Source of the DNA: a virus
Strand: one strand, 5' to 3'
Length of the DNA: 64,000 nt
Virus record (IMG/VR): IMGVR_UViG_3300027756_000004
Made by a program: the position numbers and the translations under genes. Of this stretch, positions 1 to 64,000 are shown in pieces; positions within the stretch are counted from its first letter, which is position 1, and the number at the start of each line of letters is the position of its first letter. The notes under the pieces are model-generated. The model worked only from the letters and a program-made list of their open reading frames with translations. It searched no databases and had not been told where the DNA came from.

Positions 1-1
1 C

Positions 2-412
2 ATCAGAGCACTGACCAACATACCCATCATGAGTTATTCCACCAAGTTTCGCAGTGTGCAGTATGCTGCCTTTAGAGAAGTGGTGGACAGTGTGCCCAAT
101 TCTGCTCGTTGGTATCAATTGGATGTGGGGGATAGAGCATCAGCTATTAAGAGTTCCATGCGTTATGCTGCACAAGGTGCAGACTTGCTCATGGTAAAAC
201 CTGGCATGAGCAGCATAGATTTGATTCAACCCATCAAAGAAGCCACCAACAAACCTGTGGGTGTGTATCAGACCAGCAGTGAATGGCTGGCCATACAAGG
301 ACATGCTCAAATGGATGCAATGCTGAAAGAAACTTGTGTGGTGTTTCAGCGTGCAGGCGCTGCATTCATGATATCATATGGTGCTAGATTGCTGCAAAAA
401 TTACTTAAATAA
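2..412 (+). CDS. hemB: Porphobilinogen synthase / delta-aminolevulinate dehydratase, 5'-truncated by the window edge
   Basis: The frame is open from nt 2 (IRALTNIPIMSYSTKF). It contains IMSYSTKF and GADLLMVKPG (both Schiff-base lysines), VYQTSSE (cf. AYQVSGE) and RAGAAFMISY (cf. RAGADLIFSY). Confidence 0.9.
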   Translation: MRALTNIPIMSYSTKFRSVQYAAFREVVDSVPNSARWYQLDVGDRASAIKSSMRYAAQGADLLMVKPGMSSIDLIQPIKEATNKPVGVYQTSSEWLAIQGHAQMDAMLKETCVVFQRAGAAFMISYGARLLQKLLK

Positions 413-416
413 TTGT

Positions 417-698
417 ATGGAACAGCCAACTGAAAAAGAATTAATGGAATCATATCTAGCTCAGCGCAAACAGTTGGATCAATGGATTCGACATCATCCC
501 ATGTTTGCACATGAAATACGTCGCATAAAAAATCAAATAGATCAAATGATGAACAAGCGTGCTGATCTGTTAATCATGTATCGTCAAACACGTCGTGAAC
601 ACTATTTAGAACAGGCTAGAATCACCCTGTTGCAAGCGCAAAATCACCTTAAAACCTTCTCAAAACTAGAGCTATTAGCCACACTGTCAAAAAGATAA
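417..698 (+). CDS. Hypothetical helical protein
   Basis: The ORF track starts at 378, overlapping hemB. ATG 417 lies 5 nt after TAAATA (406-411), the spacing seen at other genes in this window. Confidence 0.6.
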   Translation: MEQPTEKELMESYLAQRKQLDQWIRHHPMFAHEIRRIKNQIDQMMNKRADLLIMYRQTRREHYLEQARITLLQAQNHLKTFSKLELLATLSKR

Positions 699-701
699 AT
701 A

Positions 702-780
702 ACTGTGCTTCAAAAATAGTTTTGAAGTTTATGCGGTTTAACCCACCGCGTATAACATAGAACGTTACAGGAGAAAACAA
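702..780 (+). promoter_or_regulatory. Structured 5' leader (three hairpins with a short closing stem) after late promoter TAAATA 696-701
   Basis: Pairings: CTTCAAAA 708-715/TTTTGAAG 720-727; TATGCGGT 730-737/ACCGCGTA 745-752; TAAC 753-756/GTTA 764-767; CTG 703-705/CAG 768-770, overlapping SD AGGAG 769-773. Confidence 0.5.
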
Positions 781-1167
781 ATGGGAAGACCAATAAACAA
801 AACAAAACTAGGCACATACACAGGTGCCATAGGTATAAGATGTGAAGCCTACATAGGTGGATCAAATCAAAGTGATGTGTTCATTGTGAAACAAGTTGGA
901 TCTAAAAGATTCAAAGTTCAAGATACATCAGCCTCTACAACAGCAAGAGCCAAATTAGTTGCAACCACACCAGCAGCTCTAGGAGAAATGAGAGTGACTG
1001 GTTATGTTGCAGGATCTGCATCAGGCAACTTGTCCACTATGGGCGGTACTGCCAAATATGCGGCTAAAATAACTCAACGCAGATTTATTGCCAGCACTGG
1101 TGATAGATACAAATGGACACTTGTGAACGATTCCACAAGAGATTACATTGAATTGACTGCTATATAA
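781..1167 (+). CDS. Hypothetical virion structural protein
   Basis: Late promoter, strong SD (AGGAGA) and position at the head of the structural cluster. Confidence 0.6.
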   Translation: MGRPINKTKLGTYTGAIGIRCEAYIGGSNQSDVFIVKQVGSKRFKVQDTSASTTARAKLVATTPAALGEMRVTGYVAGSASGNLSTMGGTAKYAAKITQRRFIASTGDRYKWTLVNDSTRDYIELTAI

Positions 1168-1175
1168 TAACACCA

Positions 1176-1195
1176 TGGGGGGAGCAATCCCCCCA
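1176..1195 (+). promoter_or_regulatory. Intergenic GC-rich hairpin with GCAA tetraloop and no U-tract
   Basis: TGGGGGGA-GCAA-TCCCCCCA forms a perfect 8-bp stem. Confidence 0.7.
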
Positions 1196-1209
1196 ACTAA
1201 AGAGAAAAG

Positions 1210-2400
1210 ATGACAAAATTTTTAAAAGTACCAAATGGAAATTACAACATAAAAGTCCAGTCTGGTGGAGAAATCAAATTGGACACAGGTGCACAATTGG
1301 GCACAGTGCGTGTCACAGGCAATCTGGTCGTGGAAGGTGACAGCACCACTGTAGAATCAGAAAATTTAGTTGTAAGAGATAATATTATAGTAATCAACAA
1401 TGGCGAAGCTGGATCAGGAGTGACTCTAGGCACTGCAGGCATACGTGTGGACAGAGGCAATTTACAAAACGCCACTCTTTTATGGACAGAAGTGGCCAAT
1501 GGCAATCTTCCTGCTCCATTCAATACCAACGGAGCATTTAAATTTTCTTTGGTCAATGGTGATCCATTAGGTTTAAGAACCAACAGCATCACATCAGACA
1601 ACGATATTTTTTTAGATCCGGGTGGCAGTGGTGCCATAGCAACACCCAAAGTAAACTATGAAACCTATGTGACCAGTGCCAACGATATACCCAACAAAAA
1701 ATATGTGGATGATTTTGTCGTAGCATCCATCACAGGTCTAACATATCCAAAAATTCAGCGAGGCAACACCATAGTGAGAGTGTATGACACTGCTCCAGGT
1801 GTCACTGCCAACACCATAGGTGCTGCAGGCACAGGCACTGTGGCCACACTAACATTTGCTGCACAGGCAGTGATACCTTTCAACATAGGTGAAATCATTG
1901 TGGTTTCAGGTGTGACTCCTGCGGGTTACAATGGCACCTACACTGTGACCAATTCCAGTGTGAGTTCAGTCAGTTATGCCAACGCCACCACAGGTGCTCA
2001 GACAGTGTCAGGCACAGTGAACTTACAGGGAGATGCAGCCAATCAAGCCACCATTGAAATCGACGGCGTTTTGAAGAATACTTTTTTATCCAACCAAGTG
2101 GATTTTTTACAACAACAGATTAACCTATCAGAAGTTAGAATACAAGAAAGCACCATTTCAGCACCAGGAACCACACAGGACTTAGTGTTGCAAGCACAAG
2201 GAGTTAGATCTGTAAGGATAGATGACACACTCATGATCAAAGCCACAGGAGCCAACCCAGCACATGACGGAATCGGTTTGAAATTGTATGCAAACGCTCA
2301 AGGCACAGGTAAAACTGGATTATTTTATGTAAATACAAGCAACGTCAGAGACGAAATTATAAGCAAAAATAGGTCTTTGTTGTTCAGTATGATATTTTAG
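1210..2400 (+). CDS. Virion fibre/baseplate-associated structural protein
   Basis: G/T/N-rich beta-strand protein with a VTGNLVVEGDSTTV...DNIIVIN fibre motif, a DIPNKKYVDD motif and one inserted beta-barrel module. Confidence 0.65.
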   Translation: MTKFLKVPNGNYNIKVQSGGEIKLDTGAQLGTVRVTGNLVVEGDSTTVESENLVVRDNIIVINNGEAGSGVTLGTAGIRVDRGNLQNATLLWTEVANGNLPAPFNTNGAFKFSLVNGDPLGLRTNSITSDNDIFLDPGGSGAIATPKVNYETYVTSANDIPNKKYVDDFVVASITGLTYPKIQRGNTIVRVYDTAPGVTANTIGAAGTGTVATLTFAAQAVIPFNIGEIIVVSGVTPAGYNGTYTVTNSSVSSVSYANATTGAQTVSGTVNLQGDAANQATIEIDGVLKNTFLSNQVDFLQQQINLSEVRIQESTISAPGTTQDLVLQAQGVRSVRIDDTLMIKATGANPAHDGIGLKLYANAQGTGKTGLFYVNTSNVRDEIISKNRSLLFSMIF

Positions 2401-2406
2401 GAACGT

Positions 2407-2730
2407 ATGGCTATTAATAACGCACAAATGAGCACAGGAGCACCGGTGGAATTCACAGTATCCGCAGGGCAAAGCTGGGCATTTACCACCATAATGATTT
2501 GCAACAAAGGCAGTGGTGCTGCAACTTTTTCCGTGTATGCAGTGTTATCAGGTGAAGCAGTGTCAGATACTAAAAATAAAATTGTTAACACAGCCAGTGT
2601 TGATGCTAACGATACCTTTGTGATGGACAGCGAAAAATTAATATTGGAGGCGGGTGACAAATTGTCATTTCAACAGATCGGTGGCACCAATGGTGACTTG
2701 CTGGTGACAGTGAGTTACATTGTAGTGTAA
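2407..2730 (+). CDS. Small (~108 aa) virion adaptor-like protein, paralog 1
   Basis: Shares a pattern (TTIMICN...A.F.V......EKLIL..GD.L......VSYIV) with 11091-11420 and 25101-25427. Confidence 0.6.
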   Translation: MAINNAQMSTGAPVEFTVSAGQSWAFTTIMICNKGSGAATFSVYAVLSGEAVSDTKNKIVNTASVDANDTFVMDSEKLILEAGDKLSFQQIGGTNGDLLVTVSYIVV

Positions 2731-4295
2731 TGAGATATATCAAAAGACAGACCACTAATTCACAAACATTTGGCGGACGAGGCATCAATTATGATGCTCA
2801 AGAACTCACAGTGATAGACAGTGCTAGTGCATTGTTGTTGCCCAAAGGCACCACTGGAGCAAGGCCCACTGCACAAGAAGGCATGATCCGTTACAATACC
2901 ACCACACAAAATTTTGAAGCCTATGAAGCAAGTGCTGCATTTGGAACTCCTGGTTGGAAAAAATTTAGAACAGATGAACCCAAACTTATTCATGCACAAA
3001 ATTTAGGCAATGGTGACAACGTGGAAAAATTATTTGGACCATTGGATGCCAATGATGCTGCAACTCCAGTGCCCAGCGCACCAGCACAAGTGTTGTGTAT
3101 GGTGGAAAACGTGTTGCAGATTCCCACTACCAACTATACATTCTTACAAAATCCTTGCTATGTCAGCAGCAATGTTATATCATTTTGGGCCAACATTGCC
3201 ACGTCAGGCAAAACTGGTGCAGGTGCATTTGCTCCTGGCGTTTCAGCCATGTTCAGCAACAATTCAGCAATAGTAAATTTTTCCACTGCAGGATTTTACG
3301 TGGGGCAAACTATTTTTGTATCAGGCAGCACCAACAACAGAGGATTTTTCACAGTGGCATCTGTTTCTGCTACTTTTTTATCAATCAACCAAGCATTTAT
3401 AAATGAAAACGATCCTGGCTATGGCACAGTATCAACTGTAGAAGGATTAGTGAATCAATCAGTGCAGACTGGCACTTATACACAAACATTGGACTCCACA
3501 GCAGACACAATACAGATCAGCAGCACCGCAGGATTAGAAGTGGACAACATGATTATATTTGATACCACTTCAGGCAACATTGTGGCAGACACCATATATT
3601 TTGTAAAAACTATCAATGCAGGAGCCAATCAGATCACCATCAGCGCCACAGCAGGAGGCAGCACATTTGACTTGTTAGATGCCAATACTCCCGGCAACTG
3701 GTGTGCTGGAGTGGGCTATGGCAGACAACCATCCGGTAGTTCTGTTGCCACTGCCACTTTTGCTCCGCAAACATTGACCACCACAGCAGCTTCAGGCAAT
3801 GGTGCCACAGCTACTTTGTCATTTGCTACACAAGCATTGCCTCCGTTCTACGTGGGACAAACTATTTCAATTTCTGGAGTGACACCCAGCGGCTATGTGC
3901 CTGTAGGAAACACAGCCGTGGTCACAGCATGCACAGTGAGTTCTGTGAGCTACAGCAATATCACCACAGGTGCACAAACAGTAGCGGGCACTGTGACTGC
4001 AGCAGGCAATGCAATCACATTGAACAGTACTGCAGGTATGTCAGTAGGTCAAGAAATTAGTTTTGTAGGCACAAACTTTGGAAATTTAGTTGATCAAACC
4101 ACTTATTTTATAAAACAAATACTGGATGGCACACATTTGACCATCAGTGCTACCTACGGTGGTTCTGTGTTTGTTTTAACTCTTGCAGCAGGCTACATGC
4201 AAGTGTCCACATTGGGTAATAACCTGTATGTTAATTTCGGCTCCCCAGTGCCTTCAGGCAAGCCTGTGACTGTGCTGCACAATTTTGACAAATAG
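2730..4295 (+). CDS. Virion structural/fibre protein with several inserted barrel modules
   Basis: Contains the LPKGTTGARP..EGMIRYNTTTQNFEAY fibre motif. A VENVLQIP..NY...F.SPVP.GK.V.V domain is split by repeated modules. Confidence 0.65.
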   Translation: MRYIKRQTTNSQTFGGRGINYDAQELTVIDSASALLLPKGTTGARPTAQEGMIRYNTTTQNFEAYEASAAFGTPGWKKFRTDEPKLIHAQNLGNGDNVEKLFGPLDANDAATPVPSAPAQVLCMVENVLQIPTTNYTFLQNPCYVSSNVISFWANIATSGKTGAGAFAPGVSAMFSNNSAIVNFSTAGFYVGQTIFVSGSTNNRGFFTVASVSATFLSINQAFINENDPGYGTVSTVEGLVNQSVQTGTYTQTLDSTADTIQISSTAGLEVDNMIIFDTTSGNIVADTIYFVKTINAGANQITISATAGGSTFDLLDANTPGNWCAGVGYGRQPSGSSVATATFAPQTLTTTAASGNGATATLSFATQALPPFYVGQTISISGVTPSGYVPVGNTAVVTACTVSSVSYSNITTGAQTVAGTVTAAGNAITLNSTAGMSVGQEISFVGTNFGNLVDQTTYFIKQILDGTHLTISATYGGSVFVLTLAAGYMQVSTLGNNLYVNFGSPVPSGKPVTVLHNFDK

Positions 4296-4341
4296 CATTT
4301 GCACATCCTAAAATAAATACAATACAAAACAAGGAAATTAA

Positions 4342-7200
4342 ATGTCAGTAGGACGTATCTCAGGGCCACTATTACGCAGCAATCTACAACGCTCAGATGA
4401 TCTTGCATTTGAAACTGACCTGTTGTACATCAATCACAGTGGCAACAGGATAGGTATTAGGAACGACGCACCAACTAGAACGTTGTTAGTGAATGGCATG
4501 ACTCGTAACAATGCTGGTCTCACAGCCATCAACACTGCCACATTTGGCAACATGCTGTTTCAAAATAGTAGTATATCTGCACAGACTGGTCCTATATCTA
4601 TTACTTCTGGTGGCACTATTGCCACTCCAGAATTACGTGTAGGTGATTTGTATTTCAGCAACAATAAATTAGGAACCTATACCACCAACACAAATTTACA
4701 ATTGCAAGCCAATCAATCCGGCTATGTTGATATACCCTCAAACGTAGAAGTGTATGGCAGCATCAATGCCACTGGTAACATTGTGGCAGATGGCAACACC
4801 GTGATAGGTAATGACAGCACAGATTCTTTAATCATAGGAGCAGATATTAATTCCAACATGATACCAGATGTAACCACTACCTACAACATAGGATCATCTG
4901 CCAGCAGACAATGGGGTGACACATTTGCTCAAACAGGCAGTGTGGCTGGTGATATTGCTGTGAGCAATTTGTTCAGTATTGGAGGCATCACTGTAAATTT
5001 ACCCATCAACAATACCTATTATGTCAGCAGTGGAGGTCTAGACACCAATCCAGGACAGACTGTATCATTTGCCTTTGCCTCAGTGGAGCAAGCTCTATTG
5101 GCAGCTACCACAGCAGGTGGCAACAATCTAATTATGATCCTGCCTGGTGTGTACACGGAAACTTTTCCTTTGAATATGCCTGCTAATACCACCATCAAAG
5201 GCAGCAGTATGAGATCAGTAAAAATAATACCCACAACCAGCTCACAAAGTCAGGATGCATTTTTAATGAATGATGGTTGTATGATCAGCGATATCACTGT
5301 GTCAAATTTTTATTACAGCAGTGCTACCAACACAGGACATGCTTTTAGATTCAAGAACAACATCAACATTACATCAAAATCTCCCTATGTACAAAATGTC
5401 AGTGTGATCACACAAGGATCAGCAACTTCTGCTGGCGATCCCAGAGGTTTCAATGCAGGAGATGCAGGCAAAGGCGCATTGGTGGATGGCAGTGTGGCAA
5501 ATTCGGCCAGTAACAAAGCCAGCATGTTGTTCAACGCAGTGACTTTTATTACGCCAGGAGTGGATGCAATCACTATGAAAAACGGCGTGCGAGTGGAATG
5601 GATAGATTGTTTCACATATTTTGCCAATCGCAGTTTGTATGCCATCAACGGGGCCACTGGTTTTGCCAATCTTGGAGTTTTGTTTGGTGCTGAAGTAAGA
5701 GTGATTGCCAGTGCATCTGTGTATGGCAACAAAGGTGCAGAAGCAGACGGCGCTGCAACTTTGATGTATCTGATCAATCACAACATGGCCTATGTGGGAT
5801 CTGGCAAAGATGTGACCAACGATAGAAGTTTAGCCATTCAATCACAGGAAACTGTGGAACTTAACGCGGGAAAAATATATTATCAAAGTCAAGATCATAA
5901 TGGAAATTTTAGAGTGGGTGATACATTTTCTGTGGATTTCAACACAGGATTTATAAATCTTGACAATCTTTCAACAGTCACATTCACAGGATCCAGTCTC
6001 ACAATAGGACTGCCTGGTGCACAAACCTTTGTGGATGGGAACAAAATTTTATTGCCTAATTTCACAGTGTCTGGTAACAGCATTAGAAGTGGTATCAATC
6101 AAGTGGATATTGCATCTGCCAACGGCACTATTAATTTTTTAACCAACACCAACATCATTCAAAATCTTGATGTGTCTGGTAATTTTACCGTGGGTGGCAG
6201 TTTAACTAATCTAGGTAATCAAGTGTCAGATACCATTGACTTTGAAATGGAATTTGTCAGTGATATTCTACCAGCCACGAATAATCTTTACAATTTAGGA
6301 TCCAACAGTAAAAATTGGGACAATGTGTATGCTAGACAATTCAATGTGGGCAATATCACAATGACAGATAATTATATTGCTGCCAATCAAGGCAATCAAA
6401 ATCTTGTGATTCAAGCCAATGGCACAGGCAAAGTGACTGTGGACAATTTGCGATTTGACAGTGTGGTGGACAGTTCAACCGGCAATATCAACATCAATAA
6501 CAGCACTAGGAACACTAATTTCTCTGGTAAAGCCATAAAATTACCCGCGGGTAATGCAGCTCAAAGACCTGCTGTGGCTGCTGATTTGCGGTATAATTCA
6601 GTGTCAGGACAGTTTGAAGGTTACAACACAAATGTGGTGTTGTTGGGCGGTGTGAAAGATTTGGATGGTGACACCAGAATTGAACTCAACAGCGATCAAT
6701 TTTATTTCTATGCCAATGGAGTTAACACTGGAAGAATAGACACTGCAGGCAATTTGATAGTGAATCGTTTTCACAGTCAATCACAATTTGCATTGGACAA
6801 CAACACAGTCACAGTAGGTTCGGCCACTGCAGGCACTGTGGCTGCTTTGACTGCCAACGGCACAGGAGTGGTGCGTTTTGACACCAGCAATTATGTGTTC
6901 AACAGTGGCAGCATACGCAACACAGGCACCAACAGTGACATGCTGTTTCAAATGACAGGTGTACAAAAAGAACAATATGTGCATATGAGTGCCAATGAAA
7001 AAGGAATACGTTTGCCTTATGGAACCACAGCTCAAAGAAATCCTGGAGTGATAGGTGAACTGTACTGGAACACAACCACCAATAATTTGCAGGTGTATGG
7101 TGGAGCTGCATGGGGCAGCGCATCAGGGGCCAGCGGCACCATAGTGCCTCTGTATCAAGTGGAAGAAATCAACTTGATTTACAATTTAATTCTAGCTTAA
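4342..7200 (+). CDS. Tail fibre/spike protein with pectin-lyase-like beta-helix (paralog of 7359-11084)
   Basis: YYVSSGG.D...G....AFASVEQAL...I.ILPGVYTETFPL....TIKG.SMRSV beta-helix cap, GNFRVGD module and C-terminal LP.GT.AQR repeats. Preceded by TAAATA 4314-4319 and SD AAGGA. Confidence 0.7.
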   Translation: MSVGRISGPLLRSNLQRSDDLAFETDLLYINHSGNRIGIRNDAPTRTLLVNGMTRNNAGLTAINTATFGNMLFQNSSISAQTGPISITSGGTIATPELRVGDLYFSNNKLGTYTTNTNLQLQANQSGYVDIPSNVEVYGSINATGNIVADGNTVIGNDSTDSLIIGADINSNMIPDVTTTYNIGSSASRQWGDTFAQTGSVAGDIAVSNLFSIGGITVNLPINNTYYVSSGGLDTNPGQTVSFAFASVEQALLAATTAGGNNLIMILPGVYTETFPLNMPANTTIKGSSMRSVKIIPTTSSQSQDAFLMNDGCMISDITVSNFYYSSATNTGHAFRFKNNINITSKSPYVQNVSVITQGSATSAGDPRGFNAGDAGKGALVDGSVANSASNKASMLFNAVTFITPGVDAITMKNGVRVEWIDCFTYFANRSLYAINGATGFANLGVLFGAEVRVIASASVYGNKGAEADGAATLMYLINHNMAYVGSGKDVTNDRSLAIQSQETVELNAGKIYYQSQDHNGNFRVGDTFSVDFNTGFINLDNLSTVTFTGSSLTIGLPGAQTFVDGNKILLPNFTVSGNSIRSGINQVDIASANGTINFLTNTNIIQNLDVSGNFTVGGSLTNLGNQVSDTIDFEMEFVSDILPATNNLYNLGSNSKNWDNVYARQFNVGNITMTDNYIAANQGNQNLVIQANGTGKVTVDNLRFDSVVDSSTGNININNSTRNTNFSGKAIKLPAGNAAQRPAVAADLRYNSVSGQFEGYNTNVVLLGGVKDLDGDTRIELNSDQFYFYANGVNTGRIDTAGNLIVNRFHSQSQFALDNNTVTVGSATAGTVAALTANGTGVVRFDTSNYVFNSGSIRNTGTNSDMLFQMTGVQKEQYVHMSANEKGIRLPYGTTAQRNPGVIGELYWNTTTNNLQVYGGAAWGSASGASGTIVPLYQVEEINLIYNLILA
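5443..5477 (+). repeat. 35-bp exact repeat shared with 8463-8497
   Basis: AGAGGTTTCAATGCAGGAGATGCAGGCAAAGGCGC occurs at both positions. 5401-5420 also equals 8421-8440, at the same 3020-nt offset. Confidence 0.9.
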
Positions 7201-7230
7201 CAGAACTAAAACCACCAAAATCAATAAATA

Positions 7231-7372
7231 CAACTAATGCCACAATCCGACCAAGATTGAGCAGGACAAACCGTGGTCAACCAGCGAAGAACCTTTGCAT
7301 TAAAAAAGGGTGAAAACTAGGTTGGTGGCACAAGGATGCCCGTTAAAAGGAGAATAGCATGGCCGTTGGTCG
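7231..7372 (+). promoter_or_regulatory. Structured 5' leader, possibly a cis-regulatory RNA with a pseudoknot
   Basis: Lies after TAAATA 7225-7230. Pairings: TGCCAC 7238-7243/GTGGCA 7325-7330; CAATC/GATTG hairpin with loop CGACCAA 7248-7254, complementary to TTGGTCG 7366-7372 in the CDS; CAACC 7278-7282/GGTTG 7320-7324. Confidence 0.55.
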
Positions 7373-10300
7373 AATTTCCGGTCAGCTCTTGAAGGATAAC
7401 TTGATCCGTTCCACGCTACCAGTGGCGGAACAAAACATTGCCTTTGAGACTGATCTGTTATATATTGATATAATAAATTCCAGGATCGGTATAAAAACTG
7501 CCAGTCCTCAGTATCCTTTAGACGTTGTAGGAACCATCAGAACCACCAATTTAGAAGTGCCCGGTGTCAGCACCGTAAACAATCTCACTTTGTCTGGATC
7601 CAGCATCACCACTTCAGCGCCTATTTTATCCCTAGCATCGCCTGACAAAATATTGTACAACAATGCTATCCTAGTGGATGATTTACAAATATCCAACAAC
7701 ACTATTGAAGTGACCACCAGCAATATGAACCTTGAACTGCGCCCCAATGGCACAGGCATCACTGAAATTTACAGCAATGTGGAAGTGACTGGCAATATAC
7801 ATGCCACTGGCAGCATCACTGCAGATGGTAACATCACCATAGGAAATCAAAACACTGATAATTTGGTCATCAATGCAGACATAGCCAGCAATATGATTCC
7901 CAATGTGACCGACACATACAATTTGGGCAGTGCAGGAAAAAGATGGAATGAATTTTTCACACAAGATTTAACAGTGGACAACATCACTGTGGGCGGCAAC
8001 GTCACAGTGGGTGGATTAGATCTTACATCAGTGCCAGGTAATATTATATACGTGGCCACCAATGGTGATAACGCCAACGCAGGACTGCATCAAAACGATC
8101 CAGTGTTAACCATACAACAAGCAATCACATTGGCTTCATCAGGAGATCTGATACACATATATCCCGGCACATACACAGAAACGTTTCCCATCACTGTGCC
8201 TGTGGGAGTCACCATCAAAGGAGAATCTTTGAGATCAGTGTTGATTCAACCCACTGGTGGCACGATTGATCAAAACGCTTTTATATTGAATGGTGAAACC
8301 ACTATAGAAGACCTCACAGTAGCAAATTTCCGTTTCAACTCTGGAGCCAACAGAGGTTATGCTTTTAGATATGCTAGCTCATTCACAGTGACCTCACGTT
8401 CACCATACATTAGAAATGTTAGTGTGATCACACAAGGATCTGTGACCAGTGGCTCTGATCCTAGAGGTTTCAATGCAGGAGATGCAGGCAAAGGCGCCTA
8501 TCTAGATGGTAGTTTGGCCACAGCAGGCAGCAACGAAGCCAGCTGTTTGTTTCAAAATTGCACATTTATAACTCCAGGAGTGGATGCTATAACCATGACC
8601 AATGGAGTGAGAGTGGAGTGGCTAAATTCATTTACATATTTTGCCAATCGTAGTTTGTATGCCATAGATGGAGCCACTGGACTCAAGGGCACAGGTCGCA
8701 CATTGCTAAAAGTGGCGGGACTAGCAGGAGCCGCTGTGACAACAGGACAAACTATCACGTACTATGACACGGATAATTCTACAGTGTTGGGCACAGGAAC
8801 CATTGCCACCGTGGACAGCAATATATTTTATCTCACAGGCAAAATCACAGGATTTCAAAATGCTGTCAACAGACTGCCTAAAATAATCACAGTCAATGGC
8901 AATGCTCAATTGAGCACTGCTCAACTGAAATATGGCACAGCCAGTTTATTGTTGGATGGCACAGGTGATTATCTCACTGTATCCACCAATCCAGACTTTG
9001 GTTATGCATCTGGTAATTTTACCATTGAATTCTGGTTAAGACGCACTGCTGTGGGCAATCAAGTGATCATGGATCAAAGGTCAGCAGCAGCACTCAATAA
9101 TCCTATGATTCACATTGATGGAGGAGTGCTAAAATATTATGCTGCTGCTGCCAATAGAATCACTGGCGCCACCACTATCAATATCAACACTTGGTATCAT
9201 GTGGCAGTGTGTAAAAACAGTGGCACAACAAGATTATTTTTGAATGGCACACAGGAAGGCAGTTCCTACACAGATTCCAACAACTATGGTGCTACATCTA
9301 TTTTGACCATAGGTGCAGACTACTTGTATGCAAATGCATTGCCAGGTTATTTGGATGATATTAGAATCACCAAGGCAGCATTGTACACAAGTACTTTTGC
9401 AACACCTGCGGCTGAGTTAAGCAACACGCCCCACACAAAACTATTGTTGAATTTTAATGGCGCAAATGCTTCAACCTCTATCTCAGACACTGTGACAGGA
9501 GCACAATACATCAGTTTTTCGGGAGGAGCCACTGCAGAAAGATTTGTTAATGTAGATTATACCGATTTTGGTGCTGAAATTAGAAGCATAGCATCAGCTT
9601 CAGTGTATGGCAATTATGGAGCATATGGTTCGGGAGTAGGCGTTCTAATGTATCTAGTAGGACACAATTTTGCCTACATAGGCAATGGCAAAGAAGTCAG
9701 CAATGATCCTGCCACAGTGATTCAAGCCAATGAAGTAGTGGAGATATCTAATGCAAGAATATTTTATAGTTCTGTGGATCAACGAGGCAATTTTAGAGTG
9801 GGTGATCTGTTCACTGTGGATCAAGACACTGGTTCAGTTTCATTCACGGCAGCATCCACGGTGTTGTCTCAAGGCACAGCATTAACATTTATTTCGGGTG
9901 GTCACACCACAGTGATCAATGGCACATTGATTCAACAAGACAATGTGAGATTGAGTGGCAACACTATTGAAAGCACATCAGGAGCATTGAATTTGGATGC
10001 TGACAATGGACAAATAAATCTATTGGATAACGTTAATATCTCAGGAAATTTGGATGTAACAGGTAATGTGACCATAGGAGGCAACATCACTATTGGAGAT
10101 CAAACCACTGATACTTTAAGTATTGTGGCAGCCGTGGCCAGCGATATAATTCCACAAACCACAAACACTTATAATTTAGGTAGTGCAGCAAAAAATTGGA
10201 ACACTGTGTTCAGTTCAACTATCAATGTGGATGGCAATATAAGAATTGAAAACAATTTAATCACTACACAGACCACCAATTCAAATCTACAGCTGAGTGG

Positions 10301-11084
10301 TGCAGGTACTGGCAGTGTGGAAATAGAAAACTTTAGAATCAACGACAACACCATCAGTAATCTCACTGGAGATATCACTTTCACTCCTGCCACAGGAGTA
10401 ACTGTGTTCACAGGCACAGGCAGTATGAGATTGCCTGCAGGCAGCACCGCCAATAGACCAGCGTCACCACAAACAGGCATGATTAGATACAACACTGACA
10501 ATAACTTGTTTGAAGGTTATGACGGCAGCTGGACTGTGTTGCAAGGTGTGTATGATTTAGATCGTAACACCTACATAACTCCGGAGCTCACTCCAGGAGC
10601 CAACGACAACACCATTAGATTCTACAGCAACAGTGCATTGGTGGCAGATGTCAACAGCACCAGATTTGATGTGAACACATTGCAAGTGGACAGTATTAAC
10701 ATATCAGGCAACACTCTGACCACCACTGGAGCGAATCAAGATCTGATCCTAAATGCTAATGGCACTGGTTTCATAAGAATAGAAAATTTAAACTTTCAAA
10801 ACAACACCATTACCAACTATGTGAGCAATGCTCCCATTGTGTTGGAAACCACTGGAGATGGCTATGTGGATGTGAGTCAGGCTGGTGGCTTAAGAATACC
10901 CTATGGTATAGGAGCTACCAGGCCCTCAGCGCCTGTGATTGGTATCACTAGATACAACACACAGGATCTGCAAGTGGAGATCTACGACGGTAATAGCTGG
11001 GTTTCTGTGGCTGGCGCAGGGGGTGGAGTCAGTGTATTGGGCGCAGAGGAATTATCGATTAAATACGCATTAACATTAGGATAA
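7359..11084 (+). CDS. Tail fibre/spike protein with beta-helix and inserted LamG/concanavalin-A-like domain
   Basis: Paralog of 4342-7200. The insert carries FTIEFW...TWYHVAVCKNSGTTRLFLNG...IGA......GYLDDIRITK, typical of LamG-like jelly-rolls. Confidence 0.72.
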   Translation: MAVGRISGQLLKDNLIRSTLPVAEQNIAFETDLLYIDIINSRIGIKTASPQYPLDVVGTIRTTNLEVPGVSTVNNLTLSGSSITTSAPILSLASPDKILYNNAILVDDLQISNNTIEVTTSNMNLELRPNGTGITEIYSNVEVTGNIHATGSITADGNITIGNQNTDNLVINADIASNMIPNVTDTYNLGSAGKRWNEFFTQDLTVDNITVGGNVTVGGLDLTSVPGNIIYVATNGDNANAGLHQNDPVLTIQQAITLASSGDLIHIYPGTYTETFPITVPVGVTIKGESLRSVLIQPTGGTIDQNAFILNGETTIEDLTVANFRFNSGANRGYAFRYASSFTVTSRSPYIRNVSVITQGSVTSGSDPRGFNAGDAGKGAYLDGSLATAGSNEASCLFQNCTFITPGVDAITMTNGVRVEWLNSFTYFANRSLYAIDGATGLKGTGRTLLKVAGLAGAAVTTGQTITYYDTDNSTVLGTGTIATVDSNIFYLTGKITGFQNAVNRLPKIITVNGNAQLSTAQLKYGTASLLLDGTGDYLTVSTNPDFGYASGNFTIEFWLRRTAVGNQVIMDQRSAAALNNPMIHIDGGVLKYYAAAANRITGATTININTWYHVAVCKNSGTTRLFLNGTQEGSSYTDSNNYGATSILTIGADYLYANALPGYLDDIRITKAALYTSTFATPAAELSNTPHTKLLLNFNGANASTSISDTVTGAQYISFSGGATAERFVNVDYTDFGAEIRSIASASVYGNYGAYGSGVGVLMYLVGHNFAYIGNGKEVSNDPATVIQANEVVEISNARIFYSSVDQRGNFRVGDLFTVDQDTGSVSFTAASTVLSQGTALTFISGGHTTVINGTLIQQDNVRLSGNTIESTSGALNLDADNGQINLLDNVNISGNLDVTGNVTIGGNITIGDQTTDTLSIVAAVASDIIPQTTNTYNLGSAAKNWNTVFSSTINVDGNIRIENNLITTQTTNSNLQLSGAGTGSVEIENFRINDNTISNLTGDITFTPATGVTVFTGTGSMRLPAGSTANRPASPQTGMIRYNTDNNLFEGYDGSWTVLQGVYDLDRNTYITPELTPGANDNTIRFYSNSALVADVNSTRFDVNTLQVDSINISGNTLTTTGANQDLILNANGTGFIRIENLNFQNNTITNYVSNAPIVLETTGDGYVDVSQAGGLRIPYGIGATRPSAPVIGITRYNTQDLQVEIYDGNSWVSVAGAGGGVSVLGAEELSIKYALTLG

Positions 11085-11090
11085 ACAATT

Positions 11091-11420
11091 ATGGCAACAG
11101 CGTTTAAAAATAAAATATCAACTCAAATAGGCACCAGTCCTGTGAAGATTTACGAAGCACCTGTGGGTGTTAGCACCACTATACTTGGCATGAGTTTGAG
11201 CAATATCACAGGAGGTATTATCACTGCCAGCGTGTTTGTACAAGATGACACCAGTGCTCAAGCATTTTTTATAAAAAATGTGCAGATAGCCACAGGCAGC
11301 AGTTTGCGTGTGGTAACCAGTGGTGAAAAATTAATTATTCCTGCCAACTATGATCTGTTTGTTGAAAGCAACACAGCAGCATCATTGGATGTGGTGTTGA
11401 GCTATGTGGAGATAAACTAA
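11091..11420 (+). CDS. Small virion adaptor-like protein, paralog 2
   Basis: IYEAP...TTILGMSLSN...GEKLII....L.V.S....SLDVVLSYVEI pattern. Confidence 0.6.
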   Translation: MATAFKNKISTQIGTSPVKIYEAPVGVSTTILGMSLSNITGGIITASVFVQDDTSAQAFFIKNVQIATGSSLRVVTSGEKLIIPANYDLFVESNTAASLDVVLSYVEIN

Positions 11421-11421
11421 T

Positions 11422-11898
11422 ATGCAATACATCGGCCAACCCATTACAAATGCTATCAAAAGCCATAAAGATAGATTTTTTTACGGTTTACGCAGAACTG
11501 ATGATGGTGAATTATGGTTGGCCAAAGTAGATCAAATGGCGCCAGGTGACAGTGTGACCATTAATATTCCTGGCTCAGCCAATTACAATTATGATGATTG
11601 GAATGAAGGACAAGATTTTTTTGATGGACGTGATGTGAATCATGATAAAATTTATCCTAATTTAAAATATGAACAATACAAATGGGATGATATCAATCTT
11701 TTTTATTACATCAATAGTGAAGGTGAATTGGTTTTGAGAATCAATCACCCCATTGACATGGAAAATCCAGGAGCAGCTGCCAATGCATACACGTATCCTA
11801 ATGTGAATGAAATCCCTGCGTTTACAGGAGCGTCTATCAAATTTGACCAAGATTATGTGACATTTGACAGCAACGAATCTACCTGGGACAGGACTTAG
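11422..11898 (+). CDS. Virion structural protein (paralog of 13261-13623)
   Basis: Shared RFFYGLRRTD.GEL.L.KVD...GRDV.H.K.Y.NL.YEQ..WD...YYI.SEG.L.LR.N, plus an extra C-terminal FD....TFDS...TWD peptide. Confidence 0.65.
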   Translation: MQYIGQPITNAIKSHKDRFFYGLRRTDDGELWLAKVDQMAPGDSVTINIPGSANYNYDDWNEGQDFFDGRDVNHDKIYPNLKYEQYKWDDINLFYYINSEGELVLRINHPIDMENPGAAANAYTYPNVNEIPAFTGASIKFDQDYVTFDSNESTWDRT

Positions 11899-11949
11899 AA
11901 AATATATGTATATTATGGTAAATATTAACAAAAACAAGCAAGGACACAC

Positions 11950-13257
11950 ATGGTAAAACAGATAATCAATGATGGCGTTACACCTAATGATGGACAGGGT
12001 GATAATCTAAGAGCTGGTGCATTAAAAATAAATTCAAATTTTGACGAGCTATACACAGCGTTGGGTGATGGCATATCTCTCACAGTGATCAACAACAATA
12101 TTATCAGTGCCACTGGTGGCAACAGAATTGCTTTTTATTTTGCCAACCAAGCAGCATTTCCTAATGCTACCACATACCATGGTGCCATAGCACATTCACA
12201 TGCAGATAACGCCATGTATTATGCACATGGAGGAGTTTGGACAAGGATGTTAAGCACAATTTCCAGTATCAATGATTTAGCAGATGTAAACACCACTGCA
12301 GTTCCTGCAGATGGTCAGGCTTTGCTTTGGAATGCTGCCACTTCCAACTGGATAGCTGGCACAGTGAGTGGTGGTGGTGGTGGTGGTGGAGCAGGTGTGA
12401 CCACATTCGTTGCATTGACAGATACCCCAGCCAACTACTCAGGAGCAGCTAATAGATTTGTAAAAGTTAACGCAGCGACCACCGGTTTAGAATTTGTGGC
12501 AGGCATACAGAGTGCAGATCTCAGTGCCATTTCAATCAATGCATTTTTGGATGTGGACACTGTTACATCAGCACCTTCAGTGGGACAGGTTTTAAAATGG
12601 AACGGCACCAACTGGATACCAGCAGCTGATTCTACTTCAGGTGGAGGTGGCAGCAATGCAGACACATTGGATGGATTTGACAGTTCATATTTTTTAAATT
12701 ATGCCAACTTGACCAATACACCAGCAGCAATCTCCTCATTCCTTGCATTATCAGACACTCCAGATAGTTACACATCAGCAGGTAGTAGATTTGTCAAAGT
12801 AAACGCAGGAGCCACTGCATTAGAATTTGCTACAGTTGCAGTGCCATCCACATTGGATGACCTTAGTGATGTGGTGATATCTTCACCCGCACAAGGAGAC
12901 GTGTTGTACTACAACGGCACCAGTTGGGTGAAACAAAATGGTCCTGTAACCAGATGGAGTTTGTCAGCATCAGGAAACGCTGATTATATATTTACAGGTC
13001 CAGGATTTTATGCAGCCACCAACGATCCCACTCTGTATCTGCACAGAGGTCACACATACATATTCATTAACACAGTGATCAGCGTTCATCCTATGGAAAT
13101 AAGAGTGGCTAATGCAGGTGCTGCATACAGCAATGGAGTCACTGGAAATGCCACAGCCACTGTAATATTTCAAGTGCCCATGGACGCTCCCAGCACACTT
13201 TATTATCAATGCACAGCACACAGCGGAATGGGCAACACCATCAACATAGTAACATAA
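11950..13257 (+). CDS. Fibre protein with T4 gp9/gp10-like N-terminus and C-terminal cupredoxin-like domain
   Basis: N-terminus KQIINDGVTPNDGQGDNLRAGALKINSNFDELY; internal L.DL.DV...P..GQ.L.WN...W and F.AL.DTP..Y....RFVKVNA repeats; C-terminus HP...TLYYQCTAHSGMG. Confidence 0.7.
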   Translation: MVKQIINDGVTPNDGQGDNLRAGALKINSNFDELYTALGDGISLTVINNNIISATGGNRIAFYFANQAAFPNATTYHGAIAHSHADNAMYYAHGGVWTRMLSTISSINDLADVNTTAVPADGQALLWNAATSNWIAGTVSGGGGGGGAGVTTFVALTDTPANYSGAANRFVKVNAATTGLEFVAGIQSADLSAISINAFLDVDTVTSAPSVGQVLKWNGTNWIPAADSTSGGGGSNADTLDGFDSSYFLNYANLTNTPAAISSFLALSDTPDSYTSAGSRFVKVNAGATALEFATVAVPSTLDDLSDVVISSPAQGDVLYYNGTSWVKQNGPVTRWSLSASGNADYIFTGPGFYAATNDPTLYLHRGHTYIFINTVISVHPMEIRVANAGAAYSNGVTGNATATVIFQVPMDAPSTLYYQCTAHSGMGNTINIVT

Positions 13258-13260
13258 TAT

Positions 13261-13623
13261 ATGTCAGACAGCAACGAATACATACAACAAATAGAAGATA
13301 CACTGGGTGCCAGCAGATTTTTTTATGGCTTAAGAAGAACTGACCAAGGTGAATTATACTTGGGCAAAGTTGATTTAATGAATACTAACAGCTCAGATGC
13401 ATTGCAAATTAATTTGCCAGGTAATCCCAATGAAAATTTGCCCAGTTTTACCAGAGGAGTAGATTTTTTAGAAGGTAGAGATGTGGAGCACACCAAAGTT
13501 TATGAAAATTTAAATTATGAACAATTTCGTTGGGACAGCAGAAATATTTTGTATTACATTGACTCAGAAGGACAATTAACATTGAGAGTGAACGAACCTT
13601 ACACATATCCGGTAGGAATATAA
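13261..13623 (+). CDS. Virion structural protein (paralog of 11422-11898)
   Basis: Same RFFYGLRRTD...YEQFRWD core. Confidence 0.65.
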   Translation: MSDSNEYIQQIEDTLGASRFFYGLRRTDQGELYLGKVDLMNTNSSDALQINLPGNPNENLPSFTRGVDFLEGRDVEHTKVYENLNYEQFRWDSRNILYYIDSEGQLTLRVNEPYTYPVGI

Positions 13624-13624
13624 T

Positions 13625-16600
13625 ATGCCAGAATTTAAAATTGAACGCATACGTTTTAGATGGAGAGGCGATTGGTCTGGCACCACTGTCTACATCAAAG
13701 ATGATGTGGTTAGATTTGGTGCAAAAATTTATGTGTGTCAAATAGCTCACACTGCCAATGCACTATTTTATGTAGATTTCAATGATGTAAATCCAAAATG
13801 GGTTCAGATGTTGGATGGTCAAAGCTGGACTGGCGACTGGACTCCCAGCACAATTTACAAACTAAATGACATAGTAAAACTTGGATCCACACTGTGGATC
13901 TGTTTGGATGGGCACACTTCCAGTGCCGATCCTGCAAATGGAATTTCTGGAGTTGAAGCCAAATGGACTGTGTTTGCAGAAGGTGAGAACTGGAGAGGCA
14001 ATTGGCAATCCACCACTGCATACAGCAAAGGGGACTTGGTGCGTTATGGTGCACAATCGTTCTATTGTGAAACCTATCATGTGAGTGCTTCTGTACTAGA
14101 AGGTTTAGAATTAGATTATGTAAAATGGTCCTTGTACACCAGACATCTAGATTATAAAATTGATTGGACTCCAAATACCAGATACAAACCAGATGACATA
14201 GTCAAGTATGGTGGTACAGTGTATAGAGTCATCACAGGTCATCAGAGCGCTGTCAGCAACGCTTATGTGAATCCTAACTTCACCACCAACACTGTGGCAG
14301 GCACAGGAGCAGCTTTCACAGTGTACAGAGTTGGTGCTGTTTACTATGCACAAGTTACCAACAATGGCACAGGTTGGCTAGCATCACAACAGATCACAGT
14401 ATTGGGCTCACTATTGGGGGGCTTTGCACCAGCCAATAATCTTGTTATCACAATTTTATCTGTGGGGGCAGGTGGCACCATCAGCACTGTTTCTGTCACG
14501 GGCACTGCACTTGCAACTGCTGACGGTTTGGAAGCAGATTTAGTAAAATATCAAACAGTCATAAGTGGCATTGAATACAAAGGCAATTATACTCAATACG
14601 TAAGATACAAAAAAAATGACATTGTGCAGTATGGTGGATCCAGTCTTTGGATATGTACAGATCCATCTGATCAAGGCGCATTTGCCAACTCCACAATATT
14701 GGATGAAAACAAGTGGGACATTTGGTTGCCTGGTTTAGGATTTGAAGCGGCGTGGAGTGCGACCACTCGTTACCAACCTGGTGATGTGGTGATGTATGGT
14801 GGCTACAGTTATGTGTGTAAACTGACGCATTTAAATATTTTACCCACTGTGGCACAAGACAGCAGCAGTGCTTGGAATTTATTAGTGCCTGGCTACAAAC
14901 TACGAGGTGACTGGATAGACAATGACAGCACTGCAGCCAGTTATTACAAAACTGGAGATGTGGTACGCAGTGGTGGTAATTTATACATTGCTGTGCAAGA
15001 CAATGCTGGCGTGTTGCCTTTGGCTACCACTTCATATGATGTGGGCACATACTCACCAGGTCCTTGGCAATTGTTGGTCACCGGCAAACGTTGGAGAGGC
15101 CCTTGGAAACAGATAGATAATGTGACCAATCTAGCTGGTTACTACTACCCTGGTGATGTGGTCACTGTGGCCGGCACCACTTATGCTTGTAAACTTTATC
15201 ATATCAGCACTCAATCACTTTCTAAACCTACATTGGATGTAACCTCTCCAACCACTTATTGGGACAAATTGGCTCAAGGAGCCACCACCAATGTGTTGGA
15301 ACAGGTAGGAGACATCAAGACTCAAAATGCTGTGGGCACAAAAATAGCTATCAACATTGGAAGTTCTGGAGAATCATTACAGATCACAGACAGCTTGCCT
15401 GATTGGAAAACACAAGATCAGATTGCCAAAGTTTTCTATGTGTCTGTGGAAGGTATTAATGGACTTACCCGAGGTACCACCATACAGACAGCATTTAGAA
15501 CAGTAAAATATGCCTGTGACTTTGTCAACGCTGACAAACCAGGCAGAACTCCAGCCACTATCTTTATTAAAACTGGTGTGTATGAAGAAATTTTGCCTAT
15601 CAATGTGCCTTATGACACAGCATTGTGTGGAGATGAATTGAGAAGCACTATAATAATGCCAGCTGCTGGTTATGAAAGTTCTAACATGTTCCTAGTGAAC
15701 AATGGATCTGGCATCAGAAACATGACCCTAAAAGGATTGTATGGCACACTGGGTGCAGCCAATCAATATTTTACTAGAAGGCCATCAGCTGGAGCATTTG
15801 TGTCATTGAATCCAGGTAACTCTCCATCGGATAATACAGCATGGATTGTTAACAAGTCACCTTACATACAGAACGTCAGCACCTTTGGTGATGGTTGTGT
15901 AGGTATGAAAGTGGACGGAGATCTACACGCTGGAGGAAATAAATCCATAGTGGCCAACGACTTCACACAAATTATTTCCAACGGCATAGGATTTTGGGTC
16001 AAAGGTGAAGGTAAATCAGAGTTGGTTTCAGTATTCACTTACTATTGCCACATAGGTTATCTAGCTGAAAATGGTGGCAAGGTTCGCGCTACCAATGGCA
16101 ACAATTCTTATGGAACTTATGGTTCTGTGGCAGAAGGAGTGTCACAAGTGGAAGTGCCTATCACAGCAGCAGTAGATAATCAAACAGGTGAAGCATTGAT
16201 AAATTCTGTGTACAATGATGAAAATCAAATATTTTGTTTTGGATATTCACACACAGGCCAAGACTATACTTCGGCCACAATATCCATCACTGGTTCAGGT
16301 GCAGGAGCAGCTGCCTACATAGGTTATGAAAATACTAGATATCAATCAATCAGTGAAGTGAGACTGACTGATCCTTTTGATAGCGGAATCACTGGTGGTA
16401 TTGCTTATACTTCATTCACAGGCAACACCAGAGGTGGCAATAGCACTTCATTTTTGTTGGCCAATCAATATGAACCAGACTATGAAAAAAATGTCACAGC
16501 TTCTCTGGGCAATCCAGTAAACACTCTCACAGTGCAGAATATAATTGGTATGAAAGTGGGAGATCAGATTATTTTTCCAGGTGTTATGTTTGGAGGCGTC

Positions 16601-19000
16601 ACTGCTGATACTGTGTACTATGTGCATTCTTTAGTGTCGGCCAACACCATTAAAATCAGCAACACGGCTGGTGGAGCTGTGAAAGTTTTGACCACTGCTA
16701 CTGGTGCATCTTATCTTGTATCAGCAGAAATAGTGGGTCAACGTGTGCAAATTTTAGAAGGTGTAGGCAGAGGACAATTTGGAGTGGTTGCATATTATGA
16801 TCACGCACTTAAACAAATAGATATAAAAAGACAATTTGATGGATTGCCTGGATTTGAACATTTATTAGGTGGATTGGCCATTGAGCCTCTGTTGGATGAA
16901 TCAACCAAATACAGCATTGAACCATTGATCAATTTTTCAGATCCCACATATTCTGCCACTAACGTAGTATTGCCCATCAGTGCTGCTTGGTCAGTGGTAG
17001 GGTCAGCTAGACTGCTGGGTCAGAATGTCACGGTAGTTTTAAGTGCATCAGGAGGATATTACACCATCAATGGCACCAGCTGGTCAGCATGCTCAGGATT
17101 GGCGCCTGTAAATTATCTTTACACTGCACGCAGCAGCACAACATTATTGGCTGTGTCCAACAACGCAATATCAGGCACCACTGATGGAATCAGTTGGACA
17201 GGATTGACTAATCCAGGTGGTGTTGGTAGTTTTACCAGCATTGCTTGTGAACAGGACGTGTTTATAATCACCACTAATCAAGGATTTATTTGTAGATCTA
17301 TTGACGCTGGTCAGTCTTGGACCACAGCACAGATAGCCAGTTATGATGGATCAACTCCAGCACTGACTCATTCAGCTGGAGGATCAGGCCTATTCATTGT
17401 GTGTGATGACATGGGACAAACCTATGAAAGTTCCAATCTAGGAGCCACTTGGAATCCAGGACCTGACATTGGCAGCGTAGGAATAAATGTGCAGGACATT
17501 GTGTATGGCAATAATAGATTTGTGGCAGCCTGCAATGATAATCCTAATGACTCCAGCACGCTGAGCAATAGATTTTATTACACATTGGCCAATCAAGCCA
17601 CTGTGATAGCATCTACCCCCACTGTGTGGCAACCTAGTGAATTACCGCCAGAAGCAGATCAATACACAATCAGTTATAGTCAAGGATGTTTTGTGGCAGT
17701 GACCGAATCAGGAGATCTAGCAGAAAGTATAGATGGCAAACATTGGAAAACATTGGGCACTCAGTTGACTGGTATTGCAGGAGATTATGTAAAGATTGCT
17801 GGTGGGTCAGTAAATGGTCCTTGTTTTATTCCTTTGACAGATGTTGCAGGAAACACAATTAAATTGATTAGATACGGTGCAAGGGCATTGGGAAGAGCAA
17901 GAGTGAATGGCGGAAGATTGAGTATTATAGAATTAATTGAACCAGGCAGTGGGTATTCTCAAACTCCTGTAATGACAATAGTTGATAATAACAATACCAT
18001 AGAAGCTTTGTTCACAGTGCGCACCAACAATGGCACATTAAGTCAACCTACTTTTACTAACAGAGGCACAGGATTCTTAAACGTAGCAGCCACGGTGTCA
18101 GGAAATGGATTAGCAGATAAATTTCAAACAGGAAAATTTTTAAGAATTAAAAACTTAACTAGATTACCTAGTCCAGGTGATAACGTGTCATTTGCGAGTA
18201 TTCCAGGAGTAATTTTTAAACTGGGTAACTTCGTAACGATAGGTGGAGTAGAGCCCAGCATTTATGGCACATTGAGAATAGGTCCAGGAGTGGATGCATT
18301 TTCGGCACCGCCGCACAATAATGTGATTACAATCAGACAGAACTACAGTCAAGTAAGATTAACAGGACATGACTTTTTAGACATTGGTACTGGTGGCAGA
18401 GTGACCACCAACTATCCACAAATATATTCACAAGGTTTCACAGCAGGTTATGAACCACAACCATTCAATGAAGTGGTTGAAGCAGGTGGAGGACGTGTGT
18501 TCTATACCAGCACTGACCAAAATGGTAACTTTAGAGTGGGAGAACAGTTCAAAGTGGAACAGTCCAGTGGTATTGTGACTTTGGCTGCAGACTTTTTCCA
18601 ATTGGAAGGACTGACTGAACTAGCATTGGGTGGTGTGGTATTGGGTGGATCTGGAGCAGTGATCCGTGAATTCAGCACTGACCAAACCATGGCTGCCAAC
18701 AGTGACAACATAGTGCCCACACAAAGAGCATTTATAGCTTATCTACAAAGTAGAATTCAAGGTGGTGGATCTGTGTTGAACGTGTCCAGTTTAAGAGCAG
18801 GAGCTATTCAGATACAAAACACCAACATATTGAATGTGGGTGGAGAAACCATTAATATTGAAGTCACAGCAAATATTAAAGGTGGAGTAAAAGGATCGCC
18901 TTTAGCGCTGAGTTATTTCTTGGGTGGTGTAGCATCCACAGCTCTAGATGAAGGCGATGCTGTCAGCGTATTTGATGCAAGCAATGGATATGGTAGTTAG
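13625..19000 (+). CDS. Giant tail fibre/spike protein: CBM5/12-like repeats, beta-helix, BNR/Asp-box-like propeller
   Basis: About nine W....Y..[GD]D.V.[YF]G...[YW].C...H.S repeats; IFIKTGVYEEILPI...GDELRST; S.D.G.[ST]W boxes; SQVRLTGHDFLDIGTG...DQNGNFRVG C-terminal module. Confidence 0.72.
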   Translation: MPEFKIERIRFRWRGDWSGTTVYIKDDVVRFGAKIYVCQIAHTANALFYVDFNDVNPKWVQMLDGQSWTGDWTPSTIYKLNDIVKLGSTLWICLDGHTSSADPANGISGVEAKWTVFAEGENWRGNWQSTTAYSKGDLVRYGAQSFYCETYHVSASVLEGLELDYVKWSLYTRHLDYKIDWTPNTRYKPDDIVKYGGTVYRVITGHQSAVSNAYVNPNFTTNTVAGTGAAFTVYRVGAVYYAQVTNNGTGWLASQQITVLGSLLGGFAPANNLVITILSVGAGGTISTVSVTGTALATADGLEADLVKYQTVISGIEYKGNYTQYVRYKKNDIVQYGGSSLWICTDPSDQGAFANSTILDENKWDIWLPGLGFEAAWSATTRYQPGDVVMYGGYSYVCKLTHLNILPTVAQDSSSAWNLLVPGYKLRGDWIDNDSTAASYYKTGDVVRSGGNLYIAVQDNAGVLPLATTSYDVGTYSPGPWQLLVTGKRWRGPWKQIDNVTNLAGYYYPGDVVTVAGTTYACKLYHISTQSLSKPTLDVTSPTTYWDKLAQGATTNVLEQVGDIKTQNAVGTKIAINIGSSGESLQITDSLPDWKTQDQIAKVFYVSVEGINGLTRGTTIQTAFRTVKYACDFVNADKPGRTPATIFIKTGVYEEILPINVPYDTALCGDELRSTIIMPAAGYESSNMFLVNNGSGIRNMTLKGLYGTLGAANQYFTRRPSAGAFVSLNPGNSPSDNTAWIVNKSPYIQNVSTFGDGCVGMKVDGDLHAGGNKSIVANDFTQIISNGIGFWVKGEGKSELVSVFTYYCHIGYLAENGGKVRATNGNNSYGTYGSVAEGVSQVEVPITAAVDNQTGEALINSVYNDENQIFCFGYSHTGQDYTSATISITGSGAGAAAYIGYENTRYQSISEVRLTDPFDSGITGGIAYTSFTGNTRGGNSTSFLLANQYEPDYEKNVTASLGNPVNTLTVQNIIGMKVGDQIIFPGVMFGGVTADTVYYVHSLVSANTIKISNTAGGAVKVLTTATGASYLVSAEIVGQRVQILEGVGRGQFGVVAYYDHALKQIDIKRQFDGLPGFEHLLGGLAIEPLLDESTKYSIEPLINFSDPTYSATNVVLPISAAWSVVGSARLLGQNVTVVLSASGGYYTINGTSWSACSGLAPVNYLYTARSSTTLLAVSNNAISGTTDGISWTGLTNPGGVGSFTSIACEQDVFIITTNQGFICRSIDAGQSWTTAQIASYDGSTPALTHSAGGSGLFIVCDDMGQTYESSNLGATWNPGPDIGSVGINVQDIVYGNNRFVAACNDNPNDSSTLSNRFYYTLANQATVIASTPTVWQPSELPPEADQYTISYSQGCFVAVTESGDLAESIDGKHWKTLGTQLTGIAGDYVKIAGGSVNGPCFIPLTDVAGNTIKLIRYGARALGRARVNGGRLSIIELIEPGSGYSQTPVMTIVDNNNTIEALFTVRTNNGTLSQPTFTNRGTGFLNVAATVSGNGLADKFQTGKFLRIKNLTRLPSPGDNVSFASIPGVIFKLGNFVTIGGVEPSIYGTLRIGPGVDAFSAPPHNNVITIRQNYSQVRLTGHDFLDIGTGGRVTTNYPQIYSQGFTAGYEPQPFNEVVEAGGGRVFYTSTDQNGNFRVGEQFKVEQSSGIVTLAADFFQLEGLTELALGGVVLGGSGAVIREFSTDQTMAANSDNIVPTQRAFIAYLQSRIQGGGSVLNVSSLRAGAIQIQNTNILNVGGETINIEVTANIKGGVKGSPLALSYFLGGVASTALDEGDAVSVFDASNGYGS

Positions 19001-19036
19001 TATGATAAATAACAACATAACAGGGAATTCATAAAA

Positions 19037-22000
19037 ATGGCTGAGTTTAAATTAGGTAGGATTAGGTTTATTTGGAAGGGAGCCTGGATCACTTCAGTAA
19101 CCTATTTCATCGATGACGTAATTAGATACGGTGGTCGTACCTATATTTGTGTGGTGGGACACACCAGCGGAGTATTCCAAACAAATTTAACTGCTGGCTA
19201 TTGGAACCTGATGAGTGATGGTCAGGAATGGAAAAACGATTGGTCATTAAACACCACATACAAACCCAATGACATTGTAAAATATGGCGGATATTTGTAC
19301 ATTGCCAACCAAGGACACACATCAGCAGCCACCCTTGCACTAGGACTGGAAGCAGATCAAGCCAAATGGGATTTATTTTCAGAAGGATTTGATTACAAAT
19401 CAGATTGGACAGTTCTTACTAGATACAAAGTAAACGACTTAGTCAAGTATGGAGCCTACATCTACACCTGTATCACTGCACACACATCTGCTGCTAGTGC
19501 TGCATTAGGTTTAGAAAATAACATTGCCAACTGGGAAGTGTTCTCCAAAGGATTCAATTGGTTGAATGCTTGGACCGCTCTTACTAGATATAAATTAGGA
19601 GATGTGGTAAGATATGGTGGACAACTGTACACTTGTAATCTTGGTCACACTTCAAATGTATCTGCCACTACATTGGGTGGTGGACTGGAAGCAGATCAAG
19701 CCAAATGGGATTATCTACACAAAGGTATAGAATACAAAACAGATTGGACTATCAACACCAGATACAAAATTAATGATGTGGTCAAGTGGGGACCAAGCCT
19801 TTGGATCTGTACCACTTTCCACGTGTCTAGCGGCACCACACTCACAGCAGATCAGGCCAACTGGGCTGTGTTTGTACCAGGATTAGAATTTGAAGATTCA
19901 TGGAGTTCAGCCACAAATTATCAAATAGGAGACTTTGTGACCTACGGAGGTTACGGATATGTGGCCAAGACCAACAGTATTAATAAAAATCCCAGCACTT
20001 TTGTAACTGTTGATTGGGATTTATTTGTCACAGGATTCCGTTTGATTGGAGATTACTCTGCTGGCACTGCATACAAAACTGGCGACGTAGCACGTTTGGG
20101 TGGCTTCACTTATATTTGTATTCTAGACAGCATTGGCAACAGACCACCCAATGTCACTTATTGGAGCAAACTCAATGAAGGAATCTATTGGAAAGGCAAC
20201 TGGGCCAATAGCACATTGTATGACAAAGGTGATGTGGTGCGAGGTATCATCAACGCCAACAACACATACATTTGTATATTAGGACATACTTCCAACAACG
20301 TGGGACCTGCCATAATTACTCAACCTGATTATGCACCAGGAGCAGGAGTGGACACAGGCACCTACTGGCAATTATTATCAGGAGGTGCAGAAAGCTCAGC
20401 ACTTACCACACAGGGAGATTTATTATTGTATGGCCCGTCAGGTCCAACAAGATTGCCAATTGGACTTTCAGGTCAAACATTATTAGTGAATTCTGCAGGC
20501 ACATTGCCTGAGTGGGGTTACTTTGGAAAAATTAACAACGTATGGTATGTGGCTCTTTCAGGTGTGGACGCACCAGCTCCAGACTATGGTGCCACATTGA
20601 ATCAACCTTGGAAAACCATTCAGTATTGTCTTAAAGAGATAGACAAAGGACCGTTGTATCCTAACGCAAAAAATTTATTATTGAGAAACAAAGCATTTGT
20701 GCAAAGAGAAACCGTGGCTTATATCAATGCCACATACACAACCACTTGTAGCAATACCACCACAAGCACTAATCTAATCACTTGTGCCAGCACTGCAAAT
20801 TTAAGAGTGGGCATGAGAGTTGAATTTACTGGCACCACATTTGGTGGCATCAACATTTCAACAGAATATTATATCATAACAAAAACTTCTACTAATATCT
20901 CAGTGAGTTTGACTGCGTCAGGCTCTGCAGTCGCACTTTCAACTGCAGCAGGAACAATGACAGTGAAATTAAAATATGATCAAACCAAATGTTTGAGAGA
21001 CATAGGTCAAATTATTGACGCTGTGATTTTTGATCTAGGTCATGGTGGCAACGAAAAAAGCAGATTGGCTGCAATTTCCTACTACACTGGCAGTGGATCT
21101 TATGTGTATGGACAAGAAGTAGAAACCAGTGCTGCAATCACATTTGCCAAAACAGTGATTGATGCTGCCATATCTAATGACAACGCTTATGTAGAATTAC
21201 AAGCGACTGTGCCTCAAGTGATTGACGCTACTAAAATAGAAGAACCAGAAGCATTTGGCATCATTACCACATTGATGAACATTGTGATTGATAGCATCAC
21301 AGCTGGTGACATTGATGATGTGCCAGCAGAAAGAATTGCCAACAACACCGTATTTGTAAAAACTGGAACATTTTTTGAAGTGCTGCCCTTATATGTGCGT
21401 GAAAGCACAGCTATTGTGGGAGATGAATTAAGAAGCACCAATATCAGACCTGCACCCAGTTATGTGGACGTACAAGACGTGCCATATTCATTGACAGGCA
21501 TTGATAGATTAAAAAATATAATTGATGACATCATTACCAACACAGCGATCACACCTACGCCTGCAGGTTATATTAGAGTTGTCTCAACTCCAGCATTAGA
21601 TGCACTTAGAACAGCAGGCACTTACACAGCAGTGGCTGTCACAGGTGGTGCAGGATCCAGCGCAACTTTTAACGCCACAGTAGCAGCTGGAGGAGCGATC
21701 ACATCATTCACTATTAATAATGCAGGATCAGGTTACGCCGCAGGCAACACCCTGACCATAGCCTCAGGTTTGTTGGGAGCTTCCAGTTTAGCTACCACAT
21801 TCACAGTGACCACCATAGGTGCAGGCACCGTGGCACAGGCAGGAGCACAAAATACCAACCTTCCAGCAGGATCCAACGCAGCAGCCACTTCAGCAGTGGC
21901 CATTGTGGATGACATTTATGATTATATTGGTTACAACGTATTGGATGACAGCACCACTTATTCTAATCCTGTGATGTCAGGTTCTAATTTACCCAACACT

Positions 22001-25000
22001 GCAATAGGTTACACAGATGCTGTGTTGAGACTGATTGAAAACAAAGAATACATAGCCACAGAAATAGTAGAATACAGTAAAAAAACCAATGCTTCCAGTG
22101 CATTCTACACTTATTTCACAGCAGCCAATGAAGCGTCTTGCAAAAGAGATATAAGAGAATATGTGGATGCTGTATGTCATGATTTAATTTACACCGGCAA
22201 TTGGAAATCATTGATAGCTGCCAAATATTACGAAACTGCTGTGTCAGGCAGTGTCACTTCCAACATGTTCTTAATGAGAAACGGCACAGGATTAAGAAAC
22301 TGCACCCTGCAAGGATTGGCAGGCACATTATCTGCGCCCAACGGCTATGGCACTCAAAGACCCACAGCAGGAGCTTATGTATCATTGGATGCAGGTTGGG
22401 GACCAGCACATGAAGATATGTGGATCACTAACAAATCACCCTATGTGCAAAACGTATCCACATTCGGCTCAGGTTGCGTGGGATTAAAAGTGGATGGTGC
22501 ATTACACAACGGTGGAAACGATTCCGTAGTGGCCAACGACTTTACACAAATTTTATCAGACGGTATTGGATTCTGGGTGACCAACTTGGGCAGATCAGAA
22601 TTAGTATCAGTGTTTTCATATTACAATCACATTGGCTATTTGGCTGAAAATGGCGGAAAAGTAAGAGCCACCAATGGTAACAATTCTTATGGTAAATTCG
22701 GATCAGTGTCTGAAGGTGGAGATGTCACTGAAACACCAATCACTTGTACTGTGGACAACAAGAGCACAGACGCTACCATAGGTAATACTTTCACAGATGG
22801 TAATAGAATATTAGCAATGGAATACACCAATGCTGGTACCAACTACACCACAGCAGCAGTGCATACAATATCTGGAGATGGATTTGGCATCACAGGCACC
22901 ACTGCTACCATACGCAATGGTGGTGTGTATGAAATAAGATTGAATGAAACTGTCACATCACCTGAAAGCAACTATGGTGGTGACGGATACAGTTCTTCTG
23001 CCAACGTGGCACAGAACGGCACAGACAAAACTGTAACAATTTCCAACACTGACACAGCATTGGCTGCTGAGTTAACAGGTTTAGCCATATGGTTGATTTC
23101 AGGATTAGGTGCAGGGCAATATGCATACATTGTGGGATTCAATGCAGGTTCAAAAGCTACCAAAGTGGCCAGACCTTCATTCCCCAGCATGACAGTCACA
23201 GCTGCCACTGCTTCCAATGATAGATTCACCACTGCCAGCACCAGCAACTTAGATTTGAACATGCCTTTGATGTTCAGTGGCACAGCATTTGGCGGAGTAA
23301 CCACCACAGCCACCAACCCAACCATTTATTATGTGAAAACTATTTCTTCAGCCACACAATTCACCATCAGCACCACACCAGGTGGCACTGCGTTTGATAT
23401 CACAGCAGATGCCGCAGGCACCATGTATGTACACAAGGCAGGATGGGATCATTTGGTGAACACCACTTGTACCAACACCACAGTAACCACAGATGTAATC
23501 ACTTGTGCATCCACTTCAGCATTGTACGTGGGCGCAGCAGTGCAGTTTGATGGACCAACATTTGGTGGCATCAGCACATACACTCAATACTATGTGAAAG
23601 CTGTTTCCTCTGCCACACAATTCACCATCAGTACCACCTTAGGTGGTGCAGCAGTCACACTTTCAACTGCTTCAGGCACCATGAGTGTGAGAGTAGTGGA
23701 AGCTACATTGGATGGCACTACCCAATATGAATATGTGCCGCGCATCATAGTGAGCGCTCCTGCATCAGGAGTCACGACAATTGCGAGAGCAGTGGTCACC
23801 ACTGAAAAAATATCATCTATAAGAATTATTGAGCCAGGATCAGGACACGTAACCACTCCCACAGTGACCATTGTGGATCCCAGCAACACTGTGGAAGCAC
23901 CAGTGCAAGTGTTCTATGGAGATGGCGCTTTGGGTCAACCAACATTTACCAACCGAGGAACAGCCTACCTCACAGCAATAACCACTGTGACAGAAACAGG
24001 AGTGGTACGCACTGTGAACGGCATCACCAACGCTAATCCAGGTGTGGTGACCACCAGTGCTGCTCATGGTTACGCAGATGGAACCAAAGTTATTTTTGCC
24101 AATGTGGCAGGTATATTCCAAATCAATAGTGGCACATGGTTTTACACTAAATCACTCACTGGAACCACATTCCAATTGTATGTGGATGAGGCTTTAACTG
24201 TGGGATTGAATACCACCAGCTTTGGCACGTACATAGCTTCAGCAGGCACAGTGACAGCATTTGGTGGATTTAGAAACAGTTTACAAAGCGGCAGTTTCAT
24301 TCAAGTGCAAGGATTAACACAAATTCCTCAAGCAGGTTCCAATGTGGAGTTTGCATCCATCGCAGGCGAATGGTACAAATTGGTTACTGTGCAAAATCTT
24401 TTAGGCACACAATATCCATTCACAGCATTGTTACAAGTGAGTCCACAAATAGGAGTAGGAGAAGCTCCACCACATGGAACTGTTATCACAATTAAAATTA
24501 GATATTCACAAATTAGATTGACTGGTCATGATTTCTTAGACATTGGCACTGGTGGTTTTGTTTCAACCAATTATCCTGGCATACCTTTACAAGCAGCTAA
24601 TGGTGACAACGAAACTGTGGAGAATGGTGGAGGCAGAGTATTTTTTACCAGCACAGATCAAGATGGTAATTTTAGAGTAGGTGATTTATTCTCCGTGGAA
24701 CAAAGCACAGGTATTGCCACATTGAATGCAGATGCATTCAACATTTCAGGATTACAAGAACTTCAGTTGGGTGAATTAGTATTGGGAGGCACCAGTGCTT
24801 CCATCAACGAATTCTCCACAGACGGTACAATGGCAGCTGACAGTGACCAAATCGTGCCCACTCAGAGAGCGATTAGAACATATATATCTAGTCAGATCGG
24901 TGGTGGAGCCAGCAGTTTGAATGTGAACCAGATTACTGCAGGTTTGATCACAATATTCAGCAATACCATTGAGACCACCACTGGAGTGACAATAAACTTT

Positions 25001-25072
25001 GATTCCCCTGTGAATTTCACAAAAGGGATAAAAGGAACACCCGTAGCATTGGGGTATTTCTTACAAGGATAA
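19037..25072 (+). CDS. Giant tail fibre/spike protein (paralog of 13625-19000) with two phycobiliprotein-like inserts
   Basis: Same repeats, beta-helix and C-terminal module as its paralog. Inserts carry KCLRDIG (Cys codon 20990) and SCKRDIR (Cys codon 22139). Preceded by TAAATA 19006-19011. Confidence 0.72.
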   Translation: MAEFKLGRIRFIWKGAWITSVTYFIDDVIRYGGRTYICVVGHTSGVFQTNLTAGYWNLMSDGQEWKNDWSLNTTYKPNDIVKYGGYLYIANQGHTSAATLALGLEADQAKWDLFSEGFDYKSDWTVLTRYKVNDLVKYGAYIYTCITAHTSAASAALGLENNIANWEVFSKGFNWLNAWTALTRYKLGDVVRYGGQLYTCNLGHTSNVSATTLGGGLEADQAKWDYLHKGIEYKTDWTINTRYKINDVVKWGPSLWICTTFHVSSGTTLTADQANWAVFVPGLEFEDSWSSATNYQIGDFVTYGGYGYVAKTNSINKNPSTFVTVDWDLFVTGFRLIGDYSAGTAYKTGDVARLGGFTYICILDSIGNRPPNVTYWSKLNEGIYWKGNWANSTLYDKGDVVRGIINANNTYICILGHTSNNVGPAIITQPDYAPGAGVDTGTYWQLLSGGAESSALTTQGDLLLYGPSGPTRLPIGLSGQTLLVNSAGTLPEWGYFGKINNVWYVALSGVDAPAPDYGATLNQPWKTIQYCLKEIDKGPLYPNAKNLLLRNKAFVQRETVAYINATYTTTCSNTTTSTNLITCASTANLRVGMRVEFTGTTFGGINISTEYYIITKTSTNISVSLTASGSAVALSTAAGTMTVKLKYDQTKCLRDIGQIIDAVIFDLGHGGNEKSRLAAISYYTGSGSYVYGQEVETSAAITFAKTVIDAAISNDNAYVELQATVPQVIDATKIEEPEAFGIITTLMNIVIDSITAGDIDDVPAERIANNTVFVKTGTFFEVLPLYVRESTAIVGDELRSTNIRPAPSYVDVQDVPYSLTGIDRLKNIIDDIITNTAITPTPAGYIRVVSTPALDALRTAGTYTAVAVTGGAGSSATFNATVAAGGAITSFTINNAGSGYAAGNTLTIASGLLGASSLATTFTVTTIGAGTVAQAGAQNTNLPAGSNAAATSAVAIVDDIYDYIGYNVLDDSTTYSNPVMSGSNLPNTAIGYTDAVLRLIENKEYIATEIVEYSKKTNASSAFYTYFTAANEASCKRDIREYVDAVCHDLIYTGNWKSLIAAKYYETAVSGSVTSNMFLMRNGTGLRNCTLQGLAGTLSAPNGYGTQRPTAGAYVSLDAGWGPAHEDMWITNKSPYVQNVSTFGSGCVGLKVDGALHNGGNDSVVANDFTQILSDGIGFWVTNLGRSELVSVFSYYNHIGYLAENGGKVRATNGNNSYGKFGSVSEGGDVTETPITCTVDNKSTDATIGNTFTDGNRILAMEYTNAGTNYTTAAVHTISGDGFGITGTTATIRNGGVYEIRLNETVTSPESNYGGDGYSSSANVAQNGTDKTVTISNTDTALAAELTGLAIWLISGLGAGQYAYIVGFNAGSKATKVARPSFPSMTVTAATASNDRFTTASTSNLDLNMPLMFSGTAFGGVTTTATNPTIYYVKTISSATQFTISTTPGGTAFDITADAAGTMYVHKAGWDHLVNTTCTNTTVTTDVITCASTSALYVGAAVQFDGPTFGGISTYTQYYVKAVSSATQFTISTTLGGAAVTLSTASGTMSVRVVEATLDGTTQYEYVPRIIVSAPASGVTTIARAVVTTEKISSIRIIEPGSGHVTTPTVTIVDPSNTVEAPVQVFYGDGALGQPTFTNRGTAYLTAITTVTETGVVRTVNGITNANPGVVTTSAAHGYADGTKVIFANVAGIFQINSGTWFYTKSLTGTTFQLYVDEALTVGLNTTSFGTYIASAGTVTAFGGFRNSLQSGSFIQVQGLTQIPQAGSNVEFASIAGEWYKLVTVQNLLGTQYPFTALLQVSPQIGVGEAPPHGTVITIKIRYSQIRLTGHDFLDIGTGGFVSTNYPGIPLQAANGDNETVENGGGRVFFTSTDQDGNFRVGDLFSVEQSTGIATLNADAFNISGLQELQLGELVLGGTSASINEFSTDGTMAADSDQIVPTQRAIRTYISSQIGGGASSLNVNQITAGLITIFSNTIETTTGVTINFDSPVNFTKGIKGTPVALGYFLQG
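19343..19373 (+). repeat. 31-bp exact intragenic repeat (second copy 19682-19712)
   Basis: GGACTGGAAGCAGATCAAGCCAAATGGGATT occurs twice, encoding GLEADQAKWD. Confidence 0.85.
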
Positions 25073-25100
25073 CTAGAGTACAACAAAAGGAGAACAGTAA

Positions 25101-25427
25101 ATGGCAACAGGAAGATTGGGAGCAGCGAACTTAGGAGCTGCTGCTTTGAACACAGTGTACCTTTGTCCAGCTGATACGTTTGCAGTGGTTGCTGTGAACT
25201 TCCTAAATCGAGGCAATCAGGCTCAGACCTTTAGATTGGCTGTGGCTACGACAGACACACCAAACGCAAACGGATCTGAATGGATTGAGTACGATGTGGA
25301 AGTGCTATCCAAAGGAGTGCTGGAAAGAACCGGCTTAGTTTTGGCAGCATCACAGAGATTAGTGGCATACGCATCAGGGGGCAACGCTAGTGTGGTGGTT
25401 TACGGCATTGAAACATCAACGCTGTAA
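25101..25427 (+). CDS. Small virion adaptor-like protein, paralog 3
   Basis: VYLCPA.T.AVV.VN.LNR...FRLA...IEYD....GVLERTGLVL.....LV.....SVVVYGIE pattern; SD AGGAG. Confidence 0.6.
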   Translation: MATGRLGAANLGAAALNTVYLCPADTFAVVAVNFLNRGNQAQTFRLAVATTDTPNANGSEWIEYDVEVLSKGVLERTGLVLAASQRLVAYASGGNASVVVYGIETSTL

Positions 25428-25473
25428 TATTACATACAATAGCATAAATACAAGCAAACAAAAGGACTAAAAC

Positions 25474-25806
25474 ATGGGAAGATACATATCAACAACCGGA
25501 ACCGCTGGCATAGTGATCAGAGAAGTTACGACCACTTATCAAGCAGTGGTAAATGATAGAATTTTAGCAAACAGCTCAGCTGGTGCTTTTACTATCACTT
25601 TGCCTCTGAATGCAAGTTTGTTGAACAATGACACCATTCAAATCATAGATGTTGGCAGTGCTGCAGGCACCAACAACATCACCGTGGCTAGAAATGGTTC
25701 ATTAATCAACGGTGCAGCTGATAATTTAACAATTGACTTGAATCAAGCAATTGTGACTTTGATCTACACAGGGGTTACTAACGGTTGGATTGTGGGCGCA
25801 GTATAA
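25474..25806 (+). CDS. Small fibre-associated protein resembling a T4 gp34-type domain
   Basis: Y.A...DRI..NSS.GAFTITLP......D.I.IID......NN.TV.RNG..ING....L.ID......L.Y.....GW pattern. Confidence 0.55.
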   Translation: MGRYISTTGTAGIVIREVTTTYQAVVNDRILANSSAGAFTITLPLNASLLNNDTIQIIDVGSAAGTNNITVARNGSLINGAADNLTIDLNQAIVTLIYTGVTNGWIVGAV

Positions 25807-25857
25807 TATAAAAATAAATTTTATACAGCATCACATACCAGAAAAGGATTTGAAAGA

Positions 25858-26841
25858 ATGGCAAGTTTAAAAACACTCACTGCAACTAAGAGATCTGACT
25901 TTCCACAGGTCACCGAAACCAATGTGGAAGCTGGACAAATCTTTCACTTTTCCATGGGAGCCAACTTTGAAGTTTTCAACAATGGTATCTGTTTCAAACC
26001 CTGTCAATCAGGCACAGCCATAATTGAATTGTGGGGAGCTGGAGGATCAGCTGCTCAAATGTGTTGTTGCGGATTTGGTCTGCCAGGCAATCCAGGTGCT
26101 TATGCACGCAAAACTGTAGTTTTATCATGCTGTGGATACATCTCTGGACAAGTAGGAAATTCATGTGGCAATTCAAGCGCACTGTGTTTTAGAGGATGTG
26201 GAGATGCCACAGGCGTAACTTATTATCCCATTGGCACAGGTGCAGGACAAGGTTGTGTGTGTGCTCAGGGTGGTAGAGGTGGAATTTCTTATTGCAGCAC
26301 AGGCACCAATGCCTATTGCTGTTTTTTATCAGGCGCATTTTATAGCAGTATAGGTTTAGATGGCAACTGCGGCATTGTGTGCAACAAATGCTGTTCAGGT
26401 GGATGGTGTGCTCAGTCCTACGGTGGAGATTTAAATTGTCCAGGTGGATTCAGTTGTGTGAGTTTCCTTGGAGCATCAGGCAGTTCATGTCCTTGTCAAT
26501 CAAATGTTCACGTGCAAGGTCCTGCAGGATATTTTTCCAAATGCGGAGTAGTGGTATCTTACAATTCAGATGACGGCAATGGTTTTGCCAACTGGTCAGG
26601 TCAAGGCAGAGGTCAGTATGCTCAAGCATTGGCAGCTGCCAGCAGATGGCCACAAATGGGAGCTCAAATGGCCACTTGTTGGGGATTTTCAGGCAATTGT
26701 GGTTGTTATGAAAATGAAGGATGTCAACATCTATTACCGCCAGGATTTCCTGGGGGAATACCACACCCATGCCCAGGCGTGAGAGATCACGCACAGCGAG
26801 GTGGTATGGGAGCAATCAGAATTAAATGGATAGCAGGATAA
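25858..26841 (+). CDS. Cys-rich, Gly-rich tail fibre tip/adhesin-like protein 1
   Basis: IELWGAGGS...GG.G.IRI glycine-rich domain framing; about 30 Cys in 327 aa, including MCCCG. Confidence 0.6.
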   Translation: MASLKTLTATKRSDFPQVTETNVEAGQIFHFSMGANFEVFNNGICFKPCQSGTAIIELWGAGGSAAQMCCCGFGLPGNPGAYARKTVVLSCCGYISGQVGNSCGNSSALCFRGCGDATGVTYYPIGTGAGQGCVCAQGGRGGISYCSTGTNAYCCFLSGAFYSSIGLDGNCGIVCNKCCSGGWCAQSYGGDLNCPGGFSCVSFLGASGSSCPCQSNVHVQGPAGYFSKCGVVVSYNSDDGNGFANWSGQGRGQYAQALAAASRWPQMGAQMATCWGFSGNCGCYENEGCQHLLPPGFPGGIPHPCPGVRDHAQRGGMGAIRIKWIAG

Positions 26842-26845
26842 TCAT

Positions 26846-27844
26846 ATGCCAACACTGAGATCATTGATAGAAACTAAATTAGCATTCCAGTTGCAAGGAT
26901 TGGAATCAAACGTAGAAGAAGGCAGAATTTGGGCTTATTCTCCCGGCACAGCAGTGGGCACTAACTTTCATTGCGGTGTGTGTTGGATATCACCAGGCAC
27001 AGGCACAGCTACCATAGAGATATGGGGAGCAGGTGGATCTGGAGCAAAAATGTGTTGCTGCGGATTTGGTCTGCCAGGCAATCCAGGTGCTTACTCCAGT
27101 AGAACTGTCAGTGTGACAGTGGGCTGCTGCATCAGAGGTCAAACAGGAATAAGCTGTGGTAACTCAGACGATTTATGCTACAGAGGCAGATCTGAAAGCA
27201 CGGGTATCTGCTGGCAAGGCAACGGCACCAACGGATGTATGTGTGCAGAAGGTGGTCAAGGTGGATACAGCTATTGTTCTACCACTCCATCAGCCTATTG
27301 CTGCTTTGGAGCCAACGGATTTTGCAACACAAAAACAGCAGGTGAAAACTGCGGAATTATTTGTAACTACAGAGGCGCGGGCTGTGCCATTCACCAAGCT
27401 CAATCATACGGCGGCACTTGCAACATGGCAGGTGGATTCAGCTGTGTGAGTTTCTTTGGATGTTTGCCCACATGTCCTTGTGCATTCTGGTATCACATGA
27501 GAACTCCACCCAAAATGTATGCAGACTGTGGAGCATGGGTCACATACACCAACGATGTGGACAATGGAGCCTATAACTGGAGCGGTGGATCATTGTATGG
27601 TTATATTCACACTTTAGGATTGGTTTCTAGAAATCCAACACATGGTGGAAACTATTCAGCCTGTTGGACTGGAAATAGATATTGCGGTTGCTACAACATG
27701 AACGGTTGCATAGCGTTTGTGCCTCCTGGTCATGGTGGACCACCACCACATCCATGTCCAGATGTGAGAGATCATGCCTACCGAGGTGGTCATGGTATAA
27801 TTAGAATTAAATACGTGGGAACAGGATATTTGGGGTTAAACTAA
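26846..27844 (+). CDS. Cys-rich, Gly-rich tail fibre tip/adhesin-like protein 2
   Basis: Paralog with about 30 Cys in 332 aa; shares a 35-bp exact tract (27059-27093 = 26068-26102). Confidence 0.6.
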   Translation: MPTLRSLIETKLAFQLQGLESNVEEGRIWAYSPGTAVGTNFHCGVCWISPGTGTATIEIWGAGGSGAKMCCCGFGLPGNPGAYSSRTVSVTVGCCIRGQTGISCGNSDDLCYRGRSESTGICWQGNGTNGCMCAEGGQGGYSYCSTTPSAYCCFGANGFCNTKTAGENCGIICNYRGAGCAIHQAQSYGGTCNMAGGFSCVSFFGCLPTCPCAFWYHMRTPPKMYADCGAWVTYTNDVDNGAYNWSGGSLYGYIHTLGLVSRNPTHGGNYSACWTGNRYCGCYNMNGCIAFVPPGHGGPPPHPCPDVRDHAYRGGHGIIRIKYVGTGYLGLN

Positions 27845-28806
27845 TGCCAGGATTAAAAAGTATATTAGCAAGTAGAGTCAGTTACGAAGTGGTTGAAACC
27901 AACCTAGAACAAGGTGTGATTTATGCCTTTTCACCCGGCACATTCTACACACAATACTGCAACGGCTTCTGTTGGAAGCCACCAGCTGCAGGTTGTGCCA
28001 TTGTGGAGCTTTGGGGCGCAGGTGGATCTGGATCTCGTATGTGTTGTTGTGGTGGAGGACTGCCCGGCAATGCAGGCGCTTACGCTAGAAAAAGTATTGA
28101 AGTGGACACTGCCAACTTTGTGTGTGGCTGTGTGGGTTTCCCTCGCTACGCACACGATTTATGTTTTTCAGGTTGTGGTGATCCCAGCACAATATGTTGG
28201 ACTAGCACCACTGCCAACGGTTGTTTGTGTAGTAGAGGTGGCCGAGGTGGCACCAGTTTTTGCAGCACCAGCACCAGCATGTGGTGTTGTTTTTATGCCA
28301 ATGGATTTTGCGGATTTGGACCCATCAATGACCACTGCGGTATTTTGTGCAATCATTGTGCAGGAGGTTGGGAAGCACTGGCCTATGGCGGTGACATCAA
28401 CTGTTGCGGCACCATTGGATGTTCAACTTTCCTAGGTTGTTATCCCACTTGTCCTTGTCAAACCATTCACCATGCGCCTCTGCCAGCTTACATGTTTGCA
28501 GAAAAAGGTGCTAGAGTGAGTTTTCAAACCAATGATGGTGGTATACACAATAGTGGTATGTCAGGCAGTCAGTTGCCCAGTTATTTTGGAGCGTTGGCAG
28601 GAGTCAACAAACAGCCCACCAGAGGATCTTTCAACAGCTATTGCTGGAGATCAGACAGATCCTGCGGCTGTTATGAAATGCAAGGCTGTTCAGCTTACTT
28701 GCCTATTGGAGCAGGTGGACTGCCTCCACAACCATGTCCAGATGTGAGAGATCACGGAATCAGAGGCGGCTGGGGCGGCATGCGTATCAGATTTATTGCT
28801 TCTTAA
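27844..28806 (+). CDS. Cys-rich, Gly-rich tail fibre tip/adhesin-like protein 3
   Basis: Paralog with about 31 Cys in 320 aa; shares a 23-bp exact tract (28732-28754 = 27752-27774). Confidence 0.6.
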   Translation: MPGLKSILASRVSYEVVETNLEQGVIYAFSPGTFYTQYCNGFCWKPPAAGCAIVELWGAGGSGSRMCCCGGGLPGNAGAYARKSIEVDTANFVCGCVGFPRYAHDLCFSGCGDPSTICWTSTTANGCLCSRGGRGGTSFCSTSTSMWCCFYANGFCGFGPINDHCGILCNHCAGGWEALAYGGDINCCGTIGCSTFLGCYPTCPCQTIHHAPLPAYMFAEKGARVSFQTNDGGIHNSGMSGSQLPSYFGALAGVNKQPTRGSFNSYCWRSDRSCGCYEMQGCSAYLPIGAGGLPPQPCPDVRDHGIRGGWGGMRIRFIAS

Positions 28807-28851
28807 TGATATATGTTGATAAATACACTAAATAGTAACAAGGAATAAAAT

Positions 28852-29505
28852 ATGATAACAAAAAATTTTACAATACCTTTGGCAGATGAACCCTATGTGG
28901 ACACCACTGCACTCAATAACACATATGCAGCCACTTATAAAGGTCCAAAATATATAAAAGTTGCCATTGACAGCACAAGTAAAGTTGTTGAAAGAGTAGT
29001 ATCATCAGCTGACACCATGGCTGAACTTGATCAAATGTTCACACCTACAGAAGCCAATCATACCTATCATGTGATGGATGCATCAACGCACACTTTTGAA
29101 GCAGCATATCTCACTGGCATGTATGACACAGGTCCTGTAGAAAATTACACAGAAACTTTACCTACCAGAAATGCCGCGGGTGAATTTGAAACTTTTACTT
29201 ATGGTTGGGATGACAACACAGGCATGATTCAACAACAATATTTTATTTTAGATATGAAATATGAAAACGGTAATTTTGTAAGACCTAGATTTAGAGTACA
29301 TGCATTAACCAGAGCGAGTTTCTTAGCATCAATGCAAGTGCAAATTGCCTCTATCACCACAGCTTTAGAAAGCAATCAAGAATTGACAGATGAAGCAAGA
29401 GGCCAATTAGAGACCTATAAAACTTGGTTAGAAAATCTTCCAGTAAAGTATGCAAACGTAAAACATTGGAAAATTCCATTCGTTTTGCCAGTACCAACAT
29501 ACTAA
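28852..29505 (+). CDS. Tail fibre assembly chaperone-like protein
   Basis: The C-terminus LETYKTWLENLP..Y.....W.IPF resembles the ..YRQ.LRD.P....WP chaperone motif. It follows the fibre tip genes and has tandem TAAATA upstream. Confidence 0.45.
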   Translation: MITKNFTIPLADEPYVDTTALNNTYAATYKGPKYIKVAIDSTSKVVERVVSSADTMAELDQMFTPTEANHTYHVMDASTHTFEAAYLTGMYDTGPVENYTETLPTRNAAGEFETFTYGWDDNTGMIQQQYFILDMKYENGNFVRPRFRVHALTRASFLASMQVQIASITTALESNQELTDEARGQLETYKTWLENLPVKYANVKHWKIPFVLPVPTY

Positions 29506-29574
29506 ATCAAGAATAATTCATCCATACATATACGTTGATATATAATAACGTGTGTAAGCTCACACCATTTATAT

Positions 29575-30519
29575 ATGAATAGATCCAAAGCATTTTTCCT
29601 CAATGGTGGCATAGGTAGAATCCTATGTGCTATTCCTGCATTAGAAAAATATGCAGAAGAATCATCAGATAAAGATTTTTTGGTAATCTGTGAAGGTGCA
29701 GTGGACATACTAAAAGGCCATCCTTTGCTGGATAAAAAAACTTACGATATATTTCATAAAAATTTATTTCATTCCAAACTGCAGAGTAAAGATGTGGTGA
29801 GTTTAGAACCATACAGAGTATGGGAATACTATAATCAAAAATGTAATCTATCACAAGCCTTTGACATCTTGATCAACAACAAAGGAGTGCGATCTTTGCC
29901 CAAACCCACAGTGGTGCTCAGCAAAGAAGAAATTGCACAAGGACAAAAAGTAATAGATGAGATCAAAACTAAAATTAAAAAAGAAAAAACAATTGTTTTT
30001 CAACCATTTGGTAGAGGCGTAGAACACATTGATAAAACTATTATAGATAAAACAGGACGCAGTCTTGAATACAAAGATGTAAAAAAACTTATCGGGAAGT
30101 TGCAAAAAGAAGGTTTTGCAGTAATACTGATGTCTGAGTTTGGATTGGAACTTAAGAATCAAAACTACACAGATGAAGTTGCTATGCCTGAAGGGTTAAA
30201 TCTTAGACAGTGGACTTCAGTAATCAAACATGCAGATCATTTCTTTGGATGTGACAGTGTAGGACAACATTTAGCATATATTGTTGGCACTCCTAGCACA
30301 GTGGTGTTGGGTCCTACATATCCCATCAACACCAGTTATCCCGAATGTGAATATTTTAATATCATGGACATGGGAGAGGTAGACCGAGAATATGATCCTA
30401 TTAGAATTACTATGGATGAAAGAATCTCTCGTAAAAACGAGATCCTCATGTCCATGAATGAAGAAATAGAAGATTATGCAATCAATACTATCATGGGAAG
30501 AAACAAAGATGACAAGTAA
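29575..30519 (+). CDS. GT9-like (ADP-heptose transferase family) glycosyltransferase A
   Basis: N-terminal GGIGRILCAIPAL and C-terminal IKHADHFFGCDSVGQHLAYIVGTPSTVVLGPT match the GT9 DSG..H.A.A...P....GPT signature. Confidence 0.65.
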   Translation: MNRSKAFFLNGGIGRILCAIPALEKYAEESSDKDFLVICEGAVDILKGHPLLDKKTYDIFHKNLFHSKLQSKDVVSLEPYRVWEYYNQKCNLSQAFDILINNKGVRSLPKPTVVLSKEEIAQGQKVIDEIKTKIKKEKTIVFQPFGRGVEHIDKTIIDKTGRSLEYKDVKKLIGKLQKEGFAVILMSEFGLELKNQNYTDEVAMPEGLNLRQWTSVIKHADHFFGCDSVGQHLAYIVGTPSTVVLGPTYPINTSYPECEYFNIMDMGEVDREYDPIRITMDERISRKNEILMSMNEEIEDYAINTIMGRNKDDK

Positions 30520-32320
30520 AACATCAGGATACATTGCTGCCATAGCACGTGGTCACAATAGCGGAGTGTGTCTATTAAAAGATGGCAAGGTAGTTTTTTC
30601 TATTGAGGAAGAAAGATTAAGCAGAGCAAAATACGATGGAGGTCCTTTTGCATCCATGGTTGAAATATTGAAATATACTGATAAGATAGATTATCTTGTG
30701 GTCGCACACACTCAAAAAATTAAAGACACAGCAGGTCGTATTGATTTCACCGGAGATGACGTGTACACTGGATTAGCAAGAAAATTAGGGTTAATAAATC
30801 GTCAAGCAGATGTGATGAATCATCCCCAAGTGGTTGATCTAAGTCATGTGCATCACAAACTACATGCTGCTTGTGCTTTTTATAGATCAGGTTGGGACAG
30901 TGCAGTCAGCGTAATAGTAGATGGAGCTGGCACTTTCCTTGGCATAAACAATAGTTTGCAAGGTCCGATTACTGTGTGGGAAGTTGAATCTATTATAGAT
31001 TGTGCGTATCCAGCTAAATTTAAATCATTGTACAAACACTATGGTACTAGAGAACCAGTGCTAGGTTGCGTGCTGAAAAATTTTCCTTCAGAGATTACAG
31101 ATGAATCTGGTCAAACTCATGAAGCAGTGTTCAGCGATCGAGCTGGCATTGTGAAAGTGTATGAAGCAGTTACACAATATTGTGGATTTATGCCTATTGA
31201 GGCTGGAAAAACAATGGGATTGTTTCCTTATGGTAAACCCAATCATAAAATTCCTAAATTATTTGAAACTGATTCTTTAGTAGAACTATCAAATAGAAAT
31301 TTGATATTACCCACCTATCCTAACGCTGCTTTAGTGAACTCACAATTATTTGATTTTTTAGAGGATCCTACAGGAGTGCAGCAAGAAGATGTAACCAAGT
31401 TAGAAAACCGTAGAGACTTAGCCTATGCTTGTCAGTTAGAAACTCAAGCTCAAGTTTTAAAATTAATTCGCAAGGCAGTAGCAATGACTAATAATAAAAA
31501 AGTAGTGCTATCAGGAGGCTATGGATTGAATTGTGTAGCAAATTACTATTATTTAGAACATCTAAGAAAAGACGGAGTTGAATTGTATGTTGAACCCATA
31601 TCTAATGATGCTGGTACAGCAATGGGAGCAGCATTACTGTTTTATCATCAAATATTTGCAGACAAGACTCCTAAAGTTCATGATACATTGTATCTAGGTC
31701 CCGATAAAGAATATAGTATTACAGATATTGAAAGCACAATCAAAACTAATCCTAAAATTTTTATGAGTGAAGCCACACACAAAGATATTGTAAAGCTCTT
31801 AAGAGCTAAAAATATTGTAGCAATATTTCAAGGCAAATCTGAAAACGGTCCAAGAGCATTGGGTAACAGATCCATTTTGTTTGATCCAACATTCAAGGAT
31901 GGCAAAGATTTTGTTAATATTATAAAAAAGAGAGAATACTTTAGACCATTTGCTGGCACAGTGTTACAAGATGATGTGCATGATTGGTTTGATTTGCGTG
32001 GTATGAAAGATTCTCCATTTATGATGTATGCTGTAAATTGCCAACCAGGAGTGGCTGAAAAAATTCCTTCAATTATCCATGTGGATGGTACTTGTAGAAT
32101 ACAAACCGTCACAGAAAAACAGAATAAACATTACTATGATCTTATAAAACAATTTAAAGAAGAAACAGGTATACCTATATTGTTCAATACTTCATTTAAT
32201 TTAGGAGGAGAGCCTTTGGTAGAAAGTTTTGATGATGCGATTAGAACATTAGAAAATTCTAAAATTGAATATCTATATCTTCCTGAACACGGCAAGCTAA
32301 TTCACATAGCAAACAACTAA
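30509..32320 (+). CDS. O-carbamoyltransferase, NodU/CmcH/TobZ family
   Basis: Motifs EEERLSR.K, HHKLHAACAF, VDGAG, GKTMGL.PYG, SGGYGLNC.AN, NDAGTAMGAA, GPRALGNRSIL, KREYFRPFA, HVDGTCRIQTV and NTSFN..GEP. Probable start MTSKT at 30509. Confidence 0.93.
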   Translation: MTSKTSGYIAAIARGHNSGVCLLKDGKVVFSIEEERLSRAKYDGGPFASMVEILKYTDKIDYLVVAHTQKIKDTAGRIDFTGDDVYTGLARKLGLINRQADVMNHPQVVDLSHVHHKLHAACAFYRSGWDSAVSVIVDGAGTFLGINNSLQGPITVWEVESIIDCAYPAKFKSLYKHYGTREPVLGCVLKNFPSEITDESGQTHEAVFSDRAGIVKVYEAVTQYCGFMPIEAGKTMGLFPYGKPNHKIPKLFETDSLVELSNRNLILPTYPNAALVNSQLFDFLEDPTGVQQEDVTKLENRRDLAYACQLETQAQVLKLIRKAVAMTNNKKVVLSGGYGLNCVANYYYLEHLRKDGVELYVEPISNDAGTAMGAALLFYHQIFADKTPKVHDTLYLGPDKEYSITDIESTIKTNPKIFMSEATHKDIVKLLRAKNIVAIFQGKSENGPRALGNRSILFDPTFKDGKDFVNIIKKREYFRPFAGTVLQDDVHDWFDLRGMKDSPFMMYAVNCQPGVAEKIPSIIHVDGTCRIQTVTEKQNKHYYDLIKQFKEETGIPILFNTSFNLGGEPLVESFDDAIRTLENSKIEYLYLPEHGKLIHIANN

Positions 32321-32321
32321 T

Positions 32322-33272
32322 ATGAACAAAGCATTTTTTATAAATGGTGGAGCTGGAAGAACTCTATGTTCAGTGTCAGCATTAGAGAATTATGCCATAG
32401 ATAACCCCAATGACGATTTTATTATTGTGTGTGAAGGCGGCACAGATTTTTACAAAGGGCATCCTAAACTGCATTTCAGATCCTATGATGTATGGCATAA
32501 AAATTTATTCAATGAATATCTAAAAGATAGACAATTAATTACACCTGAACCTTACAGAATTTGGGAATATTACAATCAAAAATGTAGTATAGCTCAAGCA
32601 TATGATATAGAAATTAATAACAAAGGCATAAGAAAGTTAGAAATTCCTAAAATATTTTTGTCTAAAGAAGAATTAATCATGGCTAGACAGATGATTAATG
32701 AAGTGAAAGAAAAAACTAAAAAAGAAAAAGTAATTGTGTTCCAACCTTTTGGACGTGTATCTAAAAAAGATAACGAGGACTTTGTAGATGTTAGTGGTAG
32801 AAGTTTTGAGATAGAAAATACCATGAGTTTAATAAGACAATTGGGCAAACAGTATGGCATTATATTGATGTCTGAATACGCAATTGATTTTGCCAAATAT
32901 CAAATTAATTTTCCTATCGCCGCTCCTCAACAAGTGCATGTAAGGGTATGGAGTGCAGTGATCAAAATGTGTGATCATTTTTTAGGTTGTGACAGCTTGG
33001 GTCAACATATAGCAAATGCATTTGACAAGACTGCCACAGTAGTATTTGGATCAACTTTTCCAGAAAACGTATCATACCCTGCCAACAACAAATTTGATAT
33101 CATCGACATGAATAAAGACAATAGAATTTATAGTCCTATACGTATTACCATGGATGAATACGCAGATCGAGCCAATGAAGATGCTATGAAGATGGATAAA
33201 GAAGTAGAAAACAGAATAGTACAATCTGTTCAAAGCATGATCAAACATGGTCAAAAGAAGATTAAAAAATAA
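32322..33272 (+). CDS. GT9-like glycosyltransferase B (paralog of 29575-30519)
   Basis: GGAGRTLC; EPYRIWEYYNQKC; CDHFLGCDSLGQHIA...TVVFGSTFP. Confidence 0.65.
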   Translation: MNKAFFINGGAGRTLCSVSALENYAIDNPNDDFIIVCEGGTDFYKGHPKLHFRSYDVWHKNLFNEYLKDRQLITPEPYRIWEYYNQKCSIAQAYDIEINNKGIRKLEIPKIFLSKEELIMARQMINEVKEKTKKEKVIVFQPFGRVSKKDNEDFVDVSGRSFEIENTMSLIRQLGKQYGIILMSEYAIDFAKYQINFPIAAPQQVHVRVWSAVIKMCDHFLGCDSLGQHIANAFDKTATVVFGSTFPENVSYPANNKFDIIDMNKDNRIYSPIRITMDEYADRANEDAMKMDKEVENRIVQSVQSMIKHGQKKIKK

Positions 33273-33296
33273 TACAATTTACAGGTAAATACACAC

Positions 33297-33713
33297 ATGT
33301 TCAATGTAAACAACTTGTTTGGCAAGGGCGTAAAAAACACTTTACTGTTAAAAAACGGTTTGAATTTTTCAGTGGGAGGACCATTCATAAGCATCCAAAC
33401 AGACACTTTAATAGATAGATGGCAATTCACATCTGTGTCAGCTGCTGAATATACTCTAATGGTAGACTATGATACCAACAACAAAGAAATTATAAGATGT
33501 TTACTGGTAGGTGGGCCAAATGCTGCCACTGTGACCATATACGGTCGTGGCAATCTTGGTAATGAACTAATCAATCTCACAGCCACAGTGAATGACTCAT
33601 ATGTGGAACTGAAAGCCACCCCAGCACAAGGCGCCGACAGCACTGTATACAGTGGTTCCAAATGCATATTTCAAGCCACGTATTTTGAAACTTTGAATCC
33701 TATCACACGCTAA
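33297..33713 (+). CDS. Virion structural protein
   Basis: ID.W.....SAAEY....D.....EI....V.......T.YG......L..L.ATV..S.V.L.ATP beta-sandwich pattern seen in T4-like structural proteins; TAAATA-N5-ATG. Confidence 0.55.
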   Translation: MFNVNNLFGKGVKNTLLLKNGLNFSVGGPFISIQTDTLIDRWQFTSVSAAEYTLMVDYDTNNKEIIRCLLVGGPNAATVTIYGRGNLGNELINLTATVNDSYVELKATPAQGADSTVYSGSKCIFQATYFETLNPITR

Positions 33714-33757
33714 AATACCAGCTGGCCTTAGATAAATACACTAAAAATTAGACATTT

Positions 33758-34465
33758 ATGCCAGTAGTCAATAATCCATTAAAGTCGTTGTATGGCTTTC
33801 AAAGCCCTTCATTCAGTGTGAATGCTGCTGGTAATCTTGTGGCTGTTGATGTCACTGTGAACAACATCACAGCCAACGATATTACGGCCGATGATATCAC
33901 AATCGATCAAGCAAGCACCACAACATTGTTAGTGGGCGCTGCTACCAATTTACTGGGTACTCTTGCAGTGGCAGGAGTATCGACTTTTACAAACACCACT
34001 GCTGCGCAAAGTTTAAACATTGCTGCTGTAAAGATAGCAGGAGGAGTAGCCATTCAAAATAATTTGTTGGTCAACGCTAATAGCACATTCAACAATGACT
34101 TGACCATAGGTGAAGATTTAACAGTGCAAAACAATATTCAGGTCAATGATTCATTGATCACTGATCGCATCACTACCATTAACGATGGCAGCACATTGAC
34201 AGATTTATTGATCCAACCTGTGAGAAACGTTATTTTTAAAACTGCTGGTAATAACACAGAATTAGGCAGAATAGATGCCACAGGATCTACTGTGCCGGTG
34301 AAAAATACCAGTATCAACAACACCAGTATAGGACTCACAGTGGCCAGCACTGCTGCATTCGTAAGCGGCACCGTGGTCAACACTCCTACAGCAGCCAATA
34401 ATATCACTAGAAAAGACTATGTGGATCGTACAGCCGTGGCTTTCTCCGTGGCTTTAGGGGGATAG
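33758..34465 (+). CDS. Fibre-like structural protein
   Basis: GGVAI..NL.V fibre repeats, INNT.IG....S.A.F, and TRKDYVD..AVAFSVALGG C-terminus. Confidence 0.6.
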   Translation: MPVVNNPLKSLYGFQSPSFSVNAAGNLVAVDVTVNNITANDITADDITIDQASTTTLLVGAATNLLGTLAVAGVSTFTNTTAAQSLNIAAVKIAGGVAIQNNLLVNANSTFNNDLTIGEDLTVQNNIQVNDSLITDRITTINDGSTLTDLLIQPVRNVIFKTAGNNTELGRIDATGSTVPVKNTSINNTSIGLTVASTAAFVSGTVVNTPTAANNITRKDYVDRTAVAFSVALGG

Positions 34466-34499
34466 GTAAATACAATGCGCAAACTCAACTTAGTGGAAA

Positions 34500-37400
34500 A
34501 TGGCTAAAAAACAGTTAAAAAATTTTATATTTGAACCAGGTATCGGCAAAGATGATGGGTTATATCCCAATGCCGCTGCATTAATTTTAGCCAACAAATC
34601 ATTTTTACAACAACAGGTTGTAGCGTTTATCAATTATAATATTGCCAACAACATAGCACCCTATGTGGGTTATACCTATGCTTCACAAAAATGTATCAGA
34701 GACGTGGGATATTTTATTGACGCAGTGGTGCATGATATAAGATATGGTGGCAATGTAAAATCACGTCAGGTAGCAGATTATTTTTGGATAGACGGAGAAC
34801 CTCAGATCCGAGGTGATGTGTCTCCTGAGACCACTGGGCAGGCCTATCTACGCAATATCATCAATCAATATATTCTCACTAAGATAGCTGTGTCTCCTAG
34901 TTATGGCAACACAACACCACAAATATTCCCAGCAGGCATTAGCACAGAAAGTGATGGACCAACTGCCAACACTGCATTGTGGAACATTTTCAGCACAGTG
35001 ATCACCAATGGTCCCAGTGCAATACCAGCCAAAGTTCCTGGAGTATCTTCCATTAGACTGGCAGGACAAATTGATGTATCATCCATACTGTTGATTACTG
35101 ATGTGGATACAGGTAATATTCTTTACAGCTTTGCTGATCCTCTCAACACTGTGAGAGTCACTTACAAACAAGGACGCAGCAGCGGTGACGGCAATTTGTT
35201 AAGTGATTTGGATTTTCCTACTTGGTGGCAGGTCAGTGATTCTATCACCACCATAGATTTGAGTGCAGACACCAGCACACTCACAGCTTCAGCTAATATA
35301 CAATTTTTTGTGGAAGAAGCCAGCCAACAAATCAGACCTTGGGAATTTGGCACAGATGCTATAGAACGTATGCGTGTGGCATCACCACAGGCCATGTTAG
35401 ATGCTGACTTTGAATATGGACTGCAGCCAACCAAATGGCAAGCACTGGGACTTTTGAGAATGTATCCTTCCACCTATGAGATACCTGGCAGTGATTTAAC
35501 TGTACTCAGTTGTGTTACTGATGCATCTGTAAACACTGGATTTTTTGGAAGTTCGCTGATCACAGTGACAACCTCAGGTGTACATGGATTTCCTGTAGGG
35601 CAACCTATTTCAGTAAAAGGATTGAACAACACCGTGAACGGATTTGCCAGAGCAGAAGGATCTTTTTTAGTTTACAGTACACCCAGTTCTGTGAGTTTCT
35701 CATATTACGCCAGTGCCAAAGTTGGAACCACTAATGAAGAAAGTTTATTAACTTCTTTCATACAAATACGTCAAGCACAATTTTTCACAGGTGCTTCCAT
35801 AGGTCAGCCCAGCTTTTCAGTGTTCACCAACGGCACAGCACTGGCCATAGTCACAGCGCTGGCAGCCACAGCAGGCGCCACTTCATTTGTTTACACAGGC
35901 TCAGCTCCTACAGTGGGTTCTCCAGTCACAGGACCATCCACAATACCTGTGGGTACCAGCGTGTCAGGCACAGTGGGCGCGGCTTCGGTCACAACCAATG
36001 TTTTATTGAACACTTTAACCACTGACACTCAAATAAGTTTGACTAACTTGTCAGGCATACAAACAGGCATGGCATTGGATGTGGGTGGTACTGCTTCCAC
36101 TATCAACACCATAGCGGGCAGTCAATTATCTTTGAGCAATCAATTGAACGTGGCCTACAAAGGCAGAAATCACACCAACACTGCTGTGTCAGGTACACTG
36201 GTGGCTCCAGCGGGAGAATATGCAAGGTTTGATGTGTCTCGATCCGCTGGCACATACACATTGACATTGTCTGCTGCTGCATCACCCAACGCAATCAATT
36301 ATCAAAAAGGTGATAGATTAAAAATATTAGGCACCAACTTAGGCGGTGCATCTCCTGCCAATGACGTCAACATTTTAGTCACTGCCACAGGCACAGGCAA
36401 TGACATCGATACATTCACATATTCAGGCACTTCAGTGCTGGGTGGTGCTACTTACAACAATGTAAATCAAACTTCTACTACTGGAACACCCGGAGGAACA
36501 GGATTCCAATTGAACGTGACCAGAACAGGCGGCACGGGCACATATTCAATCAGCAGCAGCGTGGCTGGACTAAACTACAGCGCAAGCGAACAATTAACAT
36601 TTTCAGGTGCCAATTTTGGTGGTGCATCTCCTGCCAATAACATTGTTATCATAGTCAACAGCACCACATCTGACGGTGGAGTATTGACATACACTGTCAG
36701 CGGCTCACCTGTGGGCGCATCAGGCAACGCAACTTACAGTTCAGTTTCTGCAGACAATGTTGCACACCTAGGCAGTGGAGCTGAGTTCAATATTACTAGA
36801 AGCAGTGGTGTGTACACTGCTGCAATCAATAATGGTGGCACAGGATATGAAGAAGGCAATCAGATCACAGTATTAGGCACCAATCTCAATGGTGCAATTG
36901 CTAACAACGCCACAGTGATAATCACTGGCGTCGCAGCTGGAGTCATAAATGCGGTCACTGTGTCAGGAACAGGCTACGGAGGTGATTCAATCACTGTTTA
37001 TCCTACGATGTCTATCAGTGAACCCATCACAGGAAACATTCCTTTAGGTACTGCACTGAACGTGGGAGCTATTGCCACTTTCCAAGTAGATTTTCAAGCA
37101 CCACATGGATTAGTGCCAGGAACCACTATATTGAGTCAGGTCACCTCACAACCAGCGCCAGAATTAGCATCAACAGCAAGAACTTTAACAGGTTCAGGAA
37201 CTTGGGCAGTGGTTGGCTTTGGTGGTATATTTTCAGCAGTACGCAGTGGAGCCACTGCAACTCAACGTTCAACCAATGGACAACTTTGGGCGGCGGGTGG
37301 AGTAATGCCGTCAGCAGCCAATTGGAGTTCAGTAGCAGCAGGTAAGATTGGGGCCACAACATATTTTGTGGCAGTGTCCAATGGAAGCACCGCTGCTGCT

Positions 37401-40400
37401 TGGTCAGTCAACAGTGGCACAAGCTGGTCATCAGCCACTCTGCCTAGTGGAGCCAACTGGAGTGCAGTAACTTATGGCGACGGAAAATTTGTGGCAGTGT
37501 CCACTGGCAGCACAGCAGCAGCATACAGTATCGATGGTGGAGCCAACTGGGTGTCTGCTACACTGCCCGCCAGCGCCAACTGGACTGGTGTGTCTGCAGG
37601 ATTAGTAGGAACCTCCATATATTTTATAGCAGTGGCTTCAGGTGGAACCAATGCTGCTTATTCACCAGACGGTGGGGCCACTTGGTTGGCCACAGGAGCA
37701 CTGCCAGCCAGTGCAAACTGGAGTGGAATTGCATACGGTAACAACAGGTTTGTAGCCATCAGTACAGGCAGCGCCAACGCAGCATTTTCTATCAACGGCA
37801 CCACTTGGACTCTTAGCACATTACCTTCAAGCAGCACTTGGAACAACATTATTTACGGTGATGATGTATTTTTAATTGCAGCCAAAAGCACAACAGATGC
37901 ATTAACATCATTCACAGGAGAAACAGGATCCTTCACTCCTAGAATTTTAAGCACATCATCCACTTGGGAATCACTGGCTTTCAGTTACTACACAGGTCAA
38001 GGATTTGGAAGATTCGTTCTAACCAATGAAGCCACTACTGCTTTGGAGATTAATCTAACTTCAGCCAATCACCAACTGGGCACAGGGCCACATGTGATAT
38101 CTGCAGTGCCTAGTGCTGCTTCCATAAGATTCGTGGCTAGAACCACAGGTATTGTGAACACCACTGACAGTTCTGTTACTGGAATAGTTTATGCCAGACC
38201 AGATTCATTTTTTGTACACAGACCTTTTGATGGTGGAGTGCAGTTAGGCACAGGTAATCCTAGTCATGGAGCACAAGCTATTAGACAGAGCAAAAAATAT
38301 ATCAGATATCAATCAGGCAAAGGCATCATGTACACCACTGGAGGATTATTTGCTCCCAGTTACAACTTGTCGGGAGCCACATCTAATGGCACAGCAATAA
38401 ACAGTTTAATCACCTTTGTGACAGATGACACAGACCACGGAGTGCAAGCAGGTGCTGTGGTAGAAACCAACGGCTTTGTAAGTTTTGAATACAATGGTGA
38501 ATTCACTGTGGAGAGTGTGATAGACGCTCGTAGATTCACTGCTAGATCAGCAGTTGTGCTTAGTGTAACCACAGCACAATTGGGCACTGATTGCAAAATG
38601 ATTCTCAAACGTTGGCATGGTAGTTGTGTGCGCATCGGAGCTTTTGATGAGCAAAATGGAATATTCTATCAATATGATGGATATGAAATGGCAGTGGTAC
38701 GCAGAAGCAGCACCAATCAATTGACTGGAGTTGTGGCTTGCAATGTGGACAGCAATTCAGTAGCTGGCACAGGCACAAGATTCCAAGATCAATTAAAAGT
38801 TGGAGATAAAATTGTTATCAGAGGTATGAGTCATTTAGTCACACAGATTAATAGCCAGACACAGATGTTTGTGACTCCAGACTGGCGAGGTGCCAACAAT
38901 ATCACAGGAGCCAGAGTATGTATTACCGAAGAATTATATATTCCTTCAAGTCAATGGAATTTAGACAAATTAGATGGCACAGGACCCAGCGGATATGACA
39001 TATTGCCATGGCGCATGCAGATGTTGGGTATGCAGTATTCATGGTATGCAGCAGGATTTATTGAATGGATGTTGCGAGGCGCTGATGGTAAATTTGTATT
39101 CTTACACAAGATAAGAAATTCCAATACCAACACTGAAGCTTACATGCGTACTGCAAACCTTCCTGTGAGATATGAAGTAGAAAATCGCACAGCAATATCT
39201 AAATTATACACAGCAATCAATGAATCAGTCACCACTGTAGAACTATTTGATGCCACTAGATTTCCAACCAATGGAGTGATTTATGTGGACAATGAATTGA
39301 TATCTTACAATGGAAAATCAGGTCGAACTTTGACAGGTTGTACCAGAGCAGCCACGTTCAGCTCATTCACAGCAGGTATTAACAGGGTTTACTCAGCTGG
39401 ATTTGCTACATCTCATTTAGTTAATGCTGGGGTCACGTTGATCAGTTGCACAGCCACTCCTACCATCAGTCACTGGGGATCAGCGCTGTTGACAGACGGT
39501 ATGTTTGATGAAGACCGAGGATACATTTTTAACTATGCTGCCACAGGTTTGAGTGTGAGCACTGCCAAACAAACAGCGTTCATGATCAGATTGGCTCCTT
39601 CAGTTTCCAACGCACTGGTGGGAGATTTGGGTGAGCGAGATTTATTGAACAGAGCACAATTGCTGTTGAATGAAGTGGCAATTACCACAGACACAGGTTC
39701 AGGCACGGTGGTAATCGAAGGAGTATTGAATCCAAGAAATTATCCTGCCAATCCTTCCAACATCACATGGACTGGCTTGGCCAGTTCTGCAGCAGGAGGG
39801 CAGCCCAGTTTTGCACAGATAGCATTGGGAGGTTCTATTAACTGGGGAGGCATACCAGGCACCACAACCACTGCCACCATACAAGGAGCATTAACTACCA
39901 CCATCAATGCTGTAGGATTCACCACAGTCACACAAAACTTAACAGCCATTGCCAACTCTGGATTTAGAACGCGAGCGTTTCAAACCACCAATAATGATTT
40001 TTTCATCACCAATGCGGCATATGATGCTATCACTGCTACTCCATTAAGAGTAGGGGATAGAATAGTGGTGGGCACTTTTGTCACTGCTGGACAAAGCATA
40101 TCCACCATCACTCGTGCTTATTTGGGATCTGGCTACACCAGAATTGTGATGAGCTCAAACGCCAATGCAACCAGTGCAGTTTCCACCAACGTCACTACAC
40201 CAGTGCAAAACAGTATTTCAATAAATTATGCATCCTCAGTAGTGAACGGTAGACAAGATTTCTTAATTACTGACGCTGAAAACACTGCGCAAAATCTTGC
40301 ACTAGGAGATACATTATCCGCAGCGTCATATATTGTGGTCAGTCAGACCATTGCCAATTTAACTCCTTCTTATGCCAGAGTAAATGGAGTGAATTACACC

Positions 40401-40940
40401 AGAATAGTGATGAATACATCTGCTAATGCCACAATAGCAGTGAACACTAATCTTGCTGTGACTGTGACTGCATCAGGCACTGGAGCCAATTACACAGGTA
40501 ACTTTTTATTCTTTACTCAAGCCAGTTGGAACAACTCAGGAGCTGCCAATGGCACCAGGGTGGCCACTTCATACACTCAATTTCCAGCCAACACTTCTGT
40601 GAGTGCTGTGACCACTAGAAGATTAGGCACAGTGACAACCATTAGAGCCACGTTCACACAAACTTTGACCACATCGGTGTCAGCATCCACTAGTATAACT
40701 TTACAATTTGGTGATCCGCAGTTTGCACTGCCAGGTGAACAGGTGTTTGCGTTCTTGTGTCAACCAGGATCATTGAACACATTAAGTTTAGCTGAATTAA
40801 AAGAATTAACCACCACTGCCATAGGTGGCAGAGGCACATTCCCCAATGGTCCAGACGTGTTGGCTATCAATGTCTACAAGATATCAGGCGGAGCAGTGAA
40901 TGGATCTATTGTGCTACGTTGGGGTGAGGCTCAGGCGTAA
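34500..40940 (+). CDS. Giant (2146 aa) virion structural protein with N-terminal phycobiliprotein-like domain, propeller repeats and probable lectin-like region
   Basis: KCIRDVGYF (Cys codon 34692); LP.SANWS.V.YG..FVA...GST.AA.S..G..W repeats at about 37170-38030; T/S/G-rich; TAAATA 34467-34472. Confidence 0.7.
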   Translation: MAKKQLKNFIFEPGIGKDDGLYPNAAALILANKSFLQQQVVAFINYNIANNIAPYVGYTYASQKCIRDVGYFIDAVVHDIRYGGNVKSRQVADYFWIDGEPQIRGDVSPETTGQAYLRNIINQYILTKIAVSPSYGNTTPQIFPAGISTESDGPTANTALWNIFSTVITNGPSAIPAKVPGVSSIRLAGQIDVSSILLITDVDTGNILYSFADPLNTVRVTYKQGRSSGDGNLLSDLDFPTWWQVSDSITTIDLSADTSTLTASANIQFFVEEASQQIRPWEFGTDAIERMRVASPQAMLDADFEYGLQPTKWQALGLLRMYPSTYEIPGSDLTVLSCVTDASVNTGFFGSSLITVTTSGVHGFPVGQPISVKGLNNTVNGFARAEGSFLVYSTPSSVSFSYYASAKVGTTNEESLLTSFIQIRQAQFFTGASIGQPSFSVFTNGTALAIVTALAATAGATSFVYTGSAPTVGSPVTGPSTIPVGTSVSGTVGAASVTTNVLLNTLTTDTQISLTNLSGIQTGMALDVGGTASTINTIAGSQLSLSNQLNVAYKGRNHTNTAVSGTLVAPAGEYARFDVSRSAGTYTLTLSAAASPNAINYQKGDRLKILGTNLGGASPANDVNILVTATGTGNDIDTFTYSGTSVLGGATYNNVNQTSTTGTPGGTGFQLNVTRTGGTGTYSISSSVAGLNYSASEQLTFSGANFGGASPANNIVIIVNSTTSDGGVLTYTVSGSPVGASGNATYSSVSADNVAHLGSGAEFNITRSSGVYTAAINNGGTGYEEGNQITVLGTNLNGAIANNATVIITGVAAGVINAVTVSGTGYGGDSITVYPTMSISEPITGNIPLGTALNVGAIATFQVDFQAPHGLVPGTTILSQVTSQPAPELASTARTLTGSGTWAVVGFGGIFSAVRSGATATQRSTNGQLWAAGGVMPSAANWSSVAAGKIGATTYFVAVSNGSTAAAWSVNSGTSWSSATLPSGANWSAVTYGDGKFVAVSTGSTAAAYSIDGGANWVSATLPASANWTGVSAGLVGTSIYFIAVASGGTNAAYSPDGGATWLATGALPASANWSGIAYGNNRFVAISTGSANAAFSINGTTWTLSTLPSSSTWNNIIYGDDVFLIAAKSTTDALTSFTGETGSFTPRILSTSSTWESLAFSYYTGQGFGRFVLTNEATTALEINLTSANHQLGTGPHVISAVPSAASIRFVARTTGIVNTTDSSVTGIVYARPDSFFVHRPFDGGVQLGTGNPSHGAQAIRQSKKYIRYQSGKGIMYTTGGLFAPSYNLSGATSNGTAINSLITFVTDDTDHGVQAGAVVETNGFVSFEYNGEFTVESVIDARRFTARSAVVLSVTTAQLGTDCKMILKRWHGSCVRIGAFDEQNGIFYQYDGYEMAVVRRSSTNQLTGVVACNVDSNSVAGTGTRFQDQLKVGDKIVIRGMSHLVTQINSQTQMFVTPDWRGANNITGARVCITEELYIPSSQWNLDKLDGTGPSGYDILPWRMQMLGMQYSWYAAGFIEWMLRGADGKFVFLHKIRNSNTNTEAYMRTANLPVRYEVENRTAISKLYTAINESVTTVELFDATRFPTNGVIYVDNELISYNGKSGRTLTGCTRAATFSSFTAGINRVYSAGFATSHLVNAGVTLISCTATPTISHWGSALLTDGMFDEDRGYIFNYAATGLSVSTAKQTAFMIRLAPSVSNALVGDLGERDLLNRAQLLLNEVAITTDTGSGTVVIEGVLNPRNYPANPSNITWTGLASSAAGGQPSFAQIALGGSINWGGIPGTTTTATIQGALTTTINAVGFTTVTQNLTAIANSGFRTRAFQTTNNDFFITNAAYDAITATPLRVGDRIVVGTFVTAGQSISTITRAYLGSGYTRIVMSSNANATSAVSTNVTTPVQNSISINYASSVVNGRQDFLITDAENTAQNLALGDTLSAASYIVVSQTIANLTPSYARVNGVNYTRIVMNTSANATIAVNTNLAVTVTASGTGANYTGNFLFFTQASWNNSGAANGTRVATSYTQFPANTSVSAVTTRRLGTVTTIRATFTQTLTTSVSASTSITLQFGDPQFALPGEQVFAFLCQPGSLNTLSLAELKELTTTAIGGRGTFPNGPDVLAINVYKISGGAVNGSIVLRWGEAQA

Positions 40941-41319
40941 TAACTTTTTGGCTGTCTCCAGGTACTATCCTATAATTGTCTTCCACACTGTCAGCGGTGC
41001 TAACTTCAGTGATAGAACTGTTGTCTACTAGTGCTTCCAGTTGATGAGGCTGCAATGGTGGATTTCTCCAAACCTGTCCTTCTGACAATTCTTTTTGATA
41101 AATCTTAGCATCTTTGCAGTCTATCCAACGCACTAGAAATTTTCCATTGTTTACAAACCACGACTCATCCTTGATCTTGTGAAAATGCAAAGAACACTTA
41201 TTACCTGCTTTAGTAAACACCATTATTTTACCACAATACAGTTCATTGGTGGCCCATATTAATTCATAGCCCCAACCTTTGTCCACTTTGCCTTCAGGTC
41301 TAGTTACAGTCATGTTCAA
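40906..41319 (-). CDS. Cupin-fold sugar isomerase-like protein
   Basis: KGWG.E..W....YCGK......G...SLHFH..KDE.W.V..G...P...H.L.A......EVST cupin metal motifs. Confidence 0.75.
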   Translation of the reverse strand: MNMTVTRPEGKVDKGWGYELIWATNELYCGKIMVFTKAGNKCSLHFHKIKDESWFVNNGKFLVRWIDCKDAKIYQKELSEGQVWRNPPLQPHQLEALVDNSSITEVSTADSVEDNYRIVPGDSQKVITPEPHPNVAQ

Positions 41320-42127
41320 TGTATTTTTCTATGGTTTTATATTGGATGCTCACATGAGTATTTAAAAGAGTTGTATCGGCACAGGTATAAGTTTGATATT
41401 GATGAGTCAATATTTTAGGCATAGGCACAGTAACAACTTTAGCTTGGTATTTTTTTGCAACAATTTTGGCAATCTCGGCAAAACTTGTGGCTGATCCTGT
41501 GCCAACATTAAAAATTCCACTTACCTTTTTGTTTAACATTTGATGATGTATTTCACACACATCTGACACACAGATAAAATCTCTTAAATAATTTTCACTT
41601 TCTTCAAAAATTGAAATTGTACCTTGTGTTTTAGCTTCATGAATAAATTTTGTAATAGGCGACGCTTGATTTTGTTTGTGTGTTTCCAAAGGTCCATACA
41701 CGTTGAAATATCTAAATCCTTGAATGAGTGCATTAGGATTGTCTTTAATTATTGTATCCACTTCCCTATCAAACAAATATTTGCTCCAAGAATATGCAGA
41801 ATTAGGATTTTTATTGGAAGATTCAGAAAAATCTTTTGTGTTGCCATACACACTGGCTGAACTGGCATATTGCAAAGGAACTCCTGCACTGATACATTTT
41901 TTTAGTAATTTCATACTGAAGTCATAATTCTGCAACATTATTTTTTCTATGTTAGTTTCTGTGGTACTACTGATAGCCCCCAAATGAATTACTTGATTAA
42001 ATCTTATTGTGTCTGGAAAAGTTTTACTATCATATTCATATCCTTCCACAGTGTAACCTTGCTGTGTGAGATACTGCATTAAATTTTGACCTATGAAACC
42101 TTTGTGTCCTGTGATTAATATTTTCAT
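41300..42127 (-). CDS. hldD: ADP-L-glycero-D-manno-heptose 6-epimerase
   Basis: ITG.KGFIG, HLGAISSTTE, NYDFS, YASSASVYG, Y..SKYLFD, GFRYFNVYGP.E.HK..QAS, RDFI.V.D, GIFNVGTG, YQ.YT.AD. Confidence 0.9.
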   Translation of the reverse strand: MKILITGHKGFIGQNLMQYLTQQGYTVEGYEYDSKTFPDTIRFNQVIHLGAISSTTETNIEKIMLQNYDFSMKLLKKCISAGVPLQYASSASVYGNTKDFSESSNKNPNSAYSWSKYLFDREVDTIIKDNPNALIQGFRYFNVYGPLETHKQNQASPITKFIHEAKTQGTISIFEESENYLRDFICVSDVCEIHHQMLNKKVSGIFNVGTGSATSFAEIAKIVAKKYQAKVVTVPMPKILTHQYQTYTCADTTLLNTHVSIQYKTIEKYIEHDCN

Positions 42128-43374
42128 GATTGTAATTTATCTATGATATTAGTGGTGGAAAATCCTTCCACTGTGGGAAATATGATCACTTGTGCTAGTT
42201 CATTGCCCACTGTGGTGGACACTGTGTAATCTCCACCCTTGACAATGATATCTGGTTTAATTTGTTCTATGATTGTTTGTGGAGTGTCTTCTGCAAATAT
42301 AACTACTTCGTCTACCCAAGGCAACATTTCTAATTGACGTTTTCTCACTATAATATCATTTATTGGTCTGCCTTCTCCTTTGAGTCTACTCACACTAGCA
42401 TCATCGTTAATGCCTACTATTAATTTTTTACCTTGATTCCTAGCAAATTTCAATAACTCTAAATGTCCTGTGTGCAATATATCAAACACTCCATTGGTCC
42501 ATACCACTCCTTTGTTTAAATCTTCTTTGCTAACAGATACTACTCCAAATTTTTCCACGTTGCGTGCAGCAGCATAACAAGCCAATTCGCAAGCACGTGG
42601 CACTGTCATACCTTGTTTTATTCCATATGCTATCACAGCCAGCACTGTGTCACCTGCTCCGGTAACATCTGCAACTTCTCTCACTGGTTCCTGCACGTGT
42701 GTATAAAATCCTTCTTTGGAAACTGTGTGAATGCCTTTGACTCCATCAGTGATGACCAACCATTGCCAGTTGTGTGTTTGGGCAAATTTTACAGCTGAAT
42801 CTTTATCAAACTGGCCATTCCACTGCTCATATTCTTTCATGTTGGGTTTTACTAAAAATGCTCCGTGATAGTAGTCTGCACTTTGTTTAGGATCCACCAA
42901 CACCCATTGAGTTTTTTCTAAAATATGTTTTACAGTGTGTGGTTTAATTACACCTTTGGCATAATCACTCACTAAAACCATACTTTTATCTGTGAGTGAA
43001 AATAACAACTGTGATAAGCAACTGTCTTTGGTGTATGTTTTTTCTTTGTCCCAACGCAATATGTGTTGTCCTCTTTGTTCCACCAATCTAATTTTTGTGG
43101 TGGTAATTGCAGCATCTTCAGCTAAGGAAAGAAACACATTAGTGTTTTTTAAAATGTTTGTTAAACCATATCCGTCTGTATCTTTGCCCACTGCTCCAAA
43201 CAATTGCACATCATCATATATTGATGACAAATTCACTGCCAAGTTAGCAGCGCCTCCTGGTGAAATCTTCTGTGATTGTTCCAACAGTATAGGAATAGGC
43301 GCTTCTGGCGACATGCGATCAGCAGTACCAATGATCCAACGATCCAGCATTATGTCACCAAGTATTTTGATCAT
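42124..43374 (-). CDS. hldE: Bifunctional heptose-7-phosphate kinase / heptose-1-phosphate adenylyltransferase
   Basis: PfkB kinase domain (GDIMLD...RMSPEAP.P, PGGAAN.A.N, SDYAKG, DVTGAGDTV) plus adenylyltransferase domain (TNGVFDILH.GH, RLKG.GRP.N, F.EDTP, KGGDY, GFSTT). Confidence 0.93.
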   Translation of the reverse strand: MIKILGDIMLDRWIIGTADRMSPEAPIPILLEQSQKISPGGAANLAVNLSSIYDDVQLFGAVGKDTDGYGLTNILKNTNVFLSLAEDAAITTTKIRLVEQRGQHILRWDKEKTYTKDSCLSQLLFSLTDKSMVLVSDYAKGVIKPHTVKHILEKTQWVLVDPKQSADYYHGAFLVKPNMKEYEQWNGQFDKDSAVKFAQTHNWQWLVITDGVKGIHTVSKEGFYTHVQEPVREVADVTGAGDTVLAVIAYGIKQGMTVPRACELACYAAARNVEKFGVVSVSKEDLNKGVVWTNGVFDILHTGHLELLKFARNQGKKLIVGINDDASVSRLKGEGRPINDIIVRKRQLEMLPWVDEVVIFAEDTPQTIIEQIKPDIIVKGGDYTVSTTVGNELAQVIIFPTVEGFSTTNIIDKLQS

Positions 43375-43808
43375 TATAGGAATTTTAACATCTTAAAAAC
43401 TGTTTCCAGTTTTAATTGATTGGTTCTGTTTTGTAGTGTGTTTCTTAATCCTTGATGCAAGGGTTTGGGCCATTTGCCAAATTGTACCCAAGCATATCCA
43501 TCGTGCTCTTGATTGAGTTTGGGTAAAAATTCATTTTTGACCACGCACAAATATGTGTGATAAAGAAAATTTTCATCGTTGCTGACAAACGTTTCTAAAG
43601 GAATAGTTTTGAGTATTGAAACTGCTCCTATTTCTTCGCTGATTTCTCTTTTGAGAGACTCCCAAGGAGTTTCAGCTTCAGTATTGGTGCCACCCACCAG
43701 TCCCCACACATTTGACTGTTTGCTTTGTGTTCTATGAAGGAATAGGAATCTTTGTGTGTCTAAATTATAGAATAAGGCTCCGCAGCCAATTACTTTTTTA
43801 TTGGTCAT
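43374..43808 (-). CDS. NUDIX hydrolase
   Basis: Nudix box GGTNTEAETPWESLKREISEEIG. Probable start MTNKK at 43808; its stop overlaps the hldE start (TAATG). Confidence 0.85.
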   Translation of the reverse strand: MTNKKVIGCGALFYNLDTQRFLFLHRTQSKQSNVWGLVGGTNTEAETPWESLKREISEEIGAVSILKTIPLETFVSNDENFLYHTYLCVVKNEFLPKLNQEHDGYAWVQFGKWPKPLHQGLRNTLQNRTNQLKLETVFKMLKFL

Positions 43809-43821
43809 GTAAATAATTATG

Positions 43822-45282
43822 CTATAGACTGAGGTTCCAGGTGCCTTTACGATATTCACCCTCAAAGCTCAACAACCAAGTGGCACCGTTCCATTTGTAC
43901 TGCACTCCGGTGTTAAGATTGGTAACGAATTTGAATGAGACCGTTGAATCTTCAGAATTGGAATTCACGCTGGCATCAAACAATATGTTCCATTGAGTAC
44001 CATTCCATTCTATAATGTCATTGGTTTGAGCCACTAGATCTACACCACCAGTGGACTTCCAAGCATCTGCACCATCTACTTGACCAACAGCGCCTATGTC
44101 ACTTAAAATCAATAATCTTAATCCTGTAATTTTGATTGCTGTAGGATTGAATGTGGCTGGATCTATAATATAATCCACTGTGCCTCTGGTGCTTACTCCG
44201 TTGAATAGTGTGTTGGTTGGAATAGTGTCTGGATCCCAATTCACAATTAATTGATTTTCATTGAGACTGTTGACAGCAAATGTACCTGACACAGTGCCAA
44301 CTATGTCTGCTCTGTCTAAAAGTATTCTGCTGATGCCTGCTTGATACACTCCAGGATATAGATCCATCACCATCTTCCAATTGGTTTGACCCAGTATTCC
44401 TTTGTCCACTATTTGAACCACGCTATTAAGAACCACTATGTCATAACCACCCGCACTAGTTAAATCCACAGCATCTGCATCTGTTCTAACAGCTTTACTC
44501 ATATTAACTTTGCCGTCAGCAGTGGTATTAATATCTGATTTAGCACTATTAGCCACTCCATCTTCGTATGCTTTCAGCTCAGGCATACTCATTCCTAAAT
44601 CAATATCTCCTGATTCCTCATTGAATATGCTGGTGACAATTTTTGTAATCACTCCTAATTTTTTTACTTTGGTTGGCGGACTGATAAAAATAGGAGTTGT
44701 AAATTGTAGTGTGGCAATGTCTATCTCGCTTTCTGTGCCTGTGGGTATACCTCTTGAACTAAAAGTTATTCCATTAAGATCCAACACAGTCAAACTGGTC
44801 CAGTCCACATAATTATCTGTGGTTTGCAGTTCTAAACTGGGATTGAACAACATTAAAACTTGTTCTAATATTTGTAATTTTTGATCTGTATTAGTGGACC
44901 ATACATCAACATTCACTCCCAATGTGTAAGGAGTTGGCATCAATCTTTCTACTGTGTAATTTGCTCCTTGGATATTTAAATATTCTTTGTTATTGCTGTC
45001 AAAGGCTCTTTCTCTCACATGCAATTTGCTCACATATGAAGCATCAGCAGTACGTGTGCGATCCATTTCTAATGTGGTTACATACACTGCCATTCTAGGA
45101 GCACTGGGAATTTTATTTTCACTGTTGTCTCTAATAATATTTGCCACTTGTCTAGTAAGGTCACCATACATCACAGGTATGGTGGTCAACGCACCTTTGC
45201 CGTCTTTATAGGCAAAATTACTCATTAATCTCACAATTTGAGTGATGTACCTACGTATCTGTCCGTCGTAAAAAAATTGCAT
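43822..45282 (-). CDS. Tail sheath stabilizer / tail terminator (T4 gp15-like) with C-terminal extension
   Basis: FFYD.QIRRY..Q...F..F, IPV.YG, PRMA.....L..D..R, P.PY.L....D.W..NTDQKLQILEQ.L.LFNP. Confidence 0.75.
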   Translation of the reverse strand: MQFFYDGQIRRYITQIVRLMSNFAYKDGKGALTTIPVMYGDLTRQVANIIRDNSENKIPSAPRMAVYVTTLEMDRTRTADASYVSKLHVRERAFDSNNKEYLNIQGANYTVERLMPTPYTLGVNVDVWSTNTDQKLQILEQVLMLFNPSLELQTTDNYVDWTSLTVLDLNGITFSSRGIPTGTESEIDIATLQFTTPIFISPPTKVKKLGVITKIVTSIFNEESGDIDLGMSMPELKAYEDGVANSAKSDINTTADGKVNMSKAVRTDADAVDLTSAGGYDIVVLNSVVQIVDKGILGQTNWKMVMDLYPGVYQAGISRILLDRADIVGTVSGTFAVNSLNENQLIVNWDPDTIPTNTLFNGVSTRGTVDYIIDPATFNPTAIKITGLRLLILSDIGAVGQVDGADAWKSTGGVDLVAQTNDIIEWNGTQWNILFDASVNSNSEDSTVSFKFVTNLNTGVQYKWNGATWLLSFEGEYRKGTWNLSL

Positions 45283-45284
45283 GA

Positions 45285-46442
45285 TTAATTGTCCGCTTTA
45301 GGTTTTAATGCTGTTGTTAAACTTTGACGTTGATCTGTAGTTACGCCCGCCACTGTGGTGGTATTAGTGTTGTTAATAAATCCTGTTTTTTGTGTATTTC
45401 TATTATTGGTATTGGTCAATGTCATTCGCACTGCATCTTCCATTTTAACCCAACGTGTACCATCATATCTGAATAATCTATTGGGTAAAAAATCAGTGCG
45501 TAAAAAATAATTGCCTTTTTCAGATCCTTGTGGAAATCCTATGCCGTGGCCAAATACTTCACCATTGGGAGCAAAACCATCTCCCAAAAGATAACCTTGA
45601 TATCCAAGTTTGTCTGGAGTTTGATTGATTCTATCAGCTAAAACATTAGCAGTGCTGGCATCTAAATTATTCATGTCTGTGGTCACTAACTCAGGCTTCC
45701 CTTGATCATCCACCTGTAACGTATATAGGTGTTTGGTGTTATAACCACTTTTGGATATATCTGCCTCTGCTTGAGCTACCACTGCTTGATTGATCTGCAT
45801 CTCTTTTTCATATGTGCTTAACACATCTCTCAGTGTGTTTGTGCTGCCTTCTTCTGCAGGTAAATCTAATATCTCTTTGAATTCTTGGCTGTCTACTATC
45901 TGTTTAAGTTTAAGTCTATAAAGATGTGGATACCAAGTGGGCGAAAATCCTTCTGCTGCTCTGTTAATATCTTGTATTACATAAAATCTTTTGAGTGAGA
46001 CTTGGTAGTCATTTAAAGCGTATTGGTCTTTTAAATGAGGTAATTCAATCACATCTCCTGACATCAACTTTCTACCAATGGTTTTTACACTACTGTTGAT
46101 ATGCACAGTTAAGAAAACAGTGTCATTCTGCAAGAATAGACCAAACTGACTCATGTCAAAGTCAATGTCATTCACATTGTATATGCCTCTGATCTGATAG
46201 ATATTAGGATCATATTTTCTATCCCTATTTTCTAAGAATAGTAGGTCTTGTATGTTGGTTTCTTTCACTGAGTTGTAGTTGGGCTGTGTGGCTGTGGCAT
46301 CACCCTCACTGGTGTTCACAGGACCAAGGTATTTGTGTACAAACACATCGGTACCACCCACAGTAAACATTTCAGCTATGGTTTGGTCTAAAAATGCGTA
46401 ATCTTGACCCTTTTCTGGCTTGTACAAACTTAATCTAGGCAT
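45285..46442 (-). CDS. Neck / head-closure protein (T4 gp14-like)
   Basis: G.DV.V, DLLFLE.RDR.Y, SQFGL...D......H......GR...GDVI.LP pattern; lies between the gp13-like and gp15-like genes. Confidence 0.6.
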   Translation of the reverse strand: MPRLSLYKPEKGQDYAFLDQTIAEMFTVGGTDVFVHKYLGPVNTSEGDATATQPNYNSVKETNIQDLLFLENRDRKYDPNIYQIRGIYNVNDIDFDMSQFGLFLQNDTVFLTVHINSSVKTIGRKLMSGDVIELPHLKDQYALNDYQVSLKRFYVIQDINRAAEGFSPTWYPHLYRLKLKQIVDSQEFKEILDLPAEEGSTNTLRDVLSTYEKEMQINQAVVAQAEADISKSGYNTKHLYTLQVDDQGKPELVTTDMNNLDASTANVLADRINQTPDKLGYQGYLLGDGFAPNGEVFGHGIGFPQGSEKGNYFLRTDFLPNRLFRYDGTRWVKMEDAVRMTLTNTNNRNTQKTGFINNTNTTTVAGVTTDQRQSLTTALKPKADN

Positions 46443-46447
46443 GCGTA

Positions 46448-46478
46448 TATTTATTCATGCATACTCCATTGATAAATA
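46448..46478. promoter_or_regulatory. Back-to-back late promoters for the divergent gp14 (-) and gp13 (+) operons
   Basis: ATAAATA on the minus strand at 46448-46454 and GATAAATA on the plus strand at 46471-46478. Confidence 0.7.
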
Positions 46479-46496
46479 TGTTATAGGATACACACA

Positions 46497-47255
46497 ATGA
46501 GCGATTTGCAAACACAACGTCAAGAGATATACGATTTTGTTAAAAACATGCTGGGCGGTGGCATGGTTGAAGTGGAGCTAGATCCCAGCCATTATGAGAC
46601 CGCTTTAACTAGAACCTTAGGCAGATATAGACAAAGATCTGACAACTCAGTGGAGGAAAGTTATATTTTTTTAAACACAGTCTTGGATCAAAACAGTTAC
46701 ACATTGGCCAATGAAATTATGGAAGTAAAACAACTGTTTAGAAGATCCGTAGGATCACGTTCAGGTGGTGGAGACGGTGGCACATTGTTTGAACCTTTCA
46801 ATTTGGCCTACACCAACACCTATCTTTTGTCCAGCAGTAATCTTGGTGGCATAGCTACCTACAATATGTTTTCACAATATCAAGAATTGGTGGGTAGAAT
46901 GTTTGGTAGTTTTATAGAGTTCAAATGGAATCCAACCACAAAAGTATTAACACTGTTACAAAGACCCAGAGCCAACGAAACTTTGCTGTTGTCTGCATAC
47001 AATTTCAGACCTGAAAGTCAATTGTTACAGGATTACAAAGCTAGAGAATGGATCAAAAGTTACACACTGGCAAACTGCAAATACATGTTGGGTGAAGCTA
47101 GATCCAAATTCAACACAGTGGCTGGTCCACAAGGTGGTACTACCTTAAATGGGGACAGTCTTAAAGCCGAAGCACAAGCAGAAATGGACAGATTGGACGC
47201 AGAACTGGCCACGCAAATGGCTGGCGGCGTTGGCTATCACTTCACAATTGGTTAA
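46497..47255 (+). CDS. Neck / head-tail adaptor protein (T4 gp13-like)
   Basis: LG...V.VEL...H...A...., WIK.Y.LA..K..LG..RSKF....GP.GG.TLNG..L..EA..E...L..EL. Confidence 0.8.
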   Translation: MSDLQTQRQEIYDFVKNMLGGGMVEVELDPSHYETALTRTLGRYRQRSDNSVEESYIFLNTVLDQNSYTLANEIMEVKQLFRRSVGSRSGGGDGGTLFEPFNLAYTNTYLLSSSNLGGIATYNMFSQYQELVGRMFGSFIEFKWNPTTKVLTLLQRPRANETLLLSAYNFRPESQLLQDYKAREWIKSYTLANCKYMLGEARSKFNTVAGPQGGTTLNGDSLKAEAQAEMDRLDAELATQMAGGVGYHFTIG

Positions 47256-47262
47256 AATTACA

Positions 47263-47291
47263 TTGACAATCACATAAATTTAAAGTACAAT
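47263..47291 (+). promoter_or_regulatory. Sigma70-type (early) promoter for the dNMP kinase
   Basis: TTGACA 47263-47268, 17-nt spacer, TACAAT 47286-47291. Confidence 0.8.
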
Positions 47292-47302
47292 AGTACTTTA
47301 AT

Positions 47303-47896
47303 ATGATCATCGGAATCTGTGGACTTATAGGCAGTGGCAAGGATACCATTGCAGACTATCTAGTTGAAAAACATAATTTTACAAAAATGTCATTTGCTGA
47401 CAAATTAAAAGATGCAGTGTCTCAAATGTTTGAATGGGATAGAGAATTGTTGGATGGAAAAACAGCCGCAAGTAGAAAATGGCGCGAAGAACCTGATGCA
47501 TACTGGAGCAAAGAAGTAGGCAGTGTGATCACTCCTAGGCTGGCTTTGCAAAAATTTGGCACTGAGTGCATGCGCAATGGATTCTTTGATGGCATTTGGG
47601 TCAGTTTGCTCAAGAAAAAAATTACTGAAAATCCCCACATGAATTGGGTGATTCCAGATGTGCGTTTTTTGAATGAAGCAGATATGATCAAATCAGTGAG
47701 TGGCAAAGTGTGGTGGGTTAAAAGAAGTCCCTTGCCCTTATGGTTTAAAATATATCAGGACGTAGGAGTTGAGCCTACAGACATTCATCCCAGCGAATGG
47801 GCATGGGCCACATGCAACTTTGATGCAGAATTAGACAACAACAGCACCATTGCACATCTTAGAAATCAGGTACAAGGTCTCCTTGCACCCATTTAA
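47303..47896 (+). CDS. Deoxynucleoside monophosphate kinase (T4 gp1-like)
   Basis: IIGICGLIGSGKDT P-loop, SFAD.LK, TPR..LQ..GTE..R, VIPDVRF.NE, H.SE. Confidence 0.9.
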   Translation: MIIGICGLIGSGKDTIADYLVEKHNFTKMSFADKLKDAVSQMFEWDRELLDGKTAASRKWREEPDAYWSKEVGSVITPRLALQKFGTECMRNGFFDGIWVSLLKKKITENPHMNWVIPDVRFLNEADMIKSVSGKVWWVKRSPLPLWFKIYQDVGVEPTDIHPSEWAWATCNFDAELDNNSTIAHLRNQVQGLLAPI

Positions 47897-48200
47897 TACC
47901 TTGTGCTTGTAACACTCTCTGACAGTTAGCACACACTGTTTTAAGATTATTAAATCTACAATTGTTTAGATTGCCATCCACATGAAACACATTGAATTGT
48001 TGATCATGTTTGCTTTTATATGTACACTTATCGCATTCGTTCTTTTTAATATATCCAGATTGCTGCCATTTGGGTATGCCCATGGATTTGCCTTTGTATC
48101 TAATGCACAGTTCACACTGGCTTCTGTAGAATACCTTGTTTGCTTTGTGATAATTCACAGCACAAGGGCGTTGTTTACAGGTCCTACACAAAGATCTCAT
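47859..48200 (-). CDS. Zn-finger / degenerate HNH-like protein
   Basis: Four CxxC pairs and FHVDGNLNNC...NLKTVCANC. Probable start MRSLC at 48200, 4 nt after minus-strand TAAATA 48205-48210. Confidence 0.6.
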   Translation of the reverse strand: MRSLCRTCKQRPCAVNYHKANKVFYRSQCELCIRYKGKSMGIPKWQQSGYIKKNECDKCTYKSKHDQQFNVFHVDGNLNNCRFNNLKTVCANCQRVLQAQGIKWVQGDLVPDF

Positions 48201-48308
48201 AGCGTATTTAGCTGCCCTTTTTAGGCCCTTTTTGTTGGGTTTATCAGGCATCTTTTTGAGCTATCTGAATAAATATATTCAAATAAGTCATAGATAGGAG
48301 AAAATAAT

Positions 48309-51300
48309 ATGGCACTAGTATCACCAGGCGTACAAGTTACAGTAATAGACGAAAGTTTTTATACACCAGCGGAACCAGGTACAGTTCCGATGATTTTCAT
48401 TGCCACTAGGCAAAACAAAGCAAACGCCTCAGCCACAGGCACAGCAATAGGAACCACAAAAGCCAATGCTGGAAAACCTTTCTTAATAACTTCTCAAAGA
48501 GATTTAAGTGATACTTTTGGTGATGCAGTATTTGTCACAGACTCAAACAATAATCCAATTCACGGTGGAGAAACCAACGAATATGGTTTACAAGCTGCAT
48601 ACTCTTACTTAGGAATCAGCAATAGAGCATACGTTGTAAGAGCAGACATTGACCTAGCAGAGTTAGCAGCATCAGCCTCAGCTCCTGAAGCAAATCCTGC
48701 TGCAGGCACTTATTGGTTTGACACAGGTAACACATTGTTTGGAATATTCGAATGGAACGCAAATCCAATCACTGCCACCAATGGACAAACATTTGCAAAC
48801 AAAGTACCAACAGTAGTCACTGCTACAGAATTAGATCAACTTGTAGGAGACACTGCAGGTAATGCTCCAAAAAGTTCAAGTGGAAAAATTGGTGATTATC
48901 TTATCAATGCTACCACAACATTTAATAATCTTTATTTTAAAAATTATCTTGGCACTTGGGTGCTAGTTGGCAGCAACGCTTGGAAAGCCAGTCATCCTAC
49001 AATTTTAGGTTCTGCGCAAAATCCAGGAGCACTTTCAGGAACTTTTTCAATCAATGGCACAAACATTACAGCAGTAACTTTAGGCGCACTGGTCACTGCC
49101 ATTAACGGAGCTGGCATATCAGGTGTTACAGCAGCAAGTGTCAACTCAGCGTTGGCAATATTTTCAACCACTAACAATCTTGCAATAGCACTAGTGTCAG
49201 GCACAATATTAACAACTTTAGGAATCACAGCAGGCACTTACTACATACCATCAGTGACCACTGCTTCACACACACAGGTTCCATTGTACAAATCTACAGA
49301 TGCAAATCCAAGACCTACAGGTTCTTTATGGATCAAGATTACTGCACCAAATCAAGGAGCTAGATTCAAAGTTAAAAAATTCAACGGAGTAACCAATCTA
49401 TTTGAAGATGTGGCAGCTCCATTGTACAACAGCAATGAATCAGCTGTGTACAACTTAGATAGAACAGGTGGTGGAGTCAACATACCATTGGGTGCGTTGT
49501 ATGTAAATTCCAACAACACCAGTGATGAAGTTGATTACAGAATTTTAAGAAAACAAAATGGTGGCGCTACAATTATCAAATCAAGTGTGATTACCACTCA
49601 GTTAGTAGCAGGCAATTACACATTCACAATGGCAGAGTCCAAAGTTAATCAAGAATCTTTAGATGCAGCAAAAACAATCACTTTATCTTCAGGCACTTCA
49701 AATGCAATGGCAGGAGCTTCAGGTGATGCTAACAAAATTGCAACAGCCATTAATGCAGCTGGCTTTACCAACATTCAAGCAAGTGTGGACACTTTGAATC
49801 GCATAGTGATAGCACACAATTTAGGCGGCGAAATTAAAATCACTGACACCGATGATTTATTAAGTTTAGCAGGTTTTGTAGGAGAGTCCACTGACAATCT
49901 TTACAATGATGATGCTACTGACGGGTCAACCAACCCAGTGGTATTAAGAGCATCTAATTTTAAAATATTATCATATGTAGCAGGCACAAATAATCCAACC
50001 AGTTTGACTACTGATGGTAGATTATGGTACAGCTCTGTGGTAGATGAAGTTGACATAATGTATCACAATGGTACCACTTGGAAGGGTTACAGAGATGCAG
50101 CAGCGTTTCCTAACACTGATCCAAACGGTCCAATTGTTTCAGCCACTCAACCAACTGAACAAAGCGATGAAACAGTTTTAGTGACTGGTGACATATGGAT
50201 TGACTCCAGTGATTTAGAAAACTATCCAAAAATTTACAGATGGAATTCAATCACAGCAAGATTTACAGCAGTTGACAATTCAGATCAAACCACTGAAAAT
50301 GGAATCATATTTGCTGATGCAAGATATGGAACCTCTGGCACACTCAGTGAAGATCCTGCTACCATTGTAGCATTATTGACTAGTAACTTTGTAGACTTCG
50401 ATGCTCCAGATCCAGCCTTGTATCCAAAAGGCATGTTGTTGTTCAACACACGCAGAAGCGGATTCAATGTGAAAAAATTCATGAGAAACTATGTGAATGT
50501 AAATGAGTCTAACACTAGGTTCCCAGAATCTATGTCTGCTTATTACCCACACAGATGGAAAACTGAATCTGCAAACCAAGTGAACGGCGCAGGCACATTT
50601 GGAAGAAAAGCACAAAGAGCAGTTGTGGTACAACAGTTACAAGCAATGTTGAATTCCAACGATGCTATTAGAGATGATGCATCAAGATTGTTCAACTTGA
50701 TGGCATGTCCTGCTTACCCAGAATTAATTGGAGAAATGGTAACATTAAACTATGACAGAGGTTTGACAGCTTTTGTAATAGGTGATGCTCCATTTAGATT
50801 GGCTCCAGACGCAACTTCTTTAAATGAGTGGGCCACAAACGTAAACCTTGCAGTGCAAGACAGTGATGCAGGATTAACCACACGAGATGAATACTTAGGT
50901 GTATTTTATCCATCAGGATTTACCAGTGACAACGCTGGTAGAGATGTTGTAGTTCCACCAAGTCACATGATACTTAGAACTATTGCATTGAGCGATCAAG
51001 TTTCTTATCCTTGGTTCGCACCAGCAGGTACGAGACGTGGTGGCATTACTAATGCTTCTGCAGTTGGTTTTGTAAGCTCTGAAGGCGAATTTGTGAACAC
51101 AGTATTGAATGAAGGTCAAAGAGATACATTGTACTCTTCAAATGTGAACCCAATCACAGTGATCACAGGAGCAGGTCTTGTTAACTATGGTCAAAAAACC
51201 AGAGCAAGAAATGCATCAGCATTGGACAGAATCAACGTGGCAAGATTGGTAATCTACATGAGAAGCCAGTTACAAAAATTAGCTAAACCTTATGTGTTTG

Positions 51301-51542
51301 AACCCAATGACAAAATCACTAGAGATGAAATCAAACAACAAACAGAAAGTTTATTGCTAGAGTTAGTAGGCACTAGAGCACTGTATGACTTCTTAGTCGT
51401 GTGCGATGAGAGCAACAACACTCCAGCCAGAATAGATCGTAATGAATTGTACTTGGACATAGCAATTGAACCAGTAAAAGCAGTTGAGTTCATTTACATA
51501 CCGTTACGTTTAAAAAACACAGGGGAAATATCAGGTTTATAA
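48309..51542 (+). CDS. Contractile tail sheath protein (gp18-like) with inserted domains
   Basis: MALVSPGVQV..IDES, YPWFAPAG..RG, RDTLY..NVNPI, GQKT....SALDRINVARL, FEPND..TR, VVCDESNNTP..ID.NEL..DIA..P.K..EFIYI. Confidence 0.95.
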   Translation: MALVSPGVQVTVIDESFYTPAEPGTVPMIFIATRQNKANASATGTAIGTTKANAGKPFLITSQRDLSDTFGDAVFVTDSNNNPIHGGETNEYGLQAAYSYLGISNRAYVVRADIDLAELAASASAPEANPAAGTYWFDTGNTLFGIFEWNANPITATNGQTFANKVPTVVTATELDQLVGDTAGNAPKSSSGKIGDYLINATTTFNNLYFKNYLGTWVLVGSNAWKASHPTILGSAQNPGALSGTFSINGTNITAVTLGALVTAINGAGISGVTAASVNSALAIFSTTNNLAIALVSGTILTTLGITAGTYYIPSVTTASHTQVPLYKSTDANPRPTGSLWIKITAPNQGARFKVKKFNGVTNLFEDVAAPLYNSNESAVYNLDRTGGGVNIPLGALYVNSNNTSDEVDYRILRKQNGGATIIKSSVITTQLVAGNYTFTMAESKVNQESLDAAKTITLSSGTSNAMAGASGDANKIATAINAAGFTNIQASVDTLNRIVIAHNLGGEIKITDTDDLLSLAGFVGESTDNLYNDDATDGSTNPVVLRASNFKILSYVAGTNNPTSLTTDGRLWYSSVVDEVDIMYHNGTTWKGYRDAAAFPNTDPNGPIVSATQPTEQSDETVLVTGDIWIDSSDLENYPKIYRWNSITARFTAVDNSDQTTENGIIFADARYGTSGTLSEDPATIVALLTSNFVDFDAPDPALYPKGMLLFNTRRSGFNVKKFMRNYVNVNESNTRFPESMSAYYPHRWKTESANQVNGAGTFGRKAQRAVVVQQLQAMLNSNDAIRDDASRLFNLMACPAYPELIGEMVTLNYDRGLTAFVIGDAPFRLAPDATSLNEWATNVNLAVQDSDAGLTTRDEYLGVFYPSGFTSDNAGRDVVVPPSHMILRTIALSDQVSYPWFAPAGTRRGGITNASAVGFVSSEGEFVNTVLNEGQRDTLYSSNVNPITVITGAGLVNYGQKTRARNASALDRINVARLVIYMRSQLQKLAKPYVFEPNDKITRDEIKQQTESLLLELVGTRALYDFLVVCDESNNTPARIDRNELYLDIAIEPVKAVEFIYIPLRLKNTGEISGL

Positions 51543-51548
51543 TTAACT

Positions 51549-51556
51549 TATAAATA
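51549..51556 (+). promoter_or_regulatory. T4 late promoter consensus upstream of the tail tube gene
   Basis: Exact TATAAATA followed by SD TAGGAGA. Confidence 0.8.
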
Positions 51557-51574
51557 CTATTAATAGGAGAAACA

Positions 51575-52201
51575 ATGAGTATATCTACACTATCTAAATT
51601 AACAGTACCTTTGGCCAGCAACGCAAGTGCGTCGGGTCAAGGTTTGTTGATGCCAAAACTGCAGTATCGTTTTAGAGTATCTTTGGAAAATTTTGGCGTG
51701 TCAACACCAACCACAGAATTGACAAAACAGGTGATGGACGTAACCAGACCAAATTTATCTTTTGAAAAAATTACTTTGGATGTGTACAACTCAAAAGTTT
51801 ATCTAGCTGGCAAACACACTTGGGAGCCTATCACATTAAATTTAAGAGAAGATGTCAACAACAACGTTCAAAAATTAGTGGGCGAACAGTTACAGAAACA
51901 ATTTGACTTCTTTGAACAATCCGCAGCAGCATCAGGAGCTGATTATAAATTCTTAACTAGAATTGAAATATTAGATGGTGGCAATGGCGCATTAAGTCCA
52001 AACATTCTAGAAACTTTTGAACTGTATGGTTGCTATTTAGAAAGCGCCAACTACAATTCTTTAGCTTATCAAGAAAACACACCCGTCAGCGTAACTCTAG
52101 CCATAGCCTATGATAATGCCATACAAACACCTAAAGGCACTGGCATTGGCACAGAAGTAGGCAGAACAATCAGTTCATTAGCCACAGGCGGCGGACAATA
52201 A
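51575..52201 (+). CDS. Tail tube protein (gp19-like)
   Basis: PKL.YRFRV, V.RP...F..I, Y.AGK..W..ITL...D, ET.EL.GC......Y..L.Y......V.L.I.YD; directly follows the sheath gene. Confidence 0.88.
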   Translation: MSISTLSKLTVPLASNASASGQGLLMPKLQYRFRVSLENFGVSTPTTELTKQVMDVTRPNLSFEKITLDVYNSKVYLAGKHTWEPITLNLREDVNNNVQKLVGEQLQKQFDFFEQSAAASGADYKFLTRIEILDGGNGALSPNILETFELYGCYLESANYNSLAYQENTPVSVTLAIAYDNAIQTPKGTGIGTEVGRTISSLATGGGQ

Positions 52202-52220
52202 TCCATAATTAAATTGATTC

Positions 52221-52251
52221 AAAAAAGGGGTCTTACACGGCCCCTTTTTTT
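52221..52251. terminator. Bidirectional rho-independent terminator
   Basis: AAAAAA-GGGGTC-TTACAC-GGCCCC-TTTTTTT. Confidence 0.85.
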
Positions 52252-52289
52252 ATTTACATAGCATAGATTTACAGCATATAAATAATAGC

Positions 52290-53423
52290 ATGCCTAGTTT
52301 AATCAAAGGATTTTTAGATAACGTATTCAAAGGAGCTCTCAATCCCAAAGGTAATCTAGCAGATTATCAACACGCAGCAAGGATGTTTGTGGATGATAGT
52401 TTTAGACTGGCTCCAAAACAAAAATTTTTATATCACGTATCTTTTAACATCAATGATAAAGCTGCAATTTCACTTCCTAATTTTAATTCAACAGTCACTG
52501 AAGAATTAAACATGTTGGTCAAATCAGTGGATCTACCTAAGTATTCAATCACCACCACTACCAAACAACAGTATAATAAAAAAAGAAAATTGCAAACAAG
52601 ACTGGATTATGATCCAATCACCATTGTGTTTCACGATGATAATTATGGAATAACCACTGCCATGTGGCAATTGTATTATCAATATTATTTTCGAGATGGC
52701 ACTTACAGAACTAAAGATCGCTCAGGCAATGTGAACAGCACTGTGCCTCCACAATACAGCAGAGGTAGTTTTTACAATGATGAAGAATTTAACAAATATA
52801 GATATGGATTAGATAATGATTCTTCCTATGCTTTTTTTAATTCAATACAGATATATCAGATGGCAAGAAAAAGATACACTTGTTATACCTTGGTTAATCC
52901 ATTGATTACAGCATGGCAGGGTGACACATTAGCATATGGCAACAACGACACAGCAGCAAACCAGATGACCATAGAATATGAAACAGTTTTTATCAGCAGA
53001 GGACCAGTGCAAGCTGGAATTGCTCCAAAAGGATTTGGTGGCAGACACTATGATCGATCACCCAGTCCGTTATCATTAGCTGGTGGAGGGACTCAAAGTT
53101 TACTTGGTACTGGAGGAGTCCTCAGTGGTGTTGCTGACATACTTGGTTTTGGCGGCGGTAACAGTCCGTTTTCAGACATAGAAGGATCTAATTCAAGAGG
53201 TGGAGGATCATTGTTAAAAAAAGCCATAGGCATTGCAAACGCAATTAAGAATGCTAAGAGATTAGGCAAAGATGGATTGAAGCAGGAAGGATTACAAGTG
53301 TTAAGAGGAGGACTAGAACAAATACAGAGAGGTGGAGTCAGCGGATTGGCCAACACTGTAATGCCAAAAACTAACACAGCAGCAGGCAATACCACTGTGG
53401 CAAGTTTGAAACGAGGTTTATAA
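52290..53423 (+). CDS. Baseplate tail-tube initiator/cap (gp54/gp48-like)
   Basis: Tube-fold pattern VKSVDLP........QYN.........YDPI.I.FHDD...W..Y; exact TATAAATA at 52277-52284. Confidence 0.65.
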   Translation: MPSLIKGFLDNVFKGALNPKGNLADYQHAARMFVDDSFRLAPKQKFLYHVSFNINDKAAISLPNFNSTVTEELNMLVKSVDLPKYSITTTTKQQYNKKRKLQTRLDYDPITIVFHDDNYGITTAMWQLYYQYYFRDGTYRTKDRSGNVNSTVPPQYSRGSFYNDEEFNKYRYGLDNDSSYAFFNSIQIYQMARKRYTCYTLVNPLITAWQGDTLAYGNNDTAANQMTIEYETVFISRGPVQAGIAPKGFGGRHYDRSPSPLSLAGGGTQSLLGTGGVLSGVADILGFGGGNSPFSDIEGSNSRGGGSLLKKAIGIANAIKNAKRLGKDGLKQEGLQVLRGGLEQIQRGGVSGLANTVMPKTNTAAGNTTVASLKRGL

Positions 53424-53424
53424 T

Positions 53425-53934
53425 ATGCCAATTGATCCTAGATTATTAAGTCAACAAAATATTACAATACCAGATGAAGAAAGTGATCTGTACCAGATCA
53501 ATGATGATATTATAAATCAAAATGTCAGCAATCAATCTTATGATGTGCCTGCGCCTACATTAACCTACAGCAATAATATTGGTCAAACAAAGATCAATGA
53601 CAGTGCAGAACAAGTTAAAAATTTCTTTGACAAATATTTTGTTGAACCAATCAGTTTGCCAGCTGGTGAAGTAGATGCAGTGGTTGGATTTTTTGAAAAA
53701 AGAAAATTTGAAAAAACAGCAGCAGTGAGTGTTGCAACAATTTTGTTACAACAAGCAAGAATTGATAATGTGGATGTGTTTGTGTTATTAGACACACTTA
53801 AAGGAATTACAGATGTGCAACTCAGCAATGTAGTGACTGAGATTCTCAACGTGAATAGATCTAAAATTTCTACACTGGGATTCAAAGTAGAAAACACACA
53901 GAATCAATTTGAAAAACGTAACATAGTGGTATAA
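53425..53934 (+). CDS. Hypothetical protein (probably baseplate-associated)
   Basis: Intact ORF coupled between the gp54-like and gp4-like genes. Confidence 0.5.
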   Translation: MPIDPRLLSQQNITIPDEESDLYQINDDIINQNVSNQSYDVPAPTLTYSNNIGQTKINDSAEQVKNFFDKYFVEPISLPAGEVDAVVGFFEKRKFEKTAAVSVATILLQQARIDNVDVFVLLDTLKGITDVQLSNVVTEILNVNRSKISTLGFKVENTQNQFEKRNIVV

Positions 53935-53936
53935 TC

Positions 53937-54380
53937 ATGCCTAGACATTATGCTCAAGGCAGATTTTCGTTGAAAAATCCAAACAAATACATGGGCATGA
54001 AAGATCCTTTGTATAGATCCAGTTGGGAATTTGCATTTATGAAATTTTGTGATGAAAGTCCTTCCATAGCTAGATGGGCAAGTGAGGCAGTGAAAATTCC
54101 TTACAGAAATCCCCTTACAGGAAGATACACAATTTATGTGCCAGATTTTTTTATCAACTATGTAGACAAAGGTGGTCAACCGCACGCTGAAATAATTGAA
54201 ATCAAACCACAAAATCAAAGTATAAAAGAAAAAGTTGGCAGGAATGCTAACAACCAAGCCAGTTATATCTTAAACCGAGCTAAATGGGAGGCTGCCACTG
54301 TGTGGTGTCGTCAAAAAGGTTTAAAATTTAGAGTGATCAACGAAACCGATATTTTCCACCAAGGCAACAAGCGCCGATAA
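53937..54380 (+). CDS. Head completion nuclease (T4 gp4-like)
   Basis: G.F..KNP.KY.G....YRSSWE..FM..CD....I..W.SE...IPY, Y.PDF, EIKP, N.AKW.AA. Confidence 0.88.
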   Translation: MPRHYAQGRFSLKNPNKYMGMKDPLYRSSWEFAFMKFCDESPSIARWASEAVKIPYRNPLTGRYTIYVPDFFINYVDKGGQPHAEIIEIKPQNQSIKEKVGRNANNQASYILNRAKWEAATVWCRQKGLKFRVINETDIFHQGNKRR

Positions 54381-54391
54381 ATAATACTATC

Positions 54392-54883
54392 ATGACCAAA
54401 AAATTAGAAGATCTATTGAATCTACCAGAATCCCAAAACATTGTGAGTGATCAAAAAAACAAAGAAGAGCAGGAAAAATCTTTAGAAACTCAAAAAGAAA
54501 CTTTAAGGGATATTGCTGAATTTGACAAGATCACTGCGGCATTGCCCATGGTCAAAGATTTAGGTATCATGGCAGATCAAGAGCTGGATGAAGTGGCCAA
54601 AAAAGCAATGTCTGCCTATGATGATCTGATGGATTTGGGCATGAATGTGGAAAGTAGATACAGCAGCAGAGTATTTGAGGTAGCAGGCAACATGCTTAAA
54701 ACATCATTGGATGCCAAAGCTGCCAAAATTGATAAAAAGCTCAAAATGATAGACCTACAAATACGCAAACAAAAGATGGATAGAGATGGTGGAATTGACG
54801 ATTCCAACATGGTGCAAGGGGAAGGCTATGTGATCACAGATCGCAACAGCTTAATTGAAAAACTTAAAAATATGGATAAATAA
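54392..54883 (+). CDS. Putative terminase small subunit (gp16-like)
   Basis: Helical protein with L..LG......YS.RVFEVA..ML and C-terminal ITDRN.L...L; lies upstream of the large terminase. Confidence 0.5.
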   Translation: MTKKLEDLLNLPESQNIVSDQKNKEEQEKSLETQKETLRDIAEFDKITAALPMVKDLGIMADQELDEVAKKAMSAYDDLMDLGMNVESRYSSRVFEVAGNMLKTSLDAKAAKIDKKLKMIDLQIRKQKMDRDGGIDDSNMVQGEGYVITDRNSLIEKLKNMDK

Positions 54884-54889
54884 ACACAT

Positions 54890-55498
54890 ATGGAATCAGA
54901 ATTCAAGAAAATACTAGCAGAAAGCAAAAAAACCTATAAATTTAAACTAGGTCTTGCTGGTGAATTACCTACAGATATACTAGACACTTTAAAAACAGCT
55001 TTGAGCAAATACGAAATAGTGAATTTGTCCAAAGGAAAAAAGACCCCTATTCAAGAAAGACCATTAGATTTTCCAAAGTTACAAAACATGGAAGTCACAT
55101 ATTTTGACGCTGAATTAGCATATCCTACCACTCCAGAAATTTTAGAACAATATGTCAGTTTAGTCACTAAGATGTCCAACAGTCACGTGAAAGCAATGAC
55201 AGCTATTCAACATGCAGATTATCCTACAGACCAAAAAGAAGAACCATATGTGGCCAAGTTGGAATCTCCACTTGAACAAGCAGACAAAAAAGCACAAGAT
55301 CATGTGGGCCAAAAAAGAGTGATTGAAGTATTAAAACAGATGGAAAAAGATAAAAAAGCTATTACTCATGCCAAAGAAGATGCAAAAAACAAAAAAGAAA
55401 AACTAGTAATGGATAAAGAAGAAAAAGCTTCTCCATCACCATTAACCAAAGTAAAAAATGAGAAACCACAAGGTGTATCTCTAGGCAAATTGAAATAA
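54890..55498 (+). CDS. Hypothetical protein, possible internal head protein
   Basis: N-terminus MESEFKKILAES resembles T4-like capsid-targeting peptides; K/E-rich tail. Confidence 0.45.
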   Translation: MESEFKKILAESKKTYKFKLGLAGELPTDILDTLKTALSKYEIVNLSKGKKTPIQERPLDFPKLQNMEVTYFDAELAYPTTPEILEQYVSLVTKMSNSHVKAMTAIQHADYPTDQKEEPYVAKLESPLEQADKKAQDHVGQKRVIEVLKQMEKDKKAITHAKEDAKNKKEKLVMDKEEKASPSPLTKVKNEKPQGVSLGKLK

Positions 55499-55506
55499 AT
55501 ATTAAT

Positions 55507-56142
55507 ATGGATATCAGAGACATACTACAAAAACTTGACAAGGTTCAAAATCCCAAAGAGCTTACCAGCGAGATAGTTAGATCTAATCTCAATGAATCAG
55601 CAGCAATCAGTGTGAACATGTATGGTAATAATCCAGATGAAGTTCAAGCATTGTACAATATATTCAAAAACGCTGGATTACAATCACCAATGCCAGCACC
55701 AATGCCAGTGCAAGTGGCAATGGCACCAAAACCTATTGAAGCGCAAGATAAACCTGTAGGTGAAGATGACAGATATAAAGCCAGCACAACTCCAGATCCT
55801 AAATATGCCACTATGCCAGACACAGTGGATCCAGTCAGCGATGATCTACACAAATCTAAAAAAATGTATGCTCGCAGCCAACCTGGTGATAATCCTATGG
55901 CAGTCAAAGAAGATGAGATGTCATTGGCAGAAAAAGTTAAAGCACAACTCACTCAAGACTATGCTGCTTACAAAGAAGGTGCTGTAAAAGGTTACTTGAT
56001 GGACCTAGAGCAAGACGCTGCTGAAATGTCCAAAGATGAATTCATCAAAAAACACGGTCAACGTAATGCTAACATCTGGGATAGAGTAAATTCTGAAGAA
56101 GATCAATTTGATGGCAATACTGAAGACATCGACCTAGAATAG
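55507..56142 (+). CDS. Hypothetical acidic protein, possible internal head/core protein
   Basis: MDIRDILQKLD...LNES N-terminus, acidic, late promoter. Confidence 0.45.
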   Translation: MDIRDILQKLDKVQNPKELTSEIVRSNLNESAAISVNMYGNNPDEVQALYNIFKNAGLQSPMPAPMPVQVAMAPKPIEAQDKPVGEDDRYKASTTPDPKYATMPDTVDPVSDDLHKSKKMYARSQPGDNPMAVKEDEMSLAEKVKAQLTQDYAAYKEGAVKGYLMDLEQDAAEMSKDEFIKKHGQRNANIWDRVNSEEDQFDGNTEDIDLE

Positions 56143-56189
56143 TCAATCATTATAAAATCTCACAACTGTTGCAAAGATAAGTACTACAT

Positions 56190-57791
56190 ATGAGTACCAA
56201 AAGTCTAGATGGTGTTCTTACCAAAAAAGCACACACTAGGGAAAAATATACTGAAACACAACTGAATGAGTTGGCTGCTTGTGCAGACAATACTCTGGGC
56301 TATCTTTATTTTGCAAAGAATTTCTTTCACATTCAACATCCTGTGAGAGGCAAATTATTATTTGAACCTTACACCTATCAAAACAAACTGTTGGAAACCT
56401 ATCACAAACACAGATTCAACGTGAACATGTTGCCCAGACAAAGTGGCAAAACCACATGTGCATCATCCTATTTGTTATGGTATGCTATGTTTCATCCTGA
56501 CCAAACTATTTTAATTGCTGCTCACAAATACACAGGTGCACAAGAAATCATGCAACGTATTAGATATGGATATGAATTATGTCCAGATCACATCAGAGCA
56601 GGCGTGGTCAATTACAACAAAGGCTCCATGGAATTCGAAAATGGTTCAAGAATAGTATCTGCCACCACAACCAGTAATACAGGCAGAGGTATGTCCATAT
56701 CATTGTTGTATTGTGATGAGTTTGCATTTGTGAATCCCACCATTGCTAGAGAATTCTGGACTTCTATATCTCCCACATTGGCCACAGGAGGTAGAGCAAT
56801 TATAACCAGTACGCCCAACTCAGATGAAGATGAGTTTGCTGTGATCTGGAAAGAATCTCAAAACAAATTTGACGAACATGGCAATGAGATTGATCTAGGC
56901 ATTAATGGATTCTTTGGTTACACAGCTTCTTGGGATGAACATCCAGAGCGAGATGAAAAATGGAAAGAAAGTGAATTGAGCCGCATAGGTGAAGAAAGAT
57001 TTAGAAGAGAATATGGCTGTGAATTTTTAGTCTATGACGAAACATTGGTCAACAGCATTGTGTTGGCGGCATTGGAAGGCAAGCAGCCCATACTGAACAT
57101 GGGTCAAACTAGATGGTATGAAAAAATAAATCCTGCTGCCACCTATGTGATAGCATTGGATCCTGCCATGGGCACCGGAGGGGATTATGCTGCTATACAA
57201 GTGTTTGAAGTGCCTTCGTTCCGTCAAGTGGCTGAATGGCGACACAATCAAACTCCTATACCACAGCAAGTAAAAATATTAAAAGACATAGTCAATTATA
57301 TCAAAGAAGAATGCAAAAGTCAAACAGCTACCAACATATATTGGAGCGTGGAAAACAACACCATAGGTGAAGCAGCACTGTTGGTGATCAGTGACTTTGG
57401 AGAAGAAAACATTCCAGGATTATTTGTGAGTGAGCCCATACGAAAAGGTCACATAAGAAAATTTAGAAAAGGATTCAACACCACACACAGAACCAAGATC
57501 AGTGCCTGCAGTAGATTGAAAGGCATGATTGAAAACAACAAAATGAGCATTGCCAGCAAAGCGTTAATCAGTGAATTAAAAACTTATGTGGCAGTGGGAT
57601 CAGGATTCAAAGCCAAAACAGGAGAAACTGATGATCTTATCAGTGCTACTCTATTGATATTGCGTATTGTGAGCATATTGAAGGACTGGGATCCACGCAT
57701 TTACAATTCATTTTTACAGGTGGAAAATGATGAAGATGGTGGTGAACGCATACTGCCCATGCCAGTGTTTATCAGCACCACCAACAACTAA
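56190..57791 (+). CDS. Terminase large subunit (gp17-like)
   Basis: Q-motif YQ, Walker A PRQSGKTT, Walker B LLYCDEFAF, IITSTPN, nuclease ALDPAMG.G.DY and DDL; no intein seen. Confidence 0.96.
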   Translation: MSTKSLDGVLTKKAHTREKYTETQLNELAACADNTLGYLYFAKNFFHIQHPVRGKLLFEPYTYQNKLLETYHKHRFNVNMLPRQSGKTTCASSYLLWYAMFHPDQTILIAAHKYTGAQEIMQRIRYGYELCPDHIRAGVVNYNKGSMEFENGSRIVSATTTSNTGRGMSISLLYCDEFAFVNPTIAREFWTSISPTLATGGRAIITSTPNSDEDEFAVIWKESQNKFDEHGNEIDLGINGFFGYTASWDEHPERDEKWKESELSRIGEERFRREYGCEFLVYDETLVNSIVLAALEGKQPILNMGQTRWYEKINPAATYVIALDPAMGTGGDYAAIQVFEVPSFRQVAEWRHNQTPIPQQVKILKDIVNYIKEECKSQTATNIYWSVENNTIGEAALLVISDFGEENIPGLFVSEPIRKGHIRKFRKGFNTTHRTKISACSRLKGMIENNKMSIASKALISELKTYVAVGSGFKAKTGETDDLISATLLILRIVSILKDWDPRIYNSFLQVENDEDGGERILPMPVFISTTNN

Positions 57792-57799
57792 ATACACAT

Positions 57800-60484
57800 A
57801 TGAACTTGAATGTCACGTCTAAAGAGCTCTTTGCTAAGATACGAGGCCGTTTTCCGGGGGTTAGCATAGGTAACCAAGCCGCAGAAGTGACCAACGATCC
57901 ATCTGCAGCAAGATTTTTTGACTTCGATTTCAAAGCTGGATCCAAGGTTTTAGGCAAAGTCAGCATAAGTATTAGTGAACAAGACGGCCTAGTGGTTATA
58001 CACAGTGCTGATTTGAGTCAAACTGAAGATTTGGCTGCTAGAGAAAATTGGTTTAGTTTTTTGAAAGAATTGAGACAATTTGCCAAGTCAAGAATGTTAA
58101 ACTTTGACACTAGAGATATAACTAAAAGCAACTTGGAAAAAAGAGATTATAATTTTTTGAGCAATATGAACCAACCCAAAGAAGTCACTGAAGCTGCATT
58201 AACTGGTACCAATAAAACCAGTTTTCAAAACATCGGCAGCAGCAAACTGATTATCAAGCATTCAGCTGCAGTGGATGAAGAATTCGCTGCTGGTCGCACA
58301 CACAAAATTCTTTCCATCTATGTAGAAAATGTGGACGGTGAAAGATTCAAGTATCCATTCAAACACATCAACGGTGCTAGAGCAATGGCACGTCACGTGA
58401 GCGAAGGTGGCAAACCCTATGATGATTTTGGCAAACATATTGTATCATTGAGTGAAGAACTTTCTAAATTAAGAAAATTTAAAAATTACGTGAACAGATC
58501 TGCTGTGATGGCTGAGACTCTAAAAGAATATGCTGTGGTGATCAATGACAGAATTGAAGAGATCAAAGAAACCATACAAGGATTACAAAAAGAAAGTTTC
58601 TACAAGCTAACTAAAGAAAACTTCAAACTGAGTGACCAAGTTATAGTGCCAGAAGATGTAAAAGAAAATTGGATTGATGAGTTAACAATTAAAACTTTCA
58701 ATAATGAATTGCAAGAAGTGTTTCCTTACATATACAAACTGGTTACACAAAGACCCATTAAAGAAATCACTGCTGAAGACATTGATGCAGAAGCGTCTGG
58801 TTATCAAGGCAGCACAGAAACAAGAAATTTAAAATACAATGTGAATGGTGATTTTGACAGAAGCAGACCAGTGTCAGACAAAGATGCATTCACCATACAG
58901 GATCTATTGAAAAAGAATGGCATTGAATCAGAAGTAACTCCTGATGAAGGCAACTTTCAAGGCATATTGATATACACCAATGCTGCTCCACAGAGTGTGG
59001 AAAAAGTTTTGGGCAACATGATCGAAACCTCTCTAGATCCCATTGAACAATTTGAAAAAATTTTAGATTCAGTTATTGATGAAGGAGAAAACACATTGTT
59101 TTCCTCTGACTCAGAAGAACAGAAACAAGCATTGGAAAAATTAAATTTATTAATGAAGAGTCATTTTCCCGCAGGCGTAAACGGAGTGAATGGTTTAGAA
59201 AGTTTAGAAGGCATCATAGATGATCCTAATTTGAATGATCAAATTAGAGAGATTGGTAAAAAAGACAGTGACAATTGTATTAGACCTTTGATCATGGCCT
59301 ACATACAAAACAAAAAACCAGACATGTTGAAAAGAATCAACACTGGCGATATGAAAATGTCAACAGAAGGCAATCAATTTGCACAAGCAGTGCAAAAAGC
59401 CAAAGCAGCAGGAATGAAACCCGGCGACAAATTTAAAGTGGGCGACAAAGAATTTACATTGAAGGACGCCATGGATATGGCAGGCATCAGTGACACATCA
59501 TTGCAAGATGATGCTGACATGGATCCAAACCAATCACCTCAGGCTCAGACCTATGCAGGCAAATCTTCTGCATCTCAAGAAAAAGAAGAAGTGCAAAAAA
59601 TATTGAACAAACATCCAGATGCTTACAAAAAATTTAAGGCAGGAGATGACTTGTACAATAACAAAGAGTTGTATTCAGAATTGGCCGACTATTACCACGA
59701 TAATGGAGATATGCCTTATGGTACATACACCGCTAAAGATGGCGATCCTATCAACTGGATCACCACTAGATTGGCTGATATGGGATTGATTGAAACCACT
59801 CAAACAGAAGGCACTATAGAAGATGAATATAAATTTCGTGATTGGTTAAAGAAAACACACAACAAGCAAGTGCATGAATTAAAACCACAAGAATATGCAA
59901 TCATTTCAAAACAATACAGAGACGAACAAGGTAAAAAAGAATCCTCGCATCCAGGCGAAGGATCTGCAGAAGAATTGGCCAAAGAAATTTGGAACAACAC
60001 TCCAGCATTGCACGATGAATACAAAGACTGGAAAGAATATATGGATTCAGAAGATTTTCAAATGGACTCAGACAAATTACGCAGTAAATTTGAAAGCACA
60101 GGCGGTGGCCCTACCATTAGACAAATGAGTGATTTAGAATTGGCCAACTTTTTAAACACCACTGTGGCTGAAATCAAAAAAGACAGACAAGCAGCAGAAG
60201 AAGCAGCTATGGAATTGAATAAAAAATATTCTGAAGATAATAAATCCAGCAAACAAGATCTACACAAAGGCTCCACTAAAATAGAAGAATTGGTTAAGAG
60301 TTTTTACGACTACACCACCAATAAATTTCCCAAAGGTGAAACAGCAGTGATCACAGCAGTGCAGAAACAATACGGAGATGCTGGTGCCAAAACTGCCATT
60401 GAAACCATCAAAGCTCTGCAGAGCGGTCAGAACAAAGAGATTGAACGCATCAAACAACTGGCAGGCTATTCTACCAAAAATTAA
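57800..60484 (+). CDS. Large hypothetical protein, probable head-associated multi-segment protein
   Basis: 894 aa, acidic, with several xxE-[SAGD] junctions and C-terminal EIERIKQLAG; TAAATA-N5-ATG. Confidence 0.5.
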   Translation: MNLNVTSKELFAKIRGRFPGVSIGNQAAEVTNDPSAARFFDFDFKAGSKVLGKVSISISEQDGLVVIHSADLSQTEDLAARENWFSFLKELRQFAKSRMLNFDTRDITKSNLEKRDYNFLSNMNQPKEVTEAALTGTNKTSFQNIGSSKLIIKHSAAVDEEFAAGRTHKILSIYVENVDGERFKYPFKHINGARAMARHVSEGGKPYDDFGKHIVSLSEELSKLRKFKNYVNRSAVMAETLKEYAVVINDRIEEIKETIQGLQKESFYKLTKENFKLSDQVIVPEDVKENWIDELTIKTFNNELQEVFPYIYKLVTQRPIKEITAEDIDAEASGYQGSTETRNLKYNVNGDFDRSRPVSDKDAFTIQDLLKKNGIESEVTPDEGNFQGILIYTNAAPQSVEKVLGNMIETSLDPIEQFEKILDSVIDEGENTLFSSDSEEQKQALEKLNLLMKSHFPAGVNGVNGLESLEGIIDDPNLNDQIREIGKKDSDNCIRPLIMAYIQNKKPDMLKRINTGDMKMSTEGNQFAQAVQKAKAAGMKPGDKFKVGDKEFTLKDAMDMAGISDTSLQDDADMDPNQSPQAQTYAGKSSASQEKEEVQKILNKHPDAYKKFKAGDDLYNNKELYSELADYYHDNGDMPYGTYTAKDGDPINWITTRLADMGLIETTQTEGTIEDEYKFRDWLKKTHNKQVHELKPQEYAIISKQYRDEQGKKESSHPGEGSAEELAKEIWNNTPALHDEYKDWKEYMDSEDFQMDSDKLRSKFESTGGGPTIRQMSDLELANFLNTTVAEIKKDRQAAEEAAMELNKKYSEDNKSSKQDLHKGSTKIEELVKSFYDYTTNKFPKGETAVITAVQKQYGDAGAKTAIETIKALQSGQNKEIERIKQLAGYSTKN

Positions 60485-60503
60485 TATTTCATTAACTACA
60501 CAC

Positions 60504-60532
60504 TTGACTAAATACACATATTAATATAGTAT
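60504..60532 (+). promoter_or_regulatory. Sigma70-type promoter with nested late promoter upstream of ssb
   Basis: TTGACT 60504-60509, 17 nt, TAGTAT 60527-60532; TAAATA at 60509-60514. Confidence 0.65.
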
Positions 60533-60597
60533 ATAAGATATGTGCTATATTAAAGTGAGGCACAAACATAAACAGGCAAACAATAAGGAGGCTTATA

Positions 60598-61572
60598 ATG
60601 GCTACACTAGCAGACATCCGCAATAAGTTGAAGGAACAAGAAGTTCGTTCAAGCGGCAACAACAAGACAAGCGGCGGCGACAACGCAATCTATCCATTCT
60701 GGAATCTAAAAGAAGGTGAACAATCAACTGTTCGATTCTTGCCAGATGGCGACTCAAACAACACTTTCTTCTGGAGAGAACGTTTGATGATCAAACTTCC
60801 ATTCAATGGTATCAAAGGAGAAACTGATTCAAAACCAGTTCAGGTCCAAGTGCCATGTATGGAAATGTATGGAGACTCTTGTCCTATTCTATCTGAAGTT
60901 AGAGGATGGTTCAAAGATCCCAACTTGGAAGACATGGGAAGAAAATATTGGAAAAAAAGATCATACATTTTCCAAGGTTTTGTAAAAGAAGATCCATTAA
61001 ATGAAGAAACCAAACCAGCTAATCCAGTTAGAAGATTTATTATTGGACCACAAATATTCCAAATAATAAAAGGTGCTCTGATGGATCCTGAGATGGAAGA
61101 TCTTCCTACAGACAAAATCAACGGAGTTGATTTTAAAATTATCAAAACCAGCAAAGGTGGATATGCAGACTATTCAACTTCTGCTTGGTCTAGAAAAACC
61201 AGACCGTTATCTGAAGATGAAAACAAAGCAGTGGAAACACATGGTTTGTACAACATGAGCGATTACTTGCCTAAAAAACCAACTGAGGTTGAGTTGAAGG
61301 TGATGAAAGAAATGTTTGAAGCATCTGTGGATGGCGAGGCGTATGACTTGGAAAAATTTGGACAATATTTTCGTCCAGCAGGCATGTCATCTAGAACTGG
61401 AGACCCAGTGGTTAACACCAATGTTAAAGCTGAAACACCAAAGCCAATAGCAGTATCAACAGCAAAAGTTGAAACAAAAACTGAATCTGTGGCTGCAACT
61501 GCTCCTAAAGCAGAAAGCAAAAGCAGAGCTGAAGATATTTTGGCAATGATAAGGTCTAGACAAAAACAATAA
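60598..61572 (+). CDS. Single-stranded DNA-binding protein (T4 gp32-like)
   Basis: VRFLPD, C.E.YG..CPI, YWKKRSY..QGFV, G.DF.I.KT.KGG.ADYS.S.W; SD AAGGAGG. Confidence 0.88.
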   Translation: MATLADIRNKLKEQEVRSSGNNKTSGGDNAIYPFWNLKEGEQSTVRFLPDGDSNNTFFWRERLMIKLPFNGIKGETDSKPVQVQVPCMEMYGDSCPILSEVRGWFKDPNLEDMGRKYWKKRSYIFQGFVKEDPLNEETKPANPVRRFIIGPQIFQIIKGALMDPEMEDLPTDKINGVDFKIIKTSKGGYADYSTSAWSRKTRPLSEDENKAVETHGLYNMSDYLPKKPTEVELKVMKEMFEASVDGEAYDLEKFGQYFRPAGMSSRTGDPVVNTNVKAETPKPIAVSTAKVETKTESVAATAPKAESKSRAEDILAMIRSRQKQ

Positions 61573-61585
61573 AAAGTGATATAGT

Positions 61586-61615
61586 GTAGTGGAGGGCAGC
61601 AATGTTCTCCACTGC
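61586..61615 (+). promoter_or_regulatory. Intergenic 13-bp hairpin with GCAA tetraloop and no U-tract
   Basis: GTAGTGGAGGGCA-GCAA-TGTTCTCCACTGC, with three G-U pairs. Confidence 0.7.
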
Positions 61616-61638
61616 GAATAAACAAAAGGAAAAAATTT

Positions 61639-62706
61639 ATGGCTACAAAGGCTTTCGACATATCGAAATTTAGAAAAACATTAACAAAATCCATTGAAGG
61701 ATTGGGACTGGGATTCAATGATCCCACTGATTGGATTTCCACAGGCAATTATGCACTGAACTATTTGATGTCAGGTGATTTTGAAAAAGGCATACCACTG
61801 GGCAAAGTCACAGTGTTTGCTGGAGAATCAGGATCGGGTAAGTCATACATAGCTTCAGGCAATCTGGTGAGACACGCACAGAAGCAAGGCATATATGTGG
61901 TGTTGGTGGACACAGAAAACGCTCTGGATCAAAATTGGTTGCAGGCATTGGGTGTGGATTGTGATGAAAAAAAATTATTAAAATTAAATCTTAGCATGAT
62001 TGATGATGTGGCCAAAACCATATCTACATTTATGAAAGAATACAAAGCAGAACATGGAGACAACAAAGACACTGCTCCTAAAATATTATTCATCATAGAC
62101 AGTTTGGGCATGCTGATGACTCCCACTGATGTGAATCAATTTGAAGCAGGTGATATGAAAGGTGACATGGGTCGTAAGCCCAAAGCACTCACAGCACTGG
62201 TGCGTAATTGTGTGAACATGTTTGGCAGTTGGAATGTGGGATTGGTAGCAACCAATCACACGTATGCTTCACAAGATATGTTTGATCCAGATGATAAAAT
62301 ATCAGGTGGTCAAGGATTTGTGTATGCCAGTTCAGTGGTGGTAGCAATGAAAAAATTAAAACTAAAAGAAGACGAAGATGGCAACAAAGTCAAAGAAGTA
62401 TTGGGCATTAGAGCAGCCTGTAAGATAATGAAAACAAGATTTGCCAAGCCTTTTGAAACTGTGCAAGTTAAAATACCCTATGAAACTGGCATGGATCCCT
62501 ACAGTGGATTGGTGGAACTGTTTGAAAAAGAAGGCATACTGACAGCATCTGGCAACAGATTAAGATATGTGGACCTCAAAGGTGTGGAACACTTAGAGTA
62601 CAGAAAAGGTTGGACCGGTGAAAAATTGGATATGATTATGAAAGAATATCACAAGATCAAACCAAAATCTGAAACAGAAACAATTGCAGTGAAGGAAGAA
62701 AAATAA
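61639..62706 (+). CDS. uvsX: RecA-like recombinase
   Basis: ISTGNYALN, G.PLGK...AGESGSGKS, DTENA, IIDSLG, TNHTY, SGGQG..YASS. Confidence 0.92.
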   Translation: MATKAFDISKFRKTLTKSIEGLGLGFNDPTDWISTGNYALNYLMSGDFEKGIPLGKVTVFAGESGSGKSYIASGNLVRHAQKQGIYVVLVDTENALDQNWLQALGVDCDEKKLLKLNLSMIDDVAKTISTFMKEYKAEHGDNKDTAPKILFIIDSLGMLMTPTDVNQFEAGDMKGDMGRKPKALTALVRNCVNMFGSWNVGLVATNHTYASQDMFDPDDKISGGQGFVYASSVVVAMKKLKLKEDEDGNKVKEVLGIRAACKIMKTRFAKPFETVQVKIPYETGMDPYSGLVELFEKEGILTASGNRLRYVDLKGVEHLEYRKGWTGEKLDMIMKEYHKIKPKSETETIAVKEEK

Positions 62707-62918
62707 TGCAGGACGCTAGTCAAGTAACTGAAATTTGGCAATTTTTTAAAGAGTACGTGGATAAAAAACAGATCGAAGTAGTAGCTGAAAAATTTGTGGA
62801 AATGTGCGCTGATCATGGTGTTACAGATGACACATTCAAAGAAGTCATGGGCAATGACCAAGACCTGGACAAGGCTATAGCATACTATTTAGACATTGAA
62901 GAAGACGAGGATCAATAA
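62706..62918 (+). CDS. Small acidic hypothetical protein
   Basis: Coupled ORF (TAATG overlaps at both ends) between uvsX and uvsY. Confidence 0.65.
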   Translation: MQDASQVTEIWQFFKEYVDKKQIEVVAEKFVEMCADHGVTDDTFKEVMGNDQDLDKAIAYYLDIEEDEDQ

Positions 62919-63376
62919 TGTCTGGATGGTATCAAAAGATATCCAAAGACATCAGTACCATTCCTGAGGCATTGGAATATTTTGAAAATCAACTGCAAGA
63001 AGCCAAACTGGAAATTAAAATCAGAGGCAATGTGGAAAAACAGGCAGCAGAAATGCCAGGCATTGTGGAACACAGATTCAATCAATTGCAAGAATTAGAA
63101 GCAGTATTAGAATATCTCAACATTGAATTGCGTAGACTGCGCAGTTCTTATTTTAAAAAATATTTCGAAAGCTACAACAGAGCACTCACCAGCAGAGAAG
63201 TGGAGAAGTATGTGGATGGTGAAGCAGATGTGGTGGATTACGAAAAGATCATCAATGATTTCGCACTGATGCGCAACAAATGGTTGGGCATCTGCAAAGG
63301 TCTGGACCAAAAACAATGGCAGATGACCAACATAGTGAAACTGCGTGTGGCTGGTATGGAAGACGCCAGCATCTAA
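62918..63376 (+). CDS. uvsY: Recombination mediator UvsY-like
   Basis: Helical, with KY.E.Y.RALTS....KYVDG..D and K.LD.K.WQ..NI..LR..G; follows uvsX. Confidence 0.75.
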   Translation: MSGWYQKISKDISTIPEALEYFENQLQEAKLEIKIRGNVEKQAAEMPGIVEHRFNQLQELEAVLEYLNIELRRLRSSYFKKYFESYNRALTSREVEKYVDGEADVVDYEKIINDFALMRNKWLGICKGLDQKQWQMTNIVKLRVAGMEDASI

Positions 63377-63436
63377 TCAATCAAAACCATTTTCCTAAAT
63401 CACTGCCCAGCGTAAATAGCACAGCACTCTATAATC

Positions 63437-64000
63437 ATGAAATTACTAATCAACAACAAAGAACTGGCATATTTCCTTTGTAGTCTACTTTCTTTTTTTC
63501 AAATAGCTAGAGCACAAGTCACATATGACACGAGAGAAAGTGCTAATCATATTAAACTTATCAAAAGAAATATTAGATTACACAGACGTCATCTAAGAAA
63601 GTTGCGTAATTCTGGTGAGGTTAAACACGTGGAGCAAGCAAATAATGAAAGATTTAGTTTTGGCAAGTGGCCAGGCAAGTTGGAAAAAATTCTATATCGA
63701 GAGTTGTGTACATACGTGGGAAAAATATGGGAGAAAATGGATAGTCAGCATAGCCAATATTTTGAATTAATACACAACAACATGGACCAGGTTATAGCAG
63801 TGTTGGGAGAACAGCGTGTGCTTGACCTTTACAAAAAAAGCAAGTACAAATATTTTGTCAAGAGCACTGGTGACACCATAGACCCTCACGCAGAATATGT
63901 GCGCAGACAAAATTTTACCAATTACTCTGAGGACTGTTTGATTAGAAATACCACAGGCAACGAGCAACTGCTAACAGAAAAGATTGATAAAAAATATCCT
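63437..64000 (+). CDS. Hypothetical protein, 3'-truncated (not in the ORF track)
   Basis: ATG 63437 (MKLLINNKELAYF...) stays open for 188 codons to the window end; TAAATA at 63413-63418. Confidence 0.65.
   Translation, partial: MKLLINNKELAYFLCSLLSFFQIARAQVTYDTRESANHIKLIKRNIRLHRRHLRKLRNSGEVKHVEQANNERFSFGKWPGKLEKILYRELCTYVGKIWEKMDSQHSQYFELIHNNMDQVIAVLGEQRVLDLYKKSKYKYFVKSTGDTIDPHAEYVRRQNFTNYSEDCLIRNTTGNEQLLTEKIDKKYP

Follow-up and report, generated by a model that had tools for sequence, protein, structure and literature searches.

Globin-fold domains with a putative bilin site, probably related to phycobiliproteins, in giant fibre proteins of aquatic myoviruses

Phycobiliproteins and BBAGs (bilin biosynthesis-associated globins) have the CXRD motif as their recognised site for bilin (Rockwell et al., 2023; PMC10151467). 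BBAGs and the photoglobins/photocobilins are non-antenna bilin-binding globins from outside cyanobacteria; the BBAGs are small cellular proteins encoded beside heme oxygenase (HO) and pre-PcyA genes, and the CXRD-bearing BBAG-1 and BBAG-3 attach bilin without a lyase (PMC10151467). Among phages, the roles of pcyA/pebS, of cpeT, and of HO/PcyA in phages of heterotrophs have been stated to be unsettled (PMC3037559, PMC11480375), and 'light-sensitive tail fibres' have been invoked for light-dependent cyanophage adsorption (PMC6628666). Here we describe an uncultured jumbo phage from fresh water in which two giant proteins of tail-fibre type contain three CxRD helical modules; we found no published description of a CxRD globin domain from viruses.

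The window analysed, a stretch of 64,000 nt (IMG/VR virus record IMGVR_UViG_3300027756_000004), comes from a ~350-kb jumbo clade. A six-frame scan of the window with the family HMM returned only the modules listed below, whose motif cysteines are Cys652 (codon 20990) and Cys1035 (codon 22139) of the 2011-aa protein and Cys65 (codon 34692) of the 2146-aa protein. The preliminary description had placed three helical CxRD domains at these codons, and all of the peptides it quoted were exactly in place; the paralogous protein, which it had said lacks the inserts, likewise gave no family-HMM match. The features, with the globin modules as predicted, are:

2..412, + strand: sporadically occurring auxiliary gene hemB (porphobilinogen synthase), 3' part (PF00490, E 8e-33)
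13625..19000, + strand: paralogous fibre protein, 1791 aa, without globin modules, the internal negative control (PHROG 9851, E 1.3e-182; zero HMM matches)
19037..25072, + strand: giant tail-fibre-type protein, 2011 aa (PF02839, E 2.8e-35; PHROG 9851 'tail fiber protein', E 3.7e-192)
20642..20791, + strand: split CxRD globin module of the 2011-aa fibre protein, first half with helices A/B (HMM positions 5-45, 19.4 bits; phmmer aa 539-567)
20792..20863, + strand: central part of the beta module that interrupts the split globin module in its B-E loop (gap between the two HMM segments)
20864..21214, + strand: split module, second half, which contains Cys652-x-Arg-Asp and GGN (HMM positions 37-122, 68.8 bits)
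21992..22357, + strand: second CxRD globin module of the 2011-aa protein, with Cys1035 and TGN replacing GGN (HMM positions 3-88, 71.5 bits)
34500..40940, + strand: giant virion structural protein, 2146 aa, with one globin module at its head (PHROG 5838 'virion structural protein', E 1.3e-230)
34545..34916, + strand: N-terminal CxRD globin module (aa ~16-139) of the 2146-aa virion protein (HMM 160.7 bits)

The 2011-aa protein begins with CBM_5_12 repeats, continues with its two globin modules, the second of which is followed by a beta-rich region, and ends in fibre domains. Its first module is interrupted, a ~75-aa beta module lying between the leading helix (aa ~539-567) and the CxRD helix (aa ~645-697); this B-E loop insert spans about aa 568-644 and so overlaps the edges of both flanking HMM matches. 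Each CxRD motif had been described as preceded by a helix; in this first copy that is true only across the insert. A similar beta module (TC-x-NTT...TFGG) was read directly from a later part of the same protein. The module of the 2146-aa protein has Cys65, Arg67, Asp68, Asp79 and GGN at 83-85; the full-length protein had zero Pfam family matches, and its orthologues, at 60-93% identity, occur in many metagenomes. Four fibre/structural families (PHROG 9851, 5342, 4527 and 5838) were matched and the neighbouring genes encode gp9/10-like, gp13, gp15, sheath, tube and terminase proteins, a virion-module setting of T4-superfamily type. Judged by this location and by family likeness, the modules sit in fibre/baseplate proteins of a phage of the T4-superfamily type.

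The domain family was found in viruses only and comprises 1538 clusters at 50% identity, with up to 36 tandem copies per protein at a spacing of ~115-160 aa. To the same family belong domains of T4-GC 734 'short tail fiber protein' and of other giant structural proteins of T4-like cyanophages (S-PM2, Syn1, Syn9, P-HM2 and others); each genome has 2-10 copies, borne by ORFs of 3300-7300 aa that belong to the baseplate/fibre gene region. Neither a globin nor a phycobiliprotein domain is named in the annotations of these cyanophage proteins, and a search of the ESM Atlas matched unnamed clusters only. Whereas the domain-bearing T4-like cyanophages have genomes of ~170-250 kb, the window's clade is of ~350-kb jumbo size, and its capsid and sheath proteins are closest to those of PA5oct, Atu_ph07 and Phosso-type phages. 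Among 1770 distinct copies with a mean identity of ~27%, Cys was conserved in 95.6%, Arg in 95.8% and Asp in 98.4%; the triad seen in every copy of the window is thus almost invariant family-wide. No other position of the domain has Cys as its common residue, which leaves the conserved Cys nothing to pair with in a disulfide within the domain. The most invariant residue is Asp79 (99.7%), for which phycobiliproteins have no counterpart; Gly-Gly-Asn 83-85 and Tyr95 are further invariants of the family, and no position of the proximal-His type stands out among the conserved columns. These are, in sum, ~115-residue globin-fold domains of a large virus-specific family, occurring singly or in tandem in giant baseplate/tail-fibre proteins of aquatic myoviruses.

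Several comparisons linked the modules to phycobiliproteins, by a resemblance greater than expected by chance. A phmmer search of PDB with a single sequence ranked phycocyanin alpha first (E 0.2). With the family profile, phycobiliproteins made up 58 of the 59 PDB matches listed (best E 1.7e-4), the module Cys falling on Cys84 in an alignment to phycocyanin alpha residues 35-103, and a broader profile of 136 sequences gave phycocyanin alpha in 33 of 35 matches (best E 0.0018). Profile-profile comparison by hhalign with a CpcA alignment returned probabilities of 92.5% (E 4.9e-7) and 93.7% (E 1.8e-7). Across the 55-69 columns that the sequence alignments cover, Cys-x-Arg-Asp on helix E (the Cys84 site) aligned column for column with phycobiliproteins. 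The Pfam family PF00502 (Phycobilisome) matched none of 24 family members, even at E up to 10, and a six-frame search of five phage records with it gave zero matches. The 21-residue phycocyanin alpha motif given in the preliminary description agrees with PDB sequences except at one residue.

AlphaFold models were built template-free from alignments of phage sequences only. For the module of the 2146-aa protein, two models had pLDDT values of 73.9 and 85.5, and the best ~50 Foldseek rows were all biliproteins (E-values 0.2-1). The best VIA match was far-red allophycocyanin 8or7_A (Z 10.8, 109 aa, 3.5 A; model residues 1-119 on chain residues 25-142), followed by allophycocyanin (Z 10.1), photocobilin globin domains (9.9) and ApcE (9.8-9.5), with sensor globins and RsbR also among the matches (8.4-8.2); a VIA Z of ~10 is within reach of helical folds through common architecture alone. 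The structural alignments covered 106-112 residues. The predicted fold is therefore globin-like and closest to biliproteins, with helices A to G present in the model and helix H not covered. The N-terminal X-Y hairpin is absent, as the alignments start at phycobiliprotein residue ~23-40 and the model has no helix before helix A.

By sequence, C-phycocyanin alpha is thus the closest phycobiliprotein, and by fold allophycocyanin and the bilin domain of ApcE are. The modules have in common with phycobiliproteins the globin-like helices A-G, the K-C-x-R-D-[IV]-G-Y motif on helix E at Cys84, Arg86 and Asp87, and Gly-Gly at the E-F' turn. However, they measure about 115 aa rather than 160-175, lack the X-Y hairpin and helix H, fall below the Pfam threshold and have invariants of their own (Asp79, Asn85, Tyr95), and they are embedded singly or in tandem in virion proteins of 2000-7000 aa, whereas phycobiliproteins are free alpha and beta subunits. 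The modules have the CXRD motif that is described for BBAG-1 and BBAG-3; in contrast to the cellular BBAGs, they are viral, part of structural proteins and, in the one phage of the clade with both enzymes (G059, below), encoded about 150 kb from the HO and bilin reductase (FDBR) genes. Taken together, the family profile, hhalign, AlphaFold and conservation results argue, as had been proposed, for discrete domains that are very probably true remote relatives of phycobiliproteins with a phycobiliprotein/BBAG globin fold, and in which the putative CxRD bilin site is intact. The family very probably descends from, or shares ancestry with, bilin-binding globins (phycobiliproteins, BBAGs).

The gene hemB had been suggested to feed the tetrapyrrole supply of the modules. 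The gene itself was confirmed, the ORF being the C-terminal part of delta-aminolevulinate dehydratase, but the suggested role was not: hemB is no part of the module system, because it stands alone directly after the gp23 capsid gene (as seen in contig L063), is sporadic, with four related IMG/VR contigs as its only occurrences, and is missing from the five large relatives (G001-G005) in which the domain is present. Searches of the window's lineage found no HO in 35 fragments (G001-G005 and 30 further IMG/VR fragments, all incomplete records), no FDBR in the five incomplete fragments G001-G005, of which G001 and G002 jointly cover, around the capsid gene, about 300 of ~350 kb, and no CpeT lyase in the fragments searched for it. 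A 328-kb phage of the same clade (G059; 92% complete, capsid protein 78% identical to that of the window's lineage) has an overlapping HO-FDBR gene pair, about 150 kb from a CxRD fibre gene whose 3849-aa product contains 18 domain copies. The proposal that the modules are the missing bilin acceptor in phages of non-cyanobacterial hosts thus fits G059 but fails for Pelagibacter phage Mosig, which has HO, PcyX and ferrochelatase and lacks the domain. The gene psbA was absent from six records of the clade, G059 included. The closest cultured relatives of the window's phage infect heterotrophic Proteobacteria, and five cultured jumbo relatives infecting heterotrophs were all without the domain. 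A motif scan of 185,579 species genomes returned 25 stretches only, not one of them from an isolate; all lay on contigs of aquatic MAGs from mixed taxa and, as they look like mis-binned phage DNA, they give no host.

A tblastn search of 50,697 phage records gave 66 matches, all to cyanophages or a marine virus, and 13 of 16 complete cyanomyoviruses had the domain, the exceptions being S-SM2, P-SSM2 and S-SSM7. The preliminary description had called for a check of co-occurrence with bilin genes, and none with HO or FDBR was seen among these 16 genomes: both are present in the domain-negative P-SSM2 and S-SSM7, and eight genomes have the domain with both genes absent. The T-type lyase gene cpeT, reported from 12 of 16 cyanomyoviruses (Sullivan, 2010), was found by our own search in 11 of 13 domain-positive and none of three domain-negative genomes (11-12 of 13 overall), S-ShM2 having the domain without cpeT; in S-PM2 and Syn1 the distance from cpeT to the giant CxRD fibre gene downstream is 0.7-1.4 kb. 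However, a portal-protein tree places the three domain-negative phages together as one clade (SH-aLRT 100), and because this leaves a single independent contrast we rejected the correlation as statistical support. T-type lyases are known to act on sites of the Cys153/155 type rather than on Cys84. Adsorption of S-PM2, P-HM1 and P-HM2, which carry the domain, needs light independently of host photosynthesis, whereas P-SSM2 and P-SSP7, which lack it, adsorb in the dark. Among the 16 cyanomyoviruses the domain tracks cpeT, within that single contrast, and perhaps light-dependent adsorption; the adsorption pattern comprises five phages and effectively one clade contrast among myoviruses.

We put the attachment of a bilin to the modules, and hence a pigmented fibre, at a little under even chances. 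In the most likely mechanism, the Cys would form a thioether to a linear tetrapyrrole during assembly in the infected cell, with Arg and Asp holding the propionates and pyrrole nitrogens. Biliverdin or a reduced bilin could serve as the pigment; it would come from the host or, in some phages, from a phage HO/FDBR cassette, and its attachment could be autocatalytic, as in BBAG-1 and BBAG-3, or in cyanophages aided by a phage CpeT-type lyase. We know of no reports of coloured cyanophage preparations. The use of such a pigment, whether light sensing that gates adsorption or photoprotection, is speculation.

A captured globin need not have kept its chromophore. A phycobiliprotein/BBAG-type globin taken up by an aquatic phage may now be a chromophore-free helical spacer or joint in fibres, with Cys, Arg, Asp, Asp79 and GGN retained for packing, helix capping or subunit contacts. 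We regard this as a real, if doubtful, possibility: arrays of up to 36 copies act like structural beads, Asp79, GGN and Tyr95 are non-phycobiliprotein features, the X-Y hairpin and helix H are missing, no dependence of the domain on phage bilin genes was seen, and it is retained where its B-E loop has accepted a beta module. Packing alone, for which Ala, Ser or Val would be equally good, is nevertheless a poor reason for 95.6% of 1770 copies, at ~27% identity, to retain a lone Cys in a protein of extracellular destination, and the bilin triad is conserved as a whole.

Nor would a ligand have to be a bilin. Globin folds bind varied ligands (sensor globins and RsbR are among the structural matches), the modules lie in receptor-binding-type proteins beside CBM_5_12 and other binding domains, and a cation could be bound by the additional invariant acidic residues. 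The partner might then be heme or a different tetrapyrrole, a metal, or a molecule on the host surface, with a role in receptor recognition or fibre cross-linking. This we consider improbable, as it is bilin-binding globins in particular that match best in both sequence and structure, with the alignment falling at the bilin site, and a standout proximal-His-type position is missing. An unrelated four- or five-helix bundle that bears K-C-x-R-D-[IV]-G-Y by chance or convergence would account for the short sequence alignments, the modest PDB E-values (1.7e-4 to 1.8e-3), the Foldseek values and the failure of PF00502. Yet profile-sequence, profile-profile and template-free fold comparisons are three independent lines that lead to the same family, with the motif at the equivalent helix position and structural alignment over 106-112 residues, and such a coincidence is very hard to credit.

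Should bilins indeed be attached to the modules, this would be the first case of pigmentation among the structural proteins of virions, and the bilin-binding globins would gain a new and very large branch. Phage-encoded bilin synthesis and the orphan lyase CpeT, whose roles have both been called unsettled (PMC3037559, PMC11480375), would then have a concrete acceptor, and the 'light-sensitive tail fibres' (PMC6628666) a molecular candidate. It is rather unlikely that the fibres of many aquatic myoviruses, both cyanomyoviruses and the uncultured ~350-kb jumbo clade, are genuine biliproteins and the virion a photoreceptor gating adsorption; if true, this would explain phage ho1/pebS/pcyA/pcyX, the lone cpeT and the light-requiring adsorption of S-PM2, P-HM1 and P-HM2. 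Even without a pigment, the phycobiliprotein fold has very probably been recruited as a building block of phage fibres, which bears on the origin of phycobiliproteins (PMC10151467) and gives an annotation to a domain so far unannotated in cyanophage genomes.

The window is from a myovirus of the T4 superfamily and corresponds to its virion module, with genes for gp9/10-like, gp13, gp15, sheath, tube, large terminase, gp32 and UvsX/RecA-like proteins. A family HMM, built from homologous copies of the ~115-aa helical module that bears the Cys-x-Arg-Asp (CxRD) motif, was run on the window in all six frames and gave the following matches:

34545-34916, CxRD module (six-frame HMM match; Cys65 of the 2146-aa protein, ORF 34500-40940)
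21992-22357, CxRD module (six-frame HMM match; Cys1035 of the 2011-aa fibre protein, ORF 19037-25072)
20642-20791 and 20864-21214, split CxRD module (six-frame HMM match; Cys652 of the 2011-aa fibre protein)

No further CxRD module was found in the window by this search. The preliminary description had placed three CxRD peptides here, and each was recovered at exactly the codon it had given; its claim that the paralog encoded at 13625-19000 lacks modules was likewise upheld, with zero HMM matches in six frames. In the first copy of the 2011-aa protein, an inserted beta module of ~75 aa sets the leading helix apart from the CxRD helix.

Several other features of these proteins and their surroundings were seen. 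Runs of CBM_5_12 carbohydrate-binding repeats open both giant paralogs (window 19037-20500 and 13625-15700; PF02839, E 2.8e-35 and 2.6e-26), and an E1_FCCH-like domain lies at aa 1667-1740 of the 2011-aa protein. In the 2146-aa protein, five or six BNR/Asp-box-like S-x-[DN]-G-G-x-[TS]-W repeats (window ~37150-37800, aa ~885-1100) suggest, as read from sequence, a beta-propeller mid-way along the chain; PF02012 is precomputed for one orthologue of this protein (P0041). The giant fibre gene is bracketed (window 29575-33272 and 41300-43865) by genes for a GT9-like heptosyltransferase (a weak PF01075 match), a NodU/CmcH-type carbamoyltransferase, a bifunctional HldE-like kinase/adenylyltransferase, an epimerase and a NUDIX protein. 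This set is kept in two relatives (L058 and L059) and is a candidate virion glycosylation cassette.

When a single module was compared with the PDB, phycocyanin alpha chains ranked first, at E 0.2. With a 24-sequence profile the best E was 1.7e-4, phycobiliproteins made up 58 of 59 among the matches listed, and the alignment ran along phycocyanin alpha residues 35-103, with the module Cys falling on Cys84. A broader 136-sequence profile matched phycocyanin alpha in 33 of 35 cases (best E 0.0018), and hhalign against a 24-sequence CpcA alignment returned probabilities of 92.5% (E 4.9e-7) and 93.7% (E 1.8e-7). The Pfam Phycobilisome model was matched by no single family member.

Two template-free AlphaFold models, for which the input was confined to phage sequences (pLDDT 73.9 and 85.5), share one order of elements: helix, helix, long helix, short helix, hairpin, helix. 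Foldseek, proposed earlier for the module of ORF 34500-40940, gave biliproteins only among its top ~50 matches (E 0.2-1.1, probabilities up to 0.99, TM up to 0.6). The best match in VIA, a structure search independent of Foldseek, was far-red allophycocyanin (Z 10.8, 109 aa, 3.5 A), followed by allophycocyanin (10.1), a photocobilin globin (9.9), three ApcE bilin domains (9.8-9.5) and phycoerythrin (9.4), with sensor globins and RsbR ranked lower. Since the structural alignment covers phycobiliprotein residues ~25-145, the viral domain shares helices A-G with phycobiliproteins but lacks their X-Y hairpin and helix H. Profiles, hhalign and fold together bear out the earlier claim of a likeness to the phycocyanin alpha bilin site, both as homology and as an intact Cys-Arg-Asp site. 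The CxRD modules very probably belong to the bilin-binding globin superfamily as distant members; they are not phycobiliproteins in the strict sense, and represent a virus-specific globin module of the type found in phycobiliproteins and bilin biosynthesis-associated globins (BBAGs).

The family is large. Residues 1-170 of the 2146-aa protein matched 222 giant proteins in a word-indexed search, many of them with multiple copies of the module, and when 1.84 billion representatives were searched exhaustively with a profile, 1538 clusters were found at E<=0.001, with proteins of up to 6382 aa and up to 36 tandem copies per protein. Across 1770 distinct copies, the triad at the bilin position is nearly invariant (Cys 95.6%, Arg 95.8%, Asp 98.4%), a second Asp, 11 residues past the triad Asp, is kept in 99.7%, and Gly-Gly-Asn and one Tyr are likewise strongly conserved; mean column identity in the 136-sequence family alignment is 27%. 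Along the long helix, Cys, Asp, Ile, Ala and Asp are conserved at i, i+3, i+7, i+10 and i+14, a spacing that puts them on a single face. Giant fibre and baseplate proteins of aquatic myoviruses use the module as a building unit.

A tblastn search with one module matched 66 of 50,697 phage records, namely cyanophages and one uncultured marine virus. By profile search, 13 of 16 complete cyanomyoviruses are domain-positive (2-9 copies each, in ORFs of 3340-7312 aa) and P-SSM2, S-SM2 and S-SSM7 have zero copies; the podovirus P-SSP7 also has none. In the S-PM2 RefSeq record (NC_006820 168556-173383), 16 tRNA features with the shared locus tag S-PM2t009 lie inside the 11.3-kb giant fibre ORF; because this region translates as an open frame with globin modules, they look like an annotation artefact. 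The source of the window is not a cyanomyovirus. Its sheath protein is nearest to those of PA5oct/Atu_ph07-type jumbo phages, the capsid protein of its lineage (from a related contig, L063) shares 64-67% identity with its counterparts in Phosso, PA5oct and XaC1-type phages of Proteobacteria, and CheckV estimates imply a genome size of ~350 kb for the clade. Five cultured jumbo relatives of this type lack the domain, and a search of six records from the window clade found no psbA. When one genome from each of 185,579 prokaryote species was scanned with a DNA motif, 25 stretches matched in total; all came from contigs of aquatic MAGs that differ in taxonomy, with no isolate among them, so the family looks strictly viral and aquatic. 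The contigs are apparently of phage origin, assigned to MAGs in binning; among these MAGs are Verrucomicrobiales, Rhodobacteraceae, Flavobacteriales, Planctomycetaceae, Polynucleobacter, a Euryarchaeota MAG and a Synechococcus MAG (194-kb contig).

The window opens with the 3' part of hemB (2-412; PF00490, E 8e-33), which the preliminary description had feeding tetrapyrrole to the fibres. In related contigs the gene order is gp20, gp21, scaffold, gp23 and hemB, with no other tetrapyrrole genes nearby; in L063 (8117-8971) hemB (porphobilinogen synthase, ~284 aa) lies directly 3' of the gp23 major capsid gene, within the head-gene block. The gene was restricted to four related IMG/VR contigs and was not in five large domain-bearing relatives (G001-G005), of which G001 covers the syntenic position. 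These results speak against the proposed supply, and hemB was rejected as a bilin partner of the modules. The preliminary interpretation is partly supported: homology and intact site hold, and the hemB link fails.

The suggested co-occurrence of the domain with genes for heme oxygenase (HO) and bilin reductases (FDBR) was seen in one phage and not in others. Of 50 records drawn from randomly sampled IMG/VR contigs that bear the domain, G059, a phage of the window clade, was the sole near-complete record (328 kb, 92%) and the sole HO carrier; its FDBR gene overlaps HO, 18 domain copies lie in one 3849-aa protein, and psbA is absent. Capsid identity to the window lineage is 78% for G059, versus 82-83% for G001 and G002. 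In G059 the cassette and the capsid gene are ~146 kb apart, too far for short fragments to include both; HO was not found in 30 further IMG/VR fragments of the window lineage. Neither HO nor FDBR was found in G001-G005; as the cassette is missing from the ~300 kb surrounding the capsid gene that G001 and G002 jointly cover, it is sporadic in the clade. A counter-example to the pairing is the complete genome of the SAR11 (Pelagibacter) phage Mosig, which has no CxRD globin domain, and in which ferrochelatase, HO and PcyX adjoin neck genes (39650-43977: ferrochelatase, four 2OG-Fe(II) oxygenases, HO, PcyX-like reductase). In the 16 cyanomyoviruses the domain tracks neither HO (4 genomes) nor FDBR (7 genomes), and P-SSM2 and S-SSM7 have both genes and no domain; because cyanobacterial hosts make their own bilins, this pattern is weak evidence either way.

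CpeT (PF06206), present in 12 of 16 cyanomyoviruses (Sullivan 2010), occurred in 11 of 13 domain-positive and 0 of 3 domain-negative cyanomyovirus genomes. In S-PM2 (163952-177267) and Syn1 (19938-33236) the order is cpeT, 2OG-Fe(II) oxygenase, giant CxRD fibre ('short tail fiber protein', T4-GC 734) and gp12, with this orphan bilin lyase gene 0.7-1.4 kb upstream of the fibre gene. In a portal-protein tree, however, the three domain-negative phages group as a single clade (SH-aLRT 100), and S-PM2 is sister to Syn1; correlation and synteny therefore each amount to a single evolutionary event, and are leads, not statistics. The domain is also present in S-PM2, P-HM1 and P-HM2, whose adsorption needs light yet is independent of host photosynthesis, and absent from P-SSM2 and P-SSP7, which adsorb in the dark, a lead with the same single-contrast phylogenetic limit.

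CXRD is the bilin-attachment motif of phycobiliproteins, and BBAG-1 and BBAG-3, which carry it, bind bilin without lyases (Rockwell et al., 2023, PMC10151467). What pcyA and pebS do in phages has been termed a mystery, and the role of a lone cpeT in phages unresolved (PMC3037559), and for freshwater phages with HO/PcyA and presumed alphaproteobacterial hosts a BBAG-type partner was raised merely as a possibility (PMC11480375). A full-text literature search found no paper describing a phycobiliprotein-like domain in a virion protein.

The conserved thiol, for which there is no partner Cys, is most simply explained, if tentatively, by attachment of a linear tetrapyrrole, which would be thioether-linked to the module Cys inside the infected cell, either autocatalytically, as in BBAG-1 and BBAG-3, or with the help of a lyase. 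The main rival, a somewhat doubtful but real possibility, is that the module was exapted as a structural repeat, with residues conserved for the sake of folding or subunit contacts; the family's own invariants (Asp79, Gly-Gly-Asn 83-85, Tyr95) and the independence of the domain from phage bilin genes support it. Both are likelier than the two other readings, of which a different ligand at the site is improbable and convergence highly so. On the reading of bilin attachment, the giant proteins are candidate pigmented phage fibres.
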